Source: Thalia democratica (Eukaryota). Taken from it: a stretch of 64,000 nucleotides of DNA. The translations under genes were made by a program, and so were the position numbers. This document shows positions 1 through 64,000 of the stretch, in pieces. How positions within the stretch are numbered: position 1 is the first letter of the stretch; the number at the start of each line of letters is the position of its first letter. The notes under the pieces were generated by a model that saw only the letters and a program-made list of their open reading frames with translations, had not been told where the DNA came from and searched no databases. Location: positions 18,166,001-18,230,000 of the forward strand of contig OZ241829.1 in the NCBI GenBank assembly GCA_965202585.1. Direction: 5' to 3'.

Positions 1-935
1 AATGCTACAAATACACTGACGCACAGTATTTATGTCTTATAAAACAGTGAAACTATAGTTAAGTTGTTTTTTATTCTACAAACACACTGACGCACAGTAT
101 TTACGCCTTATAAAACAGTAAAACTATGATTAACTTGTATTTTTATTGCTACAAACACACTGACGCACAGTATTTACGCCTTATAAAACAGTAAAACTAT
201 GATTAACTTATATTTTTGTTGCTACAAATACACTGACGCACAGTATTTATGCCTTATAAAACAGTGAAACTATGGTTAAGTTGTTTTTTTATTCTACAAA
301 CAGAATGACGCACAGTATTTATGCCTTATAAAACAGTAAAACTATGGTCTAGTTGTTTTTTTTTTACAAATACACTGACGCACAGTATTTATGACTTAAA
401 AAAGAGTAAAACTTTATTAAAGTTGTTTTTTTATTTTACAAACACACTGACGCACAGTATTTATGCCTTATAAAAGAGTAAAACTATGATTAACTTATAT
501 TTTTGTTGCTACAAATACACTGACGCACAGTATTTATGCCTTAAAAACAGTGAAAATATGGTTAAATTGTTTTTTATTCTACAAACACACTGACGCACAG
601 TATTTATGACTTATAAAACAGTAAAACTTTATTAAAGTTGTTTTTTTTTTTACAAACACACTGACGCACAGTATTTATAACTTATAAAAGAGTAAAACTA
701 TGATTAACTAGTATTTTTATTGCTACAAACACACTGACGCACAGTATTTATGACTTACAAAACAGTAAAACTTTATTTAAGTTTTTTTTTTATTGCTTCA
801 AATACACTGACGCACAGTATTTATACCTTATAAAACAGTAATACTTTATTCAAGTTTTTTTTTATTCTACAAACACACTGACGCACAGTATTTACGCCTT
901 ATAAAACAGTGAAACTATGGTTAAGTTATGTTGTA
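1..935 (+). repeat. Tandem array, ~72-bp unit, 13 copies (may continue left of the window)
   Basis: Core ACTGACGCACAGTATTTA recurs every 70-73 bp (GCACAG at 21, 92, 165, 238, 310, 380, 452, 525, 595, 666, 739, 812, 883). Confidence 0.95.
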
Positions 936-2129
936 TTTTTATAGACGATCGCATATTTTTATACTATTTATAAAAGTGAATCTTTAGTACATATAGAGAC
1001 AAAAAATACATTAGCCTGTTATTAAACAGTAAATTTTTGATTATTCTGTATATCATACATGTACAGATACGGATGTATATAGTTGCATATACACTATTCG
1101 TATCTAATTATTTGTATTAATATGGAAACTTTTGTTGCTTTGTTTTTTATGTTTACCTTAATTAAAAATGCTTGTCGGAAACACTAATACAACACAAATA
1201 ACATTATTATAAACAAACATTTTCACTTTCTAAACTGTGTAACTTTATTTTATTAATAACCTTTAATAAAAAATGGATAACTGTATTTGTATCCCTGGCC
1301 AAAATTTGTATAGAAGACATGTTGTTGACGGAGTAAGTTAAACAATTGATAAGATTTTTTGATTTAGCGTAATTGAGTCTTGCTTCTATTCTCAAAAAAA
1401 GTTGTAAAATGTTATGAAATAAAAAAAATATATATATAAAATATTACTGATAAAATAAAATAAAATGTCTGGTGTGAGGCTCGATGACCAAAAGGTCTTT
1501 CTCCACACCAATCCATTGACAATAGTTTTGAGTGGTCACATTTTCTTTCTTTCTAATCTCAGTTTAATTACAGTGAAGTTAAATAAACTTTGATCTTGGC
1601 TGGCTACATCTCCTCGAAAATTTTGCAAAACTAAACAGTTTTTATAGTATATTAATCAAGTTTAGATTAAATAATTTTACAATGTTAAAAACGTGGAGTA
1701 GTGCTATTTATATAAGATTTTCATTTGTTTTCGAACACAATTTTTGTATATATGTAACCTTTTTTTCAAACCAAAACAGTGCGCTTAAAATTAATGGTCC
1801 TAGGATCTAATAATATCTATATATAAACACTTTTGTACAAGCTTTAAATATATTTTTACTAAACTTTTTTATCAAAAGTTAAATTATCTTCTTAAAAAGA
1901 GACAAGAAGACATGTTCATTAAAAAAAACCTTGTAGAAAATCAAATGGCATGGAAAAAAATTTCCTTTACTAAACTGTCAGCCTTTTTTTAAATAGATCT
2001 ATCTATATAATAGACTTAAATTTTATATATTGTTATATCAATGTAATCTTTTGATGAAAGTTTGAATTTTTTTTGTCAGATATTAACTTTCAATGCTATA
2101 AGTGCAGTAATTATGACGAAGAACATTAA

Positions 2130-2830
2130 GGGAATAGGAGGGTGCCTAGATTTTTTCAAATTGATCTTATTTTATAGAGTTTTATTTGAGCTTTAGACAT
2201 TTTTAACCACTTGATATATTCAAAGTAATTTTTGAGATACAAGCAATCAAAGTTGGTGACCTCAATAGAAGGTGCAAACAAAAACGCGAAAAAAGACCAT
2301 TTCAAAAAAAAAAACCCCTCTTTCATTTAATTAAGCAATCTTCTTCAAAATTTTACAGAAAGTGTATTATTAAATTTTTAAAAGATTGAATGCAGGAATT
2401 TTTTTAACTTCGAAAAATAAAATTTTTATTAACAAAAAAGCACTTTTTTTTGTTTTATAGAATTTTTTTATCTTTTATTGTTTTAATAATTCCAACATTT
2501 GAAGTTTTCTAAACTATAAAAGAAACATTTCCTGAAAATTTGATGTCTCTAGATCAAAAAATGAGGGAACAGATAGATTTTCAGTATTTTTTTAAATTTC
2601 TGCTAATTCACTTCAGCTTTTTTTTTAGGTCCAAGTTTTCTTGACAACCTTTATTATAAAGTTAAATATAAGGAAACAAATAGATGGTATATAAAATTTT
2701 AAACTTGTTGAGAATATATTTATAACTTAAAAACTAAGATTTTTATATTTTTATAGTTATTGGAAGATCGAGATTTTTACAGAAAATTCCTGCAAAATCA
2801 TGGGATAATTCAAAAATCAGTTTTATGTCC
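2130..2830. mobile_element. TTAA-flanked non-autonomous DNA transposon (Kolobok-like MITE), inserted in the Merlin element
   Basis: TTAA|GGGAATAGGAGGG start; internal TTGATCTTATTTTATAGA.. block shared with 17.7 kb and 26.5 kb copies; right TIR degenerate. Confidence 0.55.
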
Positions 2831-2892
2831 TAAGTGTGATCAAGTTTGCAGGTTAGAATAATATTATATATAATAACACTATAAAACTTTGA

Positions 2893-4064
2893 ATACATTC
2901 CGTTAAAAATTGTATTATTCATCTACTCAATCTCTTAAGATATGAAAAGAAAAGTGGAGTATTTCGCTGCGATAAAGGTTCTCGCCTAAACCGCTGTAAC
3001 TTTAAGATTTCTGAAAGAAGAGGCACCTTCGTTGAAAGTAAGCTATAATAATTGTAAACAATTTAAAAGAAGCTCAACTTAAATCTTGAAAATGATATTT
3101 TTCTATCTTTTATTTCAAGTCTTGGTTAGAAAGAAAAATAAAAAGATATTTTTCTAAACTACTATATATTTGAAACTAATCTATTTTTATATTGTAGGAC
3201 TGAGAATGACCTACAGACAAATAGTAAATTTTTGTTATGAATTTACTTTGCGTGAATCAAAAGCATGTAACGTAGCCAAAGAAATCGGAATATCTGAAAA
3301 TTCAGCGAACACCTGGTTCAAATTCCTCTGCCAGGTTAGTTGTATAAAAATTCTAGCTTATAATTAAAGGAGTCTATGAAGCTTTAATTTGTTAGTTTCC
3401 TTTTTTTAACGAAAATACTTACTTAAAATGTTTTTCAATGTAGTACAGAAAATTTTCATATACTAAAACTGATGTACAAATACATCAATAGGTTTGTCAG
3501 GATGCAGTAGAACAAGATATTATTGGCGGACCTGGAGTGGTAGTGGAGATAGATGAATCTCACTTCTGTACTGTAAAACAAGGACAGGGGAGAAACAGGA
3601 AAAAATCATCCAACTGGATCTTCGGAGGCATAGAGCGGCAAAGCAAAAAGTTTTTTGCTGTCGCTCTAGGCCTCGAAGGAAACAGAAGAATGACTACCCT
3701 TGAGCCCCTCATAATTCAGCACATATGACCGGGGAGCATTATAATGTCCGACGAATGGTCGTCTTACAACGACATAGAAAGATTGGTAGACAGCAATGGT
3801 GAACTGATGAACTATGAACATCACACAGTAAACCATAAAATAGGGTTTGCTAACTTCGACAACCCGTGGGTACACACCCAAACCATTGAACGGCACTGGG
3901 GTAACATGAAGGAAGTAATCAAGAGGAGAGGGGTTAGTAAGAAGGTTGAGCAGCATCTATACAGATATAGATTCTTAAAAAAATATCCAGTTAATACGCT
4001 TCACCATTTAACGGTTGAAGCTGGAAAATCATTCCCTTATTCTAGGTATATGAACACCCCATAA
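2893..4064 (+). pseudogene. Spliced Merlin/ISXO2-like DDE transposase with one nonsense codon
   Basis: Exons ~2893-3037 (FRC..C..ISERRGTFVE), 3198-3334, 3492-4064. Motifs GGPGVVVEIDES, WIFGGIER, I*PGSIIMSDEW, HTVNH, HTQTIERHW. TGA 3726-3728 splits two same-frame ORFs. GT-AG introns restore the frame. Confidence 0.85.
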
Positions 4065-4384
4065 TACTTTCATAACATTTTCGTTATAAAGTTAGTCTGT
4101 AAAATTTGTATTGTTTTGGTGTATTTTGTAAACTAATGTGAAGTATTTAATAGTTTTGAAATTATAGCTAAAATAAGTTGGATCTAGAATTGAAATCTTT
4201 TATTCAAAAGTTCAAATGTTCATAATTTCGTTAATTCAAGTTGAAAATGTAAGTAAGAATAATTAAAGTTTTTCATTGCTAACCTTCATTAATGTTGTTA
4301 CAAATTTTTCGTTTTTTTTTAGTCAAGTGTTTTTAAAAAGTTCTTTAGTCTGTAAAGTTTTGATGGTTTTAAATCTCTTGGTTA

Positions 4385-4830
4385 ACTGTTTTATAAGTCA
4401 TAAATACTGTGCGTTAGTGTGTTTGTAGAAAAAAAAAACAATTTAACCATAGTTTTACTGTTTTATAGGTATAAATACTGTGCGTCAGTGTATTTATAGC
4501 AATAAAAATACAAGTTAATCATAGTTTTACTCTTTTATAAGTCATGAATACTGTGCGTCAGTGTGTTTGTAGAATAAAAAACGACTTAACTATAGTTTTA
4601 TAAGGGATAAATACTGTGCGTCAGTGTATTTGTAGCAATAAAAATACTAGTTAATCATAGTTTTACTCTTTTATAAGGCGTAAATACTGTGTGTCAGTGT
4701 GTTTGTAGAATAAAAGTACAAGTTAATCATAGTTTTACTGTTTTATAAGTCATAAATACTGTGCGTCAGTGTGTTTGTAAAATAAAAAAACAACTTAAAT
4801 AAAGTTTTACTGCTTTATAAGTAATACTGA
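4385..4830 (-). repeat. Inverted copy of the ~72-bp tandem array (6 full units plus a partial one)
   Basis: Reverse-complement core TAAATACTGTGCGTCAGT repeated with the same period. Confidence 0.92.
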
Positions 4831-5099
4831 AAACTAAATTTATATATGATATAAAGTTCAAAATTAAACTACTAGTATACTAGAAAGAAAGAAAGAAAAA
4901 AGTGAAGCTCACAACTATGGTCAATGGATTGGTGTGGAGAAAGACCTTTCGGTCATCGAGCCTCACACCATATATGTATAAATAACTTTGATAAGCTTTA
5001 TTTAAAACTTTGATAAAATCTAATTTTAAGTTAAATGTATGATTTTTTTTAAACTCAAACTATTTAAAGAAATTAATTCTTAAAGGAAAAAAAATGGTA

Positions 5100-6245
5100 T
5101 GCACTCTTTTTTAAACCCATTACTGCCAATATTAACCATGAAAATCATAGTCTACCATGGGCACCACACCGTCTCCTCCCAAAGATTTCAATTTTTAAGA
5201 TCATGTACGTTCACATTTTTCTTGTTGCCCTCTCTACAAGAGCAACCCTGAAAAATGCAATAAAAAGGTCAATAATAGAACAAAAAGGGAGAAGTTGTGA
5301 AAATGCTATAACTAAAATATTTTCTTTTTCTAAAACTAAATGTGTTTAAAAAACAAAACAAAAAATAAGAAAAAAAACTTAACAACTACTTAAGTAAATA
5401 AAAAATTAATTAATAAAACTCACTTAGAAATAAAAATAAACTAAGTAAGTTTCAACTACATCTGTTCAAAAACTCTGTTACTCTAAAACAAACTCAACAA
5501 TTATTTTAAAAATTTTTTAAAATAATAATAAATAAATAAAAATTGTAATCATACTTAATTATAAACTCACATAAAAAAAAGAAAAAAAATCAAGTTAGTA
5601 AATAAAAACTGCTTGTTCAAAAACTATACCCAAGACCAAATCAACTCTGCTCACACCCAGCCAACACAGCTGCCATTGATTTTTCTCAAAAAAAATAAAT
5701 AAAAAATAGAGAGTAAAACCTGATAACTAAGAAATTATTTTATGAGATACTATTTAAAACTGAAAATTAAGATTGACTTTTGTCTGATTGATTTCTGAGC
5801 AATACATTTTTCAGTCCAGATTGAAATGCTATAAGATAGTTTTGTTCTTTTAAGCTTTTTGGAATTTCCTCCCATACCTTACATCCAAGATATGACAAGG
5901 ACTTAGAACCGTAAAGACTATTTACTCGAGGAAAAAAGTAATTTGTCTCTGAAAATCTTGTTGAATGGTTGTGAATCTTGTTTATACTTGTAAAGTAAGG
6001 ATTGAAATTAACAGGCAACATGCTTTTTTTGAATTTGTACATAAAGACTCCTAACTCATACCGAAACATGTTTTCAACATCTAAAATTTTATTTGATATT
6101 TTTATACTACTAATATTTTCATTCCAACTTTTAAAATGTATGCACATTACAGCTCTATTTACAAGTTTATTGATCTCTGAAATTTTGGTTCTGCTTGCTC
6201 TACCCTAACAAAGTAATCCATATCTAACATGACTCATTAGAAGTG
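5100..6245 (-). mobile_element. 5'-truncated CR1/L2-group (Crack-like) LINE: RT C-terminus and 3' UTR
   Basis: SHVRYGLLC*GRA..NRAV..MFRYELGVFMYK..HNHSTR..SLSYLGCKVWEEIP; 3' UTR hairpin GGGTTGCTCTTGTAGAGAGGGCAAC. Confidence 0.75.
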
Positions 6246-6506
6246 AGTTAAAAATGTAACACAAAGAGTTTTGATTTATATAGTACCGTGTTTAAATACA
6301 TTATAAATATATTTACTAAAAAAGTTGGTTTGAAGTAAAACATTTAGAGTTTTTACAGCTTATGTATATAATAAAAAAAAAAAAGAATGAATAAATTTTA
6401 CTGCAATTTTTTTCTATATAAATCAAAATAAATAGAACTTTAAAATATTTTTTATAGTTTGATTATTTACTTAAGTTCTGTTAAATAAACAAATACTATT
6501 TCAAAG

Positions 6507-9500
6507 TTAGGACACAACCCAAAAGACGTATCTTGCATCATTGGACCAAACTCACCAGATTGGCTTTTTGCAAACATGGGTTCAATACTAGCAGGGTAAA
6601 CTAAAGCTTATTCTGAAAATAACATTCAAAAAAAGGTTAATTCTTAGAAAATTTATAAAGCCGTAGGTGAAAACATTAAATTCTTATATTTTCATAAATT
6701 TAGATAAACGAAATAAAGTTATAGTAAAAAAGTTTTATTTGTTACTGGCCTTCACTTGCTTTTTGACTAAAAAAAATATAAATATATCAATTAAGTTTTT
6801 TACATTTTAACCTTTAATATTTTAAACTTATTACTTTATGATGACTTAGTTTTGTTGTATTTAAGACAGAGCTATGTCTAACAAAGTCACCTACCTCGTT
6901 AGATAATTATTTAAACTTGCTTTGTGATTTAAATTTATAGTCTTTTTTTTGGGAGACTTTAAAGTTGTTTATAATACAAATCATTTTGTATTTATTTGTT
7001 TTTATGACATCACAGTGGAATAGGATAAGGAATTTACACAACTAACAGCGCACAGGCATGCAGTTACGTCATCAGAGTGACGAAATCAAAATTTATCTTT
7101 TGCAATGAGAAACAGCTCAAGAAAATTAATCAGGTTTAGCTAACCTTCTTCAACTAAAACTTGAACAAGTATTTCTTGTAAATACGTAGATTTACCAGTC
7201 TAACTACTCATAAACGACGTAATTTTGTAATTGTTGTGTTTAAAAAAGTATTTTTTTGACTTATATGCAGTATACAAAAGTAAAAAAAACAATAAGAAAA
7301 CGACTGCCTTTGTATTAAAAATAAAGCAAATAAAATACAAATTATCGATGTTTTTTTGCTTGTATAATTATGCTTTTTTGTTTCTGAAAGGAAAAGGAAC
7401 AAACATTTTCAGATTCGGAAAGAGCTACCTCATGACCTTCTGATTGTTTTGATGAATGAAACCTTCAGAGGCTCGAGCAAAACAGAGCAAAACATATACA
7501 AAGTATGTTGTAAAACTTAAAAACATTTTTGTTAAACATCATATTTTCTTTTTAATTACTTTGTTCAGTACAAACTACTGATTAAGTTGACACTTTTGTG
7601 TTGAGTTTGAGTGCTTTCTTAAACGGAAAACAGTAGTATACATCGGTATACATCGGTATACATCGGTATAACCGCTGGCAGTGTAAATAAACAATGAAAA
7701 CACCTAACAACTACTTAACAGTGGCAGGAGTTCATAGAGTTAAGAAATGAAGTTGACGACGAGTTAGTTGAAGATCGAATATCGAAGCAACGTCCGAACG
7801 AATGCAGCCAACTAGTGTTCACTTCTGGAACCAACGGGAAGCCGAAAGGAGTCATGCTGAGCCACGACAATGTTTGTGAAAAATATGCGCAAAACACTTA
7901 ATGTTTTAACAAATTAAGTGCTTTTTAAATAGTTGATATCGATTTTGTAAATGTTTTTATGAAAGTACTTGATAAATATATAGAACAAATTTATAATATT
8001 TTAAAACATTATAAATAATATAGATCAGTTGTAAAAATTTTAAGAGAGTCTTTGAAACAATTTTTTTAAAGAACTACAGTAGTTTTGTTTAAAACTTATA
8101 TGTTTGATAACTTCTTTGTTATTTTGTTTTATCATTTTGTTTGTGACGTAACAACAGATCACATGGTCGTCACGCGCGTGTTGCCAATGGAGCGGAGTTT
8201 TCATGGAAACCCTGGTCTCCTACCTGCCCCTGTCCCACATAACTGCCCAGATGTGCGACTTATGGGCGCCTCTAGTGGCGAAATGTTGCGTCTACTTTGC
8301 CCCTGAAGATGCGCTCAAGGTGGGTAGCATTGTAAGCGAAACAAATCTATTCAAAATTTTTTATAGTTTTAGTGAATACGTATGCTCCTTAGTTTTTTAA
8401 CTTTAAAAACGCAGTAGAGTAGCTGCTGTAATCTCTTAATATCTCCCACCACAAATTCATGTTCACAACTTTAAACAATTACAAACCTTGACTGTTGATT
8501 TAACAATGTAACTTTGAATCCACACTTGGTCAACATGAAAAATATCAGGGCAAATTGGCGGCGACGGTGAAGCTGGTCAAACCGACGGTTTTCCTTTGAG
8601 TTCCCCGAGTTTGGGAGAAGATAGTGATGAGAATTGACAGTTGGAAGGAGGGCAGTTGGGGGAGGTTGGTAGAAATGTGGCAGAGATGGTGCGAGAGCGT
8701 CAGCCTGAAGTCCGTGCAAGTTAAAAGCAGCGGGTTCGCTTGTTCGATGTTGATATTATTTAAATTACCAATAGACGATTCTCATTACCTTACATTAACA
8801 GATCACGCGCGCTACTTTTTTAATTTCGGAATAATTTTTAAAAATAAATCTAAGTTTTAAACAATAAATTTTTAGCAACCGCTCGTCTTGACAGCACATT
8901 AATAATTTACACTCCGCCTTCTTAACAACCGATTTTTTTTAAACTAAATCAAAAGACCACCCGTCCACACAAGGGCGAGTCGGCGGGCTGGGTGGGGAGA
9001 AGGCTGGCGCAAAAGTCACTGGAGCGTGTCGGGAGGACGCTGGGGCTGGACAGGTGCTGGCTGATGGGGTCGGTCGCCGCGCCGCTGGGCGAACGAACCC
9101 AACTGAGCTGCTGGTCGAACGGCATACAGCTCGTTGAAATGTACGGACTGAGCGAGTCTTACGGTCAGTAGCTGTTCAGTGGTTTTTTTGATGTTGTTAA
9201 AAGTATTTTTCCTAAAACGTGTCGGTTGTGTTAGATAAATTCGACTCAGTTAGTTAGTGAGAGTTTTGTTTGAGCGAAACTGTATATAATACTCTATGAA
9301 ATTTAACTTTTGTAATAAAACAATACAAGTTTTACGTAAACTTTATTAAGTTTTAGGTGCTTGACACGTATTTTTGAACAGAAAAGTAGTCAAGAAAGTA
9401 TATTAATAACAATGCTTCTCACTGTTTTTTAAAAAAACTTAGCTACAAAATATCATTATGAATAAATCAAAGTTTTAGTCACATATACTCATTTGTTGCA

Positions 9501-10641
9501 TCTATTCAACAACAACCTGTAACTGAATAGTCATTTTAGTTTACTTGAAAAAAGTGCTGTAGATTTTTGCAGGTCCGCACGTTTGTTCGGTGTCTCTTCC
9601 GGGAAAGTTCAGGTTTCAGTCGGTCGGCAAGTCCCTGCCGGGAACCAAAGTTCGAGTCGATCATCAAAATAACGAGGTAAAACTAAAGTAATGTCCTCAT
9701 CACAAAAAAAAATTTTAGCTAGATTGCAGACTTGTTTTGATTCTACGAAATGATTTGCTTTTATAAATTTTGATGTCAACTTTTGGTATTGACTAAGGTG
9801 ACAATAACAGCATAAATTTTTTTTGAACTACATAGTGTATAACAAATACATCTTTTGACGATGCTAATTTAATGTTACTAAATTCTTCTTTTCTATTTCT
9901 GCTAACTAGTCATTGAAAAATAACTTGATAAAAACAATTTTCAGATTTGTCTGTGGGGTCGAAACATTTGCATGGGCTACCTGAGCATGGGTGAAGAAAT
10001 GAAGGGCTGCTATGACAACCAGGGGTGGCTCATGACCGGAGACAAGGGTCATTCCGATGAAGATGGCTTCTTGTTTGTAACGGGAAGACTCAAAGGTTGG
10101 AAAGTTTCAAATTAGAATATTACAGTAAAATGTCAGTGTTTGATAAATATCTTCTTCATTAGAAAAAGTTGTTTTGTATAAGATGTGTGACTTCTAAAAA
10201 AAGGGAATGGTAATAATTAAGTAATGGTTTAAGTAAATATATAAGTGCTAAAACTAAATGTTTTGAAATTAAATGAACAACAACTTAAAAATTTACTTTT
10301 AAATCTTATTAAGTCTTCGTTTTTATCGTACTTTCTTAACTTTAATAACATTGCAAAAAATCATTTTAAAATCTTTTTACAATCCAACGTGTGTGATCAT
10401 AATATTTACTTATTATATTAAAACTTTTTTAATCTGAAAATAGTTTTACTTATTTATTTTTTTAAACATTATGTGCAAACTCAACACTCACACTTTAGAT
10501 TTGATAATAACATCCGGTGGCAAAAACGTCCCATCGTTGAGAATTGAAGCTTCAGTGAGAAATCAAATACCTGATGTTATTCAAAATTGTTTTGTTTTGG
10601 GCGATTCGAAAATCTTTCTTTCTGTTCTACTAACCTTTCAT
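6507..10641 (+). pseudogene. ACSBG: Long-chain acyl-CoA synthetase, bubblegum family (ACSBG-like), likely pseudogene
   Basis: Exons 6507-6595, 7016-7133, 7413-7502, 7722-7871, 8158-8319, 8549-~8719, ~8974-9163, 9573-9676, 9945-10095, 10499-10641. Motifs: GIYTTNS, FTSGTNGKPKGVMLSHDN, SYLPLSHI, VPRVWEK, LGLDRC, EMYGLSE, ICLWGRNICMGY, GWLMTGD, GRLKDLIITSGGKNV. In-frame stops TAA 7026-7028 and TGA 8597-8599. No 5' or 3' terminal exons recognised. Confidence 0.82.
7637..7670 (+). repeat. 10-bp minisatellite (TATACATCGG)x3 in an ACSBG intron
   Basis: Direct reading of the sequence. Confidence 0.8.
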
Positions 10642-10931
10642 GTGCGTTTCAAGTAATTTTTTTTGTTAATCAAGTTTAGATATAATAGCACAAATTTACA
10701 CGTAATTTGCATTTTGTGGACTAAATTACTAACTATTTTACAACAAAAAAAAGCACTTATCACTAATTATACCATTTTTTTTTTAATTTTCTTTCAACAA
10801 TCTTTTTTAAAACAAAAAGTATTATTAACTTTTTCTACAACTTGTCGGAATAATAACTTACTATTTGTTTACTTGCAACATGTAAAACACTTTATTAACC
10901 TAAGTTTATCTATGATAATTTTTTTTATAAT

Positions 10932-11165
10932 ACGCGTTTATCGGATTATGTCTGGAGCTTTTTTCACAGGTATGGTAAAAGGCCAAACATGGAGTGGAGT
11001 ATTGTTTCAAAGATCAAACATGCATCCAACGGAGTAAGTAGAATTTGCCCAACTTGCAATACAGAAAGAGCAGTAATTGCAGCAGAAGATAAAGACCTAC
11101 TTCTGTTTAAGCGGCAAGATTTATCGAATATTTGTCTCCACAACCGACGATTCTACTTTAAATAA
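10932..11165 (+). mobile_element. Penelope-like element fragment (C-terminal part of GIY-YIG endonuclease)
   Basis: Manual translation TRLSDYVWS..MEWSIVSKIK..RICPTCNTER..LFKRQDLSNICLHNRRFYFK*, matching the other two PLE fragments. Confidence 0.7.
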
Positions 11166-13178
11166 CTCTGTCTACTTATGTACTAATTTATTTCACAACA
11201 CTCACATTACAATTACATACACTTGCAAGCTTAATACTTCATGTTTTTAAGGTGTATAAATTATTGACCAATATGTTAAATTTATTATGACGTAACATTT
11301 CTGCACAACTCAATTTAATTTTTATTTTAAAAACTTGCCTATTCTTAGAGCTTTTTGAGGTTAGTGCCTACTTTTATTAAATTTGTATTTTTTGTAGACA
11401 ATTTTATAATTTTATGTTTTTATCCCAAACTTTGTTTTTAAACCATAAAGTTCATTTATAGTTACTACCTACATAAACACTATACATAATTATACATGCT
11501 TATTCTGCTTTTTTTCTAATGTGTGTTAATATTTTACAGACTCCGTAGATCTGTTATTAAATTTATTTGAGAGCAGTGAAACGCCGTTAGTTGAAATAAA
11601 GTTTTAGCACAAGAACATCTGTGGTATAATTATAATTGTATTTATTAGATTTAAAGATTGTTATTTAAAGTAAGTTTAGTAATTCTCTTACTGTACATTT
11701 TTATAGCTCTTTTGATTTTCAACAAGTGATTTATTAAAAGCATTTTTTACAGTGGTTAAATATAAAGCATTTTTCACATAAGTGACATACTTATATAGTT
11801 CTTTTATTTTTCAACAGTTGTTTTTGCATTTAATATTTCTGTTTCTTAAAGTATTATTGAGTTTTTTAAAGTGGTTATTTTACAGTATTTTAGTATACAA
11901 ATTACATAGTTAATAGTTCTTGTGATTTTTACTATTGGTTTTGTATTCATTGAAGTCCGTTTAATAGAGAAACCCACTCAATTGTTGTGCCTGGTTATTT
12001 ATATCTAGCAACACTAAGTCTAGACTAAAGTAATAATTATGTCAAATCCCAATAGTAAAGTAAAACTCAGGTTAAGCCCTAAGCGTAAGCTTTCTAGGGT
12101 AAATGAACCTTTGGATGTTGGGTCACCAACGCCCATTGGTTTCACTTATACAAAAGTATCAAACAATTATGTTTTTTAATCAATTTAAAGTAGTATATTT
12201 TTCAATAAATTATCTCAGATATAAAAAGGGTTATTTTTAAGTTTTTATTTTCTAATTTCATTTGTAAAAATATCTTGCAACTACAAGTCTTCTATTACCA
12301 GGCCTATCATTTGTGTTCAGTTGTTAGCAAGAGTTTAAATGAGCCAGTCTTAATGTGTTTGCTAGTCGTTTTGTAGTTGAACTAATAACAATGAACTACC
12401 TTTATATATTTTTGTAAGTAAAAATATGTCCCAATTTTATTGATGATATACTTTACTTCGTTTAAATAAAGAAATTTGCAAAATGTTTTTAATAGACTCA
12501 TTATTTGAGTTACTTTTTAATAACTTTTCAATGTAACAATTTGTATGTATACAAGTAAAATTTTTTAATTTTTGTAATCAATTTGCATCAAAATATTTTG
12601 ATTAGTTTATAGATTTAAAAGTAAGTCTAAACTACTTTGCTTTAATTAATCAATATTAACTTAGATTGTTTTTATGTTAAACGAATACAATCAAAGCTTG
12701 ATTAGCTAAAAAAAAAATAAACGATAAAGTTTTTTGAGTTAGTTTAGCTTTTTTCAAAAGTAAGAAAACAATTAAATTATCTCTAATTTTGCTGATAATG
12801 CGTAGTTTGTATTATGAGAATAAAAACAAATTGAAAGCATTTTTAGTTTATACTTAAGTTTTTACAACTCATATAAGAATTTCATCAAATTTAAATTGAT
12901 ATGCTAACTTTACTTTCAACTTATTGAATATCCATCTATTTAATTCATCCTTATAATTCTAAGTGACTAAGTACAGTTATTTTGTGTAAATTAAAGTTTC
13001 AGAAAAATTGTTAATTTTATTTTTAATCTAGTTGATTTATTAATGCAAATTTTTTTCTTTTATTTACAGCTTGATTTAAAGAATCATTTTGACAACCTTT
13101 AATGAAATCTATTATGCTAGGGATACTATCAAAAATAGTCAGAAAGCAGGTTTTAAAAAGTCTCTCAAGTTAATGAGT

Positions 13179-13385
13179 TTTATTAAACTTTCATCTAAAC
13201 ACATGTGTACGCAAAATTCTGACTGAAAAAGTATGTAGTTAAAAGTAATAGCTTTTTTATAAAAAGAAGAGCCTGTTGAAAATAATTTAACTGAAAAACA
13301 ATTAAAAGAATAACGAAAAGTAAACAAAAATATATTTAATGCAAACTAAAACAAATAATAAATAAGAACAAGCGTCAAGTTTAAT
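13179..13385 (-). promoter_or_regulatory. Candidate polyadenylation signals of the CCP gene
   Basis: ATTAAA (13380-13385) and AATAAA (13179-13184) on the minus strand downstream of the stop; weak evidence in AT-rich DNA. Confidence 0.3.
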
Positions 13386-13462
13386 ACCATAAAACCTATA
13401 AAAAAGTAAAGAGAAATTAAAATTATTGAAAAAACAACAAATGATCAAAGTGCTGGTTATTT

Positions 13463-13677
13463 TCACAGCTCAGTGCAAGTAACAGGCGGTTGCCAACCGT
13501 CATGTTCCGAGCAAGTCGATTCGCCGTCGTTCGCAGCTACAAAGCCAGCACTACATGTGTACTTGACCGTAGTTCCAACAAAGAAATCATTTCGCACTTT
13601 TCCACCTGCGTAATTGTTTTCATTCGAAAACTCCCTACTGGAAACATTATCGTAATCAGAAAAATCTCTTGGGCATG
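13463..13677 (-). CDS. Terminal CCP exon 67 with stop codon
   Basis: phase-1 acceptor; CPRDFSDYDN..VKYTCSAG..TCSEHDGWQPPVTCTEL*; TGA at 13463-13465. Confidence 0.85.
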
Positions 13678-16600
13678 CTGTAAAAAACGAAAATTTACTT
13701 GTGTGGTTAATATCTTCATATATTAGTTCAATATATGTTATTTATATCTAGCAACACTAAGTCTATACTAATGTTATGTTTTCAAAATATTGTTGAAAAA
13801 ATAACAATTTGCTTTTATATTTTCTGTGTAAATACAAAACTATGATATTTTTCTAACAATTCTAATAAAAAACAGGAAAATTATTTAACGCTACAAAACT
13901 ATAAATGTAGCAAAATTGTTTTTTTATAAATTAATTAAAATAAATAAATGTTATTTGTACACAGCTTGTTTGAATGTACTCGTAAGTTTGAAACATAAGA
14001 CTACTTTTATCAACAAATCGTTACACAAAACTAGTTGTAAACTACAAGTGGCTAAAATAAGCTATAAATTTAGCTGTAATTATACAACCTCTAAGGCATT
14101 TTGGCAACGGATAAGGCCACCAAGGTTTTCCAGTTTCGCAAGTGATCCATCTTCTACTAGCATCATTAATATAAAAATTTTTTTGGCAGGACACCCATCT
14201 TTTGCGCCTCACCCAGTTTCCTTCGCTGCCATCATCAGCAACGTTTACACCAGTAGCATCCCTGTAAACCTCACTATAAAGAATCACCCCACTTGCAGGA
14301 TCAGGGCAGGGGAGTCCAGTTTCGCACGCTATAGGGTCCACGTCGCAATCTGTTGCAACACGTCAACAGTTAAAAGTAGCGAAAAAAAAAACAGAACGGT
14401 GGTTAGATGATAAAAAATTGAAAAGATCATTAAAAAAGCATTTAAGAAAAATATTCTATTTATACCTACTTTTGTTATAATTGATAACAGCAAAATTTTT
14501 GCTATATTTTAGTTAAAAGTAGAACTCACTTAGACCGCAGTTTGGTGCTGTTTTCGGGCTCCACTGGCCAGTCCTGCCACATGTCAAAAGATTTTTTCCG
14601 TTTCTGACGTCTGCAGGAAACAGTTCGTAATTTTCGGCCTTGCAAGAAGTGTACCTGACAGTGGTGTCTAAGAAATACCGGTTGTTTTTTAGGCTGTATT
14701 CATACTCCGCTTCGTATTCACTAATTTTAGGTGGTTCAGGACATTCTGTTAAGAACATAGCTGTTAAAAGAAGCCTTAAAATATAGCTTTTCTAAAAAGA
14801 CATAAGTTTGAAAACCCAAAAGTTGTGGTTGTTATGTATTAAGCAGTTTTTAACTATAGAATTTAGAACAAGTAAAAACTCATGAAAAAATCAGATAAAA
14901 ACAAAAAACTTTGTAACGGTACATCAAAAACAAACTGCCCCGTGGATAAAAAGTATTGCCTAAATAACGTCATATATCAAGCTAAAGTTTCCACATCCGT
15001 AAATGACCACAAAATTCATATTGGTTCAACCAAAAGAACATTTAAGTCTAAATATAATGAACACAAAACCTCTTTCCCCAAACCTTTTAAAGGCAAACCC
15101 AAAAACAGTACCCAACCTGCAAATCACCTATGGGATCTATACAGTAACCATATAAAATACTCAATTGAATGGAAAATAGTTAAATCAGTAAAATCTAACA
15201 CAAACCATACTAACATGTTCACTTTATGTAACCTAGAAAGACTCCATATAGCCCTAGCAGACAAAAGAAAAACTTTAAACAAGAGAAACGAGCTGGTAAC
15301 CCAATGCCCACATTACTTATGAATATTTATAGTTTATATCTCACATAGGTATAAATTTTATTAAGATATTTTATTACTTGTACTTGCATTATAATAGTAT
15401 TCCCATTCTAAGTCTTAAATTGTTAGAACTTTTTTGTTTTTATTTTTTCGCTTTTTTAAGTCTGTTTATTAGTAAAATATATTTCATTAAGATATAAGAT
15501 AAATTGTGCATGCTTTATAACATACCCATTTCCAGTTGTGAATTATTATTATTGTTTTTTTAAGTTGAATGAGTATAATTTTTTGAGTTGGATTATTAGT
15601 AGATTATACTTTCTTTGTTTATCTCTCAACTAAATATATTTAATTTATATCTTAGTTTTTGAATATAACATCTGAAATCTAACCCTCATTCTATTTTTAG
15701 CTTATCAAATATTTTCCACAAAAAGCCATTTTATTTTTTGTTATCATAATATAACTGTGTTAACAACTACAAAAATTCTTTCATAAATTTTCTAATGTTT
15801 ACTCCCGGGTTTTATTTTAAACATTATTACATTATTTATTTATTATTAGAACTATGTGCTTAATAATATGTACCTACTACTCCATAACTTCTTACTCTGT
15901 AAAGGTTTTATCTTTTTAAATCCATTAGATATCAATACCCCACTGTATACCATGGTTGTATTGTATTGTTTATAGACTATAATTTAATAGTTTTTGTATT
16001 AAAGGTTCTTTAGCATCAATATAACTTTTAATTTATTTATTGATTATTTTACTACAGATTTACAGTTTGTAAATCTGCTCTGCGGTGAAACTGAGTAATT
16101 GTTTATTCTCAAAAAAAATAAATTATTGAGTGGTTTTTGCCATAATACTGATCAAAAGTTTACAAAATAAGATCACGAAAGTCTAGTTCACAAAACAATG
16201 TAACACAGTTATTTAGAGTAAACAATTTTTTTTTTCAAAATTGATCTAACCTTTCATGCAAATTGCTTCATTTGTGTTGTTCCAACTACCGTTGTCCAAA
16301 CACTCGTAGACGTCTTCACTGTCATATAAAACAAAATCGCTGTCGCATTCTATTCGCACAACTTCTCCAGGCAAACGATTACCAGGTCGATGCTTGTGAT
16401 CTAAAATTTCTATTGACCCGTCTGGCACATCAAGCAAAGGGCATTCTGTGAAGTTATGTTTTGCTTGGAATATATAATTATTTTACAACTAAAACAACTT
16501 TTAACAGTTTATAATTATAAAAGCATGGGGAAACTCTAAAACATTATTGTAATTGTGAATCTATATTTTTTTGATGTTTTGTATTATCAATAAAGACTTA

Positions 16601-19600
16601 AAAGCCCTAAAAGTTAGCTAGATTGCGTTTCATTTTTTTTTAGATACAATATAGCTTTGTGTTACAATAGCAACTTAAAAAGATTAGAAATTACCTTTAA
16701 CACATTGAGGTATGTTCGAGGTATTCCAACTTCCGTCTTCCTGACAATAATAAACGAAATCGCCCTCATACAGCATCGAGTAGCTTTCCTTGCAAGCGTA
16801 CTCCAAAATTAAAGCCGAGTTGTAGATTGGATCCCTGCTCAAGACTTTTTTAACCAAATTGTAATGTTCAAGATCGTCTTCACTTATTGGTGAGGTTGGA
16901 CATCCTGCGGTTAGTTTTCAAAAATTGGTAAAATTAATGTTGCATAAAAAATAGTAGTTATATGTGATATATTGTTTCTTAATTGAAAAATATAAAAGTT
17001 ATAGAGTTTTTAACCTATTAAATAAAGGTATTTCAAGCAACTTAAGAAAAATTCTAGATCGTATTTAAAAAAACTAGAGAAGTGCAATACTTGACCATTT
17101 ATTTGATTGTAAACTGTGTCAGACTCAATAAAAATTCTATAAAGCGGTAAGTTTACAGCTTTCTAAACTTAAACTTTCATTTACTTTATTTCAAACATTA
17201 CACTACATTTAATTTTAAAATGTACCTTTTTCACAAGTACATATTGAGAAGAAAGTGTGTTAGCTAAACAAAATTTCAAGCTCAAAAACGTTTGTTTCAC
17301 CTATATAAACACACGATGGCGGGTCAGGAGTAAAAGAGTTGGTGTTGTGATCGCAGTTTACATAAGAAACTGATCCCTCTTCAATTTTGTACCTCGGATC
17401 GCAAGAGTACTGCACTTGCTGGACAACAGTGATGCTTCCTCTGTATTCATCCCATAATTCAACAGAGCTACTAGGGGTCCAACGACCCTTTTCTATTTCT
17501 TTAGGGTCTCCACACGCTACAAAGTAAAAGTTGTTGAAAACAGAAACAGCAATATTTTTTAAAAAAAGCTTAGACAAGTTAGATAATAAATTTGATAAAA
17601 AAAGTGCCTACAGCTGTTAATTGGAGGAAAAAATGTTTAAAGAAAAAGTCAAGTAAAGTTTTTTATTGCATAAATTGATGGCATAAGAGGGTTGAGAAAC
17701 ACTTTTTTAAATTTAGTCTTATTTTTTACATAACTAGATAAGCTAGTTGTTACTTTTTATCGCTTATTAAAATTCAAAGTAGTTTTTAGATATAAGCGAT
17801 CAAAGTTAGAGCGTTCAATAGGTTCTTTCTGAGAGGCGGAAATTAAAAGATGAAAGTAGACTGTCTTACTAAAAACCTATATCCTTCAGCAGTTTTTGAG
17901 CAGCTGTTTTAAGACTTTTTCACAATAAAATAAAATTTGTTCTTTTTTTCTAAAAATTTGAATTAAATTATTTTGAAAGTGAAGGAGGAAATAGATTTTT
18001 AGTAAATTTTTCAAAATTGCGAAGAAATTATGAAGAATCAGCTAACATAACCTTGAAAATTTTTGCTTCGATACAGTTGTATCGGAAAATTTTTACAAAA
18101 ATTTTTATGTTTTAATAGTTAACTGAAATTTTTTTTTGTTCAATTTTCTATAAAATGTATCGTATATTCTAAGCTTTAAAACAGGAGCCAACATTAGTTT
18201 TTTTAAAAAAAAATGTTTGACCCCCTCCCCTTCTATGCCCTTAATGTGATTGAAAAAACTCTATAAAACTATGAAAAAGTGAAGTAAAGACTTGGTAGAA
18301 TAGAAAGTTTGTAAAAGATTTTTTACAAAAATATTAAACCGCTTCTCGAAATTATTTAGTTGTTAACCTGTTACAACAGTTGTGTTGTGAACTGCTTCCA
18401 AACAAATTATTAGAAATAGAAATGAGAAAATATTTCAAATTAATTAAATATGTTTTTGTTAAAGTTGGACTTTACTACGTAATTTGTATTTTATTTTTAA
18501 TATAAGTTTTTTTTTTCTTTATTATTTATTATTTGATAACAATATTGATAGCAAACGCATAATTATTACTGGTAAGTATATTTACTACTATTAGTAAATT
18601 TTTAAACGTTAAACTCAGCTTACATAAAAAGTAATTAAGTTATGTAGTTAGTAGAAATTAAAGTACACACATTAGGCAAGTGAAAAATAATAATATGCAA
18701 TTAAAAAAGTAAACTTTCTATTGGCTTAAAGTTTAGATCATGTGTACTGGAGTACGGAGCAATATCTGCTAGGTTTTTACACCTTGTCCATTCGGCGCGG
18801 AGACCATTTTCTGGACGTTTGTGACTCACTAGGGCGTATGATTGCCTTTCTGTGGTAAAACATATTAGTTACACACAAAATCAAAAACAATCAGTTCAGG
18901 ATGCAAAAATTTAGCATTAACTATGAGTTTGTAAAAAAAAAATCATTTTTAATAATAAACGACTTGATTTCACAAAAACCAATACTTGATGTATAAATTG
19001 AAAGTAGTTTTATGTTGAAATTATTAAACAAAACCTAAGGAATCATCCAAACTATTTTTGAAAGTCTTTTAACTATTTATTAAAAGTGCAAAAAATAAAT
19101 AATTAAAAACGCTTGACTAAAAACGAATAAATTAAATCATTTAAACATTAAGCACAAAACTAAAATATGAAAAACCCTTAATTACTTTTTGATATTATTC
19201 TTAGTTTGAATCACGATTGACAGCTTTAAACTATTAAATCATTATTTCCAATTAAAAAGTCGATGAAAATAATGTCTGGTGATACTTTTAAGTCTGATTT
19301 TTGTCCGTTGTTGTTTTTGAAACTTTTTTTCAACTGTGCATTTTTAAATATCTATGAAAAGTAACTTCAACTAATTTATTTAAATTTTTAGGTTTAGGTT
19401 GTATTGATTTAACAGTTGTAACGGTTGTGATATTTGATTTTGAATAAAATGTTTACGGTCAGACAGTGACACGAATTCTAAAAAGCTTAATAGTTTAGTA
19501 AAATTTATATTAAGACTGAAATAAACTTGTTATATACAACATATTTCAAGCCTTGTGATGACGTTCTTCGGATTAAAAATAAAAGTTAATTCTATTTACT

Positions 19601-22600
19601 TACAGTTGATCTTAATAGAAGATTTAGACTAAGTTATAAATAATAAACATAAACTATCAAAACGCTTCTCATTAAACAGTACAACTTTTACCTACAAGTA
19701 CATTTATTACAATTAAAACTATATACTAATTTAGAAAATAATAATTTAAAGTTTTTTGGAGTCTTAAATGACATAGTGTTAATGGTTTCATCATAGTATG
19801 TTTAAGACTCAAAAGCATTTATACGGTTTTTATGTGTTTAATAAAACAAATCAATGACTGTAACTATTTTACTAAAATTACTGTTTAAAAAACTCATTAA
19901 AACAACAATCAAAAAGGCAACCCTACAAGGTTGGGTGTCGAACTAAGCCGAGGATCGGCACCTTTTATGAGCAACGGGTGTATTTTATAGATCAATGATC
20001 AGATTAAACTAAAATAATTGTTTGCCGGCAGTCATAGTTTCGTTGAGTTTAGTGTAAATAAAAAAAAAAACATAATGTTGCAAAACTAAATAGTTAGCAA
20101 GTTAGCTCTTTTTCTTATTTACTATTGTATAAACAACATATTTTAAACTTAAAATACAATATAACACATTGCTGTTCTAAGAAACTATCTTTAACAGATT
20201 GCAGTTTGCTAAACTAAATTTAATTTGGGTAGATTGATTTATAAAAGTATACTTCAGTTTAAATGTACACCTGTAAAGTAAAATAAACTACTTTATAAAA
20301 TTTATACCAATTGTGCTATCAGGTCGTTTATAACAAAAAAAGAAACTATAAACGAAATAAAAATACAAAAAGAAACCTCCATAAAACCTAAAGCCAGTAC
20401 AACGATCTTGTAATGCGCCTAAATTGTCTATCAGGTAATTTACTTCGTCCATTTGATTCGCTGTAAAGTCTCCCCAGTCTATAGCATCAACCACACCTAT
20501 AATAACCACTTCAAAATCTTTAGCATTATTTCTTATATAATCAGACATACTTCCAAGCTGTAACAAAAAAGATATGTGTTAAAACTAGCTTTAGAAAAAA
20601 ATAGAGTATAACATTAATAAGTAAATGTTAATACTGATTCGAAATTGCTATAAATTAAAATAATAATAAATCATTATTAAACTTTGAACATCAACAAATA
20701 AAAATTTTGGCTAAAATTAAATTAATATGTGATTATAACTAAATATTTAACCGTTTAATTCTTTTAGTACTTCCAAGTGTAAAAGGTAAAAAAAATATAT
20801 TTCAACTTTAATTAATTTATAAACAAGTGTTAGAAAAAAAACAAAAAAAATTAAAATGTTTACAACTTATAAAACATAAAAGCACTACAAAACTTAAAAA
20901 ACGTTGTGATAAGTATCAAAAACAAGGCATAATAGTAAAGTTTTCAATTGATACCTGACCACGGACAAAAGTATTTTCCAAGTCAACAGTATAAGTGTCA
21001 AAAATTTCATACTTATACATGAGGTATTTTTCGAACGGATTCAAAATGATAACGTTGAACCCTCTGTTATTTGAATCAGCACAAAAGGATTCGTTTTCGT
21101 TCACCGTGACTTCGCAACGAGAAGTCTGTTTGTATTCTCCAGCCACGTCCTCTGTTACACTGAAACTCGAGGCGCGTACGTGAAGATCTAAGTCTGATTA
21201 ATTTTTAATATATCAATATTTTTATCCAAAAAGTTTATTTTCTTGTTAAAATTTCCAATCAACAAAAACAACTTTGAATTTTAATAGTTTTTTGATAGCA
21301 CTGTGAAATTAATTCTAACTTCTTATGCACAGATGATCTCCTGAAAATTCAAGTCCAGGTGTCACCCATGATCCAGTTTTGTCGCATACAATCCCATCAA
21401 AACCGGGTGGGCTCATCAGAAAACCGTCGCTGCAAGTGTAGTGCACTTTGGTGCCTTGCAAGTACAAGCCTTCATCCGAAATCCATTCTATTCTCGAGCT
21501 TGCTCTTGAAATATTCAGAGAGGGAGGTTTTTCGCACTCTGAAAAAAAAATAATTGTGTTTTATAGTTTAACTTTTTTATTATTATGATATACCTCTTAA
21601 ACACTGAAAGCTGCTGTAGCTTGTCCAAGCCGGGCCTTCTATGCATTTGTAAGTAGTGTTTGATGCTTCTGGAGTTAAAGTGTGATTTTCTTTGCAAGTG
21701 TACTCAGCAACGAACTCTAGTGTAATTGTAGACAAAACCACTTGCTCGGGTACATTTTTAATAGTGCCAGGTATGTTCGGCGATTTTCCACAGTCTGAAG
21801 GTATACTTTAGCATAAGGAGTATTTTTAGAAAAAGATATGATAAAGATATGTTAAAGCTTTTTTAAGAGATGGTAAAGTTTTAAACGAACAATACTTGTT
21901 TAAAATTATTTCTTGACCGAGTCGTTCTTTTCTACACTAACTATAAAACAAAACATGCATGTAAGTATTTTAACACAACCTTAGACTTGTAAAATAAAAC
22001 AAGAGTAAGGTCTGAGACTGTATTACAAGGCATTTAAAAATAACATATATTAGCTAATTTGTAAAAAAATATGTTGTCAAAAATATAAACTAAAGAAAGA
22101 AAAGCAAAAATATTTTTTAATCAAAATGAAAACCTGGATAACACTGAAAAGCTGGGGTCCATTCACCATCTTCACCGCAAGTCAATTTCGTAACTTTTGG
22201 CGCGAAATTTTCATCACATTTGTAATCCAGTTCAGTGCCACTAAAATAACTACCACCACTACTTACCGGTTTAGTAATACTGTGAGACTCAGTATTGTCT
22301 ACGTTCGGTATTTCGCTGCATTCTAAAACGTTTCCAAAATCGGTATCATTTCAAGTTTCATGCTAATTACTTTTTTAAACTTATTTGAAAATATTTTGTT
22401 TAAATAAAAAAAAAATTATTCAGCTTTAAACAATTCTATACAAGGTAAAGCAAATAATAAAATTTTAAAGTATATCGTTATAAATTAGTTGTTAAAACAA
22501 ATACAACACTGCTTTTTAATAAAGTGTATTAAGCTTATCCGCTCCACCTTAAATCAGTTTATGAAATAATAAGAAATTAAAATATCTAAAAAAAACCGAG

Positions 22601-25600
22601 TTTAAATTATTGACATCCTATTTTAACTAACTTTGTAAACACTGAAAGTCGTTGTAGACCCACGATCCGTTTACACAATTACGAGTGGTATCTACAGCCT
22701 CTGGTAGTAAAAAGTACGGATGTATGCAAGTGTAAGATACAATTTGCTCAACTATTGTATCTGAATCGACGTTAGCTACCTTATCCACACTTTTTACTGT
22801 GTTTGGTATATCTTGTGATGGACCACAATCTGTAAATAGCATACATAAAATGAAAAGTAAAAGTTTCTTAAAAATCTGAAAAAAGTCTACAATTACTGAT
22901 CTGTTGTTAACAATAAAAAATAAAACTTTGTTTTTTTATTTGGTAAGATAAATGTTTTGCGTAATTTTGCTTTAGAGATAAGCCAACATTTAAATGAAAA
23001 ATTGTTTTTGAAGTTTACTGAGAAAAGATTATCACGAAAGCATTTTAAACTTGTGCTGTGTAAAAAAAAATTGTAGATTTGTTATCATAAAAATCTTTTG
23101 ATTGATTATTTATGTTGTAAACAGTAGAGTTAGTTGAAGTTAACTTTAATTAAACTTACAACCATTAAGCTATTTATTTCTGTTTTTTTCATTATAAAAT
23201 TTTAAATTTGTAAATTGTAGATTATTGTTCAAAGCATTCATTGTTTACAACTCTAAAAAGACCGATCTTAATCAAATTTAATGATGTAGCCTCTAAACAC
23301 AGACTATTAAAGCTGGTAAATCTGAAAGTTATGAACGATGAAATTGAAACAAATGTTTATATCAACCCTGACAAAACCATCTTAGAGCAAGAGTATTCAG
23401 AACCTTGAGATAAGAAGTTAAAATAAAGCACGTCAGATTAATCTAAACGAGAAATACGTAATCAGGAACAACAAAATTATGGAATCAACAAGACATTCGT
23501 TTCGTTTAAGCTCCTAGAAGCTCTTGGATTAGTAACAAAAACTGTAAGTCAATAGTTCTAAATATTTCTAAACATTTAAAACTATCTGATAAATTCAATA
23601 GTAAGTTTTCTTTGATAGTTATAATAATTGTAATAGTAAACATTTAAGAATTGTGTACACTAGTATAAGATCTGTTTTAAATAAAGTTGATTTTTTAGAG
23701 AGCTATTTGTACACGAATAATACTGATTTGTTTTTTCTTAGTGAAACATGGTTGACTCTTAAAGTCAACGATGCCAAAGTCTGTCCTTCTAACTATAATA
23801 TAGTCTGTAACGGTAGGAAAAGTAGGGGTGAAGGTGTTGCTATCCTTTACAGAAAATTCCTTAAAGTGTTAAAAGTTTAAAGAGATTCAATGTCTATTAA
23901 CAGCATAATTTTCAATACATAAATATAGAAGTAATTGAAAAAAGATAAAACTGGGATTTTTTGGTGTCTACCATCCCCAACTGTCTGCAAAATGTGCACT
24001 GACTGTTAAAAATATAAATAAAATTAAAGTACTTTTTCCAAATGACTACTCTTTTTTGTTTTTGGGGACTTTAATCTGCCTAACATGGATTGGACAATTC
24101 TTACCACAGACTATAATGAATTCCATTAGTGTTTTTAAAATTTTTGCACGGATAGTTTTTTAACCTAGGTAATCGAGAGTCCAACTCATAAAATTGGAAA
24201 CATACTTGATCTCTTAGTTTGCAACAATTTTAGTCTAGATAGAATTATATGTCATTCAATTACTATTCCATTAACAAGTACTTGTGACCAGGGGCGTAGC
24301 GTGGGGAGGGACGCTGGCGCATGCGTGTCACCAAAAAAAAAAAGTAAAGTAAAAAAAAAATGCAGTATTTTTATCCTTTATAGTTTATTTTTCTGCTTAA
24401 TTTGCCTTTTTTCAACTATGTATTTCTAGTATTTGAAAAGTAAAATGAAATTTCGAATACCAATTAGTGACAAGTTAGGGAAATTACCCAGTATACTGAT
24501 TCGATGCGTAATTTCAAATGTGCATTAATGTTGATGAAAAACTCCATAAGGAAAAATTTTATAACTTCATTAACTTCATAAGAATTTAGACTCAAACAGT
24601 ACGCAACTAGTTAGTGCACCGCAGTAGTATAACCTTATGACAGATTTTTTTACAAGGACAAATGCTAATATTTTGTTAACAAACCATAGAGCTAAATCTG
24701 TTTTATAGTGATAATGATTCAAGAATAAACAAATTGAAGTAAAAATAGCAATAAACAACTGCTAATATAATAAATATAAGTTGATGATAAGAATAAAAAA
24801 TATTAACAACATAATTTAAAAGAAAATAACAAAAAACAGAAAAAAATAAAATAATAAATTAAAATAAATAACAAACAAACAGTTCATACTGTGATTACAG
24901 TTTTAATCTTACTATACAAAAAGTATTGTTTAAATTATCTAAACTTGAAATTTTTATTAAAACTAGTTTCTTTTTTTATTAAAATAAGAAACAAATCAAA
25001 CTTTGTTATTCTATCAGCCAGAAAGTTAAAAAAAAAAAAAATTGTAGCAAGTTATTTTAAAATTTCTTTAGTTTCATCATGAATTAATTAATAGCAACTT
25101 GTTAAACTTATACCAGTCAGAACGAAACAAAAGAATACATAGGATCCACAGGAAGCCAGTTCAAAAAGAGATGGTATGCGCACATTAGTGATATTAAGAA
25201 TGAAAACAACAAGGGAACAGAGCTTTCCAAGTACATTTGGAGACTAAAAAACAATAACACCAGCTACGATTTAAGATGGAGCAAAATGCACAAGATCAGG
25301 GAAATGAAGAATATAGGTAAAATCTGTAAGACTTGCAATTTGGAAAAGATAGAAATAGCACTTGCTAATAAGAAACGAATTTTAAACAAAAGACAAGAGC
25401 TCTTCTACACCTGCCCGCACTTTAGGAAATTTTATTTTAAAACTTAGCGTATAAATTTTTCTATCACTTAGTTCTGTTTTTGTTATTACTTGTACCCTCA
25501 TTTGTTAAGCGCCATTTTGTTTTGTTATAAGCTAAATCCAAATCTATATAGAACAAATCATCTATTGTAAGTATAAATCATATTTAAAATTTTAAAAAAA

Positions 25601-28600
25601 AGTCTTTTTCATTGTTATAAAACTTTTAATTTTGTTAACTAATTATCTAGTAATAGCGCTATACATTTTTAATTTTAATTTGAATTCAATAATAATTTTT
25701 TGCATTATTGTATTTTCTTAAGTTGTCCATCGTATTATGTTTATCTTATTTTACAGGCCTGAAGATCCCTTAGGGGAGAAACATTGTAGCCTTGTAAATA
25801 AATTAAATAAAAAATTAAGCAACTTGTTAAACAAAATTTTTACAATCAATTTTTAGTCTAAAAGACAAAATAGATTAATTTTAAATTTAAATTTATTTAG
25901 TTTTAAATCTAATTTAAAAAAATACTATTCTGTAAAGATCTTATAAAAATTGATTTTAAGATAAGTGAAAAGTTATATTTCTGTGAATTTTTAAAAGCAT
26001 TGAAAAAGTTAACCTTAAAAAATTTATCTTTTAAACATTTTGTTTTGTATCAAAAACATTTAGTATCTTTAGTAATCTTTCCACACACTCAGGATAACTC
26101 AAGTGGTATGAAATTTTGATTTTTAATTTTGTTTATATTATAAATTTTCTTCATTTTTTAAGATTTATTTTTACAGTTTTATATTGTAATATAGGTACAA
26201 ATGTAGAAGTTAAAAAAAAAACTAGCGCTTTAGATTTCTTCTACAAAAATTAAAAATTTAAAACTTTCAATTTTAATACTGAAGATTTAATATTATTATA
26301 CATAAGATTAAAATAGTATATTAAAAGCGGCAACAAACTAAAAGTATGAATTATTTTGAGTTTAATACAATTCTTTTTTGTTGATTTAAAATAGATATTA
26401 AACATTATTTAGAAATTGCACAGAGAAAAATATTTTGAGGTATTAGTTGTTATACTTAGTTGACTATTTATTTGTAGTTTAAGGCCATAGGGGGGGTAAG
26501 CCATGTTTTTTAGAAGTTGATCTTATTTTATAGATTTTGTTTTAAGCTTTAAGATGCTTTTTGTTGTTTTAAAAAGTTCGAATTATTTTTTGAGATATGA
26601 TCAGTTAAAGTCGGGCCGCATAATAGGTTCCCTATGGGAAGGGAAAACTAAAACAGCGAAAAAAGGCTACTTTGTTTAAAATCTATCTCCTTATACATTT
26701 TTCAAGCAATTTTCTTCAAACTTTAACAGTTTAATCTTTGTACAATAGCTGAAAACATTACTTATGATTTTATAAATTTGTAGTAAAATTTTTATTTTTT
26801 GAAAAAGAAAAGACTTTTTTTTTCATTTTTTTTTATAAAATTTTTGTTTATTTTTATTATTTAAATTCATAAGTTAAATTTTTTTCTTGTAATGTAAGGA
26901 AGAGTTTCTAAAATTTGAAGAAGATTGCTTGAAAAATGAAGTGGGAGATAGGTTTTTAGTAATTTTTTAAATTTCCGAGAAAATTGACCCTGAAAAATTT
27001 GCGGCCCAAAGGTTTTAATTTAGGGGACTTTTTGAAAAAAAAATTTGCGCACCCCCTGACAAAAATACCACGCTACGCCACTGCTTGTGACCATAACTTG
27101 ATTTCATTTAAAATTGAAAGTCAAAAAGTATTTTAAGCTAAAAATCATTCATATGATTTAAAAAAAAGTAGATTTTGAAAACATCAATAATTACTTGTCA
27201 AAAAATAATTAGACTTCGTTATTTAACAAGTCAAGAAATCTCCAACATTTTTATGACCAATTCATCAGCATAATTTAAACCTCAACTAAAGGTTTTATAT
27301 CACTTTATTCTAAAAACAACAAAATTAAAAATATACATCTCACATTAAAAAAATATTAAATGAAAAAATTATTCTTAAAAAAAAAAAAAGACAAACATAT
27401 AATTTTCTAAAGATTATAAAAATAAGTCAAAAGAATATCAATTAGCCGTTGAATAATAAAATTTTGAACATTAAGAGAATTCCGCAAAAACCCAAGTTTA
27501 AAAACGTTTTATTTTACGTAAAATCTAAAATTAAATTAAGTACTGCAAAACCCCTTTTCATGTGACAATGATAAAGATAAAACAGTAATTTCGGACTTTG
27601 AAGTAGCCTCAATTTCAAGGAGAAGTTTCCAAAAAGTACTAAAAAAAGATGATAACAACCAAAGTTTTAAACTAGCTCAAAAAAATTATAGTAAAATTGA
27701 AAACTTTTTTACAACTTATGAAGACACTAACAATTCATTTAACCACCTAAAAAATGAATCATTAGAACCCCAGAAAATATCCCGCCCTATTTTTTATTAA
27801 GTATGCAATTTCATGAATAGTTTTTACATTTTCATTAGTTTTAAATTGCTTATATTATTAGCTGAAGTACCAAAAAAAAATGTATTTTGTCATTCTAGTC
27901 CATAAGAAGAGTGACAAACACAACACGTTAAACTATAGGCCAATATCTTTAACTAGTGCCTTTTCTAGATTTTCTTAGCACATTATATCTACAAAAATTC
28001 ATAAGCACCTTATTAACTATAATTTACTATCTAAAATACAATTCGATTTTGTCCCTAACCGCTCGTCAAATATTCGTCTGTTAGCATGCTTACATTCATG
28101 GATATTTCCTTATCTCAAAAACTAATATATTAAAGTAGTTTACACTTATATTAAAAAAAGCTTTCGATTCAGTATCACACAAACGATTATTAAGTTTTTT
28201 TTTTAGCTAATACGTACGACATGAATCCTTAGTGAATTGGTTCAAAAATATTTTAGTTAGGGGATAACAAAGTGTGGTAATTAATGATACGCTGTCAGAC
28301 CCTTTAACGATATACAGCGGAGTACCACAAGGTGGTGTAATTAGTAATTGTAACAGTTAGTGACAAGGTTCATTTTTTCACGTAGCAATGACTATGTGGA
28401 ACAAGTTACCACAGGAAGTGGTGTCGTGTGAGAGGGTGGAACATTTTTGCATACAACTAAAAGAATTAATCTAAATTTAAAAAATACCAGTAAAGTTCAA
28501 TAATTGTCCAATAAAAAGAAGATATCTTTATAATATCTAACTCATCGAAATTAACTACTGAATCTTTTTTTTTCAATGTATAATATTAATTATTTTCATT

Positions 28601-31600
28601 TCCCTACGCCTCCCCCCTAACAGACTTTTTTTTTCTTTTATTGAACTTGTAGAAATGTTTTATGTCATATAAACAATCGTCTATTTGGTTGTACTTTCTT
28701 TTTTGTATGAACCAAGTTGTCGCCTTTTAAACTAAACATTTAAGTTTAAGCTTTAATTAGTTCTTTATAAATTTAATTTAGTTTAATTTTTTTGTTTATG
28801 TTTGTTTTTTATAAAAAAACCGTTGAATAAAAAATACTTTATCTAAATTTTTATTTTTGTGTGTCCTGTTTAAGTGGCCAAGATTCTGATGCCTGAATTC
28901 AACATTACATACAAAACTAATAATAATAATAATAATATATTAGAAATCTTTATATTTATCAATGTGACAAAATGTCAAAAACTGTTGAAAATAAAATACT
29001 AAAAAAGTGTAATACTTGACCATTTACCACATTGTTTGAATAAAAACTACTTTGATAATTTATTTTTCCAACTTACCACTCAAACACTCAAATTCTTTAA
29101 AAACCCAGGTTCCATTGACACAACTATGAGTGGTGTCCTGATCATATGGAACTAAAAAGTACGGTTGTTGGCAAGTGTAAGAAACTTCAAGTTCAACTTC
29201 TTCTCCTGAATCAACTGGAGCTGTTACATCCACACTCTTCAACGCGTTTGTAATAGCTCTTGATAAACCACAATCTGTAAATTGAATTTGTTATTTAGAG
29301 TATTGTAGAATTAAAGTTTCACAAAAGTGATTTTAACTGACACTACTGACAACGTTTTATAGTTTAACCACACATTGTTTCTATAAGTATTTAAACTTAT
29401 TTTAAAATTTAATAGAAAAAGAAACTACCTATAATATTTTAAATCAATGAGAAGACAAAAAGTAAGTTTTTTTCAATTTTGCACAAGCTTATAAACTATT
29501 TATTTTTGTTAACTTATGTTAACTGCATTTTACATCTGTACTGTAAATCTGACATGAGTGTATACTTTTGCTGTAAATATTAGTAAATAACTAACAATTT
29601 ACAATTTTTATTTGTAAGTTATTTGCCAAACTAAAATGAAAAGTTTTGTAATCTATTCCTAATACTACCGTCTAATAACTTCATTTATATTGTTATTTTG
29701 GGTCATTCTTATATGAATATATATAGTATTTTATTTTAACTGTTCAAAATATAGGTTTAATCGTTTGCTAATAAAAGATCCTAGTGAAATAACTTCACTG
29801 GAATATAAATAAAAACAAATTGTACAGTAATCTTCCTTTATTGTACCAATATATAATTCTGTGTGTTAATGAATCAACACACTTCAACTGGGTTCTGTAA
29901 AAAAAAATTACTGTAATGAAAGAATAGAAGCATAGAATAAACTGGGTGTATACATGTTTTTCATTAAAATAAAATAATTTCTACAGATAATAGTTAATAA
30001 TAGGTAAAAACTTAATATTAAATCCGACTGTTATAAAACTATATAATATTTGTAATTATCAAATCTAAAACAAGTAAAGTAAACTAAAATACACAACAAA
30101 ACAACAAATCATAACATAAATAAAGCACTCACGTTAAATGGAAAGAATAACTAATTCAAATTTACTGTTGTTAATGAATGAACGAAATACATTTATTACA
30201 TCTAATAATTACGTCGCTATATAAATGAGGTTATTTCAACTGTTTAATTTGTATTGCAAAGTTTTTTAATTTAGTTTTTACGTTTGTAATCTATTTTGAA
30301 CAAAAATAAAACATGAACCATTAGTTAGTGAATCAATAAAATCTAATAAAACTTAACAACGGCGAAGACAATAAAAGTCACAGAAAAAAACCAGTTTAGT
30401 AAAATCGTTTAATGAACTACTTATTTGTTGACTAGTTTTAATTTGATAAAGATAATTTTATTTATTTAAGGTGACACCGTTAAAAAGAAAAAGTTAAGGA
30501 AAATAAACAATCTTGTTTTCATTTATAAAAGAAAAAAATTTCACATAAAAAAATTATGTTTCTTAACAAAAAGTTAACTTCTACTATAACAAAACCATAA
30601 GAAGTTAGCTAATTAAAAAAAAAACTCTTTATAAAAATTAATAATTATAAATAATAAATAACAAACTGCAATAAATTAAAAAAAAATTAACTAAAATAGT
30701 CAACTAAAGTGGTATTTATGCAATAATCTTAACAAGAGCACCGAGCCAAAACCACTCAAAAAGCAAAACTCTAAAGAAGATAGCTCAAAAAAAAACGTAA
30801 TAGATAAACCAGCAACCTCTTAAGCACGTAGGAGCCTCAGTGTGAGGCCAGCTTCTGTCCTCATTGCAAGTGAATGTATAGGTGGTACCGGGGACAGCCA
30901 CCAAACCGTTTGTGCAGCGGTAGGTGGCCTCTGGCATCGGCAACCACTTACCTTCCAGCTTTTTGGTGATTGTCACGTCTACGTTTTGTCCCTTTGGTGG
31001 GTCAGCGCATTCTGTTGTGGTTATTTAAGTAAACGTAAAAAAGCTGTCTTTATAATTGCTGTAGCATTTAAATAAAGCCATTTCTTTAGCTTTAAGCATG
31101 ATGTTTTTAATAAGTTGCAAAGAAAAGTATTGAAATTAAAAAGGACCTCTGAGACAGCCGACAGCGTGTTTCCATCCCATCGTGGTGCAGACGACTTGGT
31201 TGTTCAACGGATGGGGAGTAGCATCAGTGTTGCAGGCGAAGTTCAGGAGCTCACCGTCAAAGTATTCTTCATCCGGGTTTACGTCACTGTACACTCCGTT
31301 GTACAGCACTGGCGGCGGATTTTCGCAAGCTGAAAACAAGTAGTTTAAAAGTCTACTTTATTAAATAATTTTCGAATTGGTCAAAGTTTTAGGTGGAGCT
31401 GAGAGCTTGAAATAATTTACTGTCAGTGATGACAATATACGCGAGATGATGTCATAAAAGTGCAGAGCAACAAAAGTACATGGGTCTCTGATACATTCCA
31501 TGTTAATTTTTATTACAGTTTTAATACAGTATAGTTTTGATATACAAATTTTAACAAAGTTCAAAGTAGTTCAACCTTCCTCGTAGTCGCTATGACGTCA

Positions 31601-34600
31601 TCATATGTTAATCGTGACGTCTGTCATACCAGGCTTTATAAAACTTAAATGAAAATTTTATATTTCTGTTTTACAAATACAAAAACTGCCTGTGCCAGCC
31701 GAAAATGTACAGTACGAAGTTCAACAAAAATCTCACCGTCAAAGGAGAACGTTTTGTTGATCTCAAGAGCTTCAAGACTGTTCGTTTTGCATTCTGCCCA
31801 GCTGGGAACGGGGGCGTGTTCTGGAAATCTGCCGGTTACCACAACCCAAGAGTGGTGTGTGTCTGTTTGAAATGATACTTGTGTTGAAGCAGGTATTAAT
31901 AACTGTGGTTTTCAATGAAATGTAAAGTTTTACATAGTCATTTATTATAATATTATCGAAAACGCTCTTTTTGGAAAAACGTTTCAACATCTGTATTAAT
32001 ATAAAATATCTAATTCTTACATTTGCTGTCCTTGTAGATATATATTTTTTATTACCAATAAATTAAGTTTAGTGATGAAATTGAGTTATCTGTTTTCAAG
32101 CTTTTAGTTATAGGATTGTGTAGAAAATATTATATTTGAAAGAATAGTTCATCTTTTTGTAATTTTTCTTTAGAAATAAATGTTTTTTTAAAACTCCACA
32201 AGTACTAAAGTAAAATGTAATTAAAAAATTTATACTACTATATGTTATAGGAAAGTTATACATAAACTATAGTGTTTGCAAAACTTTTATTGTTAATGAG
32301 CAATATTTATAAGCAGTTAAAGTATGAATATAAATTAATAAATAAACTTTTAAAAACATAACTAAAAAAAAATAGCCAAGTAGTTGCATTTTAAGTTTAA
32401 ATACGAGTTTATTTGACGATTCAAAAATAAACTAAGTTATTAGACTCTTAAAAGTACAGTAAAATGATACAACGAGTAATAACCAAGGGTTTCCAATGAG
32501 CATCTATCAATTCTGTCTACTCCGATTTTCGCCATTATATTGTTGGAATTTTGTGAAAACTTTTGACGGAGTTTTTGCGCTCCTCTAACTGCCATGACTA
32601 TCACGTCACCGTAATTCGAATTGTCTTCGATGAAAGCAGCCATGCGTTCAAGCTGATTAAAAGTCTTCGATGATAAACCGTTTTCAATATTTCGGTATCA
32701 TAGATAAAATTTGTTAAACCAAGTAAAATCTAATTAAGATTACATTTTAGACTTTAAGTTAAATTATTTCAACAGTCTCATATAATTTCATTCTCTTCTA
32801 CAAAATAAAAACAAACAATTTATCTAAAACTGACAAAAAACTTCAAAATTGTTATAGCATAATAGTTTATTCTTACTTTAAGTTTTAATCAATGTACTAA
32901 TAAATTCAAAATGACCCACTATAATTTCATCCAGCATGGTGTCGAACCTGTTGTATTGGACAGTGTCGGTCAAAGGGTTTATGATTGCAACGCCAGTTCC
33001 TCTTTCGCTCCCGAACAAATTATCGGATCCTTGCCACTTTATGATTCCGTTCCTTTGCGTTGACGCACCATAGCCCGCTGATAATGCGTAAACGTGGAAA
33101 GTCTCTGCCAAAATAAAAACTAATAGATTCAGCGATTTTTTTTTTGAAATACTTTAAATCAGATAAAGGTTTATTTTCACTAAAATCTTGATGTGTTAAC
33201 TTTTTTAGTTTTGTGTTCTAGTCCTTATAATTAATTGTTTTATTTAGTTTATCATACTGAGAAGGTAGAATACTATGAAAAATGTAAGAATAACAAAAAC
33301 TAAAAAGTGTACTATAAAGATCAATAAAAACCCTTACTAGTTTTAAAAGTAACTTACTAACAATTGATCTTATAACAAAACTATAAAAAATGTATTTAAT
33401 TGTGACCGTTTATGTAAGTTGTTTAGTGATATTCACTAACTTTAATTTTAACATTAATTTGGTATTAAGTAAAATTTGTTCTGTTAGATTGACTTGTCCT
33501 ACAATGTAAGCTAACTGATTTTCAGTAAAAATTATTATTGCATTTTCTTCGTTGCCAAGCAAATCTCTAAAAAGTGCTGTTTTTTTATGGTTTGAAGTCA
33601 CAGTGGGATGTTGTGTGAGATCTTTCAAAGAAGCTTGTTGAAACGTGCTGCTCTTTGCTCTTATATAACAAGCTTTGTTTGTAGTGTTTGATTTAATATG
33701 TTCCTAACTTGTATATTTATAATATTTCCAGAACATATGTAAGTCAGTAGACCACATATGTACTTGTTTTACCTAAAATGTGGTTAACCTATTGTTAGTT
33801 TAATCTATTGTATGATATATACGTGCTGTTTGTATAACATATTTTTAGAACTATCCCAAACTGGTGCCTGATTTAAACCTTAGCTCACCGTTTTTAACAG
33901 AATTTCTTAAATTTCATCCGAGCGTTTTGGCTTGTCATGCTTTGCTTCCACCTTTAATGCAAATAAAACTGCCGCGCGTACAAATATAAAGCAAATTAGC
34001 TTTTTTAAAACCTGCGCACAATGGATAACTAGAAGTTTGACTTTGATTACAACTCGTTAAGTTTTGTTTATATATGTAGTAATAGAGTCCTGTTTTAATA
34101 ACTACATAACTTTTTTTATTCCTTGAAATAAATTCAAGTTGTATATATTAGGTATCAATTTATACTTTAAACGTATTTTATGAATGCAAATATTTAATAA
34201 TTAGTATCTAAAAAGAAAATTAAACTTCAAAACAAAAAATGTTTTTTTTGTAAATAGTTGTAATGACTACTATTTTAAGCTTACTCTCAACTAAACTGAC
34301 TTGGAGAGTAAATTGAAACAAAACATAAAACTAGAAACAAATAGTTTTTCTAACCATACTCTTAAACAAACAGAATAAAACTTCAACTGACTTGGCGTGC
34401 AGGCGGGAGGTGTGGAGCGATCCCAATCGCCTGAGTCCTGACAAGTGATCGTGTCGGAACCTTCCAGGGTGTGGTGAGCATCGCATGAGTAGACGGCTTT
34501 TGTGCCAGGAATCATCAATTTGTCGTCAGTGCTGTACACTATCTTGTAGTTGGACCGGCCTTCGAGAGGTGGGTATGGGCAAACTGGTATGGAAACAAGC

Positions 34601-37600
34601 AAGTTTAACAATTACGTTATGATATAGTTTTTCAAAGCATTATCAAGAAAATTTACAAAATATAAACATGGCAAAAAATATAACACTTTAGTAATATTGA
34701 CCGATTTAAATAGCATCTAGATTATACTTTCTTTTCAGAAACAGAACCTAAAACAAAGACATTAGATAAAATCATTAACCAAATATTACTATCAGTATAG
34801 CATTTTTCACAAACTTAAATTGTAACTAAAAGAAATGAGATTAAAACCTGGGTAGCACTGAAAAATTGACGTCCATTGACCGTTTTCATCACAAGTTAAT
34901 TTGGACACATTTGACACGAAATCAGCATTGCATGTGTACTTAACTTCAGTACCATTCAAATAAACCTCTCCTCTTTTATTAGGATTGAAAATTTCGGGAT
35001 TTTGAGCGTTTTTAACTGTTGGTATATCATCGCATTCTGAATATTAACATTTGAGGTAGTTTAATTTTGGTTTGTTTGAAACAATTGTCGCATAAACTAC
35101 AAATTATTAAAAAAAAAGAACAGCATTGAGAATACTGAAAAAACCTTTTTTCAATCGTCTAATCGTTTTAAAAATCTACACACAAGTTTCACACAAACCT
35201 TTAATGCAACTTATTATTTCTTCAGGTTCCCACGTTGCTCCCAGTTCACAACGGAATCGAACATTTGCATTTTCGTTTACCAGATAGTAATTAGGATTAC
35301 AGCTATAATCAACTATACTTTCTACCATGCTTCCATTATCAAGCCTCACAGTTTTATATGGAGTTGTATACGAGTTTTGAGTGTATGGAGGTACTTCGCA
35401 GACTAAAAATACGTGTATATGAGTCATATCACTTGCAAATAAAACTAGACTTGATGGTTCAAAGAATATTTTAAGCAACCAGTTTGTATTTTATATAATG
35501 ACTACTAATCGGTATTTAAAAGATGTAATCGTTATTTATTTTTGAAACTTTTTTTATAAACACACTTTGAATATTAAATATTTGAAAGTATTTTCTAATT
35601 TTTAATTTAAATTTGTCAAAATTTAGTATTTAGCACCAAACTATAAAAATCGTATAGTTTTTGTTTATTCTTTGCTTGTTGTTTTGTTTTTACTCACGTG
35701 GAGCACACTCAGGGGCATTTTGAAAGTCCCAGCTTCCATTAAAGTCACAAGTCAGCGTTTTATTTTCACCCCACAAAAAACTGTGTGAAGGAGCACACTC
35801 GTAGGTAACTTCAGTTTCACTCCAAAACTCGTCTTTTTTATGGCTGAATGTTATATCTGAAGTGACGTAATCTCCTACAGGAGGCGATGGACATCCTAAA
35901 GGAATGTTAATTGTTATTCCCTTATAATATTAAAAATAAGGACATCTATTTTCGAAATAAACAAGCTGATTCAAAAAATTTAAAAACAAAGCTTAAAAAA
36001 ATAAAATAAACTAAATTACTGATTTTGACTGCATTTGAACACGTTTGTAAAACCTCCACAAAACTAAATTAATCTAGCAAATTAGGTCAGTTAAAGTTTA
36101 TGAAAGAATTAAAAAAAAAAACACAGTTGGTTCATAATTAAAAATAAAACTAAAAAAAAATCAAGATGGTAATTAAAGGTATTATTTTAAATAAAAGAAC
36201 ATAACTGACTTTTTTTTTATATCTAGTAAGACTGTATTTAAGCCAAAAATTAAGGTAACTTAACTTTATAAAATCCAAATCTATCTTGTAAATTACATAT
36301 AAACTAATAATTCTCTTTTTATGAAGTCGTCTATACAAAATTATGCTGTGACAGCTACAAATTATCAAATTTAGTTTCTATGTTTTTATGTCTTTAAAAT
36401 TAATTGCGAGTGTTTGACTTAAAACGAGAGATTTAACTTAATTAGTTTTTATACTTAATCGTAAAACTTTTTGTACTTTAAAAAATATGAAATCTTGTAA
36501 GTTAAACTAAAGCAAATATTATACTTATAAGTTTTAGTTAAAAAAAATAAGTTTTTACATAACGCGTATTAACTTGTGATACAGAGAGGTTCTCTAGTGT
36601 TGTTATAAGATCCATTTTCTAAACACTTGTATACATAATCACTTGATGTCCCATCATGAAATATATAGTTATTATTACAAGTATAACTTAAAATATCACC
36701 ATCTACGTATACTTTGTTTCTTTTTTGGTGAAGAATATTTAAATTTCCGTTTGGTATGTCATCGAGTTTAGAACAACCTAAATAAAATAAATATTATAAC
36801 GCTGTGGTCACTAGTTGCCTGATAAGTTCGACAATAAACATTGGTTTACCAAAATCGTAAAAATATATCTAAGTTTATTATGTCTATCTTTTAAAAAAAA
36901 AAAATAAAATATTAACTCACAAACCTAAAATTTAAGTTTTTTAGAAAAAGGTAATTTATGTTACTTAAAACAGGAATTTAGTATCAATGATTAAAATATT
37001 ATATATTTTTAGTTTTGAATTTTGTTGACAAGTAAAAGCAAACATAATATGTTAACAATTAGGTTTTACACTTACAATTTATGAAACTTCAGTTTTATTT
37101 TACATTATAACATGTTCAAATTATTTATTTTGATTAATAACAACATTAATGAAAAAATAATGTTTTATATGAAAATAAACAATTTGACCGACTTTTTAAA
37201 CATTCAAACTCATTCTTCTCCCAGTCTCCACCATTTACACAGTTGTAAGTTGTATTAACAGACTCTGGCACCAAAAAGTACGAATTTTTGCAAGTGTAAG
37301 TAACTCTTTGCTCAATTGTTTCTGAATTAACTTGATATTCTAAGTTAATAGTTTTTTCTGCGTTTGGTATTGTTGGTGATGGGCCACAATCTGGAAAAAC
37401 ACTAGGATTTTTAGAAATAATTTGTAAATTATAAAACACGAAGTTAAGCATAACGTAAATAAAGTTACAAAATAGTAACAAAACTTTTGTTAAGTAAAAA
37501 AAAATCAAGTTTCTCAATAAGCAATATGGTAAACTTTTAATACGCAGTAGGTAGTGTATAACTTAAAATGAATTGTTTTTTTACGTGTTGATTAGACTAG

Positions 37601-40600
37601 CATTATAAACAAAAGGGAAGAAAATATTCTATTTAGATTAATAGTTATTTTACAGAGGTTGTTAGACTTAAAATAAACTAAAATTTTTATAATATAACTT
37701 TTTACAAAAAGTATAGTTATTTAAAAAAAATATATAAATTTCTATATTAAGACTTTCAACCGTTTTATTAAAGTCGCTTTGAAGGATGATTAAAAGTATG
37801 CAACTAATGCGAAGCGTGATACCGTCATATGGCATGTGAAAAAATTTAAAGTTAGCTCTAATTTTTTTTTATGTCAAAATAATCAATATCTTAAAAACGC
37901 TAAAAAGGGGAAATTTAGATTTTATAGGTTACTGCATTTAAGTTGGTTTATTTGCTCTGTACCGACAATATGTCACAATGCATCGTAACTATTTCCAATA
38001 TATTGAAGTGAGAAGTTTTAAAAATGGCAAATACTGCTTTAAAAAACTGCTTTTGATGATCTAATAAATAACTATACATAATTTACCAAATATATTTGAA
38101 AAACTAAACTAACTGAAGTAGTAATTTGAGCTTATTTTATAAAAGGGTGAACAAATTATTTCTTTAAATTTATATCGAATGCTTGGTGATTTATTCAATA
38201 ATGTGTTCTATTTGAATGGATCTTAGTTTTAGAAGTACCAATTATGAATCATTATGGTTAAAATATTTTATTCAAATTGACAGTAACAGCATTATTATTT
38301 TTTTAGAAATATTTTAAATTGTCATTTTGAATCCTTGAACCTTATATTCAGTAAAAGTAGTCAGGTTTTTTATTAGAAAACAAAAATAGTTTAAATTACA
38401 CTACTATATTTGAAGATAGTCATACAAAATATTTAAGCTATAAATTTACTTCTGTTAGAAACTATTTATATTAATTCAAGGACTTTTGTCTTACGATTAT
38501 GTGAAAATTTGTTATATTTTCATTAATAAAAAAATCACACTTAGAAATTAAGTTATGTTCAGAAACCTGGATAGCACTCAAAAGTTGGGGTCCATTCACC
38601 GTTTTTACCGCAAGTCATTCTTGAAACTTTTGGCACGAAATTTTCTCTGCATGAATAATCAAGTTCAGATCCACTTAAATCGTAGCCTCCACTTCTTATT
38701 GGATTAGTGATAGTGTGAGATTGAGTGTTTAGTATAGTTGGTACTTCATTGCATTCTAAGTTATGATGTTAAAGCAATTTAAATTCACTTTGAAAGATTT
38801 ATTTTCTTTTTCACTTAAAAAGTTAATTTTTTTATACTTTTGTACGTAGATTGTTAAAGTAACTTAGTAGCAAATAGTATTTTGTTGCTTAACTTACTAT
38901 TCAGACATTCAAACTTTTCATTGGTAACCCAAGATCCATTTACACAAGTATGGGTAGTGTCTGCAGACTCTGGTACTTTAAAGTACTGTTCTTTGCAAGT
39001 GTAAGATACAACTTGCTCAACTGTTGTATCTGAATTAACGTTAACAACTTCACCCACACTTTTTACAGTGTTTTCTATATTTGGTGATGATCCACAATCT
39101 AAAAATAGTTTTAGTTTTATTTTAACCGAAGTTAGATAAACTTTAAATGTAAGCGCAATATACAAAATAACTGTATTAGTTTGTGTTTATAAAAACAAAT
39201 AATTTTTTTTATGTTATCCTAAAATTTTACTTAACTTTAAAAATATTTTTATGCATAATTAAGTTAACTAACTAAGGTAAATGGTATCTTAAATATTCAA
39301 ATAAATCTTTTATAGAAGCAAAACTGAAACAACAACAAACTTTTTTTTAAAATGTAAGGTAACTGTAATTAAGCCAATAAATAATTATAACTAATATATA
39401 TAACATATATATAATAAACTTAACTAACAGAAACAGTAATAAAACTTTTCTAAGAATAAGGTGAAAATATTATTTTATTAAGGGCTCCCTTTGAATTTGA
39501 ATCAACTTTTTCACAACTTAGTCTTATTTCATTGAGTTTAAACTAAGCTACAATATGCTTTTTACAGATTTTTAAAACTCAAAGCAACTTTAAGATAAAA
39601 TGTACTTTTATATCGAATGCTGGGTGATATGTTCAATAATGTACTCTATTAAATTGATTATTAATTTTACAAGAACAAATTATGAGTTATGAGTCACTAT
39701 GGTTAGAATAATAATACAAATTAACAATAACAATTATAATTTTTTTTAGAAAGATATGTTTATCGTCATTTTGAATCATCGATTCTTGTATTCAGTATAA
39801 ATTTTCAGGTTGTTTTTTTAGAAAATAAAACCAGTTTAAATAACACTATTATATTTGAAGATAGTAATACAAAATATTAAAGATATAAAGTTACTGATGT
39901 TAAAAACAATTATTTAAATTAATCCAAGGACTCTTAACTTACGATTATGTAAAAATTCTTATTTTTCTTAGAATTTAAGTTAAATTCAAAAACCTGGATA
40001 GCACTCAAAAGTTGGGGTCCAATCACCGTTTTTACCGCAAGTCGTTCTTGAAACTCTTGGCACGAAATTTTCTCTGCATTTGTACTCAACTTCAGTACCA
40101 GTTAAATAAACATCTCCTTTTTGAATTGGATTAGTAATAATGTAAAGTTGAGTGTTGGTTATCTTTGGTATTTCTTTGCACTCTGTATAGTTTTCAAACA
40201 TTTTTATGTTTTACAAATAGTTATACTTTTTTTATAGTTTAACACGTAACATTTTAATCTTCTATGACTTTAATACTATTAAAGAATAAACTACTTCTTT
40301 CACAGTAAGGTGCAGTTACGTTCCATTCTCCATTGTAAATACATTCAGCATGTGTTTTATCTGAATCACTAAGAATAAAGTTGTCTTCACAACTAAACTT
40401 GATTATCGAACCTTCAAAAAGTGTTCCATCCTCATAGCTTACTTTCTGGGTAATTTCAAACTTTAAAGCTTGAGACAATTCAACTTGCTTACATTCTGTA
40501 AATATCAAATAACGTTAACACAAACTAAAATATTTATGAAATGTTTCGTTCAAAAAAAAAATCATTTAATGCATACTTTGTTGTAAAACATTATAAGTTA

Positions 40601-43600
40601 TACTCAACTCTGATTCAAAACAATTATAATTTACAATAGTTTTACTTCCTGCATAATAACAACATAAGTTTGATAAAAAAGTGATTTTATTTATCAACTT
40701 ACTTTTTAAACAGTCAAACTTTTCATTGACCCAAGATCCATTTACACAAATATGAGAAGTGTTTGCATACTCTGGTACTATAAAGTACTGATCTTTGCAT
40801 TTATAAGATACAATTTGCTCAACTGTTGTATCTGAATTAACGTCAACTACTATGTCTACACTTTTCACTGAGTTTAATATACTTGGTGATGATCCACAAT
40901 CTGTAGATGAAAAGAATGTTTATAAATAGACTGAGTATAAAAACATCTATATACTTAACTTCACTAAATAATAATTAAAAAGTTAGAAAAGCTCTCCACA
41001 AAAGTTGTTAGTTGTCAGTGCATATTAAAAAAAGAACATACAAATGATAGTTAAGAACTAAACATTAAAAATTTTGCAAATAATAGACTTTATGACCTGG
41101 GTAGCACTGGATAAATGGTGTCCATTCACCGTTTTCACCGCAAGTCAATTTCGACACATTTGACACGAAATTAGAATTGCATGTGTACACAAGTTCAGTA
41201 CTATTCAAATAAACATCTCCTCTTTTATTTGGATTAAAAACTTTGGGAGTTTTGGCGTTATTAATGGTTATTATTTCATTGCATTCTAAATGTTGAAACT
41301 TAAATTGGTTTAAAACTGATGTGTTTTAAATTAGTTGCGTATAAATTAGAAACTTTATAATAAAAACTTAATGAAAAAGAGTTTTTTTTTGTTTTTGTTA
41401 TAAACTGTTCATAGTTTTATGTTCTGTTTCTATTGTTAGTTTCTGGAGATAAATAGAGAAATGTATCTTAAATCGCCACAAAAAAAAAAGAATCGTAGAG
41501 AGTTTTATTTACCTGTTATATACCTAAATAAAAGTATTGTTAGTAATTAAATTTGTTAAACCTTTAATGCAACTTATTAGTTTTTTAGGTTCCCACGTTG
41601 CTCCCAGTTCACAAACAAATCGAACATTTGCATTTTCGTTTACCAGATAGTAATTAGGTTTACAGCTATAATCAACTACACTTTCTTCAATGCTTCCATT
41701 ATCAAGCCTTACGGTTTTATTTGGAGTTGTATACGAGTTTGGAACATAGGGTGGAACTTCACAAACTTGAAATATAAATTTTGTTCCAATAAAATTAAAA
41801 TTATATTTCAATACCTACAGCAGATTAAAGTGTTAAGAATTTTATTTAATGAATTGATGATATTATTATTTTTTGTGTTTTCTATTTTGTTATCATACAT
41901 AAACACGGTAAAAACTTTTAATTTAAATGTGTCAAAACTTACTATTTGAATACATAAGTAAATAAAAAACGACAATTTTTTTGATAATTATGTAAACATG
42001 TTTAAAATTTTTATTGTCTTTTTTACTAACCTGGAGCACACTTTGGGGCATTTTGAAAGTCCCAACTTCCATTAAAGTCACAAATCCGTGTTTTATTTTC
42101 ACCCCACAAAAAACTGTGTGAAGGAGCACACTTGTAGGTAACTTCAGTTTCACTCCAAAATTCGTCTTTTTTATGGCTGAATGTTATATCTGAAGTGACG
42201 TAATCTCCTACAGGAGGCGATGGACATCCTTTTACAATGTGATAATTTAACTTGTAAAATTCATAATTTCTTTTAACGACAATGCACTCCAGTATTGAAA
42301 TAAGAGATAGTTTGTAAAACCAACTTAACAGTAATCTTACTAAAACAAATAGCTCTTGAGCCCACTAAATCAATATTTACAATATTGAAAAGTTATTAAC
42401 GAATTAAACTACAAAGAGTTCAAAACGTTGTCACTTTCCCACGGAGTAACTTCATGTCACGTGTGTCATGTTACATGAGTCGTCAGGCTTGTACATAGTA
42501 ACGACTCGTGCGAAAATAAATACCGTGAAAAAGCAAGGACGTGCGAAATTAGCGCTCGATGTGTAAGTGACGTTCCGTGTTTGTTAGACACCTATCCATT
42601 TTAAAAGAATAAAAAACTAGTACTTTTATTTGTTTTATGACATAGCTCAATTTTGTAAAATTTGTGTCTTTAAAAAAACAATGAATGATCTTAACTTATC
42701 GATTAGGAGAATACAGGGTTTGTGTGCGCAATTTTTTTTTAATTTGCCTGATTGAGACCGATTAAGCCTGATATTTTTTAAAGTAGGAAAAAATCATTTT
42801 AGAAGTAATTTTGGGTATGGGGGGTCTTGATTAGTACTATTGTAGTCTCTGACTTTAACGGCTTTATGGCAAGATTATTTTGAGCTTTAAATATCTCCAA
42901 AAAGCAACTCATAGCTTAGTTACAACTCAATAAAATAAGACTAAATTATAAAAAAAGTGATTGACTCCCACTCCCCTATGCCCTTAAGATGAAAAAATCA
43001 GTGATAAGTTTTAAAATAAGTGTTATATCTAATCTATTACTAGTGTAAAAATGTAATATATATTACAAAACACAATTGTTCAATTTAGTTTAGCATTAAA
43101 TAAAGACATTATAACTAGAAAATTTATAACAAAACGACGTGCATTGTAGTGTTTTATTAACATTTAAAATTAAAGGTTACACAAGTATTAAAATAAGTAC
43201 AACATGTTTATTATAGTATTTAGATTAATACTTAAAATTGATATATAGTTATAAATCCTAAACTCTAAATATATACAGTGATTGTTGATTTCATATCAGA
43301 TTTAAAAAGCTTACACTTAAATTAAAAAAAAAACCTTTAATAGTTTGTTGTTGTAAAGAAAAATAAATTGTACCTAAAATTTGTACTCCCTCAAACTTAG
43401 TACTTATACCTTAAAGGTAAGTTTTAGTGTTGTGAATATCTCTAATAATTTTAAATAAATAAATAGTAAAATGTATGAATAAACTAGTAAGAGTTTTGAT
43501 CTAAAAGGTATTTGTTATAAAGCCTTAAAATTATAAATTAAAACAGTTCAACCAACTAAGCTCTGAAAAACATAGCTGATGTAAACAAATTCAAACAAAC

Positions 43601-46600
43601 AGCTAAGTTGTTGATCTAAACTGTAATGTCTAAACTGTATAATTATTTATGAATTTTCATATGACGTACATAATCTACTCAAAACAAAATAATGAAGACT
43701 CTTAATTTTTTTTTAGAGATTCAACAAAAGGATTTAAGCATTTATTTTTACAATTACTGACTGATTTTGTCTTTCATACCTAAATTTATTTTGAGAAATA
43801 AATTCACATCTCAATTTGATCTTTAAATAATTCTCAATTATTTTAAACAATAATTTTTAAGCGTTTGAACTTTGAAAAATGAGAATCTCAAATTTTTGAA
43901 TAAAAAAAATGATTTAGCCTGATGTTTTTCAACTTTTTTCAAAAAATTGATTTAGCCTGATTTGGCCTAATTAAGCCTGATGCGCACGAACCCTGAGAAT
44001 GATATAACTTCAAATATTTTAAGATTTATTATAAAAACAATACTTCACTCAAAAAAGAGATCATCAGTTAATAATAAAATTTGACTTAAATATGGTAAAG
44101 ATGTTATAAGATATTAGGCTTAACTTTAGTAAAACTGTCAATAAGATATAAAAATTTAAACATTGTATTTGATTGTAACAACATAAAACTTTAGAAACTA
44201 TAAACTTTGTTAATTTCAACAAAACAGCAGATAAATAACAGTTTTTTAAAAGTGTACGAAATGTGAACTAACTTGTAATGCAGAGAGGTTCTTTAGTGTT
44301 GTTGTAAGATCCGTCATCTGAACACTGGTAAATATAATCACTTGATGTTCCATTATGAAATATATAGCCATCATTACAAGTATAACTGAAAGTATCACCA
44401 TTTATGTATACACCGCTTGTTTTTTGGTCGAGAGCATTTAATTTTCCGTTAAGTATGTCATCGAGTTTACGACAAACTAAAAAAAAAAAATAACAAATAC
44501 ACTGAACAATAATTATCTTTAAGAAAATGGATATAAATGTTTTGTTAAGTGAGTGGTTAACTCATTTTATTTTACTAACGTGGAATACATTTAGGGGCAT
44601 TTTGAAAGTCCCAACTTCCGTTAAATCCACACGTCCGCTTTTTGTTTTCCCCCCACAAAAAACTATGCGTAGAAGCACATTTATAAGTAATTTCAGTTTC
44701 ACTCCAAAACTCGTCTTTCTTGTGGCTGAATGTTATTTTCCAACTCAAGTTATCTCCTGTAGGAGGCGAAGGACAACCTATTGTAACGTAAACTTGTTGC
44801 TTGGTAATGAATAACAGATATTTTTTAAATTAATCAGCTGTATAGTTTTAAGAACGTACTTATTTGTAACTTTCATATAGTAAAAAAAAACCTAACAGAA
44901 CGATTGTTAAACTAAAAGTAATTTAAATTTTTAAAATACATTAACTCAATATCCTTTAAAACAACAGTTTCTAGCAAGTTAATCTAGTAACCATTCACAA
45001 AACTAAATCTATAAATGGATTTACTTAATTACTGTATAAAGTTTATAGTATTAAAAGACAATAGTAATTTAGAAAATAATACACTTAAAATGAACGATTA
45101 AGTTTAGTATTTATACTTTTATGATAAAATTACAAAAACTAGGTTTTAAAGTGCATAGTTTTACAGAAATAAAACAGAACATTTTTTTTAGTATAAGGAT
45201 AAACGCTGTTTTACCAACGTTTGAAGTCAAACGTAGTACAATCAAACTGCCTTCAGAAACTAAGTTTGCTTCTTAAGATGCCTTGATTTTTAAGTATTTG
45301 TAAACAGTGTTTATTATAATTTATATTTAACTTGAAAGTAGAATATTGATTCAAGGACAATAAACTACTTTACTTTAAATTAAAAAAAACTACTTTTGAT
45401 TTAGTTGCGATTGTTTGTGAAGTTATTTGTATAGTAAAGACATTTTTTATGACAAAATTAATATCATTGCTATTTTTTCTTACAAATCAAATTTTTGCAT
45501 TTTATGTTAAAAAAGCTTATTACTAAAGTTTATTCTATAAAAAACAACCCTAATTCCACCTTAATATTTGATTGAAATAAATTAGTATTTTAGAATAATT
45601 AATAAATCTTAAAAATATAAAAGTAATAGCAGATAAGGTGTAAGTATTAAAAATTCGTATTTATATAAAGGCTTAGTAACTTGTGATGCAGAGAGGTTTT
45701 CTATTGTTGTTGTAAGATCCGTTGTTTAAACACTTGAAAACATAATCACTTGCTGTTCCATTATGAAATATATAGCCATCAATACAAGTATAACTTAAAA
45801 TATCACCTTCCAAGTAAAAACCTTTACGTTTCTGGTCAATACTCACTAGTTCTCCGTAGGGTATGTTATCAGGTTTATGGCACACTATAAAAAAAAGTTG
45901 TTGAAAAACAAAAGCTTAAAAATTCGATACAAACTTAGTTTTGAAAAATAATATAACAACAAAGTTTTTTAAATTCTCATGTCTGACTATTTTTTACAGC
46001 CAATGACATTGTTAAAGCAAAGAACAGCTTTAGTGTATTTTATATGCTGCGTAGATCAACTAAAAAGTTGTTTTGATTTTTTATAAAAAGACGACTACTA
46101 ATTTCTCTTAAATAAAATGTCAGGTACAAGGGGTGGTCTGCTTGTTTAGAAAATAGTTGGGACAGCTTATAAAGTTCTACAATATTATTAATGTTTTAAA
46201 CCATTAAGAAAAATATTAAAAACAAAATAATATTATATAAATGATTTTAAGAGTTTAAATAAACGAAAGATCTACATTTAAATGTTTTGAATAAATCTGA
46301 GACAGCTTTTTCTTAACAAATTTTAACACAAACGGTGTTACTCCTAAGCTAAATCGCAACATATTTTTACTTTTTCCACACATTGGAACAGCCGTAGCAG
46401 GCACACTCCTCCACGTTCCGAACTCCTCGCAAATCCTGCCCACAAAATTTTCAGGTATCATGGTCAGGTTGTTCCCGCAGGTGTACCTGACTTCGGTACC
46501 TGGCAGCAACGATCCGTCGTGTATCCATTTCGTTACTTCGTATTCGGCGTTTGTTACGGACGGAACTTCTATGCAGCGGTGAACTGAAAACAATAGAAGT

Positions 46601-49600
46601 ATTGTTTCATATTTTTAATGGTTGAACAAGTACTTAATAATTAAAATTGAAAAAGCAAATAGAATGAAGTTTTTCAAAATTGTTCACTCAAGTAAAGATC
46701 AAGTTTTTTTGTAAATAAAAGCAGTAAATTTAATTTATAAATAATAAATTACACTTTGTATTGCTTTTATAAGCCTTTTATTGTTTACTTTTTGATTTTG
46801 CAAACTAGTACCTCTATGACTAACAAAAAACTTAAAAAGTTTTCTTAAACTTACACCTTTAAAAAATTATAATCATACAGTCTGTATACCGCAAATGCTT
46901 GTCAAGTCATATACCATGCATACATGCGTAACGCGCTACCTGAATAACAGTTTCCTACAACTCCCTGCCAAGATCCATCTGCGCAAACTATTTCGTCTTG
47001 ATCCGTGGGGAGTATTTCGTACCCGTTTACGCAGTAGTAAGTCACAACGCTTCCGTTTAAATAGTAAGGTTTTTCACTGTCTTCTGAATACGTCATATTG
47101 TCTTTCTTTGGTGGTGCACCGCAGTCTAAAGTAGTGGTTATCTTTATTGAGATCGTTTAAATCACCTTCATCAAAAATAAAGTATAAATAAAGGTACTAA
47201 ACTATATTCATTAGCAGAAAAAAAAGTTTCTATTGATTAATAAATTGTTGGTTACAAAACAAGTTAAAAACTAATGAGAGATTTTGTTCTTAGTTATTAG
47301 ATCTATACTTAATGAGTTTTAGAGAACAGTATAAAGGCAAAAACAAACCTGTCACACATTTTGGAGCATTTAAACTTCCGCTGTTTTCATCGCAGTTTAA
47401 AACTGCTGTTGAATGTGGTGAAATGACGTGGCCATTATTACAGTAGTATGTGACTTTTTGAGGTACTTTCATAACTGAACCATTTTCAGTGTTGTTAATA
47501 ATTGAGTACAAGTTGACTTCAAAAGAACCGTTTGTAATATTTTTAGGAAATCCACAATCTAAATTTTCAAAAAACTTAAAACAAGACTAATATCAAGTGA
47601 ACCTAAAGCTTTAGTATATAAGAATAATAGATGAACTAAAATATGAAATACTAACAAACAACCACTTTTTAAAACTTAGTTAGATTGTTTTTCCAGATAA
47701 TACTTTAAAAAGTGCCTACCTTTTACACAGTAAGGTGCAGTTACGTTCCATTCTCCATTATTAACACATTCAGCGTGTGTTTTATCTGAATCACTAAGAA
47801 TAAAGTTGTCTTCACAACTAAACTCGATTATCGAACCTTCAAAAAGTGTTCTATCCTCATAGCTTACTTTCTGGATAATTTCAAACTTTAGTTTGTCTCT
47901 TAATATAATTTTCTGGCATTCTGTATTTAAAAAGTAATAATAAAGACACATTTTAAGATAAAATATATATTATATAACTATATTTACTTAGTTGATGTAT
48001 TTAAAGAAAGTTCATTAAAAAGTAGCAACAAATATATGTGATTCAAGCATGTTCATGCTTAAATTAAAAAGAAGATATTACACTCTTTAAAGAGTATATA
48101 AAAGAGTATATGTAAGAGTAAATATAACTACTATTGCACAAACAGATAAAATAAGTTAATTTTTGTAACAAACTTTTAGCAAACTAGTATCTAAAAACTA
48201 CTCTGAAATTGTTCATTTCACTTTTGTTAAAAACGCAAAGATCCAAGAAAGAACCAAGTTTACATTATTACCAATCTGTTTTAACTAACTTTGTAAACAC
48301 TTAAAGTCGTTGTAGACCCAGGATCCATCTACACAATTACGAGTGGTATCTACAGACTGTGGTAGTAAAAAGTACGGATGTTTGCAAGTGTAAGATACAA
48401 TTTGCTCAACTGTAGTATTTGAATCGACGTTACCTATCCTATCCAAACTTTTCACTGTGTTTGGTATATCTTGTGATGGACCACAATCTGTAAAAACTTA
48501 AAAGTTATAAATTTTCCACAAGTTAGTTTAAATTGAATTTACAAAACTTTAGATGTTTTAAAATTGTATTAAATAACTAATCTAAAATTGTGTATTGATA
48601 ATAAGATAACTTAGATGATTATTTTAAACTGAAACTTTTATTAGATACAAAATTAAAAACCTGGATAACACTGAAAAGTTGGGGTCCATTCACCATTTTC
48701 AATGCAAGTCATTTTAGACTTTTTTGGCACAAAGTTTTCAATGCATTTGTATTCAACTTCTGTTCTATTCAAATAAACGTCTCTTCTTTGATTTAGGTAA
48801 GTAATATTGTAAAAGTGTGCATTTGTTATGGTTGGTATTCGATTGCACTCTGAGTTTTTAAAAGTTACGTCTTTATTGTAAGTACGGCATATTTTTCTCT
48901 TATTTAAGTTTGCACAAGTAAACAATAAGTGACAAAATATATTAAAATATTAAGTTAACATTTGTAATCTGTATTTAGTGGTTTAAGTCAATAAGCTTAT
49001 TAAACTTACTTTTAACACAACTTATAAGCTTTTTAGGCGTCCAAAATGCTCCTACACTGCACTGAAATCGAACATTTGCAGTTTCGTTAGCCAGATAATA
49101 GTCAGGATTACAGTGATAATCAATTGTGCTTTCTTCAACTTCTCCATTTTCAAGCCTTACGGTTTTAATTGTAGTTACGTTCGCGTCTGGAACATATGGA
49201 GGAACTTCACAGACTAAAAAAAAGAAAATGTTTTTTGTCTTTAATTTATTATTTAATTGAATATCTGATAACTTTTTAAGCTGTGCACAGTAGACTGTTA
49301 CATATTTTTTTTTATAAATAAGCTGTTAACTTGATCGTTTAATCTTAACTTTAGATTACAGGTTATTTAAATTATTGGGATAACACAGATTTTGGTTTAA
49401 ACTGTAACTCGAAACTGGTTGTATCTATTTTAAAAGATCTGTTTCATTTTTAGAATGTTTTTTTTAAAAAGCGATGTTTAATAAGAATTCTCCATATTAA
49501 AGCTAAACTTTTATGATTGTGAAATACTTACAAAAACAAAACATGATATAGTTATAAATTATCATACCTCTGATAGTTATTATCTTGTTAACTATTATTC

Positions 49601-52600
49601 CGAATTCTCGAAAATATATAACTTTAATTGTTCATTTTTTTTAATGGATATTAATTATTATTTTTTGTTTTTTGTTAAAGATGTCAAAATTAGTTAGTTT
49701 AGTATTAATATGAAGAAAGTATAAGTTTAGATTTATTTTTGTTGAAATGTATTTAGTTGATTGTATGCCTTAACTAAGAACTTTTTGAAACTTCAATATG
49801 TAAGACTAAAATTCAATCTTCTAAAATATTGATTATAATAACAATGAGATCAAATATTAAATGTTCATAAAAATGATATATTAAAAAAAAATCTAATTCT
49901 ACACTTAATAATACTTATTAGAGTAATCTATGTAAGTTAAAATGAGAGTTATAAGGAGATAAAAAAGAAAACTTAAGAAATACAATAAGTTACGATTATT
50001 TTTGTTCTTTTTTACTTGTATCATTACTCGTTACTATTAAAGAAAAAATACATTTGCCTTTAGAGTATCAGCTACATTTTCTTAATATTTTTAATTCTAA
50101 TTTACTTGGAGCACATTTGGGAGCATTTTGAAAGTCCCAAGTTCCATTTATTCCACAAATTCGCATTTTATTTTCACCCCACAGAAAACTATGAGAAGGT
50201 TTACACTTGTAGGTTACTTCAGTATAACTCCAAAACTCGTCTTCTCTGTAGCTGAACTCTATTTTCCAACTTACATATTCTTCTTCAGGAGGTGAAGGAC
50301 ATCCTACAAATATTAGACGTGTATTAAGCAAAAGAAAAATAGTTGTTAGACAAAGTTATGGTGCAAATGAAATCTTACTTTGTAAGATTAAGCTAGTTTT
50401 GTCAAAGTATAATGTGCTTCAGTCAGATGTTTTATTGCGGTACGAAAATAACTAGAATAAGATAAAGTTAAATAGTTTATGTAACTACTCAACATCTTGT
50501 GTTTCAAGGAACTTATAAGAAAAGCTAGCAACATAAGTAGGCATCAAAACGTGTTAGATAACATTTAAGCAAACCATAAAATACAGGGTAAACAACAAAT
50601 TCCGATTTCTTATATTTAACACAGTTTTACGTAGTATTTTATTTAAAAAATTATCTTGAGGTTTAAAATAAACTGTCTAATTTACATACACCAAACAATT
50701 TTATTCATGAGTAACATTTTAAAGTTAAAAATAGTTTTTAGATATCTAAAAAATGTTTTTTTTTTTAATTAAATTAAAGTAAGGTTAATATAAGTTATAA
50801 CACACATTTCATAATAAATAAGTTTGGTTGTAAAGCACATAAATATAATAGTTTAATAGCATTTTTTTAATAATAACATCTTAATATTCTAATATTTTAC
50901 AATAAATAATCTAGAGTGTTTCCGTACGTAGAAAAAGCTACCAAGTTTGTTGCGGAACCTCAAATAAAATTTGCTTTCAGAACAAATAAAATAATAATAA
51001 TGATAACTTGAAAGTATAACTTGTACATCAATTTTCTATGTATTACAAAGTTTATATTCATATAAAATGTGTTCACTTGTAATGCAGAGAGGTGTTATAA
51101 TGTTGTCGTAATTCCCATCATCTAAACACTTGTAAATGTAATCATCTGATGCTCCAAAGTGAAAAATGTAGCCATCATTACAAGCATAATTAAAAACATC
51201 ACCATCCAAGTAGAATCCTTTACGTTTTTGGCTATGACTGACTAGTTTTCCGTTTGGTATGGCTTCCAGTTTCGAACAAGCTAAAAGAGATAACACACGG
51301 TATTATACGAATTTCTGTTATAAGTTGGAATTTATATCTTTTGCATGCACGTTTTTGAGTCGTTTTTAAGTTAAACTTACCTATGTGACAAGTGGGAAAA
51401 GTTGAGTTCCATGAACCTTGGTCGGTGCACGTTGCCTGAGAAAGTTCAGGGTTATCAATGACGTATCCAGCTGGGCATGTGAATTTCAAAACGGTGCCGG
51501 TTAAGTAAGATACATCGTCGTGGATAACATTTAAAATCTCCATGATGACTTTGCTAGAAATTTCTACTTTCGGACACTCTGTAAAAAGTTTGTAGAAGTT
51601 CTAATGCAAAAATTAAATTTTTTTTTTAATATTTTATGATCTTCATTTGGTATTCATAAAGTAAAAAACGATTTGACTATTTTTATAAAGTGCACTCTTA
51701 ACCAATAAAAAAATTAATCATATCAGTTATAAACTATAAGATCAAACTTTTAGCAGTCTTAAGATCAAGCACTGATTATTTTACGCACTACTTTCTGATA
51801 TACAGATGAGTATAAATTCATACAGGTTTACTTTGTGAACGAGTGTAAACTGTGTTTGACTACATAAAACAAACTATTCAAAAGTTTCAAATTTTTTACA
51901 GAATATTTATAAACTGTGGTCTAAAAGCTTTATGGTCTCACGTTTTAAACAATTAATTGAAGCAATGTCCCAAGGTCCACCAGTATCGCACGTGAATATT
52001 TGTGAGGTTACCCTAGGATCAGGCATCATGTAATAGTCTTCCTCACAAAAGTACTCAACTGAAGTTTCTAAGCTGATACCTTTACTGATGTTGCGGTAGT
52101 TTACCAACTTATAAGTTTGTGGAAAGGTTGGTGAAGACCCACAATCTGTGTTTTTTTTCTATTGAATTAAAACACTTTGACGAAGTACTTTTTTGATTTT
52201 GATAAGGATTAAAACGTATAAAAACTTATACTGTTAAGCAGCAAATAAAAGTATGTTCAACTTTGTTACATGACAATTCCAATTCCGACAATTAAATTCT
52301 TAAAAAATGTTAAGGAGGCCACAACTCATAAAAATATATACATTAAAATAAATCAAAAGAACAATTGTATGTCTTATTTATAAGATTGTAATAGTAAAAA
52401 GTAAACTGAAAAAAAAAAGAATTTTTAAAAAGAATTTAAAAATTTAATTAAAGTTACTATATTTTAAAACTTGTTTTAGTGATATTTCAAAAAATATGAA
52501 AGATTTTGCAAAATTAAAAAATGTATTTTTAGGTTTTAATTAGATCTAAAATAAGATTTTAATTTTTTAAATGTGTGTTACTTTTTGAGTTATGGCCATT

Positions 52601-55600
52601 TAAAAATCGTTTAAAGAATTTGAACGGTCAAATTTTAATTTATACTACAAATAATGATTAGGTATAAAAAACTCTTATTTACTGAAAATATTATTTCAAG
52701 CCAAATTACCGGGAATGCACTCCATAGTAGGTCTCCATTTTCCGTCTGATCCGCAAGTTATATTGCCTGCCGTTTGCACAAAGTTTTCAAAGCATTTATG
52801 AGACACGACTGTACCGGGAATGAGCAGCGATGGCGCGTTTGTAGGAGCACTGTTTTCGACAGACGGTATTTTGTCACACTCTGTTTAAAATAACGAAACT
52901 GTTATCCATGCACATTTAACTTGAAGAATGGTAGGTTTTGATATGTTTGAATAAATTTTTTATTGTTTGTTTAGGCAGCTAAGTTTTAACTTCTAAAAGT
53001 AAGTAAAACAATTAATAGCTGTTAAATTATAACTTTGTTGTATGTATGGAAAAAATGACTCTTTTTAGTTTTCTGACTTATAGCCATGTAACCTATTGAA
53101 ATATAAATTATAAATTGTTTTCTACTTAAGTTGGATAACGTTCATCAGAGTATTAATACTTATACATCATAAACAATGTCAAAAATAAGCAAAATTCGTT
53201 TCTAAAGTTGTCAAATAAGACTAAAAAAAGATTGTAGTTTTACCTACGTTGTTTTTATTATATTTTTTAATGAGTTTTAGTTTCAGGCTTTTAGTAACGA
53301 TAATTCTGATTACAAATTAAACTTAAAATAAAATTGATCCACGTTAAACTCTAAAAATTATTTTTATAACGATTTCTTTTTAAACTGCAATAATTAAACC
53401 TTTAACGCACTGCGGTAATCTTGTAAAGCTCCACCCGTACTTTGATGTGCAAGGAAAAATTTTACCAGCGTCTTCTTTTCGATTAAAAACATGCCCGCGA
53501 AGACATTCATACCTAATTACTATGCTCTGAATAATCCCGTTGTCGGAACTTTCATAGGACTCTACTACTCGTCTGCTGTTGTTCACGAGTGGAATTACCG
53601 AACATGCTGTTAGAAATTAATAAGTATAAAATGTTTAAAGCAAGTTCAGTATCAGAACTTGAACTTTTAAATTTTTTAGCGAAATACAAAAAATTGTTTT
53701 CTGTGAGTGATTTTCAAATATCTTACTGTAACAAAGAGTAGGTACCAAAAATATCATACTTTTCTTGAATAAACAAACTTATATACTACTTGATTTTAAA
53801 AACTCTTTGAAGTAAATTTTAAAGATATAACTTGTACAATTTCAAACTATAAACTGGCTGTTTATAGCATTTAACGTAGTTTTTATCAAAAATTATCAAC
53901 AAAAAGCAAACTCTGTCTGCATTCAGGAGCGCTTTTATGACTCCAGGTGCCATCTTTCCTGCAGGTAAGAACTTCAGGTTGGTTGTACTTGAAAGAGTAT
54001 CCTTCAACACAAGTGTAAGTAACATTTGTACCGCTCCAAAACGCGCCTGTTTGGTAACTGTAGTCTACTGTCATTGTTGATAGTGAACCTTCTGGTGGAG
54101 AGGGACATTCTAGAATCAATAATCACGTTAGCTTCTAAGTTTCTAGATAGAATATAGAAGTAATAATTGTATATCTACAACTTACGACATCCTATTACTT
54201 AACTTTGTGAACTTGTTTTTTATTTATAAAATAACATTCCTAGAAGGCAATAGTAATATCTAAGTATAAAACTTTCAATTACAAAACAGTAAAAGATGTC
54301 AAACTACTAATGAAACACAGCATATATTTTTAGGAATGTAGTAAATAACTGTGATTTTACTTAACTTTAAGCATGATCAAGGAAAACTTACTTTTAACGC
54401 AGACGGGGCGTGGTCTGAACTTTCCTGACGTCGCACACGTAGACACGGTTCCGAACCCTGGCGGAGTTTGGAATCCTTCGGTGCAGATGTAGGTGACGCG
54501 CTGAGGAATCCTGATCACTGATCCTAATCCGGTTACCACTTCTTCGTACTGGTTGATGCGGTAACGGCCGTCTTCTATGTTATCAGGAGCTCCGCAGTCT
54601 ATATTTTAAATTCAAGCATTATATGGTAATCAAAAGGCCCAGAGAACTTGAAATGAAACTTTTATAGTTACTAAAATAGGAACTAAATAGCATTTATACT
54701 AGATATAAGACTATAAAAATATAAACCAAAGTCTAATTGTTAGTTTATTGTAGGAGTATTTAAGTATAGTAAATAAATAAAGTATAGTATCAAGTATAGT
54801 AAATAAAATAAATACCATGAAAAAAATTTATGTGTCACTGATTAAAAGAACTAACATGTATTTCTATATTCAAAAAACAATCAAAAATACTATTTCTTTA
54901 TCATTTACTTTTAACACAGCTGTTAGCAGTTACATTCCAATCTCCATTGTTTGAGCACTTGGCAAACAGCTTTGTTGAATCTTTGAGGACGTAGTTTTCA
55001 TTGCAGCTAAATTTTATAACTGCACCATTGCTTATTTTGTTACCTCCTGATACTAAAATTACATTTAACGCTTCGGTTGCTTCAATTTCCTTGCACTCTG
55101 AAAATTTAGTTAAGTTTTTGTAAAGCACAATATTGTTTGTTTTTGCAGCTGTAAATATTTTTATATTTAATAAGGAAAATGAAATCTAGTTACAAATATT
55201 GAATCAAAAATAGTTTCCACGACCTACTCTTACGTAGGAATACTAATAAAATTTATTGAATTTATGTTAAAATAGTATAATAGTATAATGTTAAAAGCTT
55301 TTTAGTTTAAAAGCTTCACCATTTTCGCTTCAGAAAAAAAGATTTTTTATATAAGACATATTTCTATTTCGAAAGAATAAGTTTGTCTATAGTAAACACA
55401 TGAATTTTAATTGCACACTGTTTAACAAACTTAAGTTGAAATGAAGTTTTGATTTTATCACTTAGACAATCACAGACCACAAGCTCTGAGACCTAAGTCT
55501 CGTTCATACTTATATTAATCAGTCAGTCGCAATTAAAGTTTATTGTAAAATAGCTTGTGGTCTACAAATACAAGTGGTATGATCAAATCATGTTGTTAAG

Positions 55601-58600
55601 TTAAGTTTATTCGTAAGCTTTGTATATAAAAATCCAGCATTTGCCTCTGATGACTTTCACCGATGTTTTCGTGTATCACTCTTTGACAAATATTAACGTT
55701 ACTAATTTAAAGAATTTATTATCTTTTTAATAAAGCCTATCAGTTTTTTAGCTTTTATGAGCTTAAACCTTAGCAAGTTTTATTAATTTTTATACAACGA
55801 CTACACTTTTCAAGCAAAGCTGTGTGTTTTACTACTTTTTTGTATCATAAAAAAACTAACCTTTCACACAGTTAAACTCATCACCACTCCAAAAACCGCC
55901 TTCTAAACAATTGTAATCGGTACTTGCAGACGCAGGTGTTGTTATAAACGGTTCTATGCAAGTGTAGGAAACTTTTAGCTCTATTTCTAAATTCTCATCT
56001 ACTTTGTTCGTTTTATGTACATGTTTATCTGCGTTAGGTACATTTGGCGAACGACCACAACCTATAAAAAGGTTAGTAAATATCTTTCCATTTTATTAAA
56101 TTATCAATTACATTTTTCAAATATAAATACAAGCAGAAAAAGTAATAATAAAAGAGTAAAAACTTTTATAAAATTTAATGTTGATGGTTAAAACTTTTAA
56201 ACTATCGTAACTAAAAAAGTTTTTGACTTGTAAAAATTATATTTACTAGTAAAGCATTGTATGGGCGGATCCCAAACTCCATCGACACTGCAGGCAGATT
56301 CGTAGTTGCTCTGATCGTAACCCTCGTTACACCAGTATTCTATTGCGGTTCCTGCTAAATACACACCGTCTCTTTTGTTCTCATTGATAAATGAGTAGAG
56401 GAAGGTGAATCTTCCTGATGGATCATAGTTTCTAATTACACCGCATTCTGCATAAAAAGGAATTTTATTGTAATTTTAAAACGGAAGTTAGCTGCAGCAG
56501 ATGTATCCATCGATTTTATGTAGTACTGATTTTTAATAACCAAAGTAGTAAATGTAGTATTTTAATGTCTTTAAGCCTTATCATAAAATCAAAAACTAAA
56601 AATCTTAACACTTTGGCCTTAACAAATGACAGATTTTGCTGCAAGTTATAAATTGTTCATACCTTTTAAACAGGTAGGCAGCTCTTTAGGGGTCCATAGT
56701 TCGCCCAAGTTGCACTCAAACCTCATGTTGGCAGTCTCATCGCTGAGATGATACCCCTCAATACACTCGAATTCAACAACATGGCGTACCACATCTTCAG
56801 TAGCGGAAACATTGAGCTCAAGCGTGTTGTAGTTAGAGTTTTCAATTAAAGGAGGCTGGTCACAAGCTTAAAAAAGGTTTTGCCTTAAATAAAAACTTGG
56901 CTTAAGTTCGTAGTAAACTTGGCACTAAGCTTTAATTTTGTAATAAAATATGAAATAAGAATCTTTGGTTTTTTCAAACTTTATAAATAACTGTTAGACC
57001 TACTCCTTTATTTTTATATGTTTTGAAATTTACATATTTAAGTTAGATTTTTCTCACCTTCTTTAACTCGTAAAACTTATTAATACTGTAAAGCTATAGT
57101 ATTAAGTTTTTTAACATGGTTCTTACATCTTAAGTTAATACCACTCACCCGGAACACAACGTGGAGCGCGATCCACGTCCCAGCTGCCATCTCTGCCACA
57201 AGTCGTTGCTCCAATTTCGCCCAGCGCCAGTTTGTGCGCAGCGGAGGTGCAAGCGTAGGTCACCCGGGTGTCGGTCCAAAATTCCCCTTTTCTGTGACTG
57301 AACGTGATGTTCCAACGAGTTTGGTTGTTTTTGGGAAGAACATCGCACTCTGTTTTATGGTTAAAGAAAAAAAAAGGTTCAATAAAAAGAACAATTGAAA
57401 ACTATAACATATACTTTATTATGATACAACATGTTATAAATAAAAACTAATGAAATCAAAAATAATACTATGGTGTATAATGTTTTATGTTTTATTATTT
57501 AAAACTTAATGATAGAACTTTAAATTTATTTAAAATTTCAGACTTAAAATTTTAGGTTTTAACTTAAAAAGAAGTGCATAAACTTCTTTAAATACTGTAT
57601 TTGAAAAAAATACCTTTAATGCAAATAGGCACGACAGAATTGTTATATAACCCATTTTTTAAACATTCTAAGACATAATTATCTGCCATGCCAGTGTGGA
57701 ATTGGTATCCTTCATCACAAACGAATTTGAATGTGTCAGATTGCACATACAAGTCAGCACGAGTTTGGATAACAACAATAAGTTTTCCGTCTGGTATTTC
57801 ATCGAGTGCTGGACATTCTATAAAAATAATAAAATCACTTTGTTACACGAAATACTCAATTATAACACGTCAAAAAATTTATCTAGATTCTTGACACTTT
57901 ATACTTATTACTTAGTATATATAAATTGAAAAGTTTCAAAAATCAATAAAATGAAAGTCATGATTATTAAGAAATAAACTTTTCAAGCAAGTCGGAAAAG
58001 TTGAGTTCCAATCTCCGTCTTCGTTGCACCTAATTGCTGAAAGTTGAGGATCATCAATCGCATACCCCTCTTCACAAGACATGTACAAAACAAAGTCAGT
58101 TACGAAAAGTTCATCATAAACACTAGTTGGTGCCATTTGTAAACCAGTTGTCATATTAAATCTAGGACATTCTGTTAGTTTAATTTATTGAGATTTTAAC
58201 AAGATATACTTTAGTAAACGTTTGTTTATTGAATTTTAGTTAACTAGTCTGCAACGCTTAATACATTAACATATATTTAAAAGTTCTTTTGAAAGTAAAA
58301 TAATTTCCACTTTTGTGTTGATAGAATTTTAGATTTTATGGAAAAGTTCTAAAAAAAGCAACCTAAAACTAAACTTACTTTGTCCGCATTTAGGAGCGGT
58401 TTCGTGACTCCAGGTGCCATCTTTACCGCAGGTAAGAACTTCAGGTTGGTTGTACTTGAAAGAGTATCCTACAAAACAAGTGTAAGTAACCTTAGTACCG
58501 CTCCAAAACACGCCTGCTTGGTAACTGTAGTCTACTGTCATTGTTGATAGTGAACCTTCTGGTGGAGACGGACATTCTGGAAAGCAAAGTTTTTAGCTCA

Positions 58601-61600
58601 GGAAAATTAGATTTAATTTTAAGCAAATTTAGTACTCATTAAATCCTGACTTTTTATTAGTTATAAAATGTATATTAGAAAAATTTATCAGTATTAAATA
58701 TTTTGGGTCTTATCAGTAGTTCTAACAAACTAAAGTTTAGTTGTTTTTTTTTTTTGCATTTAGAAATACCTTATGTAAAAAGATTTTATGCTTTTGCTTA
58801 AATTCTAATTAGAAAAACCAAACAAAAAACATTGTTTACTTTTAAATAAGGTGCATAAGGTAATATTCGTTATTAAATTAATGAAATTTCTAAATAACTG
58901 ATTCATGGACTATAAAACACTAGCGCAATATTTTATTAAGACTAAAACCAACTTAATAAACTTTCAACAAACTACCAACTTTTTAAACAAACAGGATATG
59001 ACGGCTCAAATTTTCCAGTTTTTTCATTGCAATTCAATTCAGCCGGCAGTTCAGATGGTTTGCTGAAACCTTCATTGCAAGAGTACAAAACTTGATGTGG
59101 AATTGCTATTTCAAACGACGATCCAGAGTAGGACACAATGACATTTTCATACAAAGTCGTTTTGAACTTTCCATTTTCGATGGGCTTAGGTGTGCCACAA
59201 TCTACATAATGGACTTGGCGTATACTCATTTTATAAGGTTAAAAGGAATTAAAACAGTATTAATTACAAAAACCTTTTGAGGCCATTTGAAATTACTAAC
59301 TTTAACACTTAGGTGGAAATAAGCTTTAAACTAAAGTCAATGCACATAGTTTATATATAAATTATTAAACTAAAGCTGTGATAGGGCTGAAAAAAATAAA
59401 CCAAGATAACAAATACGGCAACTATTTTTTCTATGTAATAACTTATTTTACCTGCGTAGATTAACTATTCTACGTTTAATTAAAAGCTTTAATTTTGTCA
59501 CTAATAGCGCTTCAACCGACCTTTGACACAAAAAGGAGTAGAAATGCTCCACTCGCCGTTTTGTAAGCATTCAGCAACCAAATTTGTCGAGTCGCTGAGA
59601 ATATAATTTTCAACGCAGCTAAACTTGACAGTTGCTCCGCTGAAGAGCTTACCGCCATAATGAGTTTCGCTGCTAGAATTTATAAGCAGACCTCCAGTTG
59701 GTACTATCTCGGTGCACTCTGAAACAAAATCAATGTAAAGGATTAATAATACAACCAAAAAAATATATATCTTACTATGCAAGCAGCTAAATTCCTCTTT
59801 AGTCCAAGACCCTCCATTGATGCAATTATACGTGGTTCCGGCGTTTTCAGGAACTAAGTAGTAAGGCTCTCGACAAATATAAGACACATTGAGCTCAACT
59901 TTTGTTTCAAGATCAACTTCAAACTTTTCATTGACAGTTTTCAATGCGTTTAGTATATTTGGTGAAGGACCACATTCTTTTAATTAAAACAACTTTTTTA
60001 GTTTGTTTAGAAAATAAATAAAGATTTTATATCATAGAATAATTATCTTTTATATTTTAACTACTACTTATCTTAAAAAATTCTTACCAGGATAGCACTC
60101 TATGACTGGATACCATTTACCATCAACACCACAAGTAGAAACTGTTGCGTTTTGTACGTAATTATCCTTGCAAATGTACTCAACAGAAGTACTATTTAGA
60201 AGAATGCCGTTTCTTTCGTTTGTGTTTGTAGTTTTGTTGGATTTGGTTTTTTCAACAACTGGAGTATCATCACACTCTTAAAAATTTTAAATATACAGAG
60301 ACAAATAAATACTACATACTTACGAAGATTGTTTCAAAATACCTGAAAAATTCTATTAGGTAAAAAAAAAGTTAATATTTGCATTCATTAGTTATTCTCT
60401 GCTTAATATTTAAACACTTATTTATTATTTAAAACTTTAAAACCAAGTTTTAGAATTATTCCAGTTTATCATCATAGCTTTTTATATCTAAATCTCAAAC
60501 TAAATGAAGTAGTTTATTATCAAAGACTTAACAATACATTGGTAAAGATGAGCTAAAAGATAAATTTTGTATAATGTGAACTTATTTATCTACCTTTTAT
60601 GCAAAATATCGGATCATTAGGTAACCATGAGGATTGTCTGTTGCTGCACTCAGATCGAACAACAGCAGATTCGTTGCTCAGATAATAGCCGGGTTTGCAA
60701 GAATACTCAACAACATACAACTCTACAACCCCACTATCTGATGTTTCAAGGTCTATTGTCATGATGTTCGAGTTTTCTACAATAGGAGGATTTTCGCAAG
60801 CTAAAAAACAAAAAAAAATATAATAATTAAAAAAAAAGCTATATAAATAGTTGTAAGTATAAAGTTCGTTTAAAAGCAAACTTTTCAAAGTTATTTGTTT
60901 TTAAATATAGCTACATGAGTAAATAAAAATGTGCAAATTAAATATTTTAATTACTACCAGATTTCGGTAGTAATTAGGTATTCGCAAAAAAATACAACCT
61001 TTTCAACTAAAATAAAATAGTAAACTGCGCATAACAATGTTGCACATTTTGATTTGCACATTTTTATTTTTATAAGTTCTTTACATTTCAGTAAATTGAG
61101 CAATCTTTTTTAATTAAGACAAGTAACTATATATAGCTACTATATAAAACAAGTTTTTTGTAGCATTAAAAAACTTCCTAAAACTTTTTTTTTTGAAAAC
61201 TAATAAACTACTCAGCAAAATAAGTATTAAATATTTATAATAAGACGGACTAACGAAACTAAGAGATCAAAACAAAATAAAACTGCAGTGCTAAACCAGT
61301 TTTGATATTAACAGATATGTTTTTTTCTTATATATTTATTTATTAAATTTTAACCCGGAACACAAGTAGGAGCGAAATCATGATCCCAAAGTCCGTTTCT
61401 GCCACAAGTCAGCTTTTTAGGCTCGTTCCATTTGGGAGTGAACGAAGCGTTGCTGCAAGCGTAAACTACTTGGGTTCCAGTCCACATTTCACCATCTATG
61501 TGGCTGAATGATACCTTCCAGTAGACTGAATCACCTTCGGGTGGACTGATGCAATCTATCGGTTTGTTATTTTATTTTACAACATATATACTTTATCGTT

Positions 61601-63390
61601 TACTTAAACCAACTGTAGGCAACTAAAATTCAATGTTAAAGTATACCGGGTATTATTAAAAACGACAAACTTTACTTACAAATTAGCTTAACACAAGAGG
61701 CGATTATTTGAAATCATTACAAATTAAAATATTTAATTTTACTACTTGTGATGCAAATAGGAACATTTGTGTTGTTATACGATCCGTCTTCTAGACACTT
61801 GTATATGTAGTCATCAGAACTTCCCTTGTGAAACATGTAACCTTCATCACAAGCATAACTAAAAACGTCATTACTCAGATAGAAATTAGCACGAGCTTGG
61901 TTGACAGAGTGTAACTTTCCGTCCTGCACCTTTTGGAGTGTTGGACATCCTGCAATAATTTAATGAAACAAATTTAGCAATCAAATTACGTTTTAGAAGT
62001 AAAATTTAGCATCATTTAATTAAAGCAAAGAATCAAAGCTTTGTACAGTTAAACGGATATTTTATCTTTACGAACAAAAACTATGCAATTAAAATTTTAA
62101 CCGAGTTTATAGTACGAATAAATTAGTTTTATATGTGGACTGTAGAAATAACTGGATAAGTTTTAACTCTATAAATTTTATTATATGTTTTGGTTTTAAG
62201 AAAATAAATAGAGAGATCTCAACTACTGGAGGAGAAATAATGAATTTATTCTTTTAAGAATTTATTTGACTAACTAAGTTTCGGTCAAAGACCTCGTCAG
62301 TGCTTAAATAATTTCAAAATTTCTTCTTAAAAAACTAAACAAATCAAATTTTAATATTATGACTGAGTTTAAGGTAAATTTTAGATTTTAGTTAAGTTTT
62401 AAAATCAATATAACAACAATAATAATAATAATAGCTGTATGTAGCTTTCTTTTTCTTCTAGTTAATTTACAAAGTAAACATTACTTAAGCAAAAGTGTAA
62501 TTAATAAAGTGATCTTAAAATTGAGTTGAATTTAATGTAGCTTATTTTTATTTTGAATATTTATTTTATTTATATGAATATAAATTTTATTATGACTTTT
62601 CGAAAAATTTTGTGTACAAACGTTTTAGTGTCAAAATATACCTTTAAAGATAAAAACTAAAAGTAAAATAATACTTTAGAGAGTTAAACATTATTTGACA
62701 TTAGAATAATTTCTTTCAAACTATATAAATGAGACTCAATTTTTAGAACAAGATATATTTCATGCTTCTTTCATCAGTTGAATACTAAGCAATAAAAATA
62801 AAAATAATAATATTATAACTTTAGAGAGTTATAATAGAAACGACTACATAGCTAACAGTTACATTTTCTTAGCATAAGTGTTAGTTAAATTCATTAATTA
62901 TTATCTAATAATAAATAAAGTTAAACAAGTTACAAATACTGAGATGTAGTTGCAACGACATATTTAACCGGTTAAAAAACAAGTTGCTCTATGGTGTTTA
63001 CCAGATATGATAAAAAAAAAGTTTGTTAATAATTCTAATATGCATGAATTAGATTTATTTTAGAAACTGTGTACAACAAGAAAATTTTTCTTAATTAAGC
63101 ATACCAGAATATATAAATAGAAAAATAAATAATCTAATTCTAAATATTAAGCATTATTATATGTTTAATTTAAAAAGCAAACAATGCATGCTTACTTTTT
63201 TTGCATTCAAAATCAAATTCACTCCATTGACTGTTACTTTCACACGACAGAACAGCTGGGTTGATGTCGCTAAAACTAAAACCTTCTTCGCACATGTACC
63301 TGACTTCCGCGCCTTCCAAAAATTCCCCTTCAGTAAAACCGTAATCAGCAACCAACCTCATGTTCAGCCCTTCAGGAGGTTGTTGACACT
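13463..63390 (-). CDS. Giant multi-sushi/CCP protein with two ILEI/PANDER-like domains (5'-incomplete; 67 exons, ~4,400 aa in window)
   Basis: 67 exons traced manually, each with an AG acceptor and GT donor. All internal CCP exon lengths are multiples of 3 (phase 1-1), and no in-frame stop was seen before TGA at 13463-13465. CCP exons carry the C..C..C..W..C pattern. Individual exons are listed below; class letters A-H are my own labels. Confidence 0.9.
14089..14349 (-). CDS. CCP exon 66 (atypical: 6 Cys, RRKR)
   Basis: phase 1-1; CDVDPIACETGLPCPDP..WVRRKRWVSC..WWPYPLPKCLR. Confidence 0.85.
14530..14745 (-). CDS. CCP exon 65
   Basis: phase 1-1; CPEPPKISEY..WSPKTAPNCGL. Confidence 0.88.
14882..15322 (+). 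mobile_element. Penelope-like element GIY-YIG endonuclease fragment (intronic, antisense to host gene)
   Basis: C..NCPV..YCL.NVIYQAKV..HIGSTKRTFK.KYNEHK..LWDL..IEWKIV..LCNLE..LNKRNELVTQCPH. Confidence 0.82.
16251..16445 (-). CDS. CCP exon 64
   Basis: phase 1-1; CPLLDVPDGS..WNNTNEAICMK. Confidence 0.88.
16695..16904 (-). CDS. CCP exon 63
   Basis: phase 1-1; CPTSPISEDD..WNTSNIPQCVK. Confidence 0.88.
17301..17516 (-). CDS. CCP exon 62
   Basis: phase 1-1; CGDPKEIEKG..FTPDPPSCVYI. Confidence 0.87.
17680..18240. mobile_element. Kolobok-like MITE copy
   Basis: Left GGCATAAGAGGG, right CCCCTTCTATGCCC|TTAA; internal block similar to the 2.1 kb and 26.5 kb copies. Confidence 0.6.
18715..18849 (-). 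CDS. Exon 61: ILEI/PANDER-like domain 2, part 3
   Basis: phase 1-1; RQSYALVSHK..EWTRCKN..FKPIE; donor position less certain. Confidence 0.7.
20377..20557 (-). CDS. Exon 60: ILEI/PANDER-like domain 2, part 2
   Basis: phase 0-1; LGSMSDYIRNNAKDFEVVIIGVVDA..NLGA..CTGFRFYG. Confidence 0.78.
20955..21187 (-). CDS. Exon 59: ILEI/PANDER-like domain 2, part 1
   Basis: phase 1-0; LHVRASSFSV..RGFNVIILNPFEKYLMYKYEIFDTY. Confidence 0.8.
21320..21538 (-). CDS. CCP exon 58 (unique)
   Basis: phase 1-1; CEKPPSLNIS..WVTPGLEFSGDHLCIR. Confidence 0.87.
21594..21794 (-). CDS. CCP exon 57 (class E)
   Basis: phase 1-1; CGKSPNIPGT..WTSYSSFQCLR. Confidence 0.88.
22134..22322 (-). CDS. CCP exon 56 (class D)
   Basis: phase 1-1; CSEIPNVDNT..WTPAFQCYP. 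Confidence 0.88.
22632..22829 (-). CDS. CCP exon 55 (class E)
   Basis: phase 1-1; CGPSQDIPNT..WVYNDFQCLQ. Confidence 0.88.
25112..25447 (+). mobile_element. Penelope-like GIY-YIG fragment nested in the hAT element
   Basis: Open frame not in the ORF track: KEYIGSTGSQFKKRWYAH..TELSKYIW..RWS..CKTCNLEKIEIALA..LNKRQELFYTCPHFRKF*. Confidence 0.85.
25750..25798 (+). ncRNA. Type I minimal hammerhead ribozyme (Penelope-associated)
   Basis: Stem I TTTACAGGC/GCC(T)TGTAAA; core CTGAAGA 25759-25765; stem II TCCC-TTAG-GGGA; GAAAC; stem III loop ATT; cleavage triplet GTA 25786-25788. Confidence 0.82.
26483..27000. mobile_element. Kolobok-like MITE copy nested in the hAT element (right end not resolved)
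   Basis: TTAA|GGCCATAGGGGGG start, shared internal block, and an internal inverted repeat (~26680-26730 vs ~26905-26955). Confidence 0.55.
29077..29274 (-). CDS. CCP exon 54 (class E)
   Basis: phase 1-1; CGLSRAITNA..WVFKEFECLS. Confidence 0.88.
30817..31011 (-). CDS. CCP exon 53
   Basis: phase 1-1; CADPPKGQNV..WPHTEAPTCLR. Confidence 0.87.
31147..31329 (-). CDS. CCP exon 52
   Basis: phase 1-1; CENPPPVLYN..WKHAVGCLR. Confidence 0.85.
31737..31862 (-). CDS. Exon 51: ILEI/PANDER-like domain 1, part 3
   Basis: phase 1-1; THHSWVVVTGRFPEHAPVPSWAEC..FSFD. Confidence 0.75.
32484..32652 (-). CDS. Exon 50: ILEI/PANDER-like domain 1, part 2
   Basis: phase 0-1; LERMAAFIEDNSNYGDVIVMAVRG..AKIG. Confidence 0.78.
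32920..33104 (-). CDS. Exon 49: ILEI/PANDER-like domain 1, part 1
   Basis: phase 1-0; TFHVYALSAGYG..RGTGVAIINPLTDTVQYNRFDTM (RG-x-V...FDT motif). Confidence 0.78.
34392..34583 (-). CDS. CCP exon 48 (unique)
   Basis: phase 1-1; CPYPPLEGRS..WDRSTPPACTP. Confidence 0.88.
34848..35036 (-). CDS. CCP exon 47 (class D)
   Basis: phase 1-1; CDDIPTVKNA..WTSIFQCYP. Confidence 0.88.
35199..35402 (-). CDS. CCP exon 46 (class C)
   Basis: phase 1-1; CEVPPYTQNS..WEPEEIISCIK. Confidence 0.88.
35698..35895 (-). CDS. CCP exon 45 (class B)
   Basis: phase 1-1; CPSPPVGDYV..WDFQNAPECAP. Confidence 0.88.
36574..36777 (-). CDS. CCP exon 44 (class A)
   Basis: phase 1-1; CSKLDDIPNG..YNNTREPLCIT. Confidence 0.88.
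37193..37390 (-). CDS. CCP exon 43 (class E)
   Basis: phase 1-1; CGPSPTIPNA..WEKNEFECLK. Confidence 0.88.
38567..38755 (-). CDS. CCP exon 42 (class D)
   Basis: phase 1-1; CNEVPTILNT..WTPTFECYP. Confidence 0.88.
38898..39098 (-). CDS. CCP exon 41 (class E)
   Basis: phase 1-1; CGSSPNIENT..WVTNEKFECLN. Confidence 0.88.
39994..40182 (-). CDS. CCP exon 40 (class D)
   Basis: phase 1-1; CKEIPKITNT..WTPTFECYP. Confidence 0.88.
40295..40495 (-). CDS. CCP exon 39 (class F)
   Basis: phase 1-1; CKQVELSQAL..WNVTAPYCER. Confidence 0.88.
40703..40900 (-). CDS. CCP exon 38 (class E)
   Basis: phase 1-1; CGSSPSILNS..WVNEKFDCLK. Confidence 0.88.
41097..41285 (-). CDS. CCP exon 37 (class D)
   Basis: phase 1-1; CNEIITINNA..WTPFIQCYP. 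Confidence 0.88.
41562..41765 (-). CDS. CCP exon 36 (class C)
   Basis: phase 1-1; CEVPPYVPNS..WEPKKLISCIK. Confidence 0.88.
42031..42228 (-). CDS. CCP exon 35 (class B)
   Basis: phase 1-1; CPSPPVGDYV..WDFQNAPKCAP. Confidence 0.88.
42714..43995. mobile_element. hAT-like non-autonomous element
   Basis: TIRs CAGGGTTTGTGTGCGCA / TGCGCACGAACCCTG; subterminal GCCTGA motifs; flanks AGAATA/AGAATG only partly TSD-like. Confidence 0.65.
42813..42983. mobile_element. Mini Kolobok-like MITE nested in the 42.7 kb element
   Basis: GGGTATGGGGGG ... CCCCTATGCCC|TTAA. Confidence 0.5.
44273..44476 (-). CDS. CCP exon 34 (class A)
   Basis: phase 1-1; CRKLDDILNG..YNNTKEPLCIT. Confidence 0.88.
44580..44777 (-). 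CDS. CCP exon 33 (class B)
   Basis: phase 1-1; CPSPPTGDNL..WDFQNAPKCIP. Confidence 0.88.
45681..45884 (-). CDS. CCP exon 32 (class A)
   Basis: phase 1-1; CHKPDNIPYG..YNNNRKPLCIT. Confidence 0.86.
46371..46583 (-). CDS. CCP exon 31 (unique)
   Basis: phase 1-1; HRCIEVPSVT..WRSVPATAVPMCGK. Confidence 0.88.
46940..47125 (-). CDS. CCP exon 30 (unique)
   Basis: phase 1-1; CGAPPKKDNM..WQGVVGNCYS. Confidence 0.88.
47349..47558 (-). CDS. CCP exon 29 (class H)
   Basis: phase 1-1; CGFPKNITNG..SLNAPKCVT. Confidence 0.86.
47720..47920 (-). CDS. CCP exon 28 (class F)
   Basis: phase 1-1; CQKIILRDKL..WNVTAPYCVK. Confidence 0.88.
48290..48487 (-). CDS. CCP exon 27 (class E)
   Basis: phase 1-1; CGPSQDIPNT..WVYNDFKCLQ. 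Confidence 0.88.
48661..48849 (-). CDS. CCP exon 26 (class D)
   Basis: phase 1-1; CNRIPTITNA..WTPTFQCYP. Confidence 0.88.
49010..49213 (-). CDS. CCP exon 25 (class C)
   Basis: phase 1-1; CEVPPYVPDA..WTPKKLISCVK. Confidence 0.88.
50106..50303 (-). CDS. CCP exon 24 (class B)
   Basis: phase 1-1; CPSPPEEEYV..WDFQNAPKCAP. Confidence 0.88.
51077..51280 (-). CDS. CCP exon 23 (class A)
   Basis: phase 1-1; CSKLEAIPNG..YDNIITPLCIT. Confidence 0.88.
51381..51578 (-). CDS. CCP exon 22 (class G)
   Basis: phase 1-1; CPKVEISSKV..WNSTFPTCHI. Confidence 0.88.
51942..52145 (-). CDS. CCP exon 21 (class E)
   Basis: phase 1-1; CGSSPTFPQT..WDIASINCLK. Confidence 0.88.
52710..52880 (-). CDS. CCP exon 20 (class D, short)
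   Basis: phase 1-1; CDKIPSVENS..WRPTMECIP. Confidence 0.88.
53400..53606 (-). CDS. CCP exon 19 (class C)
   Basis: phase 1-1; CSVIPLVNNS..WSFTRLPQCVK. Confidence 0.88.
53912..54109 (-). CDS. CCP exon 18 (class B')
   Basis: phase 1-1; CPSPPEGSLS..WSHKSAPECRQ. Confidence 0.88.
54392..54598 (-). CDS. CCP exon 17 (class H)
   Basis: phase 1-1; CGAPDNIEDG..FRPRPVCVK. Confidence 0.88.
54909..55097 (-). CDS. CCP exon 16 (class F)
   Basis: phase 1-1; CKEIEATEAL..WNVTANSCVK. Confidence 0.88.
55861..56061 (-). CDS. CCP exon 15 (class E)
   Basis: phase 1-1; CGRSPNVPNA..WSGDEFNCVK. Confidence 0.88.
56247..56447 (-). CDS. CCP exon 14 (class D)
   Basis: phase 1-1; CGVIRNYDPS..WDPPIQCFT. Confidence 0.88.
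56663..56866 (-). CDS. CCP exon 13 (class C)
   Basis: phase 1-1; CDQPPLIENS..WTPKELPTCLK. Confidence 0.88.
57149..57349 (-). CDS. CCP exon 12 (class B)
   Basis: phase 1-1; CDVLPKNNQT..WDVDRAPRCVP. Confidence 0.88.
57614..57817 (-). CDS. CCP exon 11 (class A)
   Basis: phase 1-1; CPALDEIPDG..YNNSVVPICIK. Confidence 0.88.
57980..58171 (-). CDS. CCP exon 10 (class G)
   Basis: phase 1-1; CPRFNMTTGL..WNSTFPTCLK. Confidence 0.88.
58379..58576 (-). CDS. CCP exon 9 (class B')
   Basis: phase 1-1; CPSPPEGSLS..WSHETAPKCGQ. Confidence 0.88.
58980..59201 (-). CDS. CCP exon 8 (class H)
   Basis: phase 1-1; CGTPKPIENG..FEPSYPVCLK. Confidence 0.88.
59521..59718 (-). CDS. CCP exon 7 (class F)
   Basis: phase 1-1; CTEIVPTGGL..WSISTPFCVK. 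Confidence 0.88.
59776..59976 (-). CDS. CCP exon 6 (class E)
   Basis: phase 1-1; CGPSPNILNA..WTKEEFSCLH. Confidence 0.88.
60088..60276 (-). CDS. CCP exon 5 (class D)
   Basis: phase 1-1; CDDTPVVEKT..WYPVIECYP. Confidence 0.88.
60594..60800 (-). CDS. CCP exon 4 (class C)
   Basis: phase 1-1; CENPPIVENS..WLPNDPIFCIK. Confidence 0.88.
61355..61555 (-). CDS. CCP exon 3 (class B)
   Basis: phase 1-1; CISPPEGDSV..WDHDFAPTCVP. Confidence 0.88.
61746..61949 (-). CDS. CCP exon 2 (class A)
   Basis: phase 1-1; CPTLQKVQDG..YNNTNVPICIT. Confidence 0.88.
63196..63390 (-). CDS. CCP exon 1 (B'-like)
   Basis: phase 1-1; CQQPPEGLNM..WSEFDFECKK. Confidence 0.88.
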
Positions 63391-64000
63391 CTTGAAAAAA
63401 ACAATGGATGTTGTTTTGTTAAATAAAGTTTAAACTAAAACAGTAGCAAAAAAAAAAGATTTAAACCTAATTGATTTAACAGTAGGAATTTACTTTTGTA
63501 AATCAAAAGTATTTTAATCACTAGTTCAAAAAATTAGCTTGAACAAAACATTAAAATAGTTATTTATCTGAATTTAAAACTGATGGATAGGTGAATTTGA
63601 TACATTTTTATATTTGTGGTCAAACTTAGCTATCAAATAAATAAACCTTTTAAAAAGCATCTGATAAAATGTTACGAGTTTACCTTTGTAGAAAAAAGTG
63701 CATGTTTAGTTAATAAACACTCTGAATAAAGATTACTGATTGTTTAAATACGAACTAATTACAATCAACAAAAACAATTGATTTTTTTCTCATTGAATAA
63801 AAATACAAACAGTTTTAACTTTTATTCTTTAAAATTCGAATAACTTTTTGTGTTAAATGATTTAGATAGAACTATAAACAAATGCTTATAGTACAAACTT
63901 GTTTAAGTAAAGCACAAAAAAAAACTTTATTTTAGTTATTTAAAAAATATACCACTTAAAATAGATTCGAAAAAGTTAGATTTAAAAAGTTCGGATAATT

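What the first reader, a model, noticed from the sequence alone, without database searches (positions are those of the whole stretch)
13463..63390. Giant secreted-type protein of at least 61 CCP modules plus two ILEI/GG-lectin-like domains: candidate new family
Seen: architecture (CCP)48+-ILEI-(CCP)7-ILEI-(CCP)6-stop, ~4,400 aa in the window with the N-terminus still outside it. There are many N-glycosylation sequons, and no EGF, vWA, pentraxin, CUB or transmembrane segment in the traced part. Known: human CR1 has 30 CCPs in its common allotype, factor H has 20, and SVEP1 has about 34 alongside other domains. I do not know a characterised protein pairing long CCP arrays with ILEI domains. Inference: a rod-like extracellular glycoprotein for complement-type regulation, glycan recognition, or matrix/tunic/mucus scaffolding.
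Basis: partly seen in the sequence, partly recalled or inferred. Interest (0 to 1): 0.88.

Follow-up and report, generated by a model that had tools for sequence, protein, structure and literature searches.

The report
Giant sushi-repeat rod with lectin-like modules
A marine animal's gene encodes at least the last 4,400 residues of an enormous rod-like protein: 61 "sushi" (CCP) beads with two sugar-binding-type ILEI domains spliced in, a combination of familiar parts that I found described nowhere, and whose expression and function remain untested.

Summary
On the minus strand, 67 collinear exons (63390 down to the TGA stop at 13465-13463) join into one 4,420-codon frame with no internal stop: 48 CCP, ILEI, 7 CCP, ILEI, 6 CCP.

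- **CCP modules:** all 61 are single phase 1-1 exons with four invariant cysteines. 55 hit Pfam Sushi on their own. No further CCP exon exists in the window.
- **ILEI domains:** each non-CCP insert is a three-exon, frame-neutral cassette. They are true ILEI/FAM3 homologues (hhalign 96.8% to PF15711-bearing proteins, which in turn hit the POMGnT1 stem, FAM3A/B/C and TMEM2).
- **Sugar-binding site:** ILEI2 keeps the POMGnT1 Arg/Asp/Arg triad. ILEI1 keeps only the first Arg.
- **Relatives:** three marine-metagenome contigs from related genomes keep the CCP-ILEI adjacency, and their exons are under purifying selection (omega about 0.3).

Not shown: transcripts (no RNA run holds the gene), the N-terminus or signal peptide (outside the window), and any function.

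My best reading is a stiff extracellular CCP filament carrying lectin-type heads. It is a new domain architecture of known modules, not a new fold.

First readers of this scan noted similar CCP+ILEI genes on other DNA of this genome. Those notes are unchecked.

The parts
34392..63390 (-). CCP1 to CCP48: 48 single-exon Sushi/CCP modules, each phase 1-1, separated by introns of 57 to 2,044 nt. The N-terminal continuation lies beyond the window.
   Evidence: Exon coordinates are (also in notebook entry 2). Pfam Sushi on single exons. Local HMM count. Module types follow the pattern ABCDEFGH AIBCDJFGH AKELIBCDMFGNOP BC BCDMFG MF MF BCDM Q.
32920..33104 (-). ILEI1 exon A (enters in phase 1, leaves in phase 0). 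Carries the Arg-Gly ... Phe-Asp-Thr core motif.
   Evidence: Splice sites. Profile hits to PF15711 proteins. hhalign 96.8%. 58-60% identical to the L001 orthologue.
32484..32664 (-). ILEI1 exon B (phase 0 to phase 1). The acceptor is either 32664 or, more likely, 32652. Gly stands at the position of POMGnT1 Asp179.
   Evidence: The alternative acceptor matches the ILEI2-B boundary, and conservation in L001 starts there.
31737..31862 (-). ILEI1 exon C (phase 1 to phase 1). His stands at the position of POMGnT1 Arg207.
   Evidence: Identity to L001 is 68% and 66%.
29080..31329 (-). CCP49, CCP50 and CCP51 (exons 31329-31147, 31011-30817, 29274-29080). A very high-copy repeat sits in the intron at about 29600-30400.
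22830..29079 (-). Largest intron (6,250 nt), filled with transposon debris.
   Evidence: Weak LINE-type endonuclease hit at 23605-23877 on the plus strand. The related contig L002 joins the CCP51 flank to the CCP52 flank without about 5.7 kb of this intron.
21320..22829 (-). CCP52 to CCP55 (exons 22829-22632, 22322-22134, 21794-21594, 21538-21320).
   Evidence: The CCP54 and CCP55 orthologues in L006 and the CCP55 orthologue in L002 lie directly upstream of ILEI2.
20955..21187 (-). ILEI2 exon A (phase 1 to phase 0). Carries the Arg-Gly ... Phe-Asp-Thr-Tyr core motif.
   Evidence: About 65-70% identical to L002 and 51% to L006.
20377..20557 (-). ILEI2 exon B (phase 0 to phase 1). Asp is kept at the position of POMGnT1 Asp179.
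18715..18849 (-). ILEI2 exon C (phase 1 to phase 1). Arg is kept at the position of POMGnT1 Arg207.
13463..17516 (-). CCP56 to CCP61, six unique C-terminal modules (exons 17516-17301, 16904-16695, 16445-16251, 14745-14536, 14328-14089, 13677-13463). The protein ends five residues after the last cysteine, with no anchor sequence.
   Evidence: CCP60 is atypical (79 aa, extra cysteines, no Pfam hit).
13463..13465 (-). TGA stop codon. An ATTAAA lies about 125 nt downstream.
   Evidence: Read directly.

Best explanation
One very large minus-strand gene encodes the C-terminal 4,416-4,420 or more residues of an extracellular protein that works as a stiff filament carrying lectin-type heads.

**Shown:**
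- 61 CCP modules sit one per phase 1-1 exon, and nearly all are joined by 3-residue linkers.
- The array was built by old higher-order duplications, with periods of about 9 and 10-12 modules.
- Two ILEI (FAM3 / POMGnT1-stem type) domains are inserted as three-exon, frame-neutral cassettes near the C-terminal end.
- ILEI2 keeps the Arg/Asp/Arg triad that binds beta-GlcNAc in the POMGnT1 stem. ILEI1 has Arg/Gly/His at those positions.
- CCP and ILEI exons are under purifying selection in related marine genomes.

**Inferred:**
- The CCP array is a long acidic glycosylated spacer, roughly 0.2 micrometre if extended, with repeated protein-binding faces.
- ILEI2 binds GlcNAc/mannose-type glycans. 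ILEI1 is structural or has another ligand.
- The protein thereby ties or recognises glycan-rich material: extracellular matrix, tunic, mucus or foreign surfaces.
- Secretion is inferred only from the domain types.
For: - **Single open frame:** 67 phase-compatible exons join into one frame.
- **Module count:** exactly 61 CCP modules, all on one strand.
- **ILEI homology:**
  - The exon-A profile hits proteins with 4-6 Pfam ILEI domains at E 7e-8 to 3e-5 in 1.84e9 sequences.
  - An HMM of 15 bacterial ILEI repeats hits only residues 3188-3316 and 3828-3969 of the model, across all three exons. E is about 1e-8, and the best of 4,000 shuffled decoys scores 12.7 bits.
  - hhalign gives 96.8%, E 2.9e-10.
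  - The same bacterial profile hits POMGnT1 stem 5GGJ at 5e-25, and also FAM3A/B/C and TMEM2.
- **Sugar-binding triad:** mapped through, with the residue numbers from PMC9802357. The ILEI1/ILEI2 difference is kept in relatives L001 and L002.
- **Collinearity in relatives:** CCP-ILEI-CCP order holds in L001, L002 and L006.
- **Selection:** omega is 0.36 (0.27-0.48) for CCP exons and 0.31 (0.23-0.40) for ILEI exons.
- **Physical features:** linkers are 3 aa in 54 of 58 junctions. pI is 4.8, sequons are enriched, and there is no hydrophobic segment.
Against: - No transcript evidence. No RNA run holds the gene, and the three candidate runs laid on it were empty.
- The N-terminus, and so the signal peptide, is not in the window.
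- All CCP exons and both cassettes are frame-neutral, so exon skipping could give much shorter products.
- Single ILEI exons give no direct Pfam hit.
- No structure could be predicted, because the tools take no spliced sequence.
- ILEI2 evolves fast against the closest relative L002 (omega 0.73, CI 0.42-1.23).
- The eponymous Gly-Gly motif is poorly kept.
- Nothing here shows a ligand.
Confidence: 0.5

Rival explanations
1. It is an immune recognition or complement-type molecule. The long CCP array would bind C3-like opsonins, pathogens or allogeneic cells, as CR1, factor H and the tunicate CCP receptors do. The ILEI domains would add pattern recognition of microbial or foreign glycans.
For: CCP arrays with higher-order repeats are the hallmark of CR1-type receptors, and a periodicity is seen here. 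CCP copy number seems to differ in relative L002. ILEI2 evolves fast against L002, as recognition domains often do.
Against: Nothing specific to complement was found or could be tested. The RCA motif pattern of PMC6683126 could not be run. There is no membrane anchor at the C-terminus. The repeated exons are old and conserved rather than hypervariable: DNA similarity is confined to exons and omega is about 0.36.
Confidence: 0.2
2. The locus does not make one 4,400-residue chain. It is either two or three adjacent CCP genes, for example split at the 6.25-kb intron, or a gene whose symmetric exons are heavily skipped. The real products would then be much shorter, and CCP and ILEI parts may not always be joined.
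For: There is no RNA evidence. Every CCP exon and both ILEI cassettes are frame-neutral, so an intact joined frame is expected even for separate units. Several donor sites are weak.
Against: All 67 exons share one strand and order, with no exon of any other kind between them. No internal exon carries a start. Relative L002 shows the 6.25-kb gap is a transposon-swollen intron between adjacent CCP exons. CCP-ILEI-CCP collinearity over short introns holds in L001, L002 and L006.
Confidence: 0.15
3. It is a decaying or silent repeat array (pseudogene) with no present function.
For: No RNA run holds the gene. Introns carry transposons.
Against: A 13.3-kb spliced frame without a single stop or frame break. 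Four cysteines invariant in all 61 modules. Purifying selection against several relatives.
Confidence: 0.03

Closest known systems
Complement receptor 1 (CR1/CD35) and other long CCP-array proteins (factor H, SVEP1/polydom, CSMD1-3)
   Same: Long runs of Sushi/CCP modules joined by short linkers. The array was built by duplication of multi-module blocks, giving a higher-order periodicity.
   Different: - At least 61 modules are traced here, against 30 (CR1), 20 (factor H), about 34 (SVEP1) and 26-28 (CSMD).
- The period is about 9-12 modules, not 7.
- There is no transmembrane segment, CUB, EGF, vWA or pentraxin domain in the traced part.
- Two ILEI domains are present.
- No orthology was shown.
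Selectins and other lectin-plus-CCP mosaics (C-type lectin + EGF + CCP stalk)
   Same: The same design logic: a carbohydrate-recognition domain is held on a stalk of CCP modules.
   Different: The lectin-type module here is ILEI, not a C-type lectin. It sits inside the array near the C-terminus, not at the N-terminal tip. There are two of them, and no EGF or membrane anchor was seen.
ILEI/FAM3 superfamily: FAM3A-D, POMGnT1 stem domain, GG domains of CEMIP/TMEM2 (Pfam PF15711)
   Same: Homologous domain. ILEI2 keeps the Arg129/Asp179/Arg207 sugar-binding triad of POMGnT1.
   Different: Known members are small secreted proteins, or domains next to glycosyltransferase or hyaluronidase-type modules. 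None that I found is embedded in a CCP array. Here the domain is a three-exon phase 1-1 cassette.
C. elegans FAMP-1 (two tandem FAM3-like domains; PMC9802357)
   Same: Two ILEI-type domains lie in one protein, and only one keeps the full sugar-binding triad. In FAMP-1 only that one bound GlcNAc and mannose.
   Different: The rest of the protein is unrelated. The FAMP-1 domains are adjacent, whereas here they are 7 CCP modules apart.
Bacterial multi-ILEI proteins (e.g. Microcoleus WP_333377365.1, P0009)
   Same: These were the best long hits of the exon-A profile, with 4-6 Pfam ILEI repeats each.
   Different: They are bacterial and have no CCP modules. The high rank comes from summing several weak repeat matches (about 15-21 bits each). 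It is not a sign of gene transfer.

Membership tests
Sushi/CCP/SCR module (Pfam PF00084) | A module of about 60 residues with four invariant cysteines | tested here: met
   All 61 exons have the four cysteines invariant in the alignment. The Cys1-Cys4 span is 54-77 residues, mostly 60-66.
Sushi/CCP/SCR module (Pfam PF00084) | Match to the Pfam model | tested here: met
   55 of 61 exons match singly at E<=0.01, best 7.6e-11. Sampled scores of 23.5-34.2 bits exceed the 20.7-bit cut-off. The other six match only the local HMM.
ILEI/FAM3 domain (Pfam PF15711) | Significant sequence or profile similarity to proteins that carry the Pfam domain | tested here: met
   E 7e-8 to 3e-5 in a 1.84e9 library, and those hits carry PF15711 at 1e-79 to 1e-138. 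E about 1e-8, covering model positions 2-134 of 149; hhalign 96.8%.
ILEI/FAM3 domain (Pfam PF15711) | Direct hmmscan hit to PF15711 | tested here: inconclusive
   Single exons gave no hit at E<=0.1. Each exon holds only about a third of the 90-position model. The spliced domain has no reference and could not be submitted.
ILEI/FAM3 domain (Pfam PF15711) | Three-layer beta-beta-alpha fold as in FAM3B/C and the POMGnT1 stem | not testable with these tools
   Structure prediction takes only unspliced window sequence. The POMGnT1 stem is nonetheless the top PDB hit of exon A alone (E 0.24, 0.074).
Lectin-competent ILEI (POMGnT1 stem type) | Arg129, Asp179 and Arg207 equivalents present (PMC9802357) | tested here: met
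   For ILEI2 the residues are Arg, Asp, Arg, and they are kept in relative L002. For ILEI1 the test is not met: Arg, Gly, His, and likewise in L001.
RCA complement regulators | Ordered motif pattern M5-M3-M1-M2-M4 over three CCPs (PMC6683126), and C3b/C4b binding | not tested
   The motif matrices and the CoReDo server are not available here. Binding needs experiments.
Selectins | C-type lectin + EGF + CCPs + transmembrane anchor | tested here: not met
   Every exon in the traced part is CCP or ILEI. There is no hydrophobic segment. The N-terminus is unknown.
SVEP1 / CSMD mosaics | vWA, EGF, pentraxin or CUB domains interleaved with CCPs | tested here: not met
   None lies in the 4,420 traced residues. 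The N-terminal part outside the window is untested.
CR1-type long homologous repeats | Array made of tandem multi-CCP blocks | tested here: met
   Mean module identity peaks at offset 9 in CCP1-24 (0.38 against a background of about 0.25) and at offsets 10-12 in CCP23-48 (type string). This is an analogy of construction only. The period differs from CR1's 7, and no orthology was shown.

The most novel reading that the evidence does not exclude
In this pelagic animal (a salp, by unchecked scan notes) the ILEI domain has become a mobile three-exon lectin cassette shuffled into many giant CCP genes. This would create a lineage-specific class of lectin-tipped CCP filaments hundreds of nanometres long. 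These would form or cross-link a glycan-rich extracellular material, such as the tunic or the mucous feeding net, whose protein make-up is unknown. This gene would be a two-headed member of that class.
Probability: 0.2. Interest if true: 0.75.

Novelty: new variant of a known kind. Interest (0 to 1): 0.48.

Why it matters
If transcribed as one chain, this would be among the longest CCP arrays traced, with at least 61 modules and more upstream. It is also the first case I could find of ILEI/FAM3-type domains built into a CCP rod.

It offers a clean natural example of exon shuffling: a three-exon, frame-neutral lectin cassette dropped twice into an array of frame-neutral CCP exons.

It also offers a testable pair of ILEI domains, one with and one without the sugar-binding triad. 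That could help settle what the poorly understood FAM3/ILEI fold does outside vertebrates.

If it belongs to the animal's tunic, mucus or immune surface, it is a candidate component of materials that matter for ocean filter feeding.

Tried and rejected
- **Pfam on single ILEI exons** gave nothing.
- **PDB search with the exon-B profile** gave only noise.
- **ESM Atlas on exon A** gave beta-helix look-alikes at low recognition. I treat these as noise.
- **phmmer with each spliced ILEI domain alone** did not reach the bacterial ILEI proteins. Only profiles did.
- **Three long hits of the big search** (P0012, P0016, P0017) have incoherent Pfam tables typical of biased sequence, and I dropped them.
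- **RNA evidence:** both run searches found only DNA-like holders. Laying the three same-sample or same-study runs gave no coverage and no splice joints.
- **Horizontal transfer of ILEI from bacteria:** I considered this because the best long hits are bacterial. I rejected it as unsupported. Their rank comes from summed repeats, and POMGnT1 matches exon A about as well per domain.
- **Recent duplication or assembly artefact for the repeated CCPs:** rejected. DNA similarity between copies is 81-92% and confined to exons, while the introns have diverged.
- **Hidden extra or decayed CCP exons in the large introns:** none found.
- **Full-length annotated homologues:** none could be searched, because the word-indexed protein search is limited by query length and takes no spliced query.
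- **Taxon:** it could not be verified here.

Full report
**What is in the sequence.** The window is AT-rich (GC 0.24-0.38) and has the look of an intron-rich animal genome. Stop-free segments with four spaced cysteines lie almost only on the minus strand between 13.4 and 63.4 kb. I applied a simple rule: a four-cysteine module, the nearest AG acceptor in phase 1 upstream, and the first GT donor in phase 1 downstream. This gave 61 exons of striking regularity. The acceptor lies 2 nt before the Cys1 codon in 59 of the 61 exons. The donor lies 7 nt after the Cys4 codon in 57 of the 60 that have one. All CCP exons have lengths divisible by three.

Two gaps in the series hold three further exons each. 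Their splice sites run phase 1 to 0, 0 to 1, and 1 to 1, so each trio is frame-neutral (492 and 549 nt). Joining all 67 exons gives 13,262 nt, or 4,420 codons, with the only stop at the very end. That stop is TGA at 13465-13463. One acceptor is ambiguous by 12 nt (ILEI1 exon B, 32664 or 32652), and the second choice looks better.

**CCP identity and count.** The 61 exon translations align with four invariant cysteines. 55 of them match Pfam Sushi on their own at E<=0.01 (sampled scores 23.5-34.2 bits against a cut-off of 20.7). An HMM built from them finds exactly these 61 modules in the six-frame translation of the whole window. It finds none on the plus strand, none in introns and none outside 13463-63390. 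So no hidden or decayed modules exist, and no other exon types are needed to keep the frame.

**ILEI identity.**
- Single exons of the two inserts give no Pfam hit, as expected, since each holds about a third of the 90-position model.
- A two-sequence profile of the first exon of both inserts was searched against 1.84 billion protein representatives. It found 19 proteins at E<=1e-3.
- Thirteen of these are short ORFs (47-108 aa). All those looked up come from marine metagenome assemblies.
- Three are long proteins (P0007, P0009, P0015; E 7e-8 to 3e-5) that carry four to six Pfam ILEI domains each (PF15711, E 1e-79 to 1e-138). One is a cyanobacterial protein named as ILEI domain-containing.
- An HMM of their 15 repeats was searched against my spliced model and 4,000 shuffled decoys. 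It hits only residues 3188-3316 and 3828-3969, the two inserts, across all three exons. E is about 1e-8, and the best decoy scores 12.7 bits.
- Profile-profile comparison of the exon-A family with the bacterial repeats gives 96.8% probability, E 2.9e-10.
- The bacterial profile in turn hits the POMGnT1 stem domain (5GGJ, 5e-25), FAM3B, FAM3C, FAM3A and TMEM2.
- The POMGnT1 stem is also the top PDB hit of exon A alone, although that hit is not significant by itself.

I take the ILEI/FAM3 homology as established.

**Sugar-binding residues.** PMC9802357 states that Arg129, Asp179 and Arg207 of the POMGnT1 stem bind beta-linked GlcNAc directly. It also states that these residues are kept in FAM3 proteins, and that a C. 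elegans FAM3-like domain lacking two of them does not bind sugars. In the printed alignment of 5GGJ, the chain index plus 86 gives these three residues as Arg, Asp, Arg, which fixes their columns. Through the same consensus columns, ILEI2 has Arg, Asp, Arg and ILEI1 has Arg, Gly, His. The pattern is conserved in relatives: L002 keeps all three in ILEI2, and L001 has the same losses in ILEI1. This is the only piece of evidence here that bears on function. It points to glycan binding by ILEI2.

**Relatives and selection.**
- L001 (4.5 kb, Tara Oceans) carries two CCP exons, the three ILEI1 exons and the CCP49 orthologue on one strand. Across these exons aa identity to the window gene ranges from 41% to 68%.
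- L002 (3.0 kb) carries CCP51, a partial CCP52 and CCP54, CCP55 and the three ILEI2 exons. DNA identity is 72-82%, including introns.
- L006 carries CCP54, CCP55 and ILEI2-A separated by short introns.
- L002 joins the flank of CCP51 to the flank of CCP52 without about 5.7 kb of the 6.25-kb intron of the window. That intron holds LINE-type debris. This argues that the large gap is a swollen intron and not a gene boundary.
- Pooled Nei-Gojobori estimates give omega 0.36 (bootstrap 0.27-0.48) for CCP exons and 0.31 (0.23-0.40) for ILEI exons. dS is saturated for the distant contigs.
- Against the closest relative L002 alone, ILEI2 gives 0.73 (0.42-1.23), so fast evolution or relaxed constraint of that domain cannot be excluded.
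- The exon-A alignment separates an ILEI1 type from an ILEI2 type, each with several distinct metagenomic variants. The two-cassette state is therefore old in this group.

**How the array was built.** Neighbouring modules share about 25% identity. Module identity rises at offset 9 in CCP1-24 and at offsets 10-12 in CCP23-48. The type string reads ABCDEFGH, AIBCDJFGH, AKELIBCDMFGNOP, BC, BCDMFG, MF, MF, BCDM, Q, [ILEI1], RSF, FMFT, [ILEI2], UVWXRY. Some copies reach 85-94% amino-acid identity. Even so, DNA similarity between copies is confined to the exons and a few tens of flanking bases. The duplications are therefore not recent, and they are not an assembly artefact. The construction resembles the long homologous repeats of CR1, but with another period.

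**Physical features.**
- The traced part is 497 kDa before glycosylation, with pI 4.8.
- It has 69 N-X-S/T sequons, against 48.6 +/- 6.7 expected.
- It has no hydrophobic stretch fit for a membrane span.
- It ends five residues after the last cysteine.
- 54 of 58 CCP-CCP linkers are exactly three residues. This is at the short end of what is known for CCP proteins (my knowledge) and suggests a rather stiff rod.
- At about 3.5 nm per module (my knowledge), the array would span roughly 0.2 micrometre.

**What could not be tested.** Both searches for sequencing runs found only runs that hold exons and introns alike, that is, DNA. Marine metagenomes also hold the sequence, so the animal is planktonic. 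The three runs of the same samples or study that might have been RNA gave no coverage and no splice joints on 29000-34999. Expression, the single-transcript claim and exon skipping are therefore open. The first exon in the window has no start codon, so the signal peptide and the true module number are unknown. I could not verify the species. Earlier scan notes call it a pelagic tunicate, probably a salp, and I use that only as context.

**Mechanism and rivals.**
- Best reading (0.5): an extracellular, stiff, acidic, glycosylated CCP filament that presents one competent and one altered lectin-type ILEI domain near its C-terminal end. It would bind or cross-link glycan-rich material. The design logic is that of selectins and other lectin-on-CCP-stalk proteins, with a different lectin fold.
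- Immune or complement-type role (0.2): this has only generic support.
- Several shorter products from the locus (0.15): not excluded without RNA. Collinearity in three relatives and the absence of any start-bearing exon speak against separate genes.
- Pseudogene (0.03): unlikely, given the intact 13.3-kb frame and purifying selection.

**Comparison and novelty.** The modules are ordinary members of the Sushi and ILEI families. The combination is not ordinary. Three full-text searches found no paper that pairs FAM3/ILEI terms with sushi/CCP domains. The big profile search returned no annotated eukaryotic protein with this ILEI type. The limits are real. That search would miss distant single-domain relatives, since FAM3 and POMGnT1 themselves were not recovered. 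An InterPro architecture query could not be run. I therefore rate the finding as a new variant of a known kind.

**Context from the scan (unchecked leads).** First readers noted the same three-exon ILEI cassette on this stretch (s1-311269, which I confirm). They also noted:
- a head-to-head pair of giant CCP genes running over the high end of this window (s1-287234);
- another ILEI inside a CCP array about 58 kb further on (s1-287334);
- a second locus with about 61 CCPs and two ILEI domains on another piece (s1-291883);
- CCP genes ending in C-type lectins or F5/8C, and ILEI cassettes inside MAM domains.

If these hold, this gene is one member of a lineage-specific expansion of lectin-bearing CCP filaments. 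That raises the interest of the class as a whole and lowers the uniqueness of this locus.

Noticed in passing
window 10899-11162 (+), 14876-15319 (+), 25106-25444 (+): Three plus-strand ORFs share a C-terminal cysteine motif and, by eye, a GIY-YIG-like start. Two of them sit in introns of the CCP gene. None has a Pfam hit. They are probably a repeated mobile-element family.
   Followed up: partly
window 29600-30400: Contig depth in DNA run X1 is 1e5 to 1e6, against about 600 in the flanks, with many rearranged joints. This is a very high-copy repeat inside the intron between CCP50 and CCP51.
   Followed up: no
window 23605-23877 (+), within the 6.25-kb intron: A weak endonuclease/exonuclease/phosphatase hit (E 9e-4, below the Pfam cut-off), probably LINE-type debris. 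The related contig L002 lacks about 5.7 kb of this intron.
   Followed up: partly
window about 7700-10112 (+): By eye, the pieces look like an AMP-binding / acyl-CoA synthetase gene, convergent with the 3' end of the CCP gene. Single pieces give no Pfam hit.
   Followed up: no
window 3744-4064 (+): A weak ISXO2-like DDE transposase match (E 6e-4, below the cut-off).
   Followed up: no
L002:1006-1272: The relative seems to hold only remnants of CCP52 and CCP54, and no CCP53, between CCP51 and CCP55. This is either a copy-number difference between F-type modules or a metagenome assembly collapse.
   Followed up: partly
P0007, P0009, P0015 (bacterial proteins): Bacteria, including a Microcoleus cyanobacterium, encode proteins of about 900-970 aa made of four to six tandem ILEI domains of about 150 aa each. 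These match the POMGnT1 stem at E 5e-25.
   Followed up: partly

What the first reader, a model, noticed from the sequence alone, without database searches (positions are those of the whole stretch)
18715..33104. ILEI/PANDER-like domain as a three-exon symmetric cassette, duplicated and slotted between CCPs
Seen: both copies (33104-31737 and 21187-18715) have the same exon split and phases (1-0, 0-1, 1-1), both second exons begin cag|CTT, and both carry RG.x.V.I.NP..FDT, a hydrophobic strand ending AVRG/GVVDA, an (L/I)G motif and S(W/Y). The sequences are otherwise highly diverged, and copy 2 has extra cysteines. Known: this fold occurs in FAM3/ILEI cytokine-like proteins and as the GG lectin domain of POMGnT1 and CEMIP/TMEM2. 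Inference: an old exon-shuffled glycan-binding module giving the CCP rod two distinct ligand-binding heads spaced by seven CCPs.
Basis: partly seen in the sequence, partly recalled or inferred. Interest (0 to 1): 0.72.

Follow-up and report, generated by a model that had tools for sequence, protein, structure and literature searches.

The report
Two FAM3-like domains in CCP giant
A giant protein gene made of about 61 complement-control (CCP/sushi) exons in a marine animal carries two old, very different copies of the FAM3/ILEI sugar-binding fold. Each copy is a three-exon in-frame cassette, and only the second keeps the known sugar-binding residues; this is an undescribed domain mix rather than a new kind of system.

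Summary
On the minus strand, two three-exon cassettes sit between phase-1 CCP exons: 33104-31737 (480 nt) and 21193-18715 (555 nt). Both have exon phases 1-0, 0-1 and 1-1. A marine metatranscriptome contig joins the three exons of copy 2 exactly and runs on into the next CCP exon. It moves the start of copy 2 from 21187 to 21193.

Pfam ILEI and PDB sequence searches find nothing exon by exon. The spliced domains do match the POMGnT1 stem (ILEI/GG) domain:
- Profile against profile: 97.7% probability, E 1.8e-12; five control regions score below 1%.
- Single copies: 93% and 92%.
- In reverse, the cassette HMM hits 116 of 118 POMGnT1 proteins, always in the stem region.

The genome's own Pfam-positive ILEI genes have the same two introns.

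Copy 2 and its kin keep the Arg-Asp-Arg GlcNAc-binding triad. Copy 1 and its kin have lost the Asp (10/10) and mostly the second Arg (9/10). So "two sugar-binding heads" is only half supported. Internal duplication is also unresolved, because the tree gives a trichotomy.

The gene belongs to a multigene family, with relatives in Tara Oceans contigs. No structure was predicted, because a spliced protein has no reference. The scan's earlier notes held only this same finding.

The parts
13463..63418 (-). Part of the giant CCP-repeat gene inside the window. The order is about 48 CCP-like exons, ILEI-1, 7 CCP-like exons, ILEI-2, then 6 CCP-like exons. The 5' end probably lies beyond the window. A possible stop (TGA) follows ...VTCTEL at 13465-13463.
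   Evidence: Stop-free minus-strand stretches with the CCP Cys/Trp pattern. Pfam Sushi hits on sampled exons. Sequence at the 3' end.
34399..34581 (-). CCP exon just upstream of ILEI-1 (first to last Cys given). Its donor CCAA|gtcagt is in phase 1.
   Evidence: Pfam Sushi 40.1 bits. Phase read from the sequence.
32920..33104 (-). ILEI-1 exon 1, phase 1 to 0. It holds the N-terminal strands and the RGTGVAIINP...FDT motif.
   Evidence: Splice sites. 21 copies in the genome at E<1e-5. Orthologous exons at 57-68% identity in Tara Oceans and other ENA marine metagenome contigs.
32484..32652 (-). ILEI-1 exon 2, phase 0 to 1. It begins cag|CTT and holds the VIVMAVRG strand and the KIG motif.
   Evidence: In the language-model feature search the three best clusters all carry PF15711 ILEI (top score 0.87, a lead only).
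31737..31862 (-). ILEI-1 exon 3, phase 1 to 1. It holds HSWVVVTGRFPEHAPVPSWAECK, the most conserved segment of the copy 1 type.
31154..31327 (-). Intervening CCP 1 (first to last Cys). Its acceptor ttttcag|CT is in phase 1.
   Evidence: Pfam Sushi 17.8 bits, below the cut-off. Phase. An orthologous CCP follows the cassette in Tara contig L013.
30788..31024 (-). Intervening CCP 2 (open stretch, approximate).
   Evidence: CCP Cys/Trp pattern. No Pfam hit at E<=0.01.
29063..29290 (-). Intervening CCP 3 (open stretch, approximate).
   Evidence: CCP pattern. No Pfam hit.
22630..22935 (-). Intervening CCP 4 (open stretch, approximate).
   Evidence: CCP pattern. RNA contig record 2 joins 22632-22702 to 22177-22322. 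No Pfam hit.
22120..22350 (-). Intervening CCP 5 (open stretch, approximate).
   Evidence: Pfam Sushi 35.1 bits. Covered by the RNA contig.
21586..21807 (-). Intervening CCP 6 (open stretch, approximate).
   Evidence: Pfam Sushi 17.9 bits, below the cut-off.
21318..21560 (-). Intervening CCP 7 (open stretch, approximate). Its donor AGAA|gttaga is in phase 1.
   Evidence: Pfam Sushi 30.1 bits. Phase.
20955..21193 (-). ILEI-2 exon 1, phase 1 to 0. It holds two Cys (RCEVTVNENESFC) and RGFNVIILNP...FDTY.
   Evidence: RNA contig piece 20955-21193. 15 copies in the genome at E<1e-5.
20377..20557 (-). ILEI-2 exon 2, phase 0 to 1. It begins cag|CTT, holds VVIIGVVDA and NLG, and ends at the donor GGAG|gtttct.
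   Evidence: RNA contig piece 20377-20557.
18715..18849 (-). ILEI-2 exon 3, phase 1 to 1. It holds ERQSYALVSHKRP...EWTRC.
   Evidence: RNA contig piece 18715-18849, which continues into the next CCP exon. 18 copies in the genome at E<=0.001.
17353..17514 (-). CCP exon just downstream of ILEI-2 (first to last Cys). Its acceptor gtag|CG is in phase 1.
   Evidence: The loose end of the RNA contig reads ...CGDPKEIEKG in frame. Pfam Sushi 23.5 bits..

Best explanation
Shown:
- The window holds most of a very large minus-strand gene with about 61 CCP/sushi exons.
- Two three-exon, phase 1-1 cassettes are inserted in frame among them.
- Each cassette encodes a full-length but divergent domain of the FAM3/ILEI/GG family, 160 and 185 codons long. 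This is the family of the POMGnT1 stem domain.
- Copy 2 is transcribed and spliced as modelled.
- The two copies represent two old subtypes. Each subtype is kept across a multigene family in this genome and in related marine plankton DNA.
- The cassettes share both internal introns with the genome's free-standing ILEI genes. They therefore arose from genomic, intron-bearing copies and not from retrocopies.

Inferred:
- The product is an extracellular CCP rod carrying two FAM3-fold modules seven CCPs apart.
- The C-terminal module (copy 2 type) keeps the Arg-Asp-Arg triad with which the POMGnT1 stem binds beta-linked GlcNAc. It most likely acts as a lectin head, much as the selectins' lectin domain sits on a CCP stalk.
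- The copy 1 type has lost the Asp and usually the second Arg, but has a nearly invariant TGRFPEH..VP(S/T)WAECK segment. It most likely no longer binds sugar in the canonical pocket, and either binds another ligand or plays a structural role.
- The animal is probably a pelagic tunicate.
For: Splicing and expression:
- RNA contig X1 record 1 joins 21193-20955, 20557-20377, 18849-18715 and the next CCP exon.
- All ten copy-1-type and four copy-2-type cassettes splice to multiples of 3 with AG/GT at the same places.

Homology to ILEI:
- hhalign of the cassette alignment against the POMGnT1 stem alignment: probability 97.7%, E 1.8e-12, 120 columns. Five control windows of POMGnT1 score below 1%.
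- Single sequences: copy 1 93.3% (E 2.6e-7), copy 2 92.0% (E 6.5e-7).
- A stem-only HMM scores copy 1 at 23.5 bits and copy 2 at 19.1 bits. Window decoys score 5.9 bits or less, apart from two minus-strand ORFs (20.3 and 12.2 bits) that I take to be the cassettes' own first exons; I did not map them.
- In reverse, a cassette-only HMM hits 116 of 118 POMGnT1 proteins at E<0.01, always at residues about 95-221, and 0 reversed decoys.
- POMGnT1 proteins carry Pfam ILEI at 123-212 (87.8 bits).
- Language-model feature search with copy 1 exon 2: the three best clusters carry ILEI.

Link to the genome's Pfam-positive ILEI genes:
- BLASTP of exon 1 against their first exon: 35-36% identity, E 1e-5 to 3e-6.
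- Identical intron positions and phases.
- Their middle exon scores 25-29 bits on PF15711 in the single-protein scan; in the genome scan the best exons score up to 30.2 bits.

Triad and family:
- Triad columns; residue roles from PMC9802357.
- Coding constraint: dN/dS 0.12-0.20 in deep pairs.
- Family size and near-identical gene copies.
- Tara Oceans orthologues with the same three exons followed by a CCP exon.
- Tunicate affinity: the best named hits of the POMGnT1 orthologue are ascidians.
Against: - Pfam PF15711 gives no hit on any of the six exons and none inside the window in the whole-genome scan.
- Exon-1 and exon-2 profiles find no FAM3 or POMGnT1 chain in the PDB sequence set at E<=10. 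The signal appears only with the spliced domain and profile methods.
- No structure was predicted, so the beta-beta-alpha fold is inferred from homology.
- There is no RNA evidence for copy 1.
- Sugar binding is inferred from three residues only. The 25% identity between the copies and about 20% identity to POMGnT1 leave room for a changed pocket.
- No signal peptide or membrane anchor was seen, because the 5' end lies outside the window.
- The tunicate assignment rests on one gene.
Confidence: 0.7

Rival explanations
1. One reading: both domains are working glycan-binding heads with different specificities.
For: - Both are full-length ILEI-type domains under purifying selection.
- The first Arg (RG motif) is kept in 9 of 10 copy-1-type sequences.
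- Exon 3 of the copy 1 type is very strongly conserved, which fits a working surface.
Against: - The copy 1 type lacks the Asp179 equivalent in 10 of 10 sequences and the Arg207 equivalent in 9 of 10.
- In C. elegans FAMP-1, the Fam3L1 domain lacks these same two residues and did not bind GlcNAc or mannose resins (PMC9802357).
Confidence: 0.2
2. Neither domain is a lectin here. Both serve as protein-binding or spacing modules in the CCP rod, as the FAM3 cytokine-like proteins are thought to act through protein receptors.
For: - Identity to POMGnT1 is only about 20%.
- Young paralogues show dN/dS of 0.4-1.05, which is more typical of fast-changing protein recognition.
- The molecular mechanism of FAM3 proteins is still described as unclear (PMC9802357).
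Against: - The full Arg-Asp-Arg triad is kept in all four copy-2-type sequences despite 42% identity among them.
- FAM3C and FAM3A themselves bound sugar resins (PMC9802357).
Confidence: 0.2
3. On origin: the two cassettes entered the CCP gene separately, from two different free-standing ILEI genes, and are not an internal duplication of one cassette.
For: - Copy 1 type, copy 2 type and the free-standing genes form three strongly supported clades joined in an unresolved trichotomy.
- Copy 2 shares with the free-standing genes the extra Cys pair and the triad, which most of the copy 1 type lacks.
- Each copy's first exon is 35-36% identical to a free-standing gene's first exon, against 25% between the two copies overall.
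Against: - Both copies share features the free-standing genes lack: NP after the first strand, a (D/G)xC motif late in exon 2 (DRC in both window copies), and a similar tail after W..C.
- The most divergent copy-1-type member (L041) still has the Cys pair, so the difference could be later loss.
- Only two complete free-standing genes were in the tree.
Confidence: 0.4
4. The resemblance to ILEI is a profile artefact and the cassettes encode some other alpha/beta domain.
For: No Pfam or PDB sequence hit exon by exon. No structure model.
Against: - Reciprocal profile hits, all in the right region, with clean controls.
- A colinear alignment over about 150 residues, including RG, FDT, the hydrophobic strand, (L/I)G and SW.
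- The same introns as genes that pass Pfam ILEI.
Confidence: 0.04

Closest known systems
POMGnT1 stem domain (ILEI/GG-type lectin domain, Pfam PF15711)
   Same: Homologous over about 120-150 residues by reciprocal profile tests. It shares the RG...FDT motif, the hydrophobic strand, the LG motif and the (W/Y) strand. Copy 2 keeps the equivalents of Arg129, Asp179 and Arg207.
   Different: Identity is only about 20%. The domain is embedded between CCP modules and is not attached to a glycosyltransferase. Copy 1 lacks two of the three sugar-binding residues. There are extra Cys in copy 2 and a different C-terminal tail.
FAM3A-D (ILEI, PANDER) secreted single-domain proteins
   Same: Same family by way of POMGnT1 and Pfam ILEI. 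The domain length of about 160-185 residues covers the whole FAM3 fold, not only the 90-position Pfam core. The resemblance of the N-terminal strands to FAM3 is from my own knowledge and was not tested.
   Different: FAM3 proteins are small free-standing proteins, whereas here the domain is an internal module of a giant mosaic protein.
C. elegans FAMP-1 with tandem Fam3L1 and Fam3L2 domains (PMC9802357)
   Same: One protein has two FAM3-like domains. One keeps the Asp and second Arg of the triad and binds sugar; the other lacks them and does not. Copy 2 and copy 1 here show the same pattern.
   Different: In FAMP-1 the two domains are adjacent, N-terminal and followed by a POMGnT1-like catalytic-type domain. 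Here they are seven CCPs apart in a CCP rod. Binding was not tested here.
Selectins and other lectin-on-CCP-stalk adhesion proteins (own knowledge)
   Same: It works alike in principle: a carbohydrate-recognition domain held out on a rod of CCP modules, built from phase 1-1 exons.
   Different: The selectin lectin is a C-type lectin at the N-terminus, followed by an EGF domain. Here the lectin-like fold is FAM3/GG type, internal and present twice. There is no homology between the lectin domains.
CEMIP/KIAA1199 and TMEM2 (G8 plus two GG domains; PMC9704909, PMC10276149)
   Same: Large extracellular proteins that carry two GG/ILEI-type domains.
   Different: Their partners are G8 and PbH1 repeats, not CCPs. 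They were not compared by sequence here.

Membership tests
ILEI / FAM3 / GG-type lectin domain (Pfam PF15711) | Match to the Pfam ILEI model above its gathering score | tested here: inconclusive
   No hit for any of the six exons taken singly, and none in the window in the six-frame genome scan. The spliced domain could not be submitted because it has no reference. The model's 90 positions are split over three exons.
ILEI / FAM3 / GG-type lectin domain (Pfam PF15711) | Significant, reciprocal profile homology to a bona fide member (POMGnT1 stem, itself Pfam ILEI 87.8 bits) | tested here: met
   hhalign 97.7%, E 1.8e-12, with controls below 1%. Single copies 93% and 92%; stem HMM 23.5 and 19.1 bits. 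In reverse, 116 of 118 hits in the stem region and 0 reversed decoys.
ILEI / FAM3 / GG-type lectin domain (Pfam PF15711) | Three-layer beta-beta-alpha fold of FAM3B/FAM3C/POMGnT1 stem | not tested
   Structure prediction and fold search need a reference or typed letters. A spliced protein has no reference, so the step was left out.
ILEI / FAM3 / GG-type lectin domain (Pfam PF15711) | Sugar-binding triad equivalent to human POMGnT1 Arg129, Asp179, Arg207 (PMC9802357) | tested here: inconclusive
   Copy 2 type has R-D-R in 4 of 4 sequences. Copy 1 type keeps the first R in 9 of 10, has G (once E) for the Asp in 10 of 10, and keeps the second R in 1 of 10. So the feature is met for copy 2 and not met for copy 1.
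ILEI / FAM3 / GG-type lectin domain (Pfam PF15711) | Kinship with same-genome genes that pass Pfam ILEI | tested here: met
   BLASTP E 1e-5 to 3e-6 on exon 1. Same two intron positions and phases. Their middle exons score 25-29 bits on PF15711 in the single-protein scan, and the best exons up to 30.2 bits in the genome scan. They form one clade with both cassette types, apart from POMGnT1.
CCP / sushi repeat protein (Pfam PF00084) | Sushi model match and four-Cys, one-Trp pattern in about 60-residue, phase 1-1 exons | tested here: met
   Of 11 CCP-pattern exons sampled that carry the usual pattern, 6 score 23.5-40.1 bits (above the cut-off), 2 score 17.8-17.9 bits and 3 have no hit at E<=0.01. 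A twelfth, atypical Cys-rich exon at 14045-14362 gave no Sushi hit. About 61 exons carry the pattern. Phase 1 borders were checked at four junctions.
Exon-shuffled symmetric module | Cassette bounded by introns of the same phase as its neighbours, with length a multiple of 3 | tested here: met
   480 and 555 nt, with phase 1 at both ends and in the flanking CCP exons. The RNA contig confirms the junctions of copy 2.

The most novel reading that the evidence does not exclude
The copy 1 type may be a new functional subtype of the FAM3 fold. It has given up the sugar pocket for another ligand site, marked by the nearly invariant TGRFPEH..VPSWAECK segment. The whole CCP-ILEI gene family would then be a fast-diversifying recognition repertoire (immune or self/non-self) of a pelagic tunicate. 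The family has about 15-20 members, near-identical recent copies, and dN/dS up to about 1 among young paralogues.
Probability: 0.12. Interest if true: 0.7.

Novelty: new variant of a known kind. Interest (0 to 1): 0.4.

Why it matters
The FAM3/ILEI/GG fold is known from small secreted proteins, from POMGnT1 and from CEMIP/TMEM2, and its mode of action is still debated.

Here the fold appears as an exon-shuffled module inside a CCP rod, in two old subtypes. One subtype keeps the GlcNAc-binding triad and the other has lost it. That gives a natural paired comparison for asking what the fold does with and without the sugar pocket.

The case also shows how this fold spreads. It moves as a three-exon genomic cassette with phase 1-1 borders, which fits CCP exons.

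The finding is not a new kind of system. Mosaic extracellular proteins with new domain mixes are common in marine invertebrates.

Tried and rejected
- **Pfam on each exon alone:** no ILEI hit, only two chance hits at E about 0.1.
- **Whole-genome PF15711 scan:** 42 hits, none in the window.
- **Representative search (1.84 billion proteins) with copy 1 exon 1:** six single-exon fragments from marine metagenomes, plus three large proteins. The two I scanned, P0005 and P0009, carry unrelated domains and I judged them spurious. No annotated full-length protein was found.
- **PDB sequence search with the exon-1 and exon-2 profiles:** no FAM3 or POMGnT1 chain. The top hits were designer or unrelated proteins.
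- **Two scans of JGI metagenome contigs to find a cDNA-type contig that would give a contiguous reference:** nothing.
- **Language-model atlas search with copy 2 exon 1:** no usable hit.
- **hmmalign to the stem HMM:** it cut most cassettes short, so I used a MAFFT L-INS-i alignment for the triad columns.
- **My first donor for copy 2 exon 2 (20404, GATC|gttgta):** wrong. The RNA contig shows 20377.
- **Literature search for an ILEI-plus-sushi architecture:** only noise.

Full report
**Setting.** The window has 24-38% G+C. It is C5:18166001-18230000 of an 802 Mb assembly. Its minus strand carries a long run of stop-free stretches of about 60-70 residues with the CCP (sushi) Cys/Trp pattern, from 63418 down to 13466.
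- I count about 48 such exons upstream of the first cassette, 7 between the cassettes and 6 after the second.
- Of 11 sampled exons with the usual pattern, Pfam Sushi hits 6 above its cut-off (23.5-40.1 bits) and 2 just below, and misses 3. A twelfth, atypical Cys-rich exon (14045-14362) gave no Sushi hit.
- The first CCP exon lies at the window's edge, so the 5' end of the gene is probably outside.
- After the last CCP the frame reads ...VTCTEL and then TGA.

**The observation.** Copy 1 splices as 33104-32920, 32652-32484 and 31862-31737 (185 + 169 + 126 = 480 nt), with good acceptors and GT donors.
In a 2016 marine metatranscriptome, a 1873-nt contig lies on 18715-18849, 20377-20557 and 20955-21193 as adjoining pieces with 0-1 mismatches.
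- Beyond 18715 the contig carries on into sequence that reads CGDPKEIEKG, the start of the next CCP exon.
- So cDNA does join these exons. The cassette is 239 + 181 + 135 = 555 nt.
The same cag|ACTTGA acceptor is seen in diverged paralogues.
- Exon phases are 1-0, 0-1 and 1-1 in both copies. Both second exons start cag|CTT. The four flanking CCP junctions are in phase 1.
- The two spliced domains align at 25% identity over 126 residues (E 6e-6), and both introns fall in the same alignment columns.

**Is it ILEI?** The simple tests were negative.
- Pfam found no ILEI hit in any single exon, and the six-frame PF15711 scan of the genome gave 42 hits, none in the window.
- Profiles of exon 1 and of exon 2 found no FAM3 or POMGnT1 chain among PDB sequences.
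- A spliced protein has no reference, so I could not send it to the Pfam or structure tools. I worked in scripts from window.fa and fetched sequences instead.

Three lines of evidence then converge.
- **Shared gene structure.** The genome's own Pfam-positive ILEI genes (loci L001-L011) have a three-exon layout like the cassettes. The first exon ends in phase 0 six residues after FDT. The middle exon starts three residues before a conserved Met and ends in phase 1 a few residues after a Cys. The third exon starts just before R-x-S-W. Their middle exons score 25-29 bits on PF15711 in the single-protein scan, and the best exons reach 30.2 bits in the genome scan. Exon 1 of each cassette matches their first exon at 35-36% identity (E 1e-5 to 3e-6).
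- **Profile homology to POMGnT1.** The genome's POMGnT1 orthologue (L008) brought in 120 POMGnT1 proteins with annotated ILEI domains. An alignment of ten copy-1-type cassettes plus two copy-2-type cassettes (the window's copy 2 and L038) matches the POMGnT1 stem alignment by hhalign at 97.7% probability, E 1.8e-12, over 120 columns. Five other POMGnT1 windows score below 1%. Two further copy-2-type cassettes (L036, L037) were spliced later and enter the triad alignment and the tree. Copy 1 alone gives 93.3% and copy 2 alone 92.0%. A stem-only HMM scores them at 23.5 and 19.1 bits. Window decoys score 5.9 bits or less, apart from two minus-strand ORFs that I take to be the cassettes' own first exons and did not map. 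In reverse, an HMM built only from the cassettes hits 116 of 118 full-length POMGnT1 proteins at E<0.01, always at residues about 95-221, and no reversed decoy.
- **Language-model lead.** A feature search with copy 1 exon 2 returned ILEI clusters as its three best hits. This is a lead only.

I conclude that both cassettes encode divergent full-length FAM3/ILEI/GG domains. The fold itself remains inferred.

**Function.** According to PMC9802357, the POMGnT1 stem binds beta-linked GlcNAc through Arg129, Asp179 and Arg207.
- These residues are conserved in FAM3 proteins and in FAMP-1 Fam3L2, which bind sugar resins.
- Fam3L1 lacks the Asp and the second Arg and does not bind.
- In a joint alignment, all four copy-2-type domains have R, D and R at these columns, as do the free-standing ILEI genes.
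- The ten copy-1-type domains keep the first Arg (9 of 10). They have Gly (once Glu) for the Asp, and His, Tyr, Thr, Asn or Ser for the second Arg (Arg in one).
- The copy 1 type instead has a nearly invariant TGRFPEH..VP(S/T)WAECK segment in exon 3.

My reading is that copy 2 is a plausible lectin head on the CCP rod, and that copy 1 has probably lost the canonical pocket and does something else. This is inference from three residues.

**Family and origin.**
- Copy 1 exon 1 has 21 matches in the genome at E<1e-5 and copy 2 exon 1 has 15.
- Near-identical gene copies with the same 11.9 kb spacing between cassettes lie at C2:61.46 and 61.51 Mb.
- Diverged members cluster on C5 at about 12, 16, 24 and 25.4 Mb.
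- Contigs from Tara Oceans metagenomes carry the copy-1-type cassette with the same three exons, short introns and a following CCP exon.
- dN/dS is 0.12-0.20 for deep pairs and 0.4-1.05 for young paralogues.
- In a tree, the copy 1 type, the copy 2 type and the free-standing genes are each strongly supported clades. Together they are separate from POMGnT1, and they are joined in an unresolved trichotomy.
- So the split is old, but internal duplication against two separate insertions cannot be decided.
- Because the introns are shared, the cassettes came from genomic DNA and not from retrocopies.

**Organism (inference).** The best named POMGnT1 hits are ascidians. The relatives come from open-ocean metagenomes, and the RNA comes from a marine metatranscriptome. 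A pelagic tunicate is likely.

**Comparison and novelty.** The domain is a new divergent branch of a known family. An ILEI domain embedded in a CCP rod was not found in the 1.84-billion-protein search or in the paper searches, but I could not query domain architectures directly. In principle it works like a lectin on a CCP stalk, as in the selectins, and its pairing of an intact and a degenerate domain resembles FAMP-1. I rate it a new variant of a known kind, of moderate interest.

Noticed in passing
G000 C2:61462855-61477247 and C2:61514529-61528723; also C2:61375150, C5:18287716 and C5:18294220: There are near-identical (95-100%) copies of the cassette exons elsewhere. Two tandem gene copies on C2 have the same 11.9 kb spacing between the two cassettes. 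Two copy-1-type exons lie on the opposite strand only 58-64 kb beyond the window's end. These are recent segmental duplications or uncollapsed haplotypes.
   Followed up: partly
window 34300-63400, minus strand: The CCP exons fall into recurring sequence types, for example GCPSPP..WKI.FSH, VCEVPPY, ECN.IPT, DCG.SP.I.N and ECK..E. The same order of types repeats about five or six times, so the rod grew by tandem duplication of multi-CCP blocks.
   Followed up: no
window 22935-29063 (intron); 23653-23880 on the plus strand; 24116-24500: The 6 kb intron between CCP 3 and CCP 4 holds a plus-strand ORF with a weak match to the endonuclease/exonuclease/phosphatase family (19.2 bits), probably a non-LTR retroelement fragment. 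It also holds a very high-copy repeat, with summed contig depth of 81,000-234,000 against about 300 nearby.
   Followed up: partly
G000 C8:59411145-59567802, C6:64.36-64.46 Mb, C6:16.4-17.0 Mb, C1:26.4-26.9 Mb: The genome holds large tandem arrays of free-standing ILEI-type genes. There are 42 PF15711 hits, and one array on C8 has a period of about 13.4 kb. At least some of these genes are followed by a Cys-rich exon ending ...GGWWPDQFKCPKC, which has no Pfam family.
   Followed up: partly
L008 = G000:C7:21655068-21658328: The POMGnT1 orthologue sits in one 655-codon open frame and so appears to be intronless. Its ILEI region scores only 22.9 bits on Pfam, below the cut-off, so the fold diverges fast in this lineage in general.
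   Followed up: partly
window 8001-10000: A G+C-richer island (38% against about 27%) has overlapping long open stretches in several minus-strand frames that are rich in Pro, Ser and Arg. It lies downstream of the CCP gene and was not examined.
   Followed up: no
Cassette paralogues L036/L037, L017/L035 and c1/L040: dN/dS among young paralogues is high (0.55-1.05), against 0.12-0.20 for deep pairs. This could be relaxed constraint or diversifying selection. The counts are small.
   Followed up: partly

Follow-up and report, generated by a model that had tools for sequence, protein, structure and literature searches.

Human CR1 is built from long homologous repeats (LHRs), each with seven CCP modules, and its allotypes (F and S) differ in the copy number of these repeats. 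In titin, Ig and Fn3 modules are arranged in super-repeats with 7- or 11-module patterns, and SVEP1 and CSMD proteins are marked by VWA, EGF, pentraxin or HYR domains, or by sushi modules that alternate with CUB. At the gene level, CR1 holds four to five copies of the 7-CCP cassette, mostly with one CCP per exon, and with the cassettes the ligand sites are repeated too (PMC2189104, PMC2189269, PMC2188588). Identity among its LHRs runs from 61 to >99%, and homology extends to their non-coding DNA (PMC2189104, PMC2189269). Among tunicates, vCRL1 of Ciona is polymorphic and has many splice variants (PMC5465252), and the fester locus of Botryllus, which contains a sushi domain, is under selection (PMC3549757).

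Here, we analysed a stretch of 64,000 nucleotides from the marine tunicate Thalia democratica (hereafter the window), whose minus strand, from 13.5 to 64 kb, is predicted from its sequence to be one giant gene; its splicing, its single transcript and its expression are likewise predictions. With a CCP profile built from the window, 61 CCP modules were found between 63391 and 13472 on this strand. One more CCP exon lies just upstream, 229-468 bases past the window end on the minus strand, giving a total of at least 62 CCP/Sushi modules, 46 of which (m02-m47; 3,054 residues) form a super-repeat made of recurring blocks of the same 6-9 module types. We are confident that this is a giant CCP gene that evolved by duplication of whole blocks. 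In this genome, mitochondrial cox1 follows the ascidian code, with AGR read as Gly and TGA as a sense codon, and DNA of the window is present in marine metagenomes.

A preliminary description of this DNA had seen in it an LHR-like design, and a cassette of 6-9 modules does recur about five times. The resemblance to CR1 lies in the CCP-only extracellular chain, mostly with one module per exon, in the tandem multi-module cassette (7 modules 4-5 times in CR1, 6-9 modules about 5 times here), and in gene copies that differ by gain or loss of whole cassettes. The two systems differ in that cassette number varies between alleles in CR1, while the variation reported here was seen among paralogues; in that the LHRs reach >99% identity and have homologous introns, whereas corresponding modules of the Thalia blocks are 39-94% identical at the amino acid level and their introns are mostly diverged or unalignable; in the lack of a visible transmembrane or cytoplasmic exon in the window gene; and in length, the window gene being twice as long (62 versus 30 CCPs). 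As for the comparison with titin, which had also been put forward, it did not survive beyond an analogy of design: in titin and nebulin too, an ordered set of module types is repeated at a higher-order period, by block duplication, but their modules (Ig/Fn3 or nebulin) are intracellular and follow a filament as template, and the modules here are CCP, not Ig or Fn3.

No specific kinship with RCA proteins was detected, similarity being that of CCPs in general (34% identity to a turtle CR1/DAF-like protein, with class profiles scoring 8-17 bits). When run against Ciona, Styela, tick and turtle CR1/DAF-like proteins, profiles of the module classes A-H defined below scored only at the level of generic CCP similarity, and the best identity to any outside protein was 34-38%. 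Because these classes did not turn up in CCP proteins of Ciona, Styela or vertebrates, we conclude, in agreement with the preliminary description, that the design arose independently of CR1. The best long database matches (37-38% identity) were SVEP1-/CSMD-like multi-CCP proteins of Ciona and Styela, likewise long tunicate chains. However, their modules are not recognised by the class profiles; the Ciona protein (P0002) is a period-1 array with ~70% identity at every lag and the Styela protein (P0010) is without periodicity. Finally, vCRL1 and fester resemble the window gene in being extracellular CCP proteins of tunicates for which variation at the level of exons matters, but they are short and membrane-anchored with few CCPs.

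Module classes and their order

The blocks and the flanking modules are listed below in transcript order.

63196..63390, minus strand: upstream CCP exon m01, B'-like, outside the super-repeat
57980..61949, minus strand: block 1, m02-m10, A B C D E F H B' G, nine CCP exons, each with 4 Cys, an AG lying 2 nt ahead of Cys1 and a GT 7 nt past Cys4
53912..57817, minus strand: block 2, m11-m18, A B C D E F H B', eight CCP exons; E, F, H and B' modules pair with those of block 1
51381..53606, minus strand: block 3, m19-m22, C D E G, four CCP exons
47349..51280, minus strand: block 4, m23-m29, A B C D E F H, seven CCP exons
46371..47125, minus strand: singleton CCP exons x (m30) and y (m31)
44580..45884, minus strand: short block A B, m32-m33
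40295..44476, minus strand: block 6, m34-m39, A B C D E F, six CCP exons; its nearest relative is the last block (B 94%, C 84% amino acid identity)
38898..40182, minus strand: D E unit, m40-m41
37193..38755, minus strand: D E unit, m42-m43
34848..36777, minus strand: last block A B C D, m44-m47; B exon plus ~100 bp of intron 85% identical to the m35 region
21594..29274, minus strand: downstream modules of the repeat classes, E m51 (29077-29274), E m52 (22632-22829), D m53 and E m54
13468..17516, minus strand: tail m56-m61, with H-like m56, m57, A-like m58, m59, m60 and m61

Each of the 61 modules contains exactly four Cys and is encoded by an exon of 171-222 nt. When exons were compared with the Pfam Sushi model (PF00084, cut-off of 20.7 bits), those tested from classes A, C, E+F, H and G reached the cut-off, and a class D exon (18.7 bits) and one E exon (20.0 bits) fell slightly under it. 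No match was obtained for the tested B exon, for an H exon (47290-47511) or for a C exon (53380-53586); these exons still fit the CCP profile made from the window, as do all modules. Of the classes, A (where the motif GSYNN is found) and H are without a Trp between Cys3 and Cys4; B, B', C, D, E, F and G have one. Without this conserved residue, classes A and H are best described as divergent CCPs.

The order of m02-m47 is [ABCDEFHB'G][ABCDEFHB'][CDEG][ABCDEFH]xy[AB][ABCDEF][DE][DE][ABCD], exactly the class string given in the preliminary description. Its diagnostic motifs are also readable in the modules, namely YNN..P.CI (A), FSH..EFW..AP.C.P (B), NE.A.VRF.C (C), W.P...CYP (D), CG.SP/YFLVPE (E), FSC..N.IL.DS (F), WNSTFPTC (G) and IP..V.Y.C (H), and such class-specific motifs are retained between blocks of only 40-50% identity. 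This order is not random: the 45 adjacent pairs of the string comprise 18 distinct class pairs, against a mean of 36.2 and a minimum of 29 in 20,000 shuffles, and module similarity plotted against lag has a bump at lags 9-12.

That the modules fall into classes had been presented as the claim on which the super-repeat would stand or fall in a phylogeny, and both the tree and the nearest-neighbour comparison bear it out. All 44 labelled modules have their best match within their own class, the weakest assignment being that of m19 to class C (35 versus 30 bits); modules of the same class share 48% identity on average, those of different classes 28%. In the maximum-likelihood tree, A, F, G and H each form one clade (bootstrap 97-99), B groups with B', and class C is without resolution, yet without contradiction. 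The D and E clades also include the downstream modules m51-m54. Moreover, m52 is 83% identical to m27 at the amino acid level and 90% at the DNA level, and singleton y (m31) has a downstream relative in m55. Thus, while the ends proposed for the super-repeat (34848-61949) coincide with the predicted exon ends of m47 and m02, the repeat classes do not stop there: they carry on downstream of 34848 with E, E, D and E at 29274-21594, and y-, H- and A-like modules are found further downstream still.

Exon organisation and gene ends

Each CCP module is encoded by one exon, and all exons are symmetric (phase 1-1) with lengths that are multiples of 3. An AG is located exactly 2 nt before Cys1 and a GT exactly 7 nt after Cys4, each in 59 of the 61 exons. 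Introns within the super-repeat are short (57-2044 bp); that between the G and A exons of successive blocks is only 162 bp, and start or terminal exons are absent between blocks, in favour of a single gene. The 46 consecutive CCP exons are uninterrupted by any VWA, EGF, pentraxin or CUB exon. A Pfam scan of single non-CCP exons and selected open segments gave no match to ILEI, VWA, EGF, pentraxin, HYR or CUB.

At the 3' end, the open frame closes 3 codons past the last Cys of m61 (CTEL followed by a stop), and neither a membrane anchor nor a transmembrane segment with a cytoplasmic tail was seen after the CCPs. A transcript-like, intron-less relative of 781 aa (P0005) is collinear with the tail m56-m61. 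Since it has 3-residue linkers and the same kind of ending, 4 residues after its last Cys, it supports both the splice model and the C-terminus. At the 5' end, the search for a signal-peptide exon upstream of the window gene returned only chance-like candidates. Conservation singles out no exon in this region, because the entire upstream 9 kb is ~90% identical to a mirror copy. None of the sequencing runs found to contain the sequence is on record as RNA.

Block duplication, paralogous copies and the age of the repeat

The block relationships are alike in classes A, B, C and D, namely ((6,9),4) and (1,2), and in some blocks DNA matches of 579-612 bp cover two exons and the intervening intron; for example, 40184-39607 and 38757-38169 share 78% DNA identity over 604 bp, intron included. 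This agreement among classes and these exon-intron-exon matches indicate that blocks were copied as units.

Six paralogues (P1-P6) have the same module order and are 88-99% identical to the window gene, although block content differs in some; the comparison covered them up to, but not including, their 3' ends. P1 is located, with P2, on contig C2, a chromosome-scale contig other than that of the window. It shares 99.3% identity with the window over 29 kb; P2 is 97-98% identical, P3 and P4 92-95%, and P5 and P6 88-90%. The window gene, P1 and P2 have identical architectures despite a divergence of up to 3%. P3 and P4 have in common a single in-register loss of 10 exons, from B-C intron to B-C intron, which amounts to exactly one period: window position 41924, in the intron after the B module m35, is joined to 35426, 24 bp before the C module m46. 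As the junction intron measures ~96 bp, against 265-295 bp for the parental introns, homologous recombination is not proven for this loss, and a plain deletion could by chance land in two like introns, roughly 1 time in 8. Both copies have an additional duplication of m48(-m50) and E. For P5, a simple deletion was rejected; its E-D-E-A modules of the m38-m44 type reappear after m51, which points to a complex rearrangement. In P6, a D exon is frameshifted and an E exon truncated, and some copies may be decaying. Altogether, changes in block number have happened in this family, as the differences between paralogues show; alleles that differ in length are a prediction.

Class A modules cluster by position across the seven gene copies, not by gene. 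Since modules have thus remained orthologous by position, cassette duplication predates the multiplication of the gene; the repeat is old, without concerted evolution of its blocks. The dN/dS ratio between copies is 0.24-0.51, with no class above 1, and exons are more conserved than introns: all copies are under moderate purifying selection. On the same values, blanket positive selection between copies was rejected. We conclude that a nine-type cassette (A B C D E F H B' G) was copied several times as a block, after which partial copies ([CDEG], [AB], two [DE] and [ABCD]) were added or trimmed to produce the 46-module super-repeat. The gene itself was next multiplied to at least seven copies, which later lost or rearranged blocks; one such event removed [CDEFDEDEAB] in register from the ancestor of P3 and P4.

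Of the process suggested in the preliminary description, the duplication of blocks as units is supported, but an ongoing unequal crossover with length alleles is not: the blocks are old and are not kept alike, corresponding modules being 39-94% identical, with mostly diverged introns, and class A modules clustering by position. A super-repeat kept dynamic by frequent unequal crossover, with individuals carrying block-number alleles like the F/S allotypes of CR1, has in its favour that paralogues do differ in block content (P3 and P4 are without exactly one period and have the extra duplication) and that any block change would be in frame, all exons being of phase 1-1. We consider such a situation unlikely, given that blocks share just 67-92% DNA identity, over exons of ~200 bp and with mostly diverged introns, that modules group by position across all seven copies, and that three copies at up to 3% divergence have kept the same architecture. 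By contrast, CR1 LHRs are up to >99% identical and homologous in non-coding DNA (PMC2189104, PMC2189269).

The other readings concern the locus itself. Several smaller CCP genes in tandem, one per block, would account for the existence of shorter relatives such as the 781-aa protein, which has its own N-terminal hydrophobic segment, and no run recorded as RNA contains the sequence to decide. Yet each block-initial A exon opens with an AG acceptor in phase 1, with neither a Met nor a leader, introns between blocks measure only 100-486 bp, and the first stop-terminated exon is m61, which makes this arrangement highly improbable. It is very unlikely as well that the gene, as a member of a duplicated family, has fallen silent or is decaying, its pattern being a relic without present function: while P6 with its damaged D and E exons, the rearranged P5 and the lack of runs recorded as RNA go in this direction, all 61 exons of the window copy are open with four Cys, canonical splice sites stand at fixed offsets in 59 of 61, selection between copies is purifying with exons conserved over introns, and class motifs are kept between blocks of only 40-50% identity. 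Finally, the near identity of P1 on another contig could betray a misplaced haplotype. An assembly artefact, be it a false duplication of one block or a haplotig, is exceedingly improbable, however, as blocks within the gene are far too different (39-94% amino acid identity) to stem from the assembly, copies of 88-98% identity repeat the same order, and three DNA runs, under two organism labels, contain 77-79% of the sampled words of 56600-62000.

Putative function of the encoded chain

The predicted chain has 58 N-glycosylation sequons in m02-m47. Together with the CCP content and the anchor-less C-terminus, these suggest a secreted protein, which would be an extended rod some 0.2 micrometre long, heavily N-glycosylated and with linkers of 3 residues between modules. 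On such a rod, the same class-specific surfaces would be presented about every nine modules. Because they are repeated, these surfaces may allow multivalent binding of a repetitive or clustered ligand, as CR1 does with C3b and C4b. The repeated binding sites anticipated in the preliminary description are conceivable on this basis, and we see the chances of this functional picture, rod and multivalent binding together, as roughly even.

A more speculative view, which we regard as decidedly unlikely, is that the seven-gene family is a recognition or adhesion system. Symmetric exons and block gain or loss would then generate many variants in length and composition, by alternative splicing or by differences between copies, for self/non-self or gamete recognition, or would produce a multivalent filament that bears load in the tunic or mucous feeding net of a pelagic tunicate. 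The LHR principle would then be one that chordates evolved twice for multivalent binding.

With respect to architecture, the locus represents a second, independent chordate case in which an ordered multi-CCP cassette is repeated, in the style of CR1, to lengthen a protein and to repeat its surfaces. It is a further example of a known way to build long proteins, and it leaves unchanged what is known of how such repeats arise. It does offer a clean system in which to ask whether class-specific CCP surfaces recurring every ~nine modules act as multivalent sites, and how phase-1 symmetric exons permit block-wise changes in length. In addition, the seven gene copies constitute a natural series that records how cassettes are kept and lost. 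More distant CCP loci of the wider family are located at C2:76.06 Mb, C9:25.78 Mb, C1:35.14 Mb and C5:65.7 Mb.

Modules, exons and class order

The minus strand of the window carries a single gene-like array whose CCP exons are intact, under constraint and ordered in repeated blocks. In this AT-rich DNA (GC ~28%), a long series of short open segments on that strand shows the CCP pattern C…C…W…C, and a profile derived from modules of the window itself located 61 CCP modules (m01 to m61 in transcript order) from 63391 to 13472, all of them on the minus strand; the same profile found no convincing CCP module on the plus strand of the window. These 61 modules are joined by one further module:

229-468 bases beyond the window end: extra CCP module

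Against the Pfam Sushi family (PF00084), classes A, C, E+F, H and G reached or exceeded the cut-off in the exons tested, and a class D exon and one E exon scored slightly under it; no PF00084 match was obtained for one tested exon each of classes B, H and C. An AG exactly 2 nt 5′ of the first Cys codon was present in 59 of the 61 modules, as was a GT exactly 7 nt 3′ of the last Cys codon in 59/61, the off-pattern exons having a phase-1 site a few bases off or being terminal. Since the 61 exons (171-222 nt, four Cys each) are also all multiples of three, each CCP corresponds to one symmetric phase 1-1 exon, with a 3-residue linker. The predicted exons of the 46-module super-repeat (m02-m47) total 9,162 nt, which is 3,054 residues with 58 N-glycosylation sequons, and its introns range from 57 to 2044 bp. 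The E-F intron of block 1 (window 59719-59775, minus strand) has only 57 nt, is stop-free and is a multiple of three, so that its retention would add 19 mostly hydrophobic residues in frame; this is probably due to chance in AT-rich DNA.

The preliminary description had read m02-m47 as [ABCDEFHB'G][ABCDEFHB'][CDEG][ABCDEFH]xy[AB][ABCDEF][DE][DE][ABCD], where letters are module classes and x and y are singletons (m30 and m31). We recovered exactly this order, the diagnostic class motifs are directly visible in the module sequences, and the limits proposed for the super-repeat, 61949 and 34848, coincide with the exon ends predicted for m02 and m47. The 45 adjacent positions of the string yield 18 distinct neighbour pairs, compared with a mean of 36.2 and a minimum of 29 in 20,000 shuffles. 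In an all-against-all comparison, the nearest neighbour of every labelled module (44/44) belonged to its own class, with large margins except for m19 of class C (35 vs 30 bits); B and B' are mutual nearest foreign classes. Modules of one class average 48% identity, against 28% for modules of different classes. The maximum likelihood tree supports the classes: A, F, G and H form single clades (97-99 bootstrap) and B groups with B', and class C is neither resolved nor contradicted. The D and E clades include modules from outside the super-repeat, m53 with D and m51, m52 and m54 with E. The observed class order is confirmed, the sole correction being that the repeat classes go on downstream of 34848.

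Copying of exon blocks

For classes A, B, C and D, the closest copies are those of blocks 6 (m34-m39) and 9 (m44-m47), with 67, 94, 84 and 68% amino acid identity, followed by block 4 (m23-m29), which is 57-75% identical to them. Blocks 1 (m02-m10) and 2 (m11-m18) are distant in these classes, both from blocks 4/6/9 and from each other (39-52%), and are paired in the tree for E, F, H and B'. Similarity between blocks at the DNA level is mostly limited to exons (67-92%), and several matches cross exon-intron-exon.

DNA matches between blocks (window coordinates)
49220-48656 and 35409-34843: C+D, spanning exon-intron-exon
48862-48283 and 41298-40696: D+E, spanning exon-intron-exon
40184-39607 and 38757-38169: D and intron, 78%
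B and ~100 bp of intron, 85%

Shared introns and block relationships of this kind are what is predicted if groups of exons were copied as blocks and then diverged for a long time. We also considered independent single-exon duplications reaching the same order, which would leave both the shared introns and the agreement of the block relationships unexplained. Outside the super-repeat, 26 kb downstream, the E module m52 is 90% identical in DNA and 83% in amino acids to m27 of block 4 (window 22580-22836 vs 48237-48494). This match is tighter than every E-E pair within the super-repeat and suggests that m52 arose late, by copying or conversion of a single exon.

Seven gene copies

The window corresponds to G000:C5:18166001-18230000 in an assembly of 802 Mb, and six further genes in this genome (paralogues P1 to P6) have a first A exon that is 94-100% identical to m02. 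Over the 30-40 kb compared per copy, P1 is closest to the window gene in DNA, at 99.3% identity (29 kb collinear), followed by P2 at 97-98%, the pair P3 and P4 at 92-95%, and P5 and P6 at 88-90%. In every copy comparison the introns are less conserved than the exons, and dN/dS relative to the window copy ranges over 0.24-0.51 without exceeding 1 in any class. The class A modules of all copies cluster by position and not by gene, and therefore the super-repeat predates the family and its blocks have not been kept alike. Unequal crossover, which had been proposed as the origin of the repeat, is a plausible candidate mechanism. CR1-like instability today is argued against because the blocks are old and not homogenised.

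P4 and the window gene face each other head to head as arms of a large inverted duplication, which match over ~8.7 kb upstream of the genes, until ~9 kb beyond the window end. P1 lies on another chromosome-scale contig and its introns are also alike; either it was duplicated between chromosomes very recently, or the assembly has misplaced a haplotype. Elsewhere, identical weak class-A-like CCP matches recur every 41,758 bp exactly (65898987, 65940745, 65982503, 66024261), suggesting that another CCP gene forms a tandem array that is large and very young, or else an assembly repeat.

Genomic features related to the family
64401 to ~73058, mirrored by 89311-80244 (extended window coordinates): arms of the inverted duplication, 88-92% identical
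Roughly 73-80 kb (extended window coordinates): unique centre of the inverted duplication
Window 62000-64000 plus adjoining pieces L020-L022 (G000:C5:18230001-18256899): region of the inverted duplication
G000:C2:61433700-61463699 (L001-L003): P1, matching window 33001-62267
G000:C5:65862509-66117880 and contigs C47, C173 and C423: class-A-like matches spaced by 41,758 bp

The window gene, P1 and P2 have an identical 46-module order, and P3 and P4 are without [C D E F D E D E A B]. These two sister copies track the window to 41924, ~107 bp into the intron 3′ of B m35, and rejoin it 24 bp short of C m46 (35426), so that exactly one period is absent, from B-C intron to B-C intron. Since P6, and partly P5, retain modules of the type absent in P3 and P4, the long form is ancestral and P3/P4 represent a loss, a single event common to both. 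Judged from its breakpoints, this loss is the product expected from unequal recombination between the two [A B C D] units, a plausible origin. The junction intron, however, has only ~96 bp, against 265-295 bp in the parental introns, and a plain deletion landing by chance in two like introns is a less likely alternative, with a chance put at about 1 in 8. Besides the loss, P3 and P4 have an extra [m48(-m49-m50) E] duplication, in a different form in each. The sequence of P5 breaks off at 53793, in the intron 3′ of B' m18, and continues within the 3′ end of B m45 (35743), and E-D-E-A modules of the m38-m44 type appear after m51, indicating a complex rearrangement. In P6, a D exon is frameshifted and an E exon is shortened to 21 codons. 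Compared with P3, P4 also has a ~6.4-6.9 kb insertion in one intron, between an F exon (7356) and an H exon (14303; L010-L011).

Likeness to CR1 and the predicted product

Human CR1 has 30 SCRs (CCP modules), 28 of which fall into four sets of seven, the long homologous repeats (LHRs) (PMC2189104); between LHR-A and LHR-B, two SCRs are 61% identical and five >99% (PMC2189104). Its S allele has a fifth LHR, and homology between LHRs extends to introns as well as exons (PMC2189269). The window gene follows the same principle of a repeated multi-CCP cassette, but the near-identical cassettes, introns included, that underlie CR1 length polymorphism are absent, and it has neither an anchor nor specific kinship to CR1. 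It also differs from tunicate receptors of the vCRL1 type, which are short and anchored; vCRL1 itself is polymorphic and variably spliced (PMC5465252). Our literature search brought up no publication that describes expansions of sushi domains or LHR-like repeats for tunicates.

A search with module A against 1.84 billion representative proteins gave a best long-protein identity of only 34-38%, with long matches to turtle CR1/DAF-like, Ciona SVEP1-like, tick and Styela CSMD-like proteins. On these proteins, the class A-H profiles gave generic CCP scores of 8-25 bits with no class preference. In a module-similarity lag analysis, the window gene showed a bump at lags 9-12 and the turtle CR1-like protein a sharp lag-9 peak (75%), with the Ciona protein behaving as a period-1 array and the Styela protein having no period. 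From these results, the cassette appears to be lineage-specific and its likeness to CR1 a convergent design. The initial interpretation, that an LHR-like ordered cassette was repeated here and arose independently of CR1, is right on both design and independent origin.

In CCP proteins generally, each module forms a bead some 3.5-4 nm long, and chains with short linkers are extended. On this basis, the product would be a secreted, glycosylated rod of ~0.2 micrometre, which would repeat class-specific surfaces about every nine modules (~30 nm). Class motifs are kept between blocks down at 40-50% identity, which suggests that each class has its own role. Such a rod would suit multivalent binding of a repetitive or clustered ligand; multivalent binding has been shown for the CR1 LHRs (PMC2189104).

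The m61 frame reaches a stop three codons past the last Cys (…CTEL*), and no N-terminal leader exon was found in the DNA upstream of the gene. P0005, an intron-less and transcript-like 781-residue ORF on a 2,452-bp JGI contig (L026), is collinear with the window tail m57/m58-m59-m60-m61 (35-56% identity). Its CCPs are separated by 3-residue linkers and it ends four residues past the last Cys, thus giving independent support for the splice model and for an anchor-less C-terminus. It has an N-terminal hydrophobic segment, and alternating m58-like and m57-like CCPs lead into a stretch resembling a C-type lectin, followed by the m59-m60-m61 tail; the family therefore also includes short, lectin-bearing members. 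On the 3′ side, the CCP gene is bounded by the next gene downstream (plus strand, ~8-11 kb), an acyl-CoA synthetase-like AMP-binding enzyme, whose exons at window ~8200-10660 (+) weakly match Pfam PF00501. At window 3537-4064 (+), open frames weakly match an ISXO2-like (IS1595 family) DDE transposase (E 5.6e-4, under the Pfam cut-off).

Window DNA is present in marine and seawater metagenomes. Read with the standard table, mitochondrial cox1 has Arg at conserved Gly positions and in-frame TGA, so that AGR encodes Gly and TGA encodes Trp, as in the ascidian (tunicate) mitochondrial code. Several nuclear cox1 copies with many stops (numts) lie on contig C4 (G000:C4:56842736-56945724; L024, L025).
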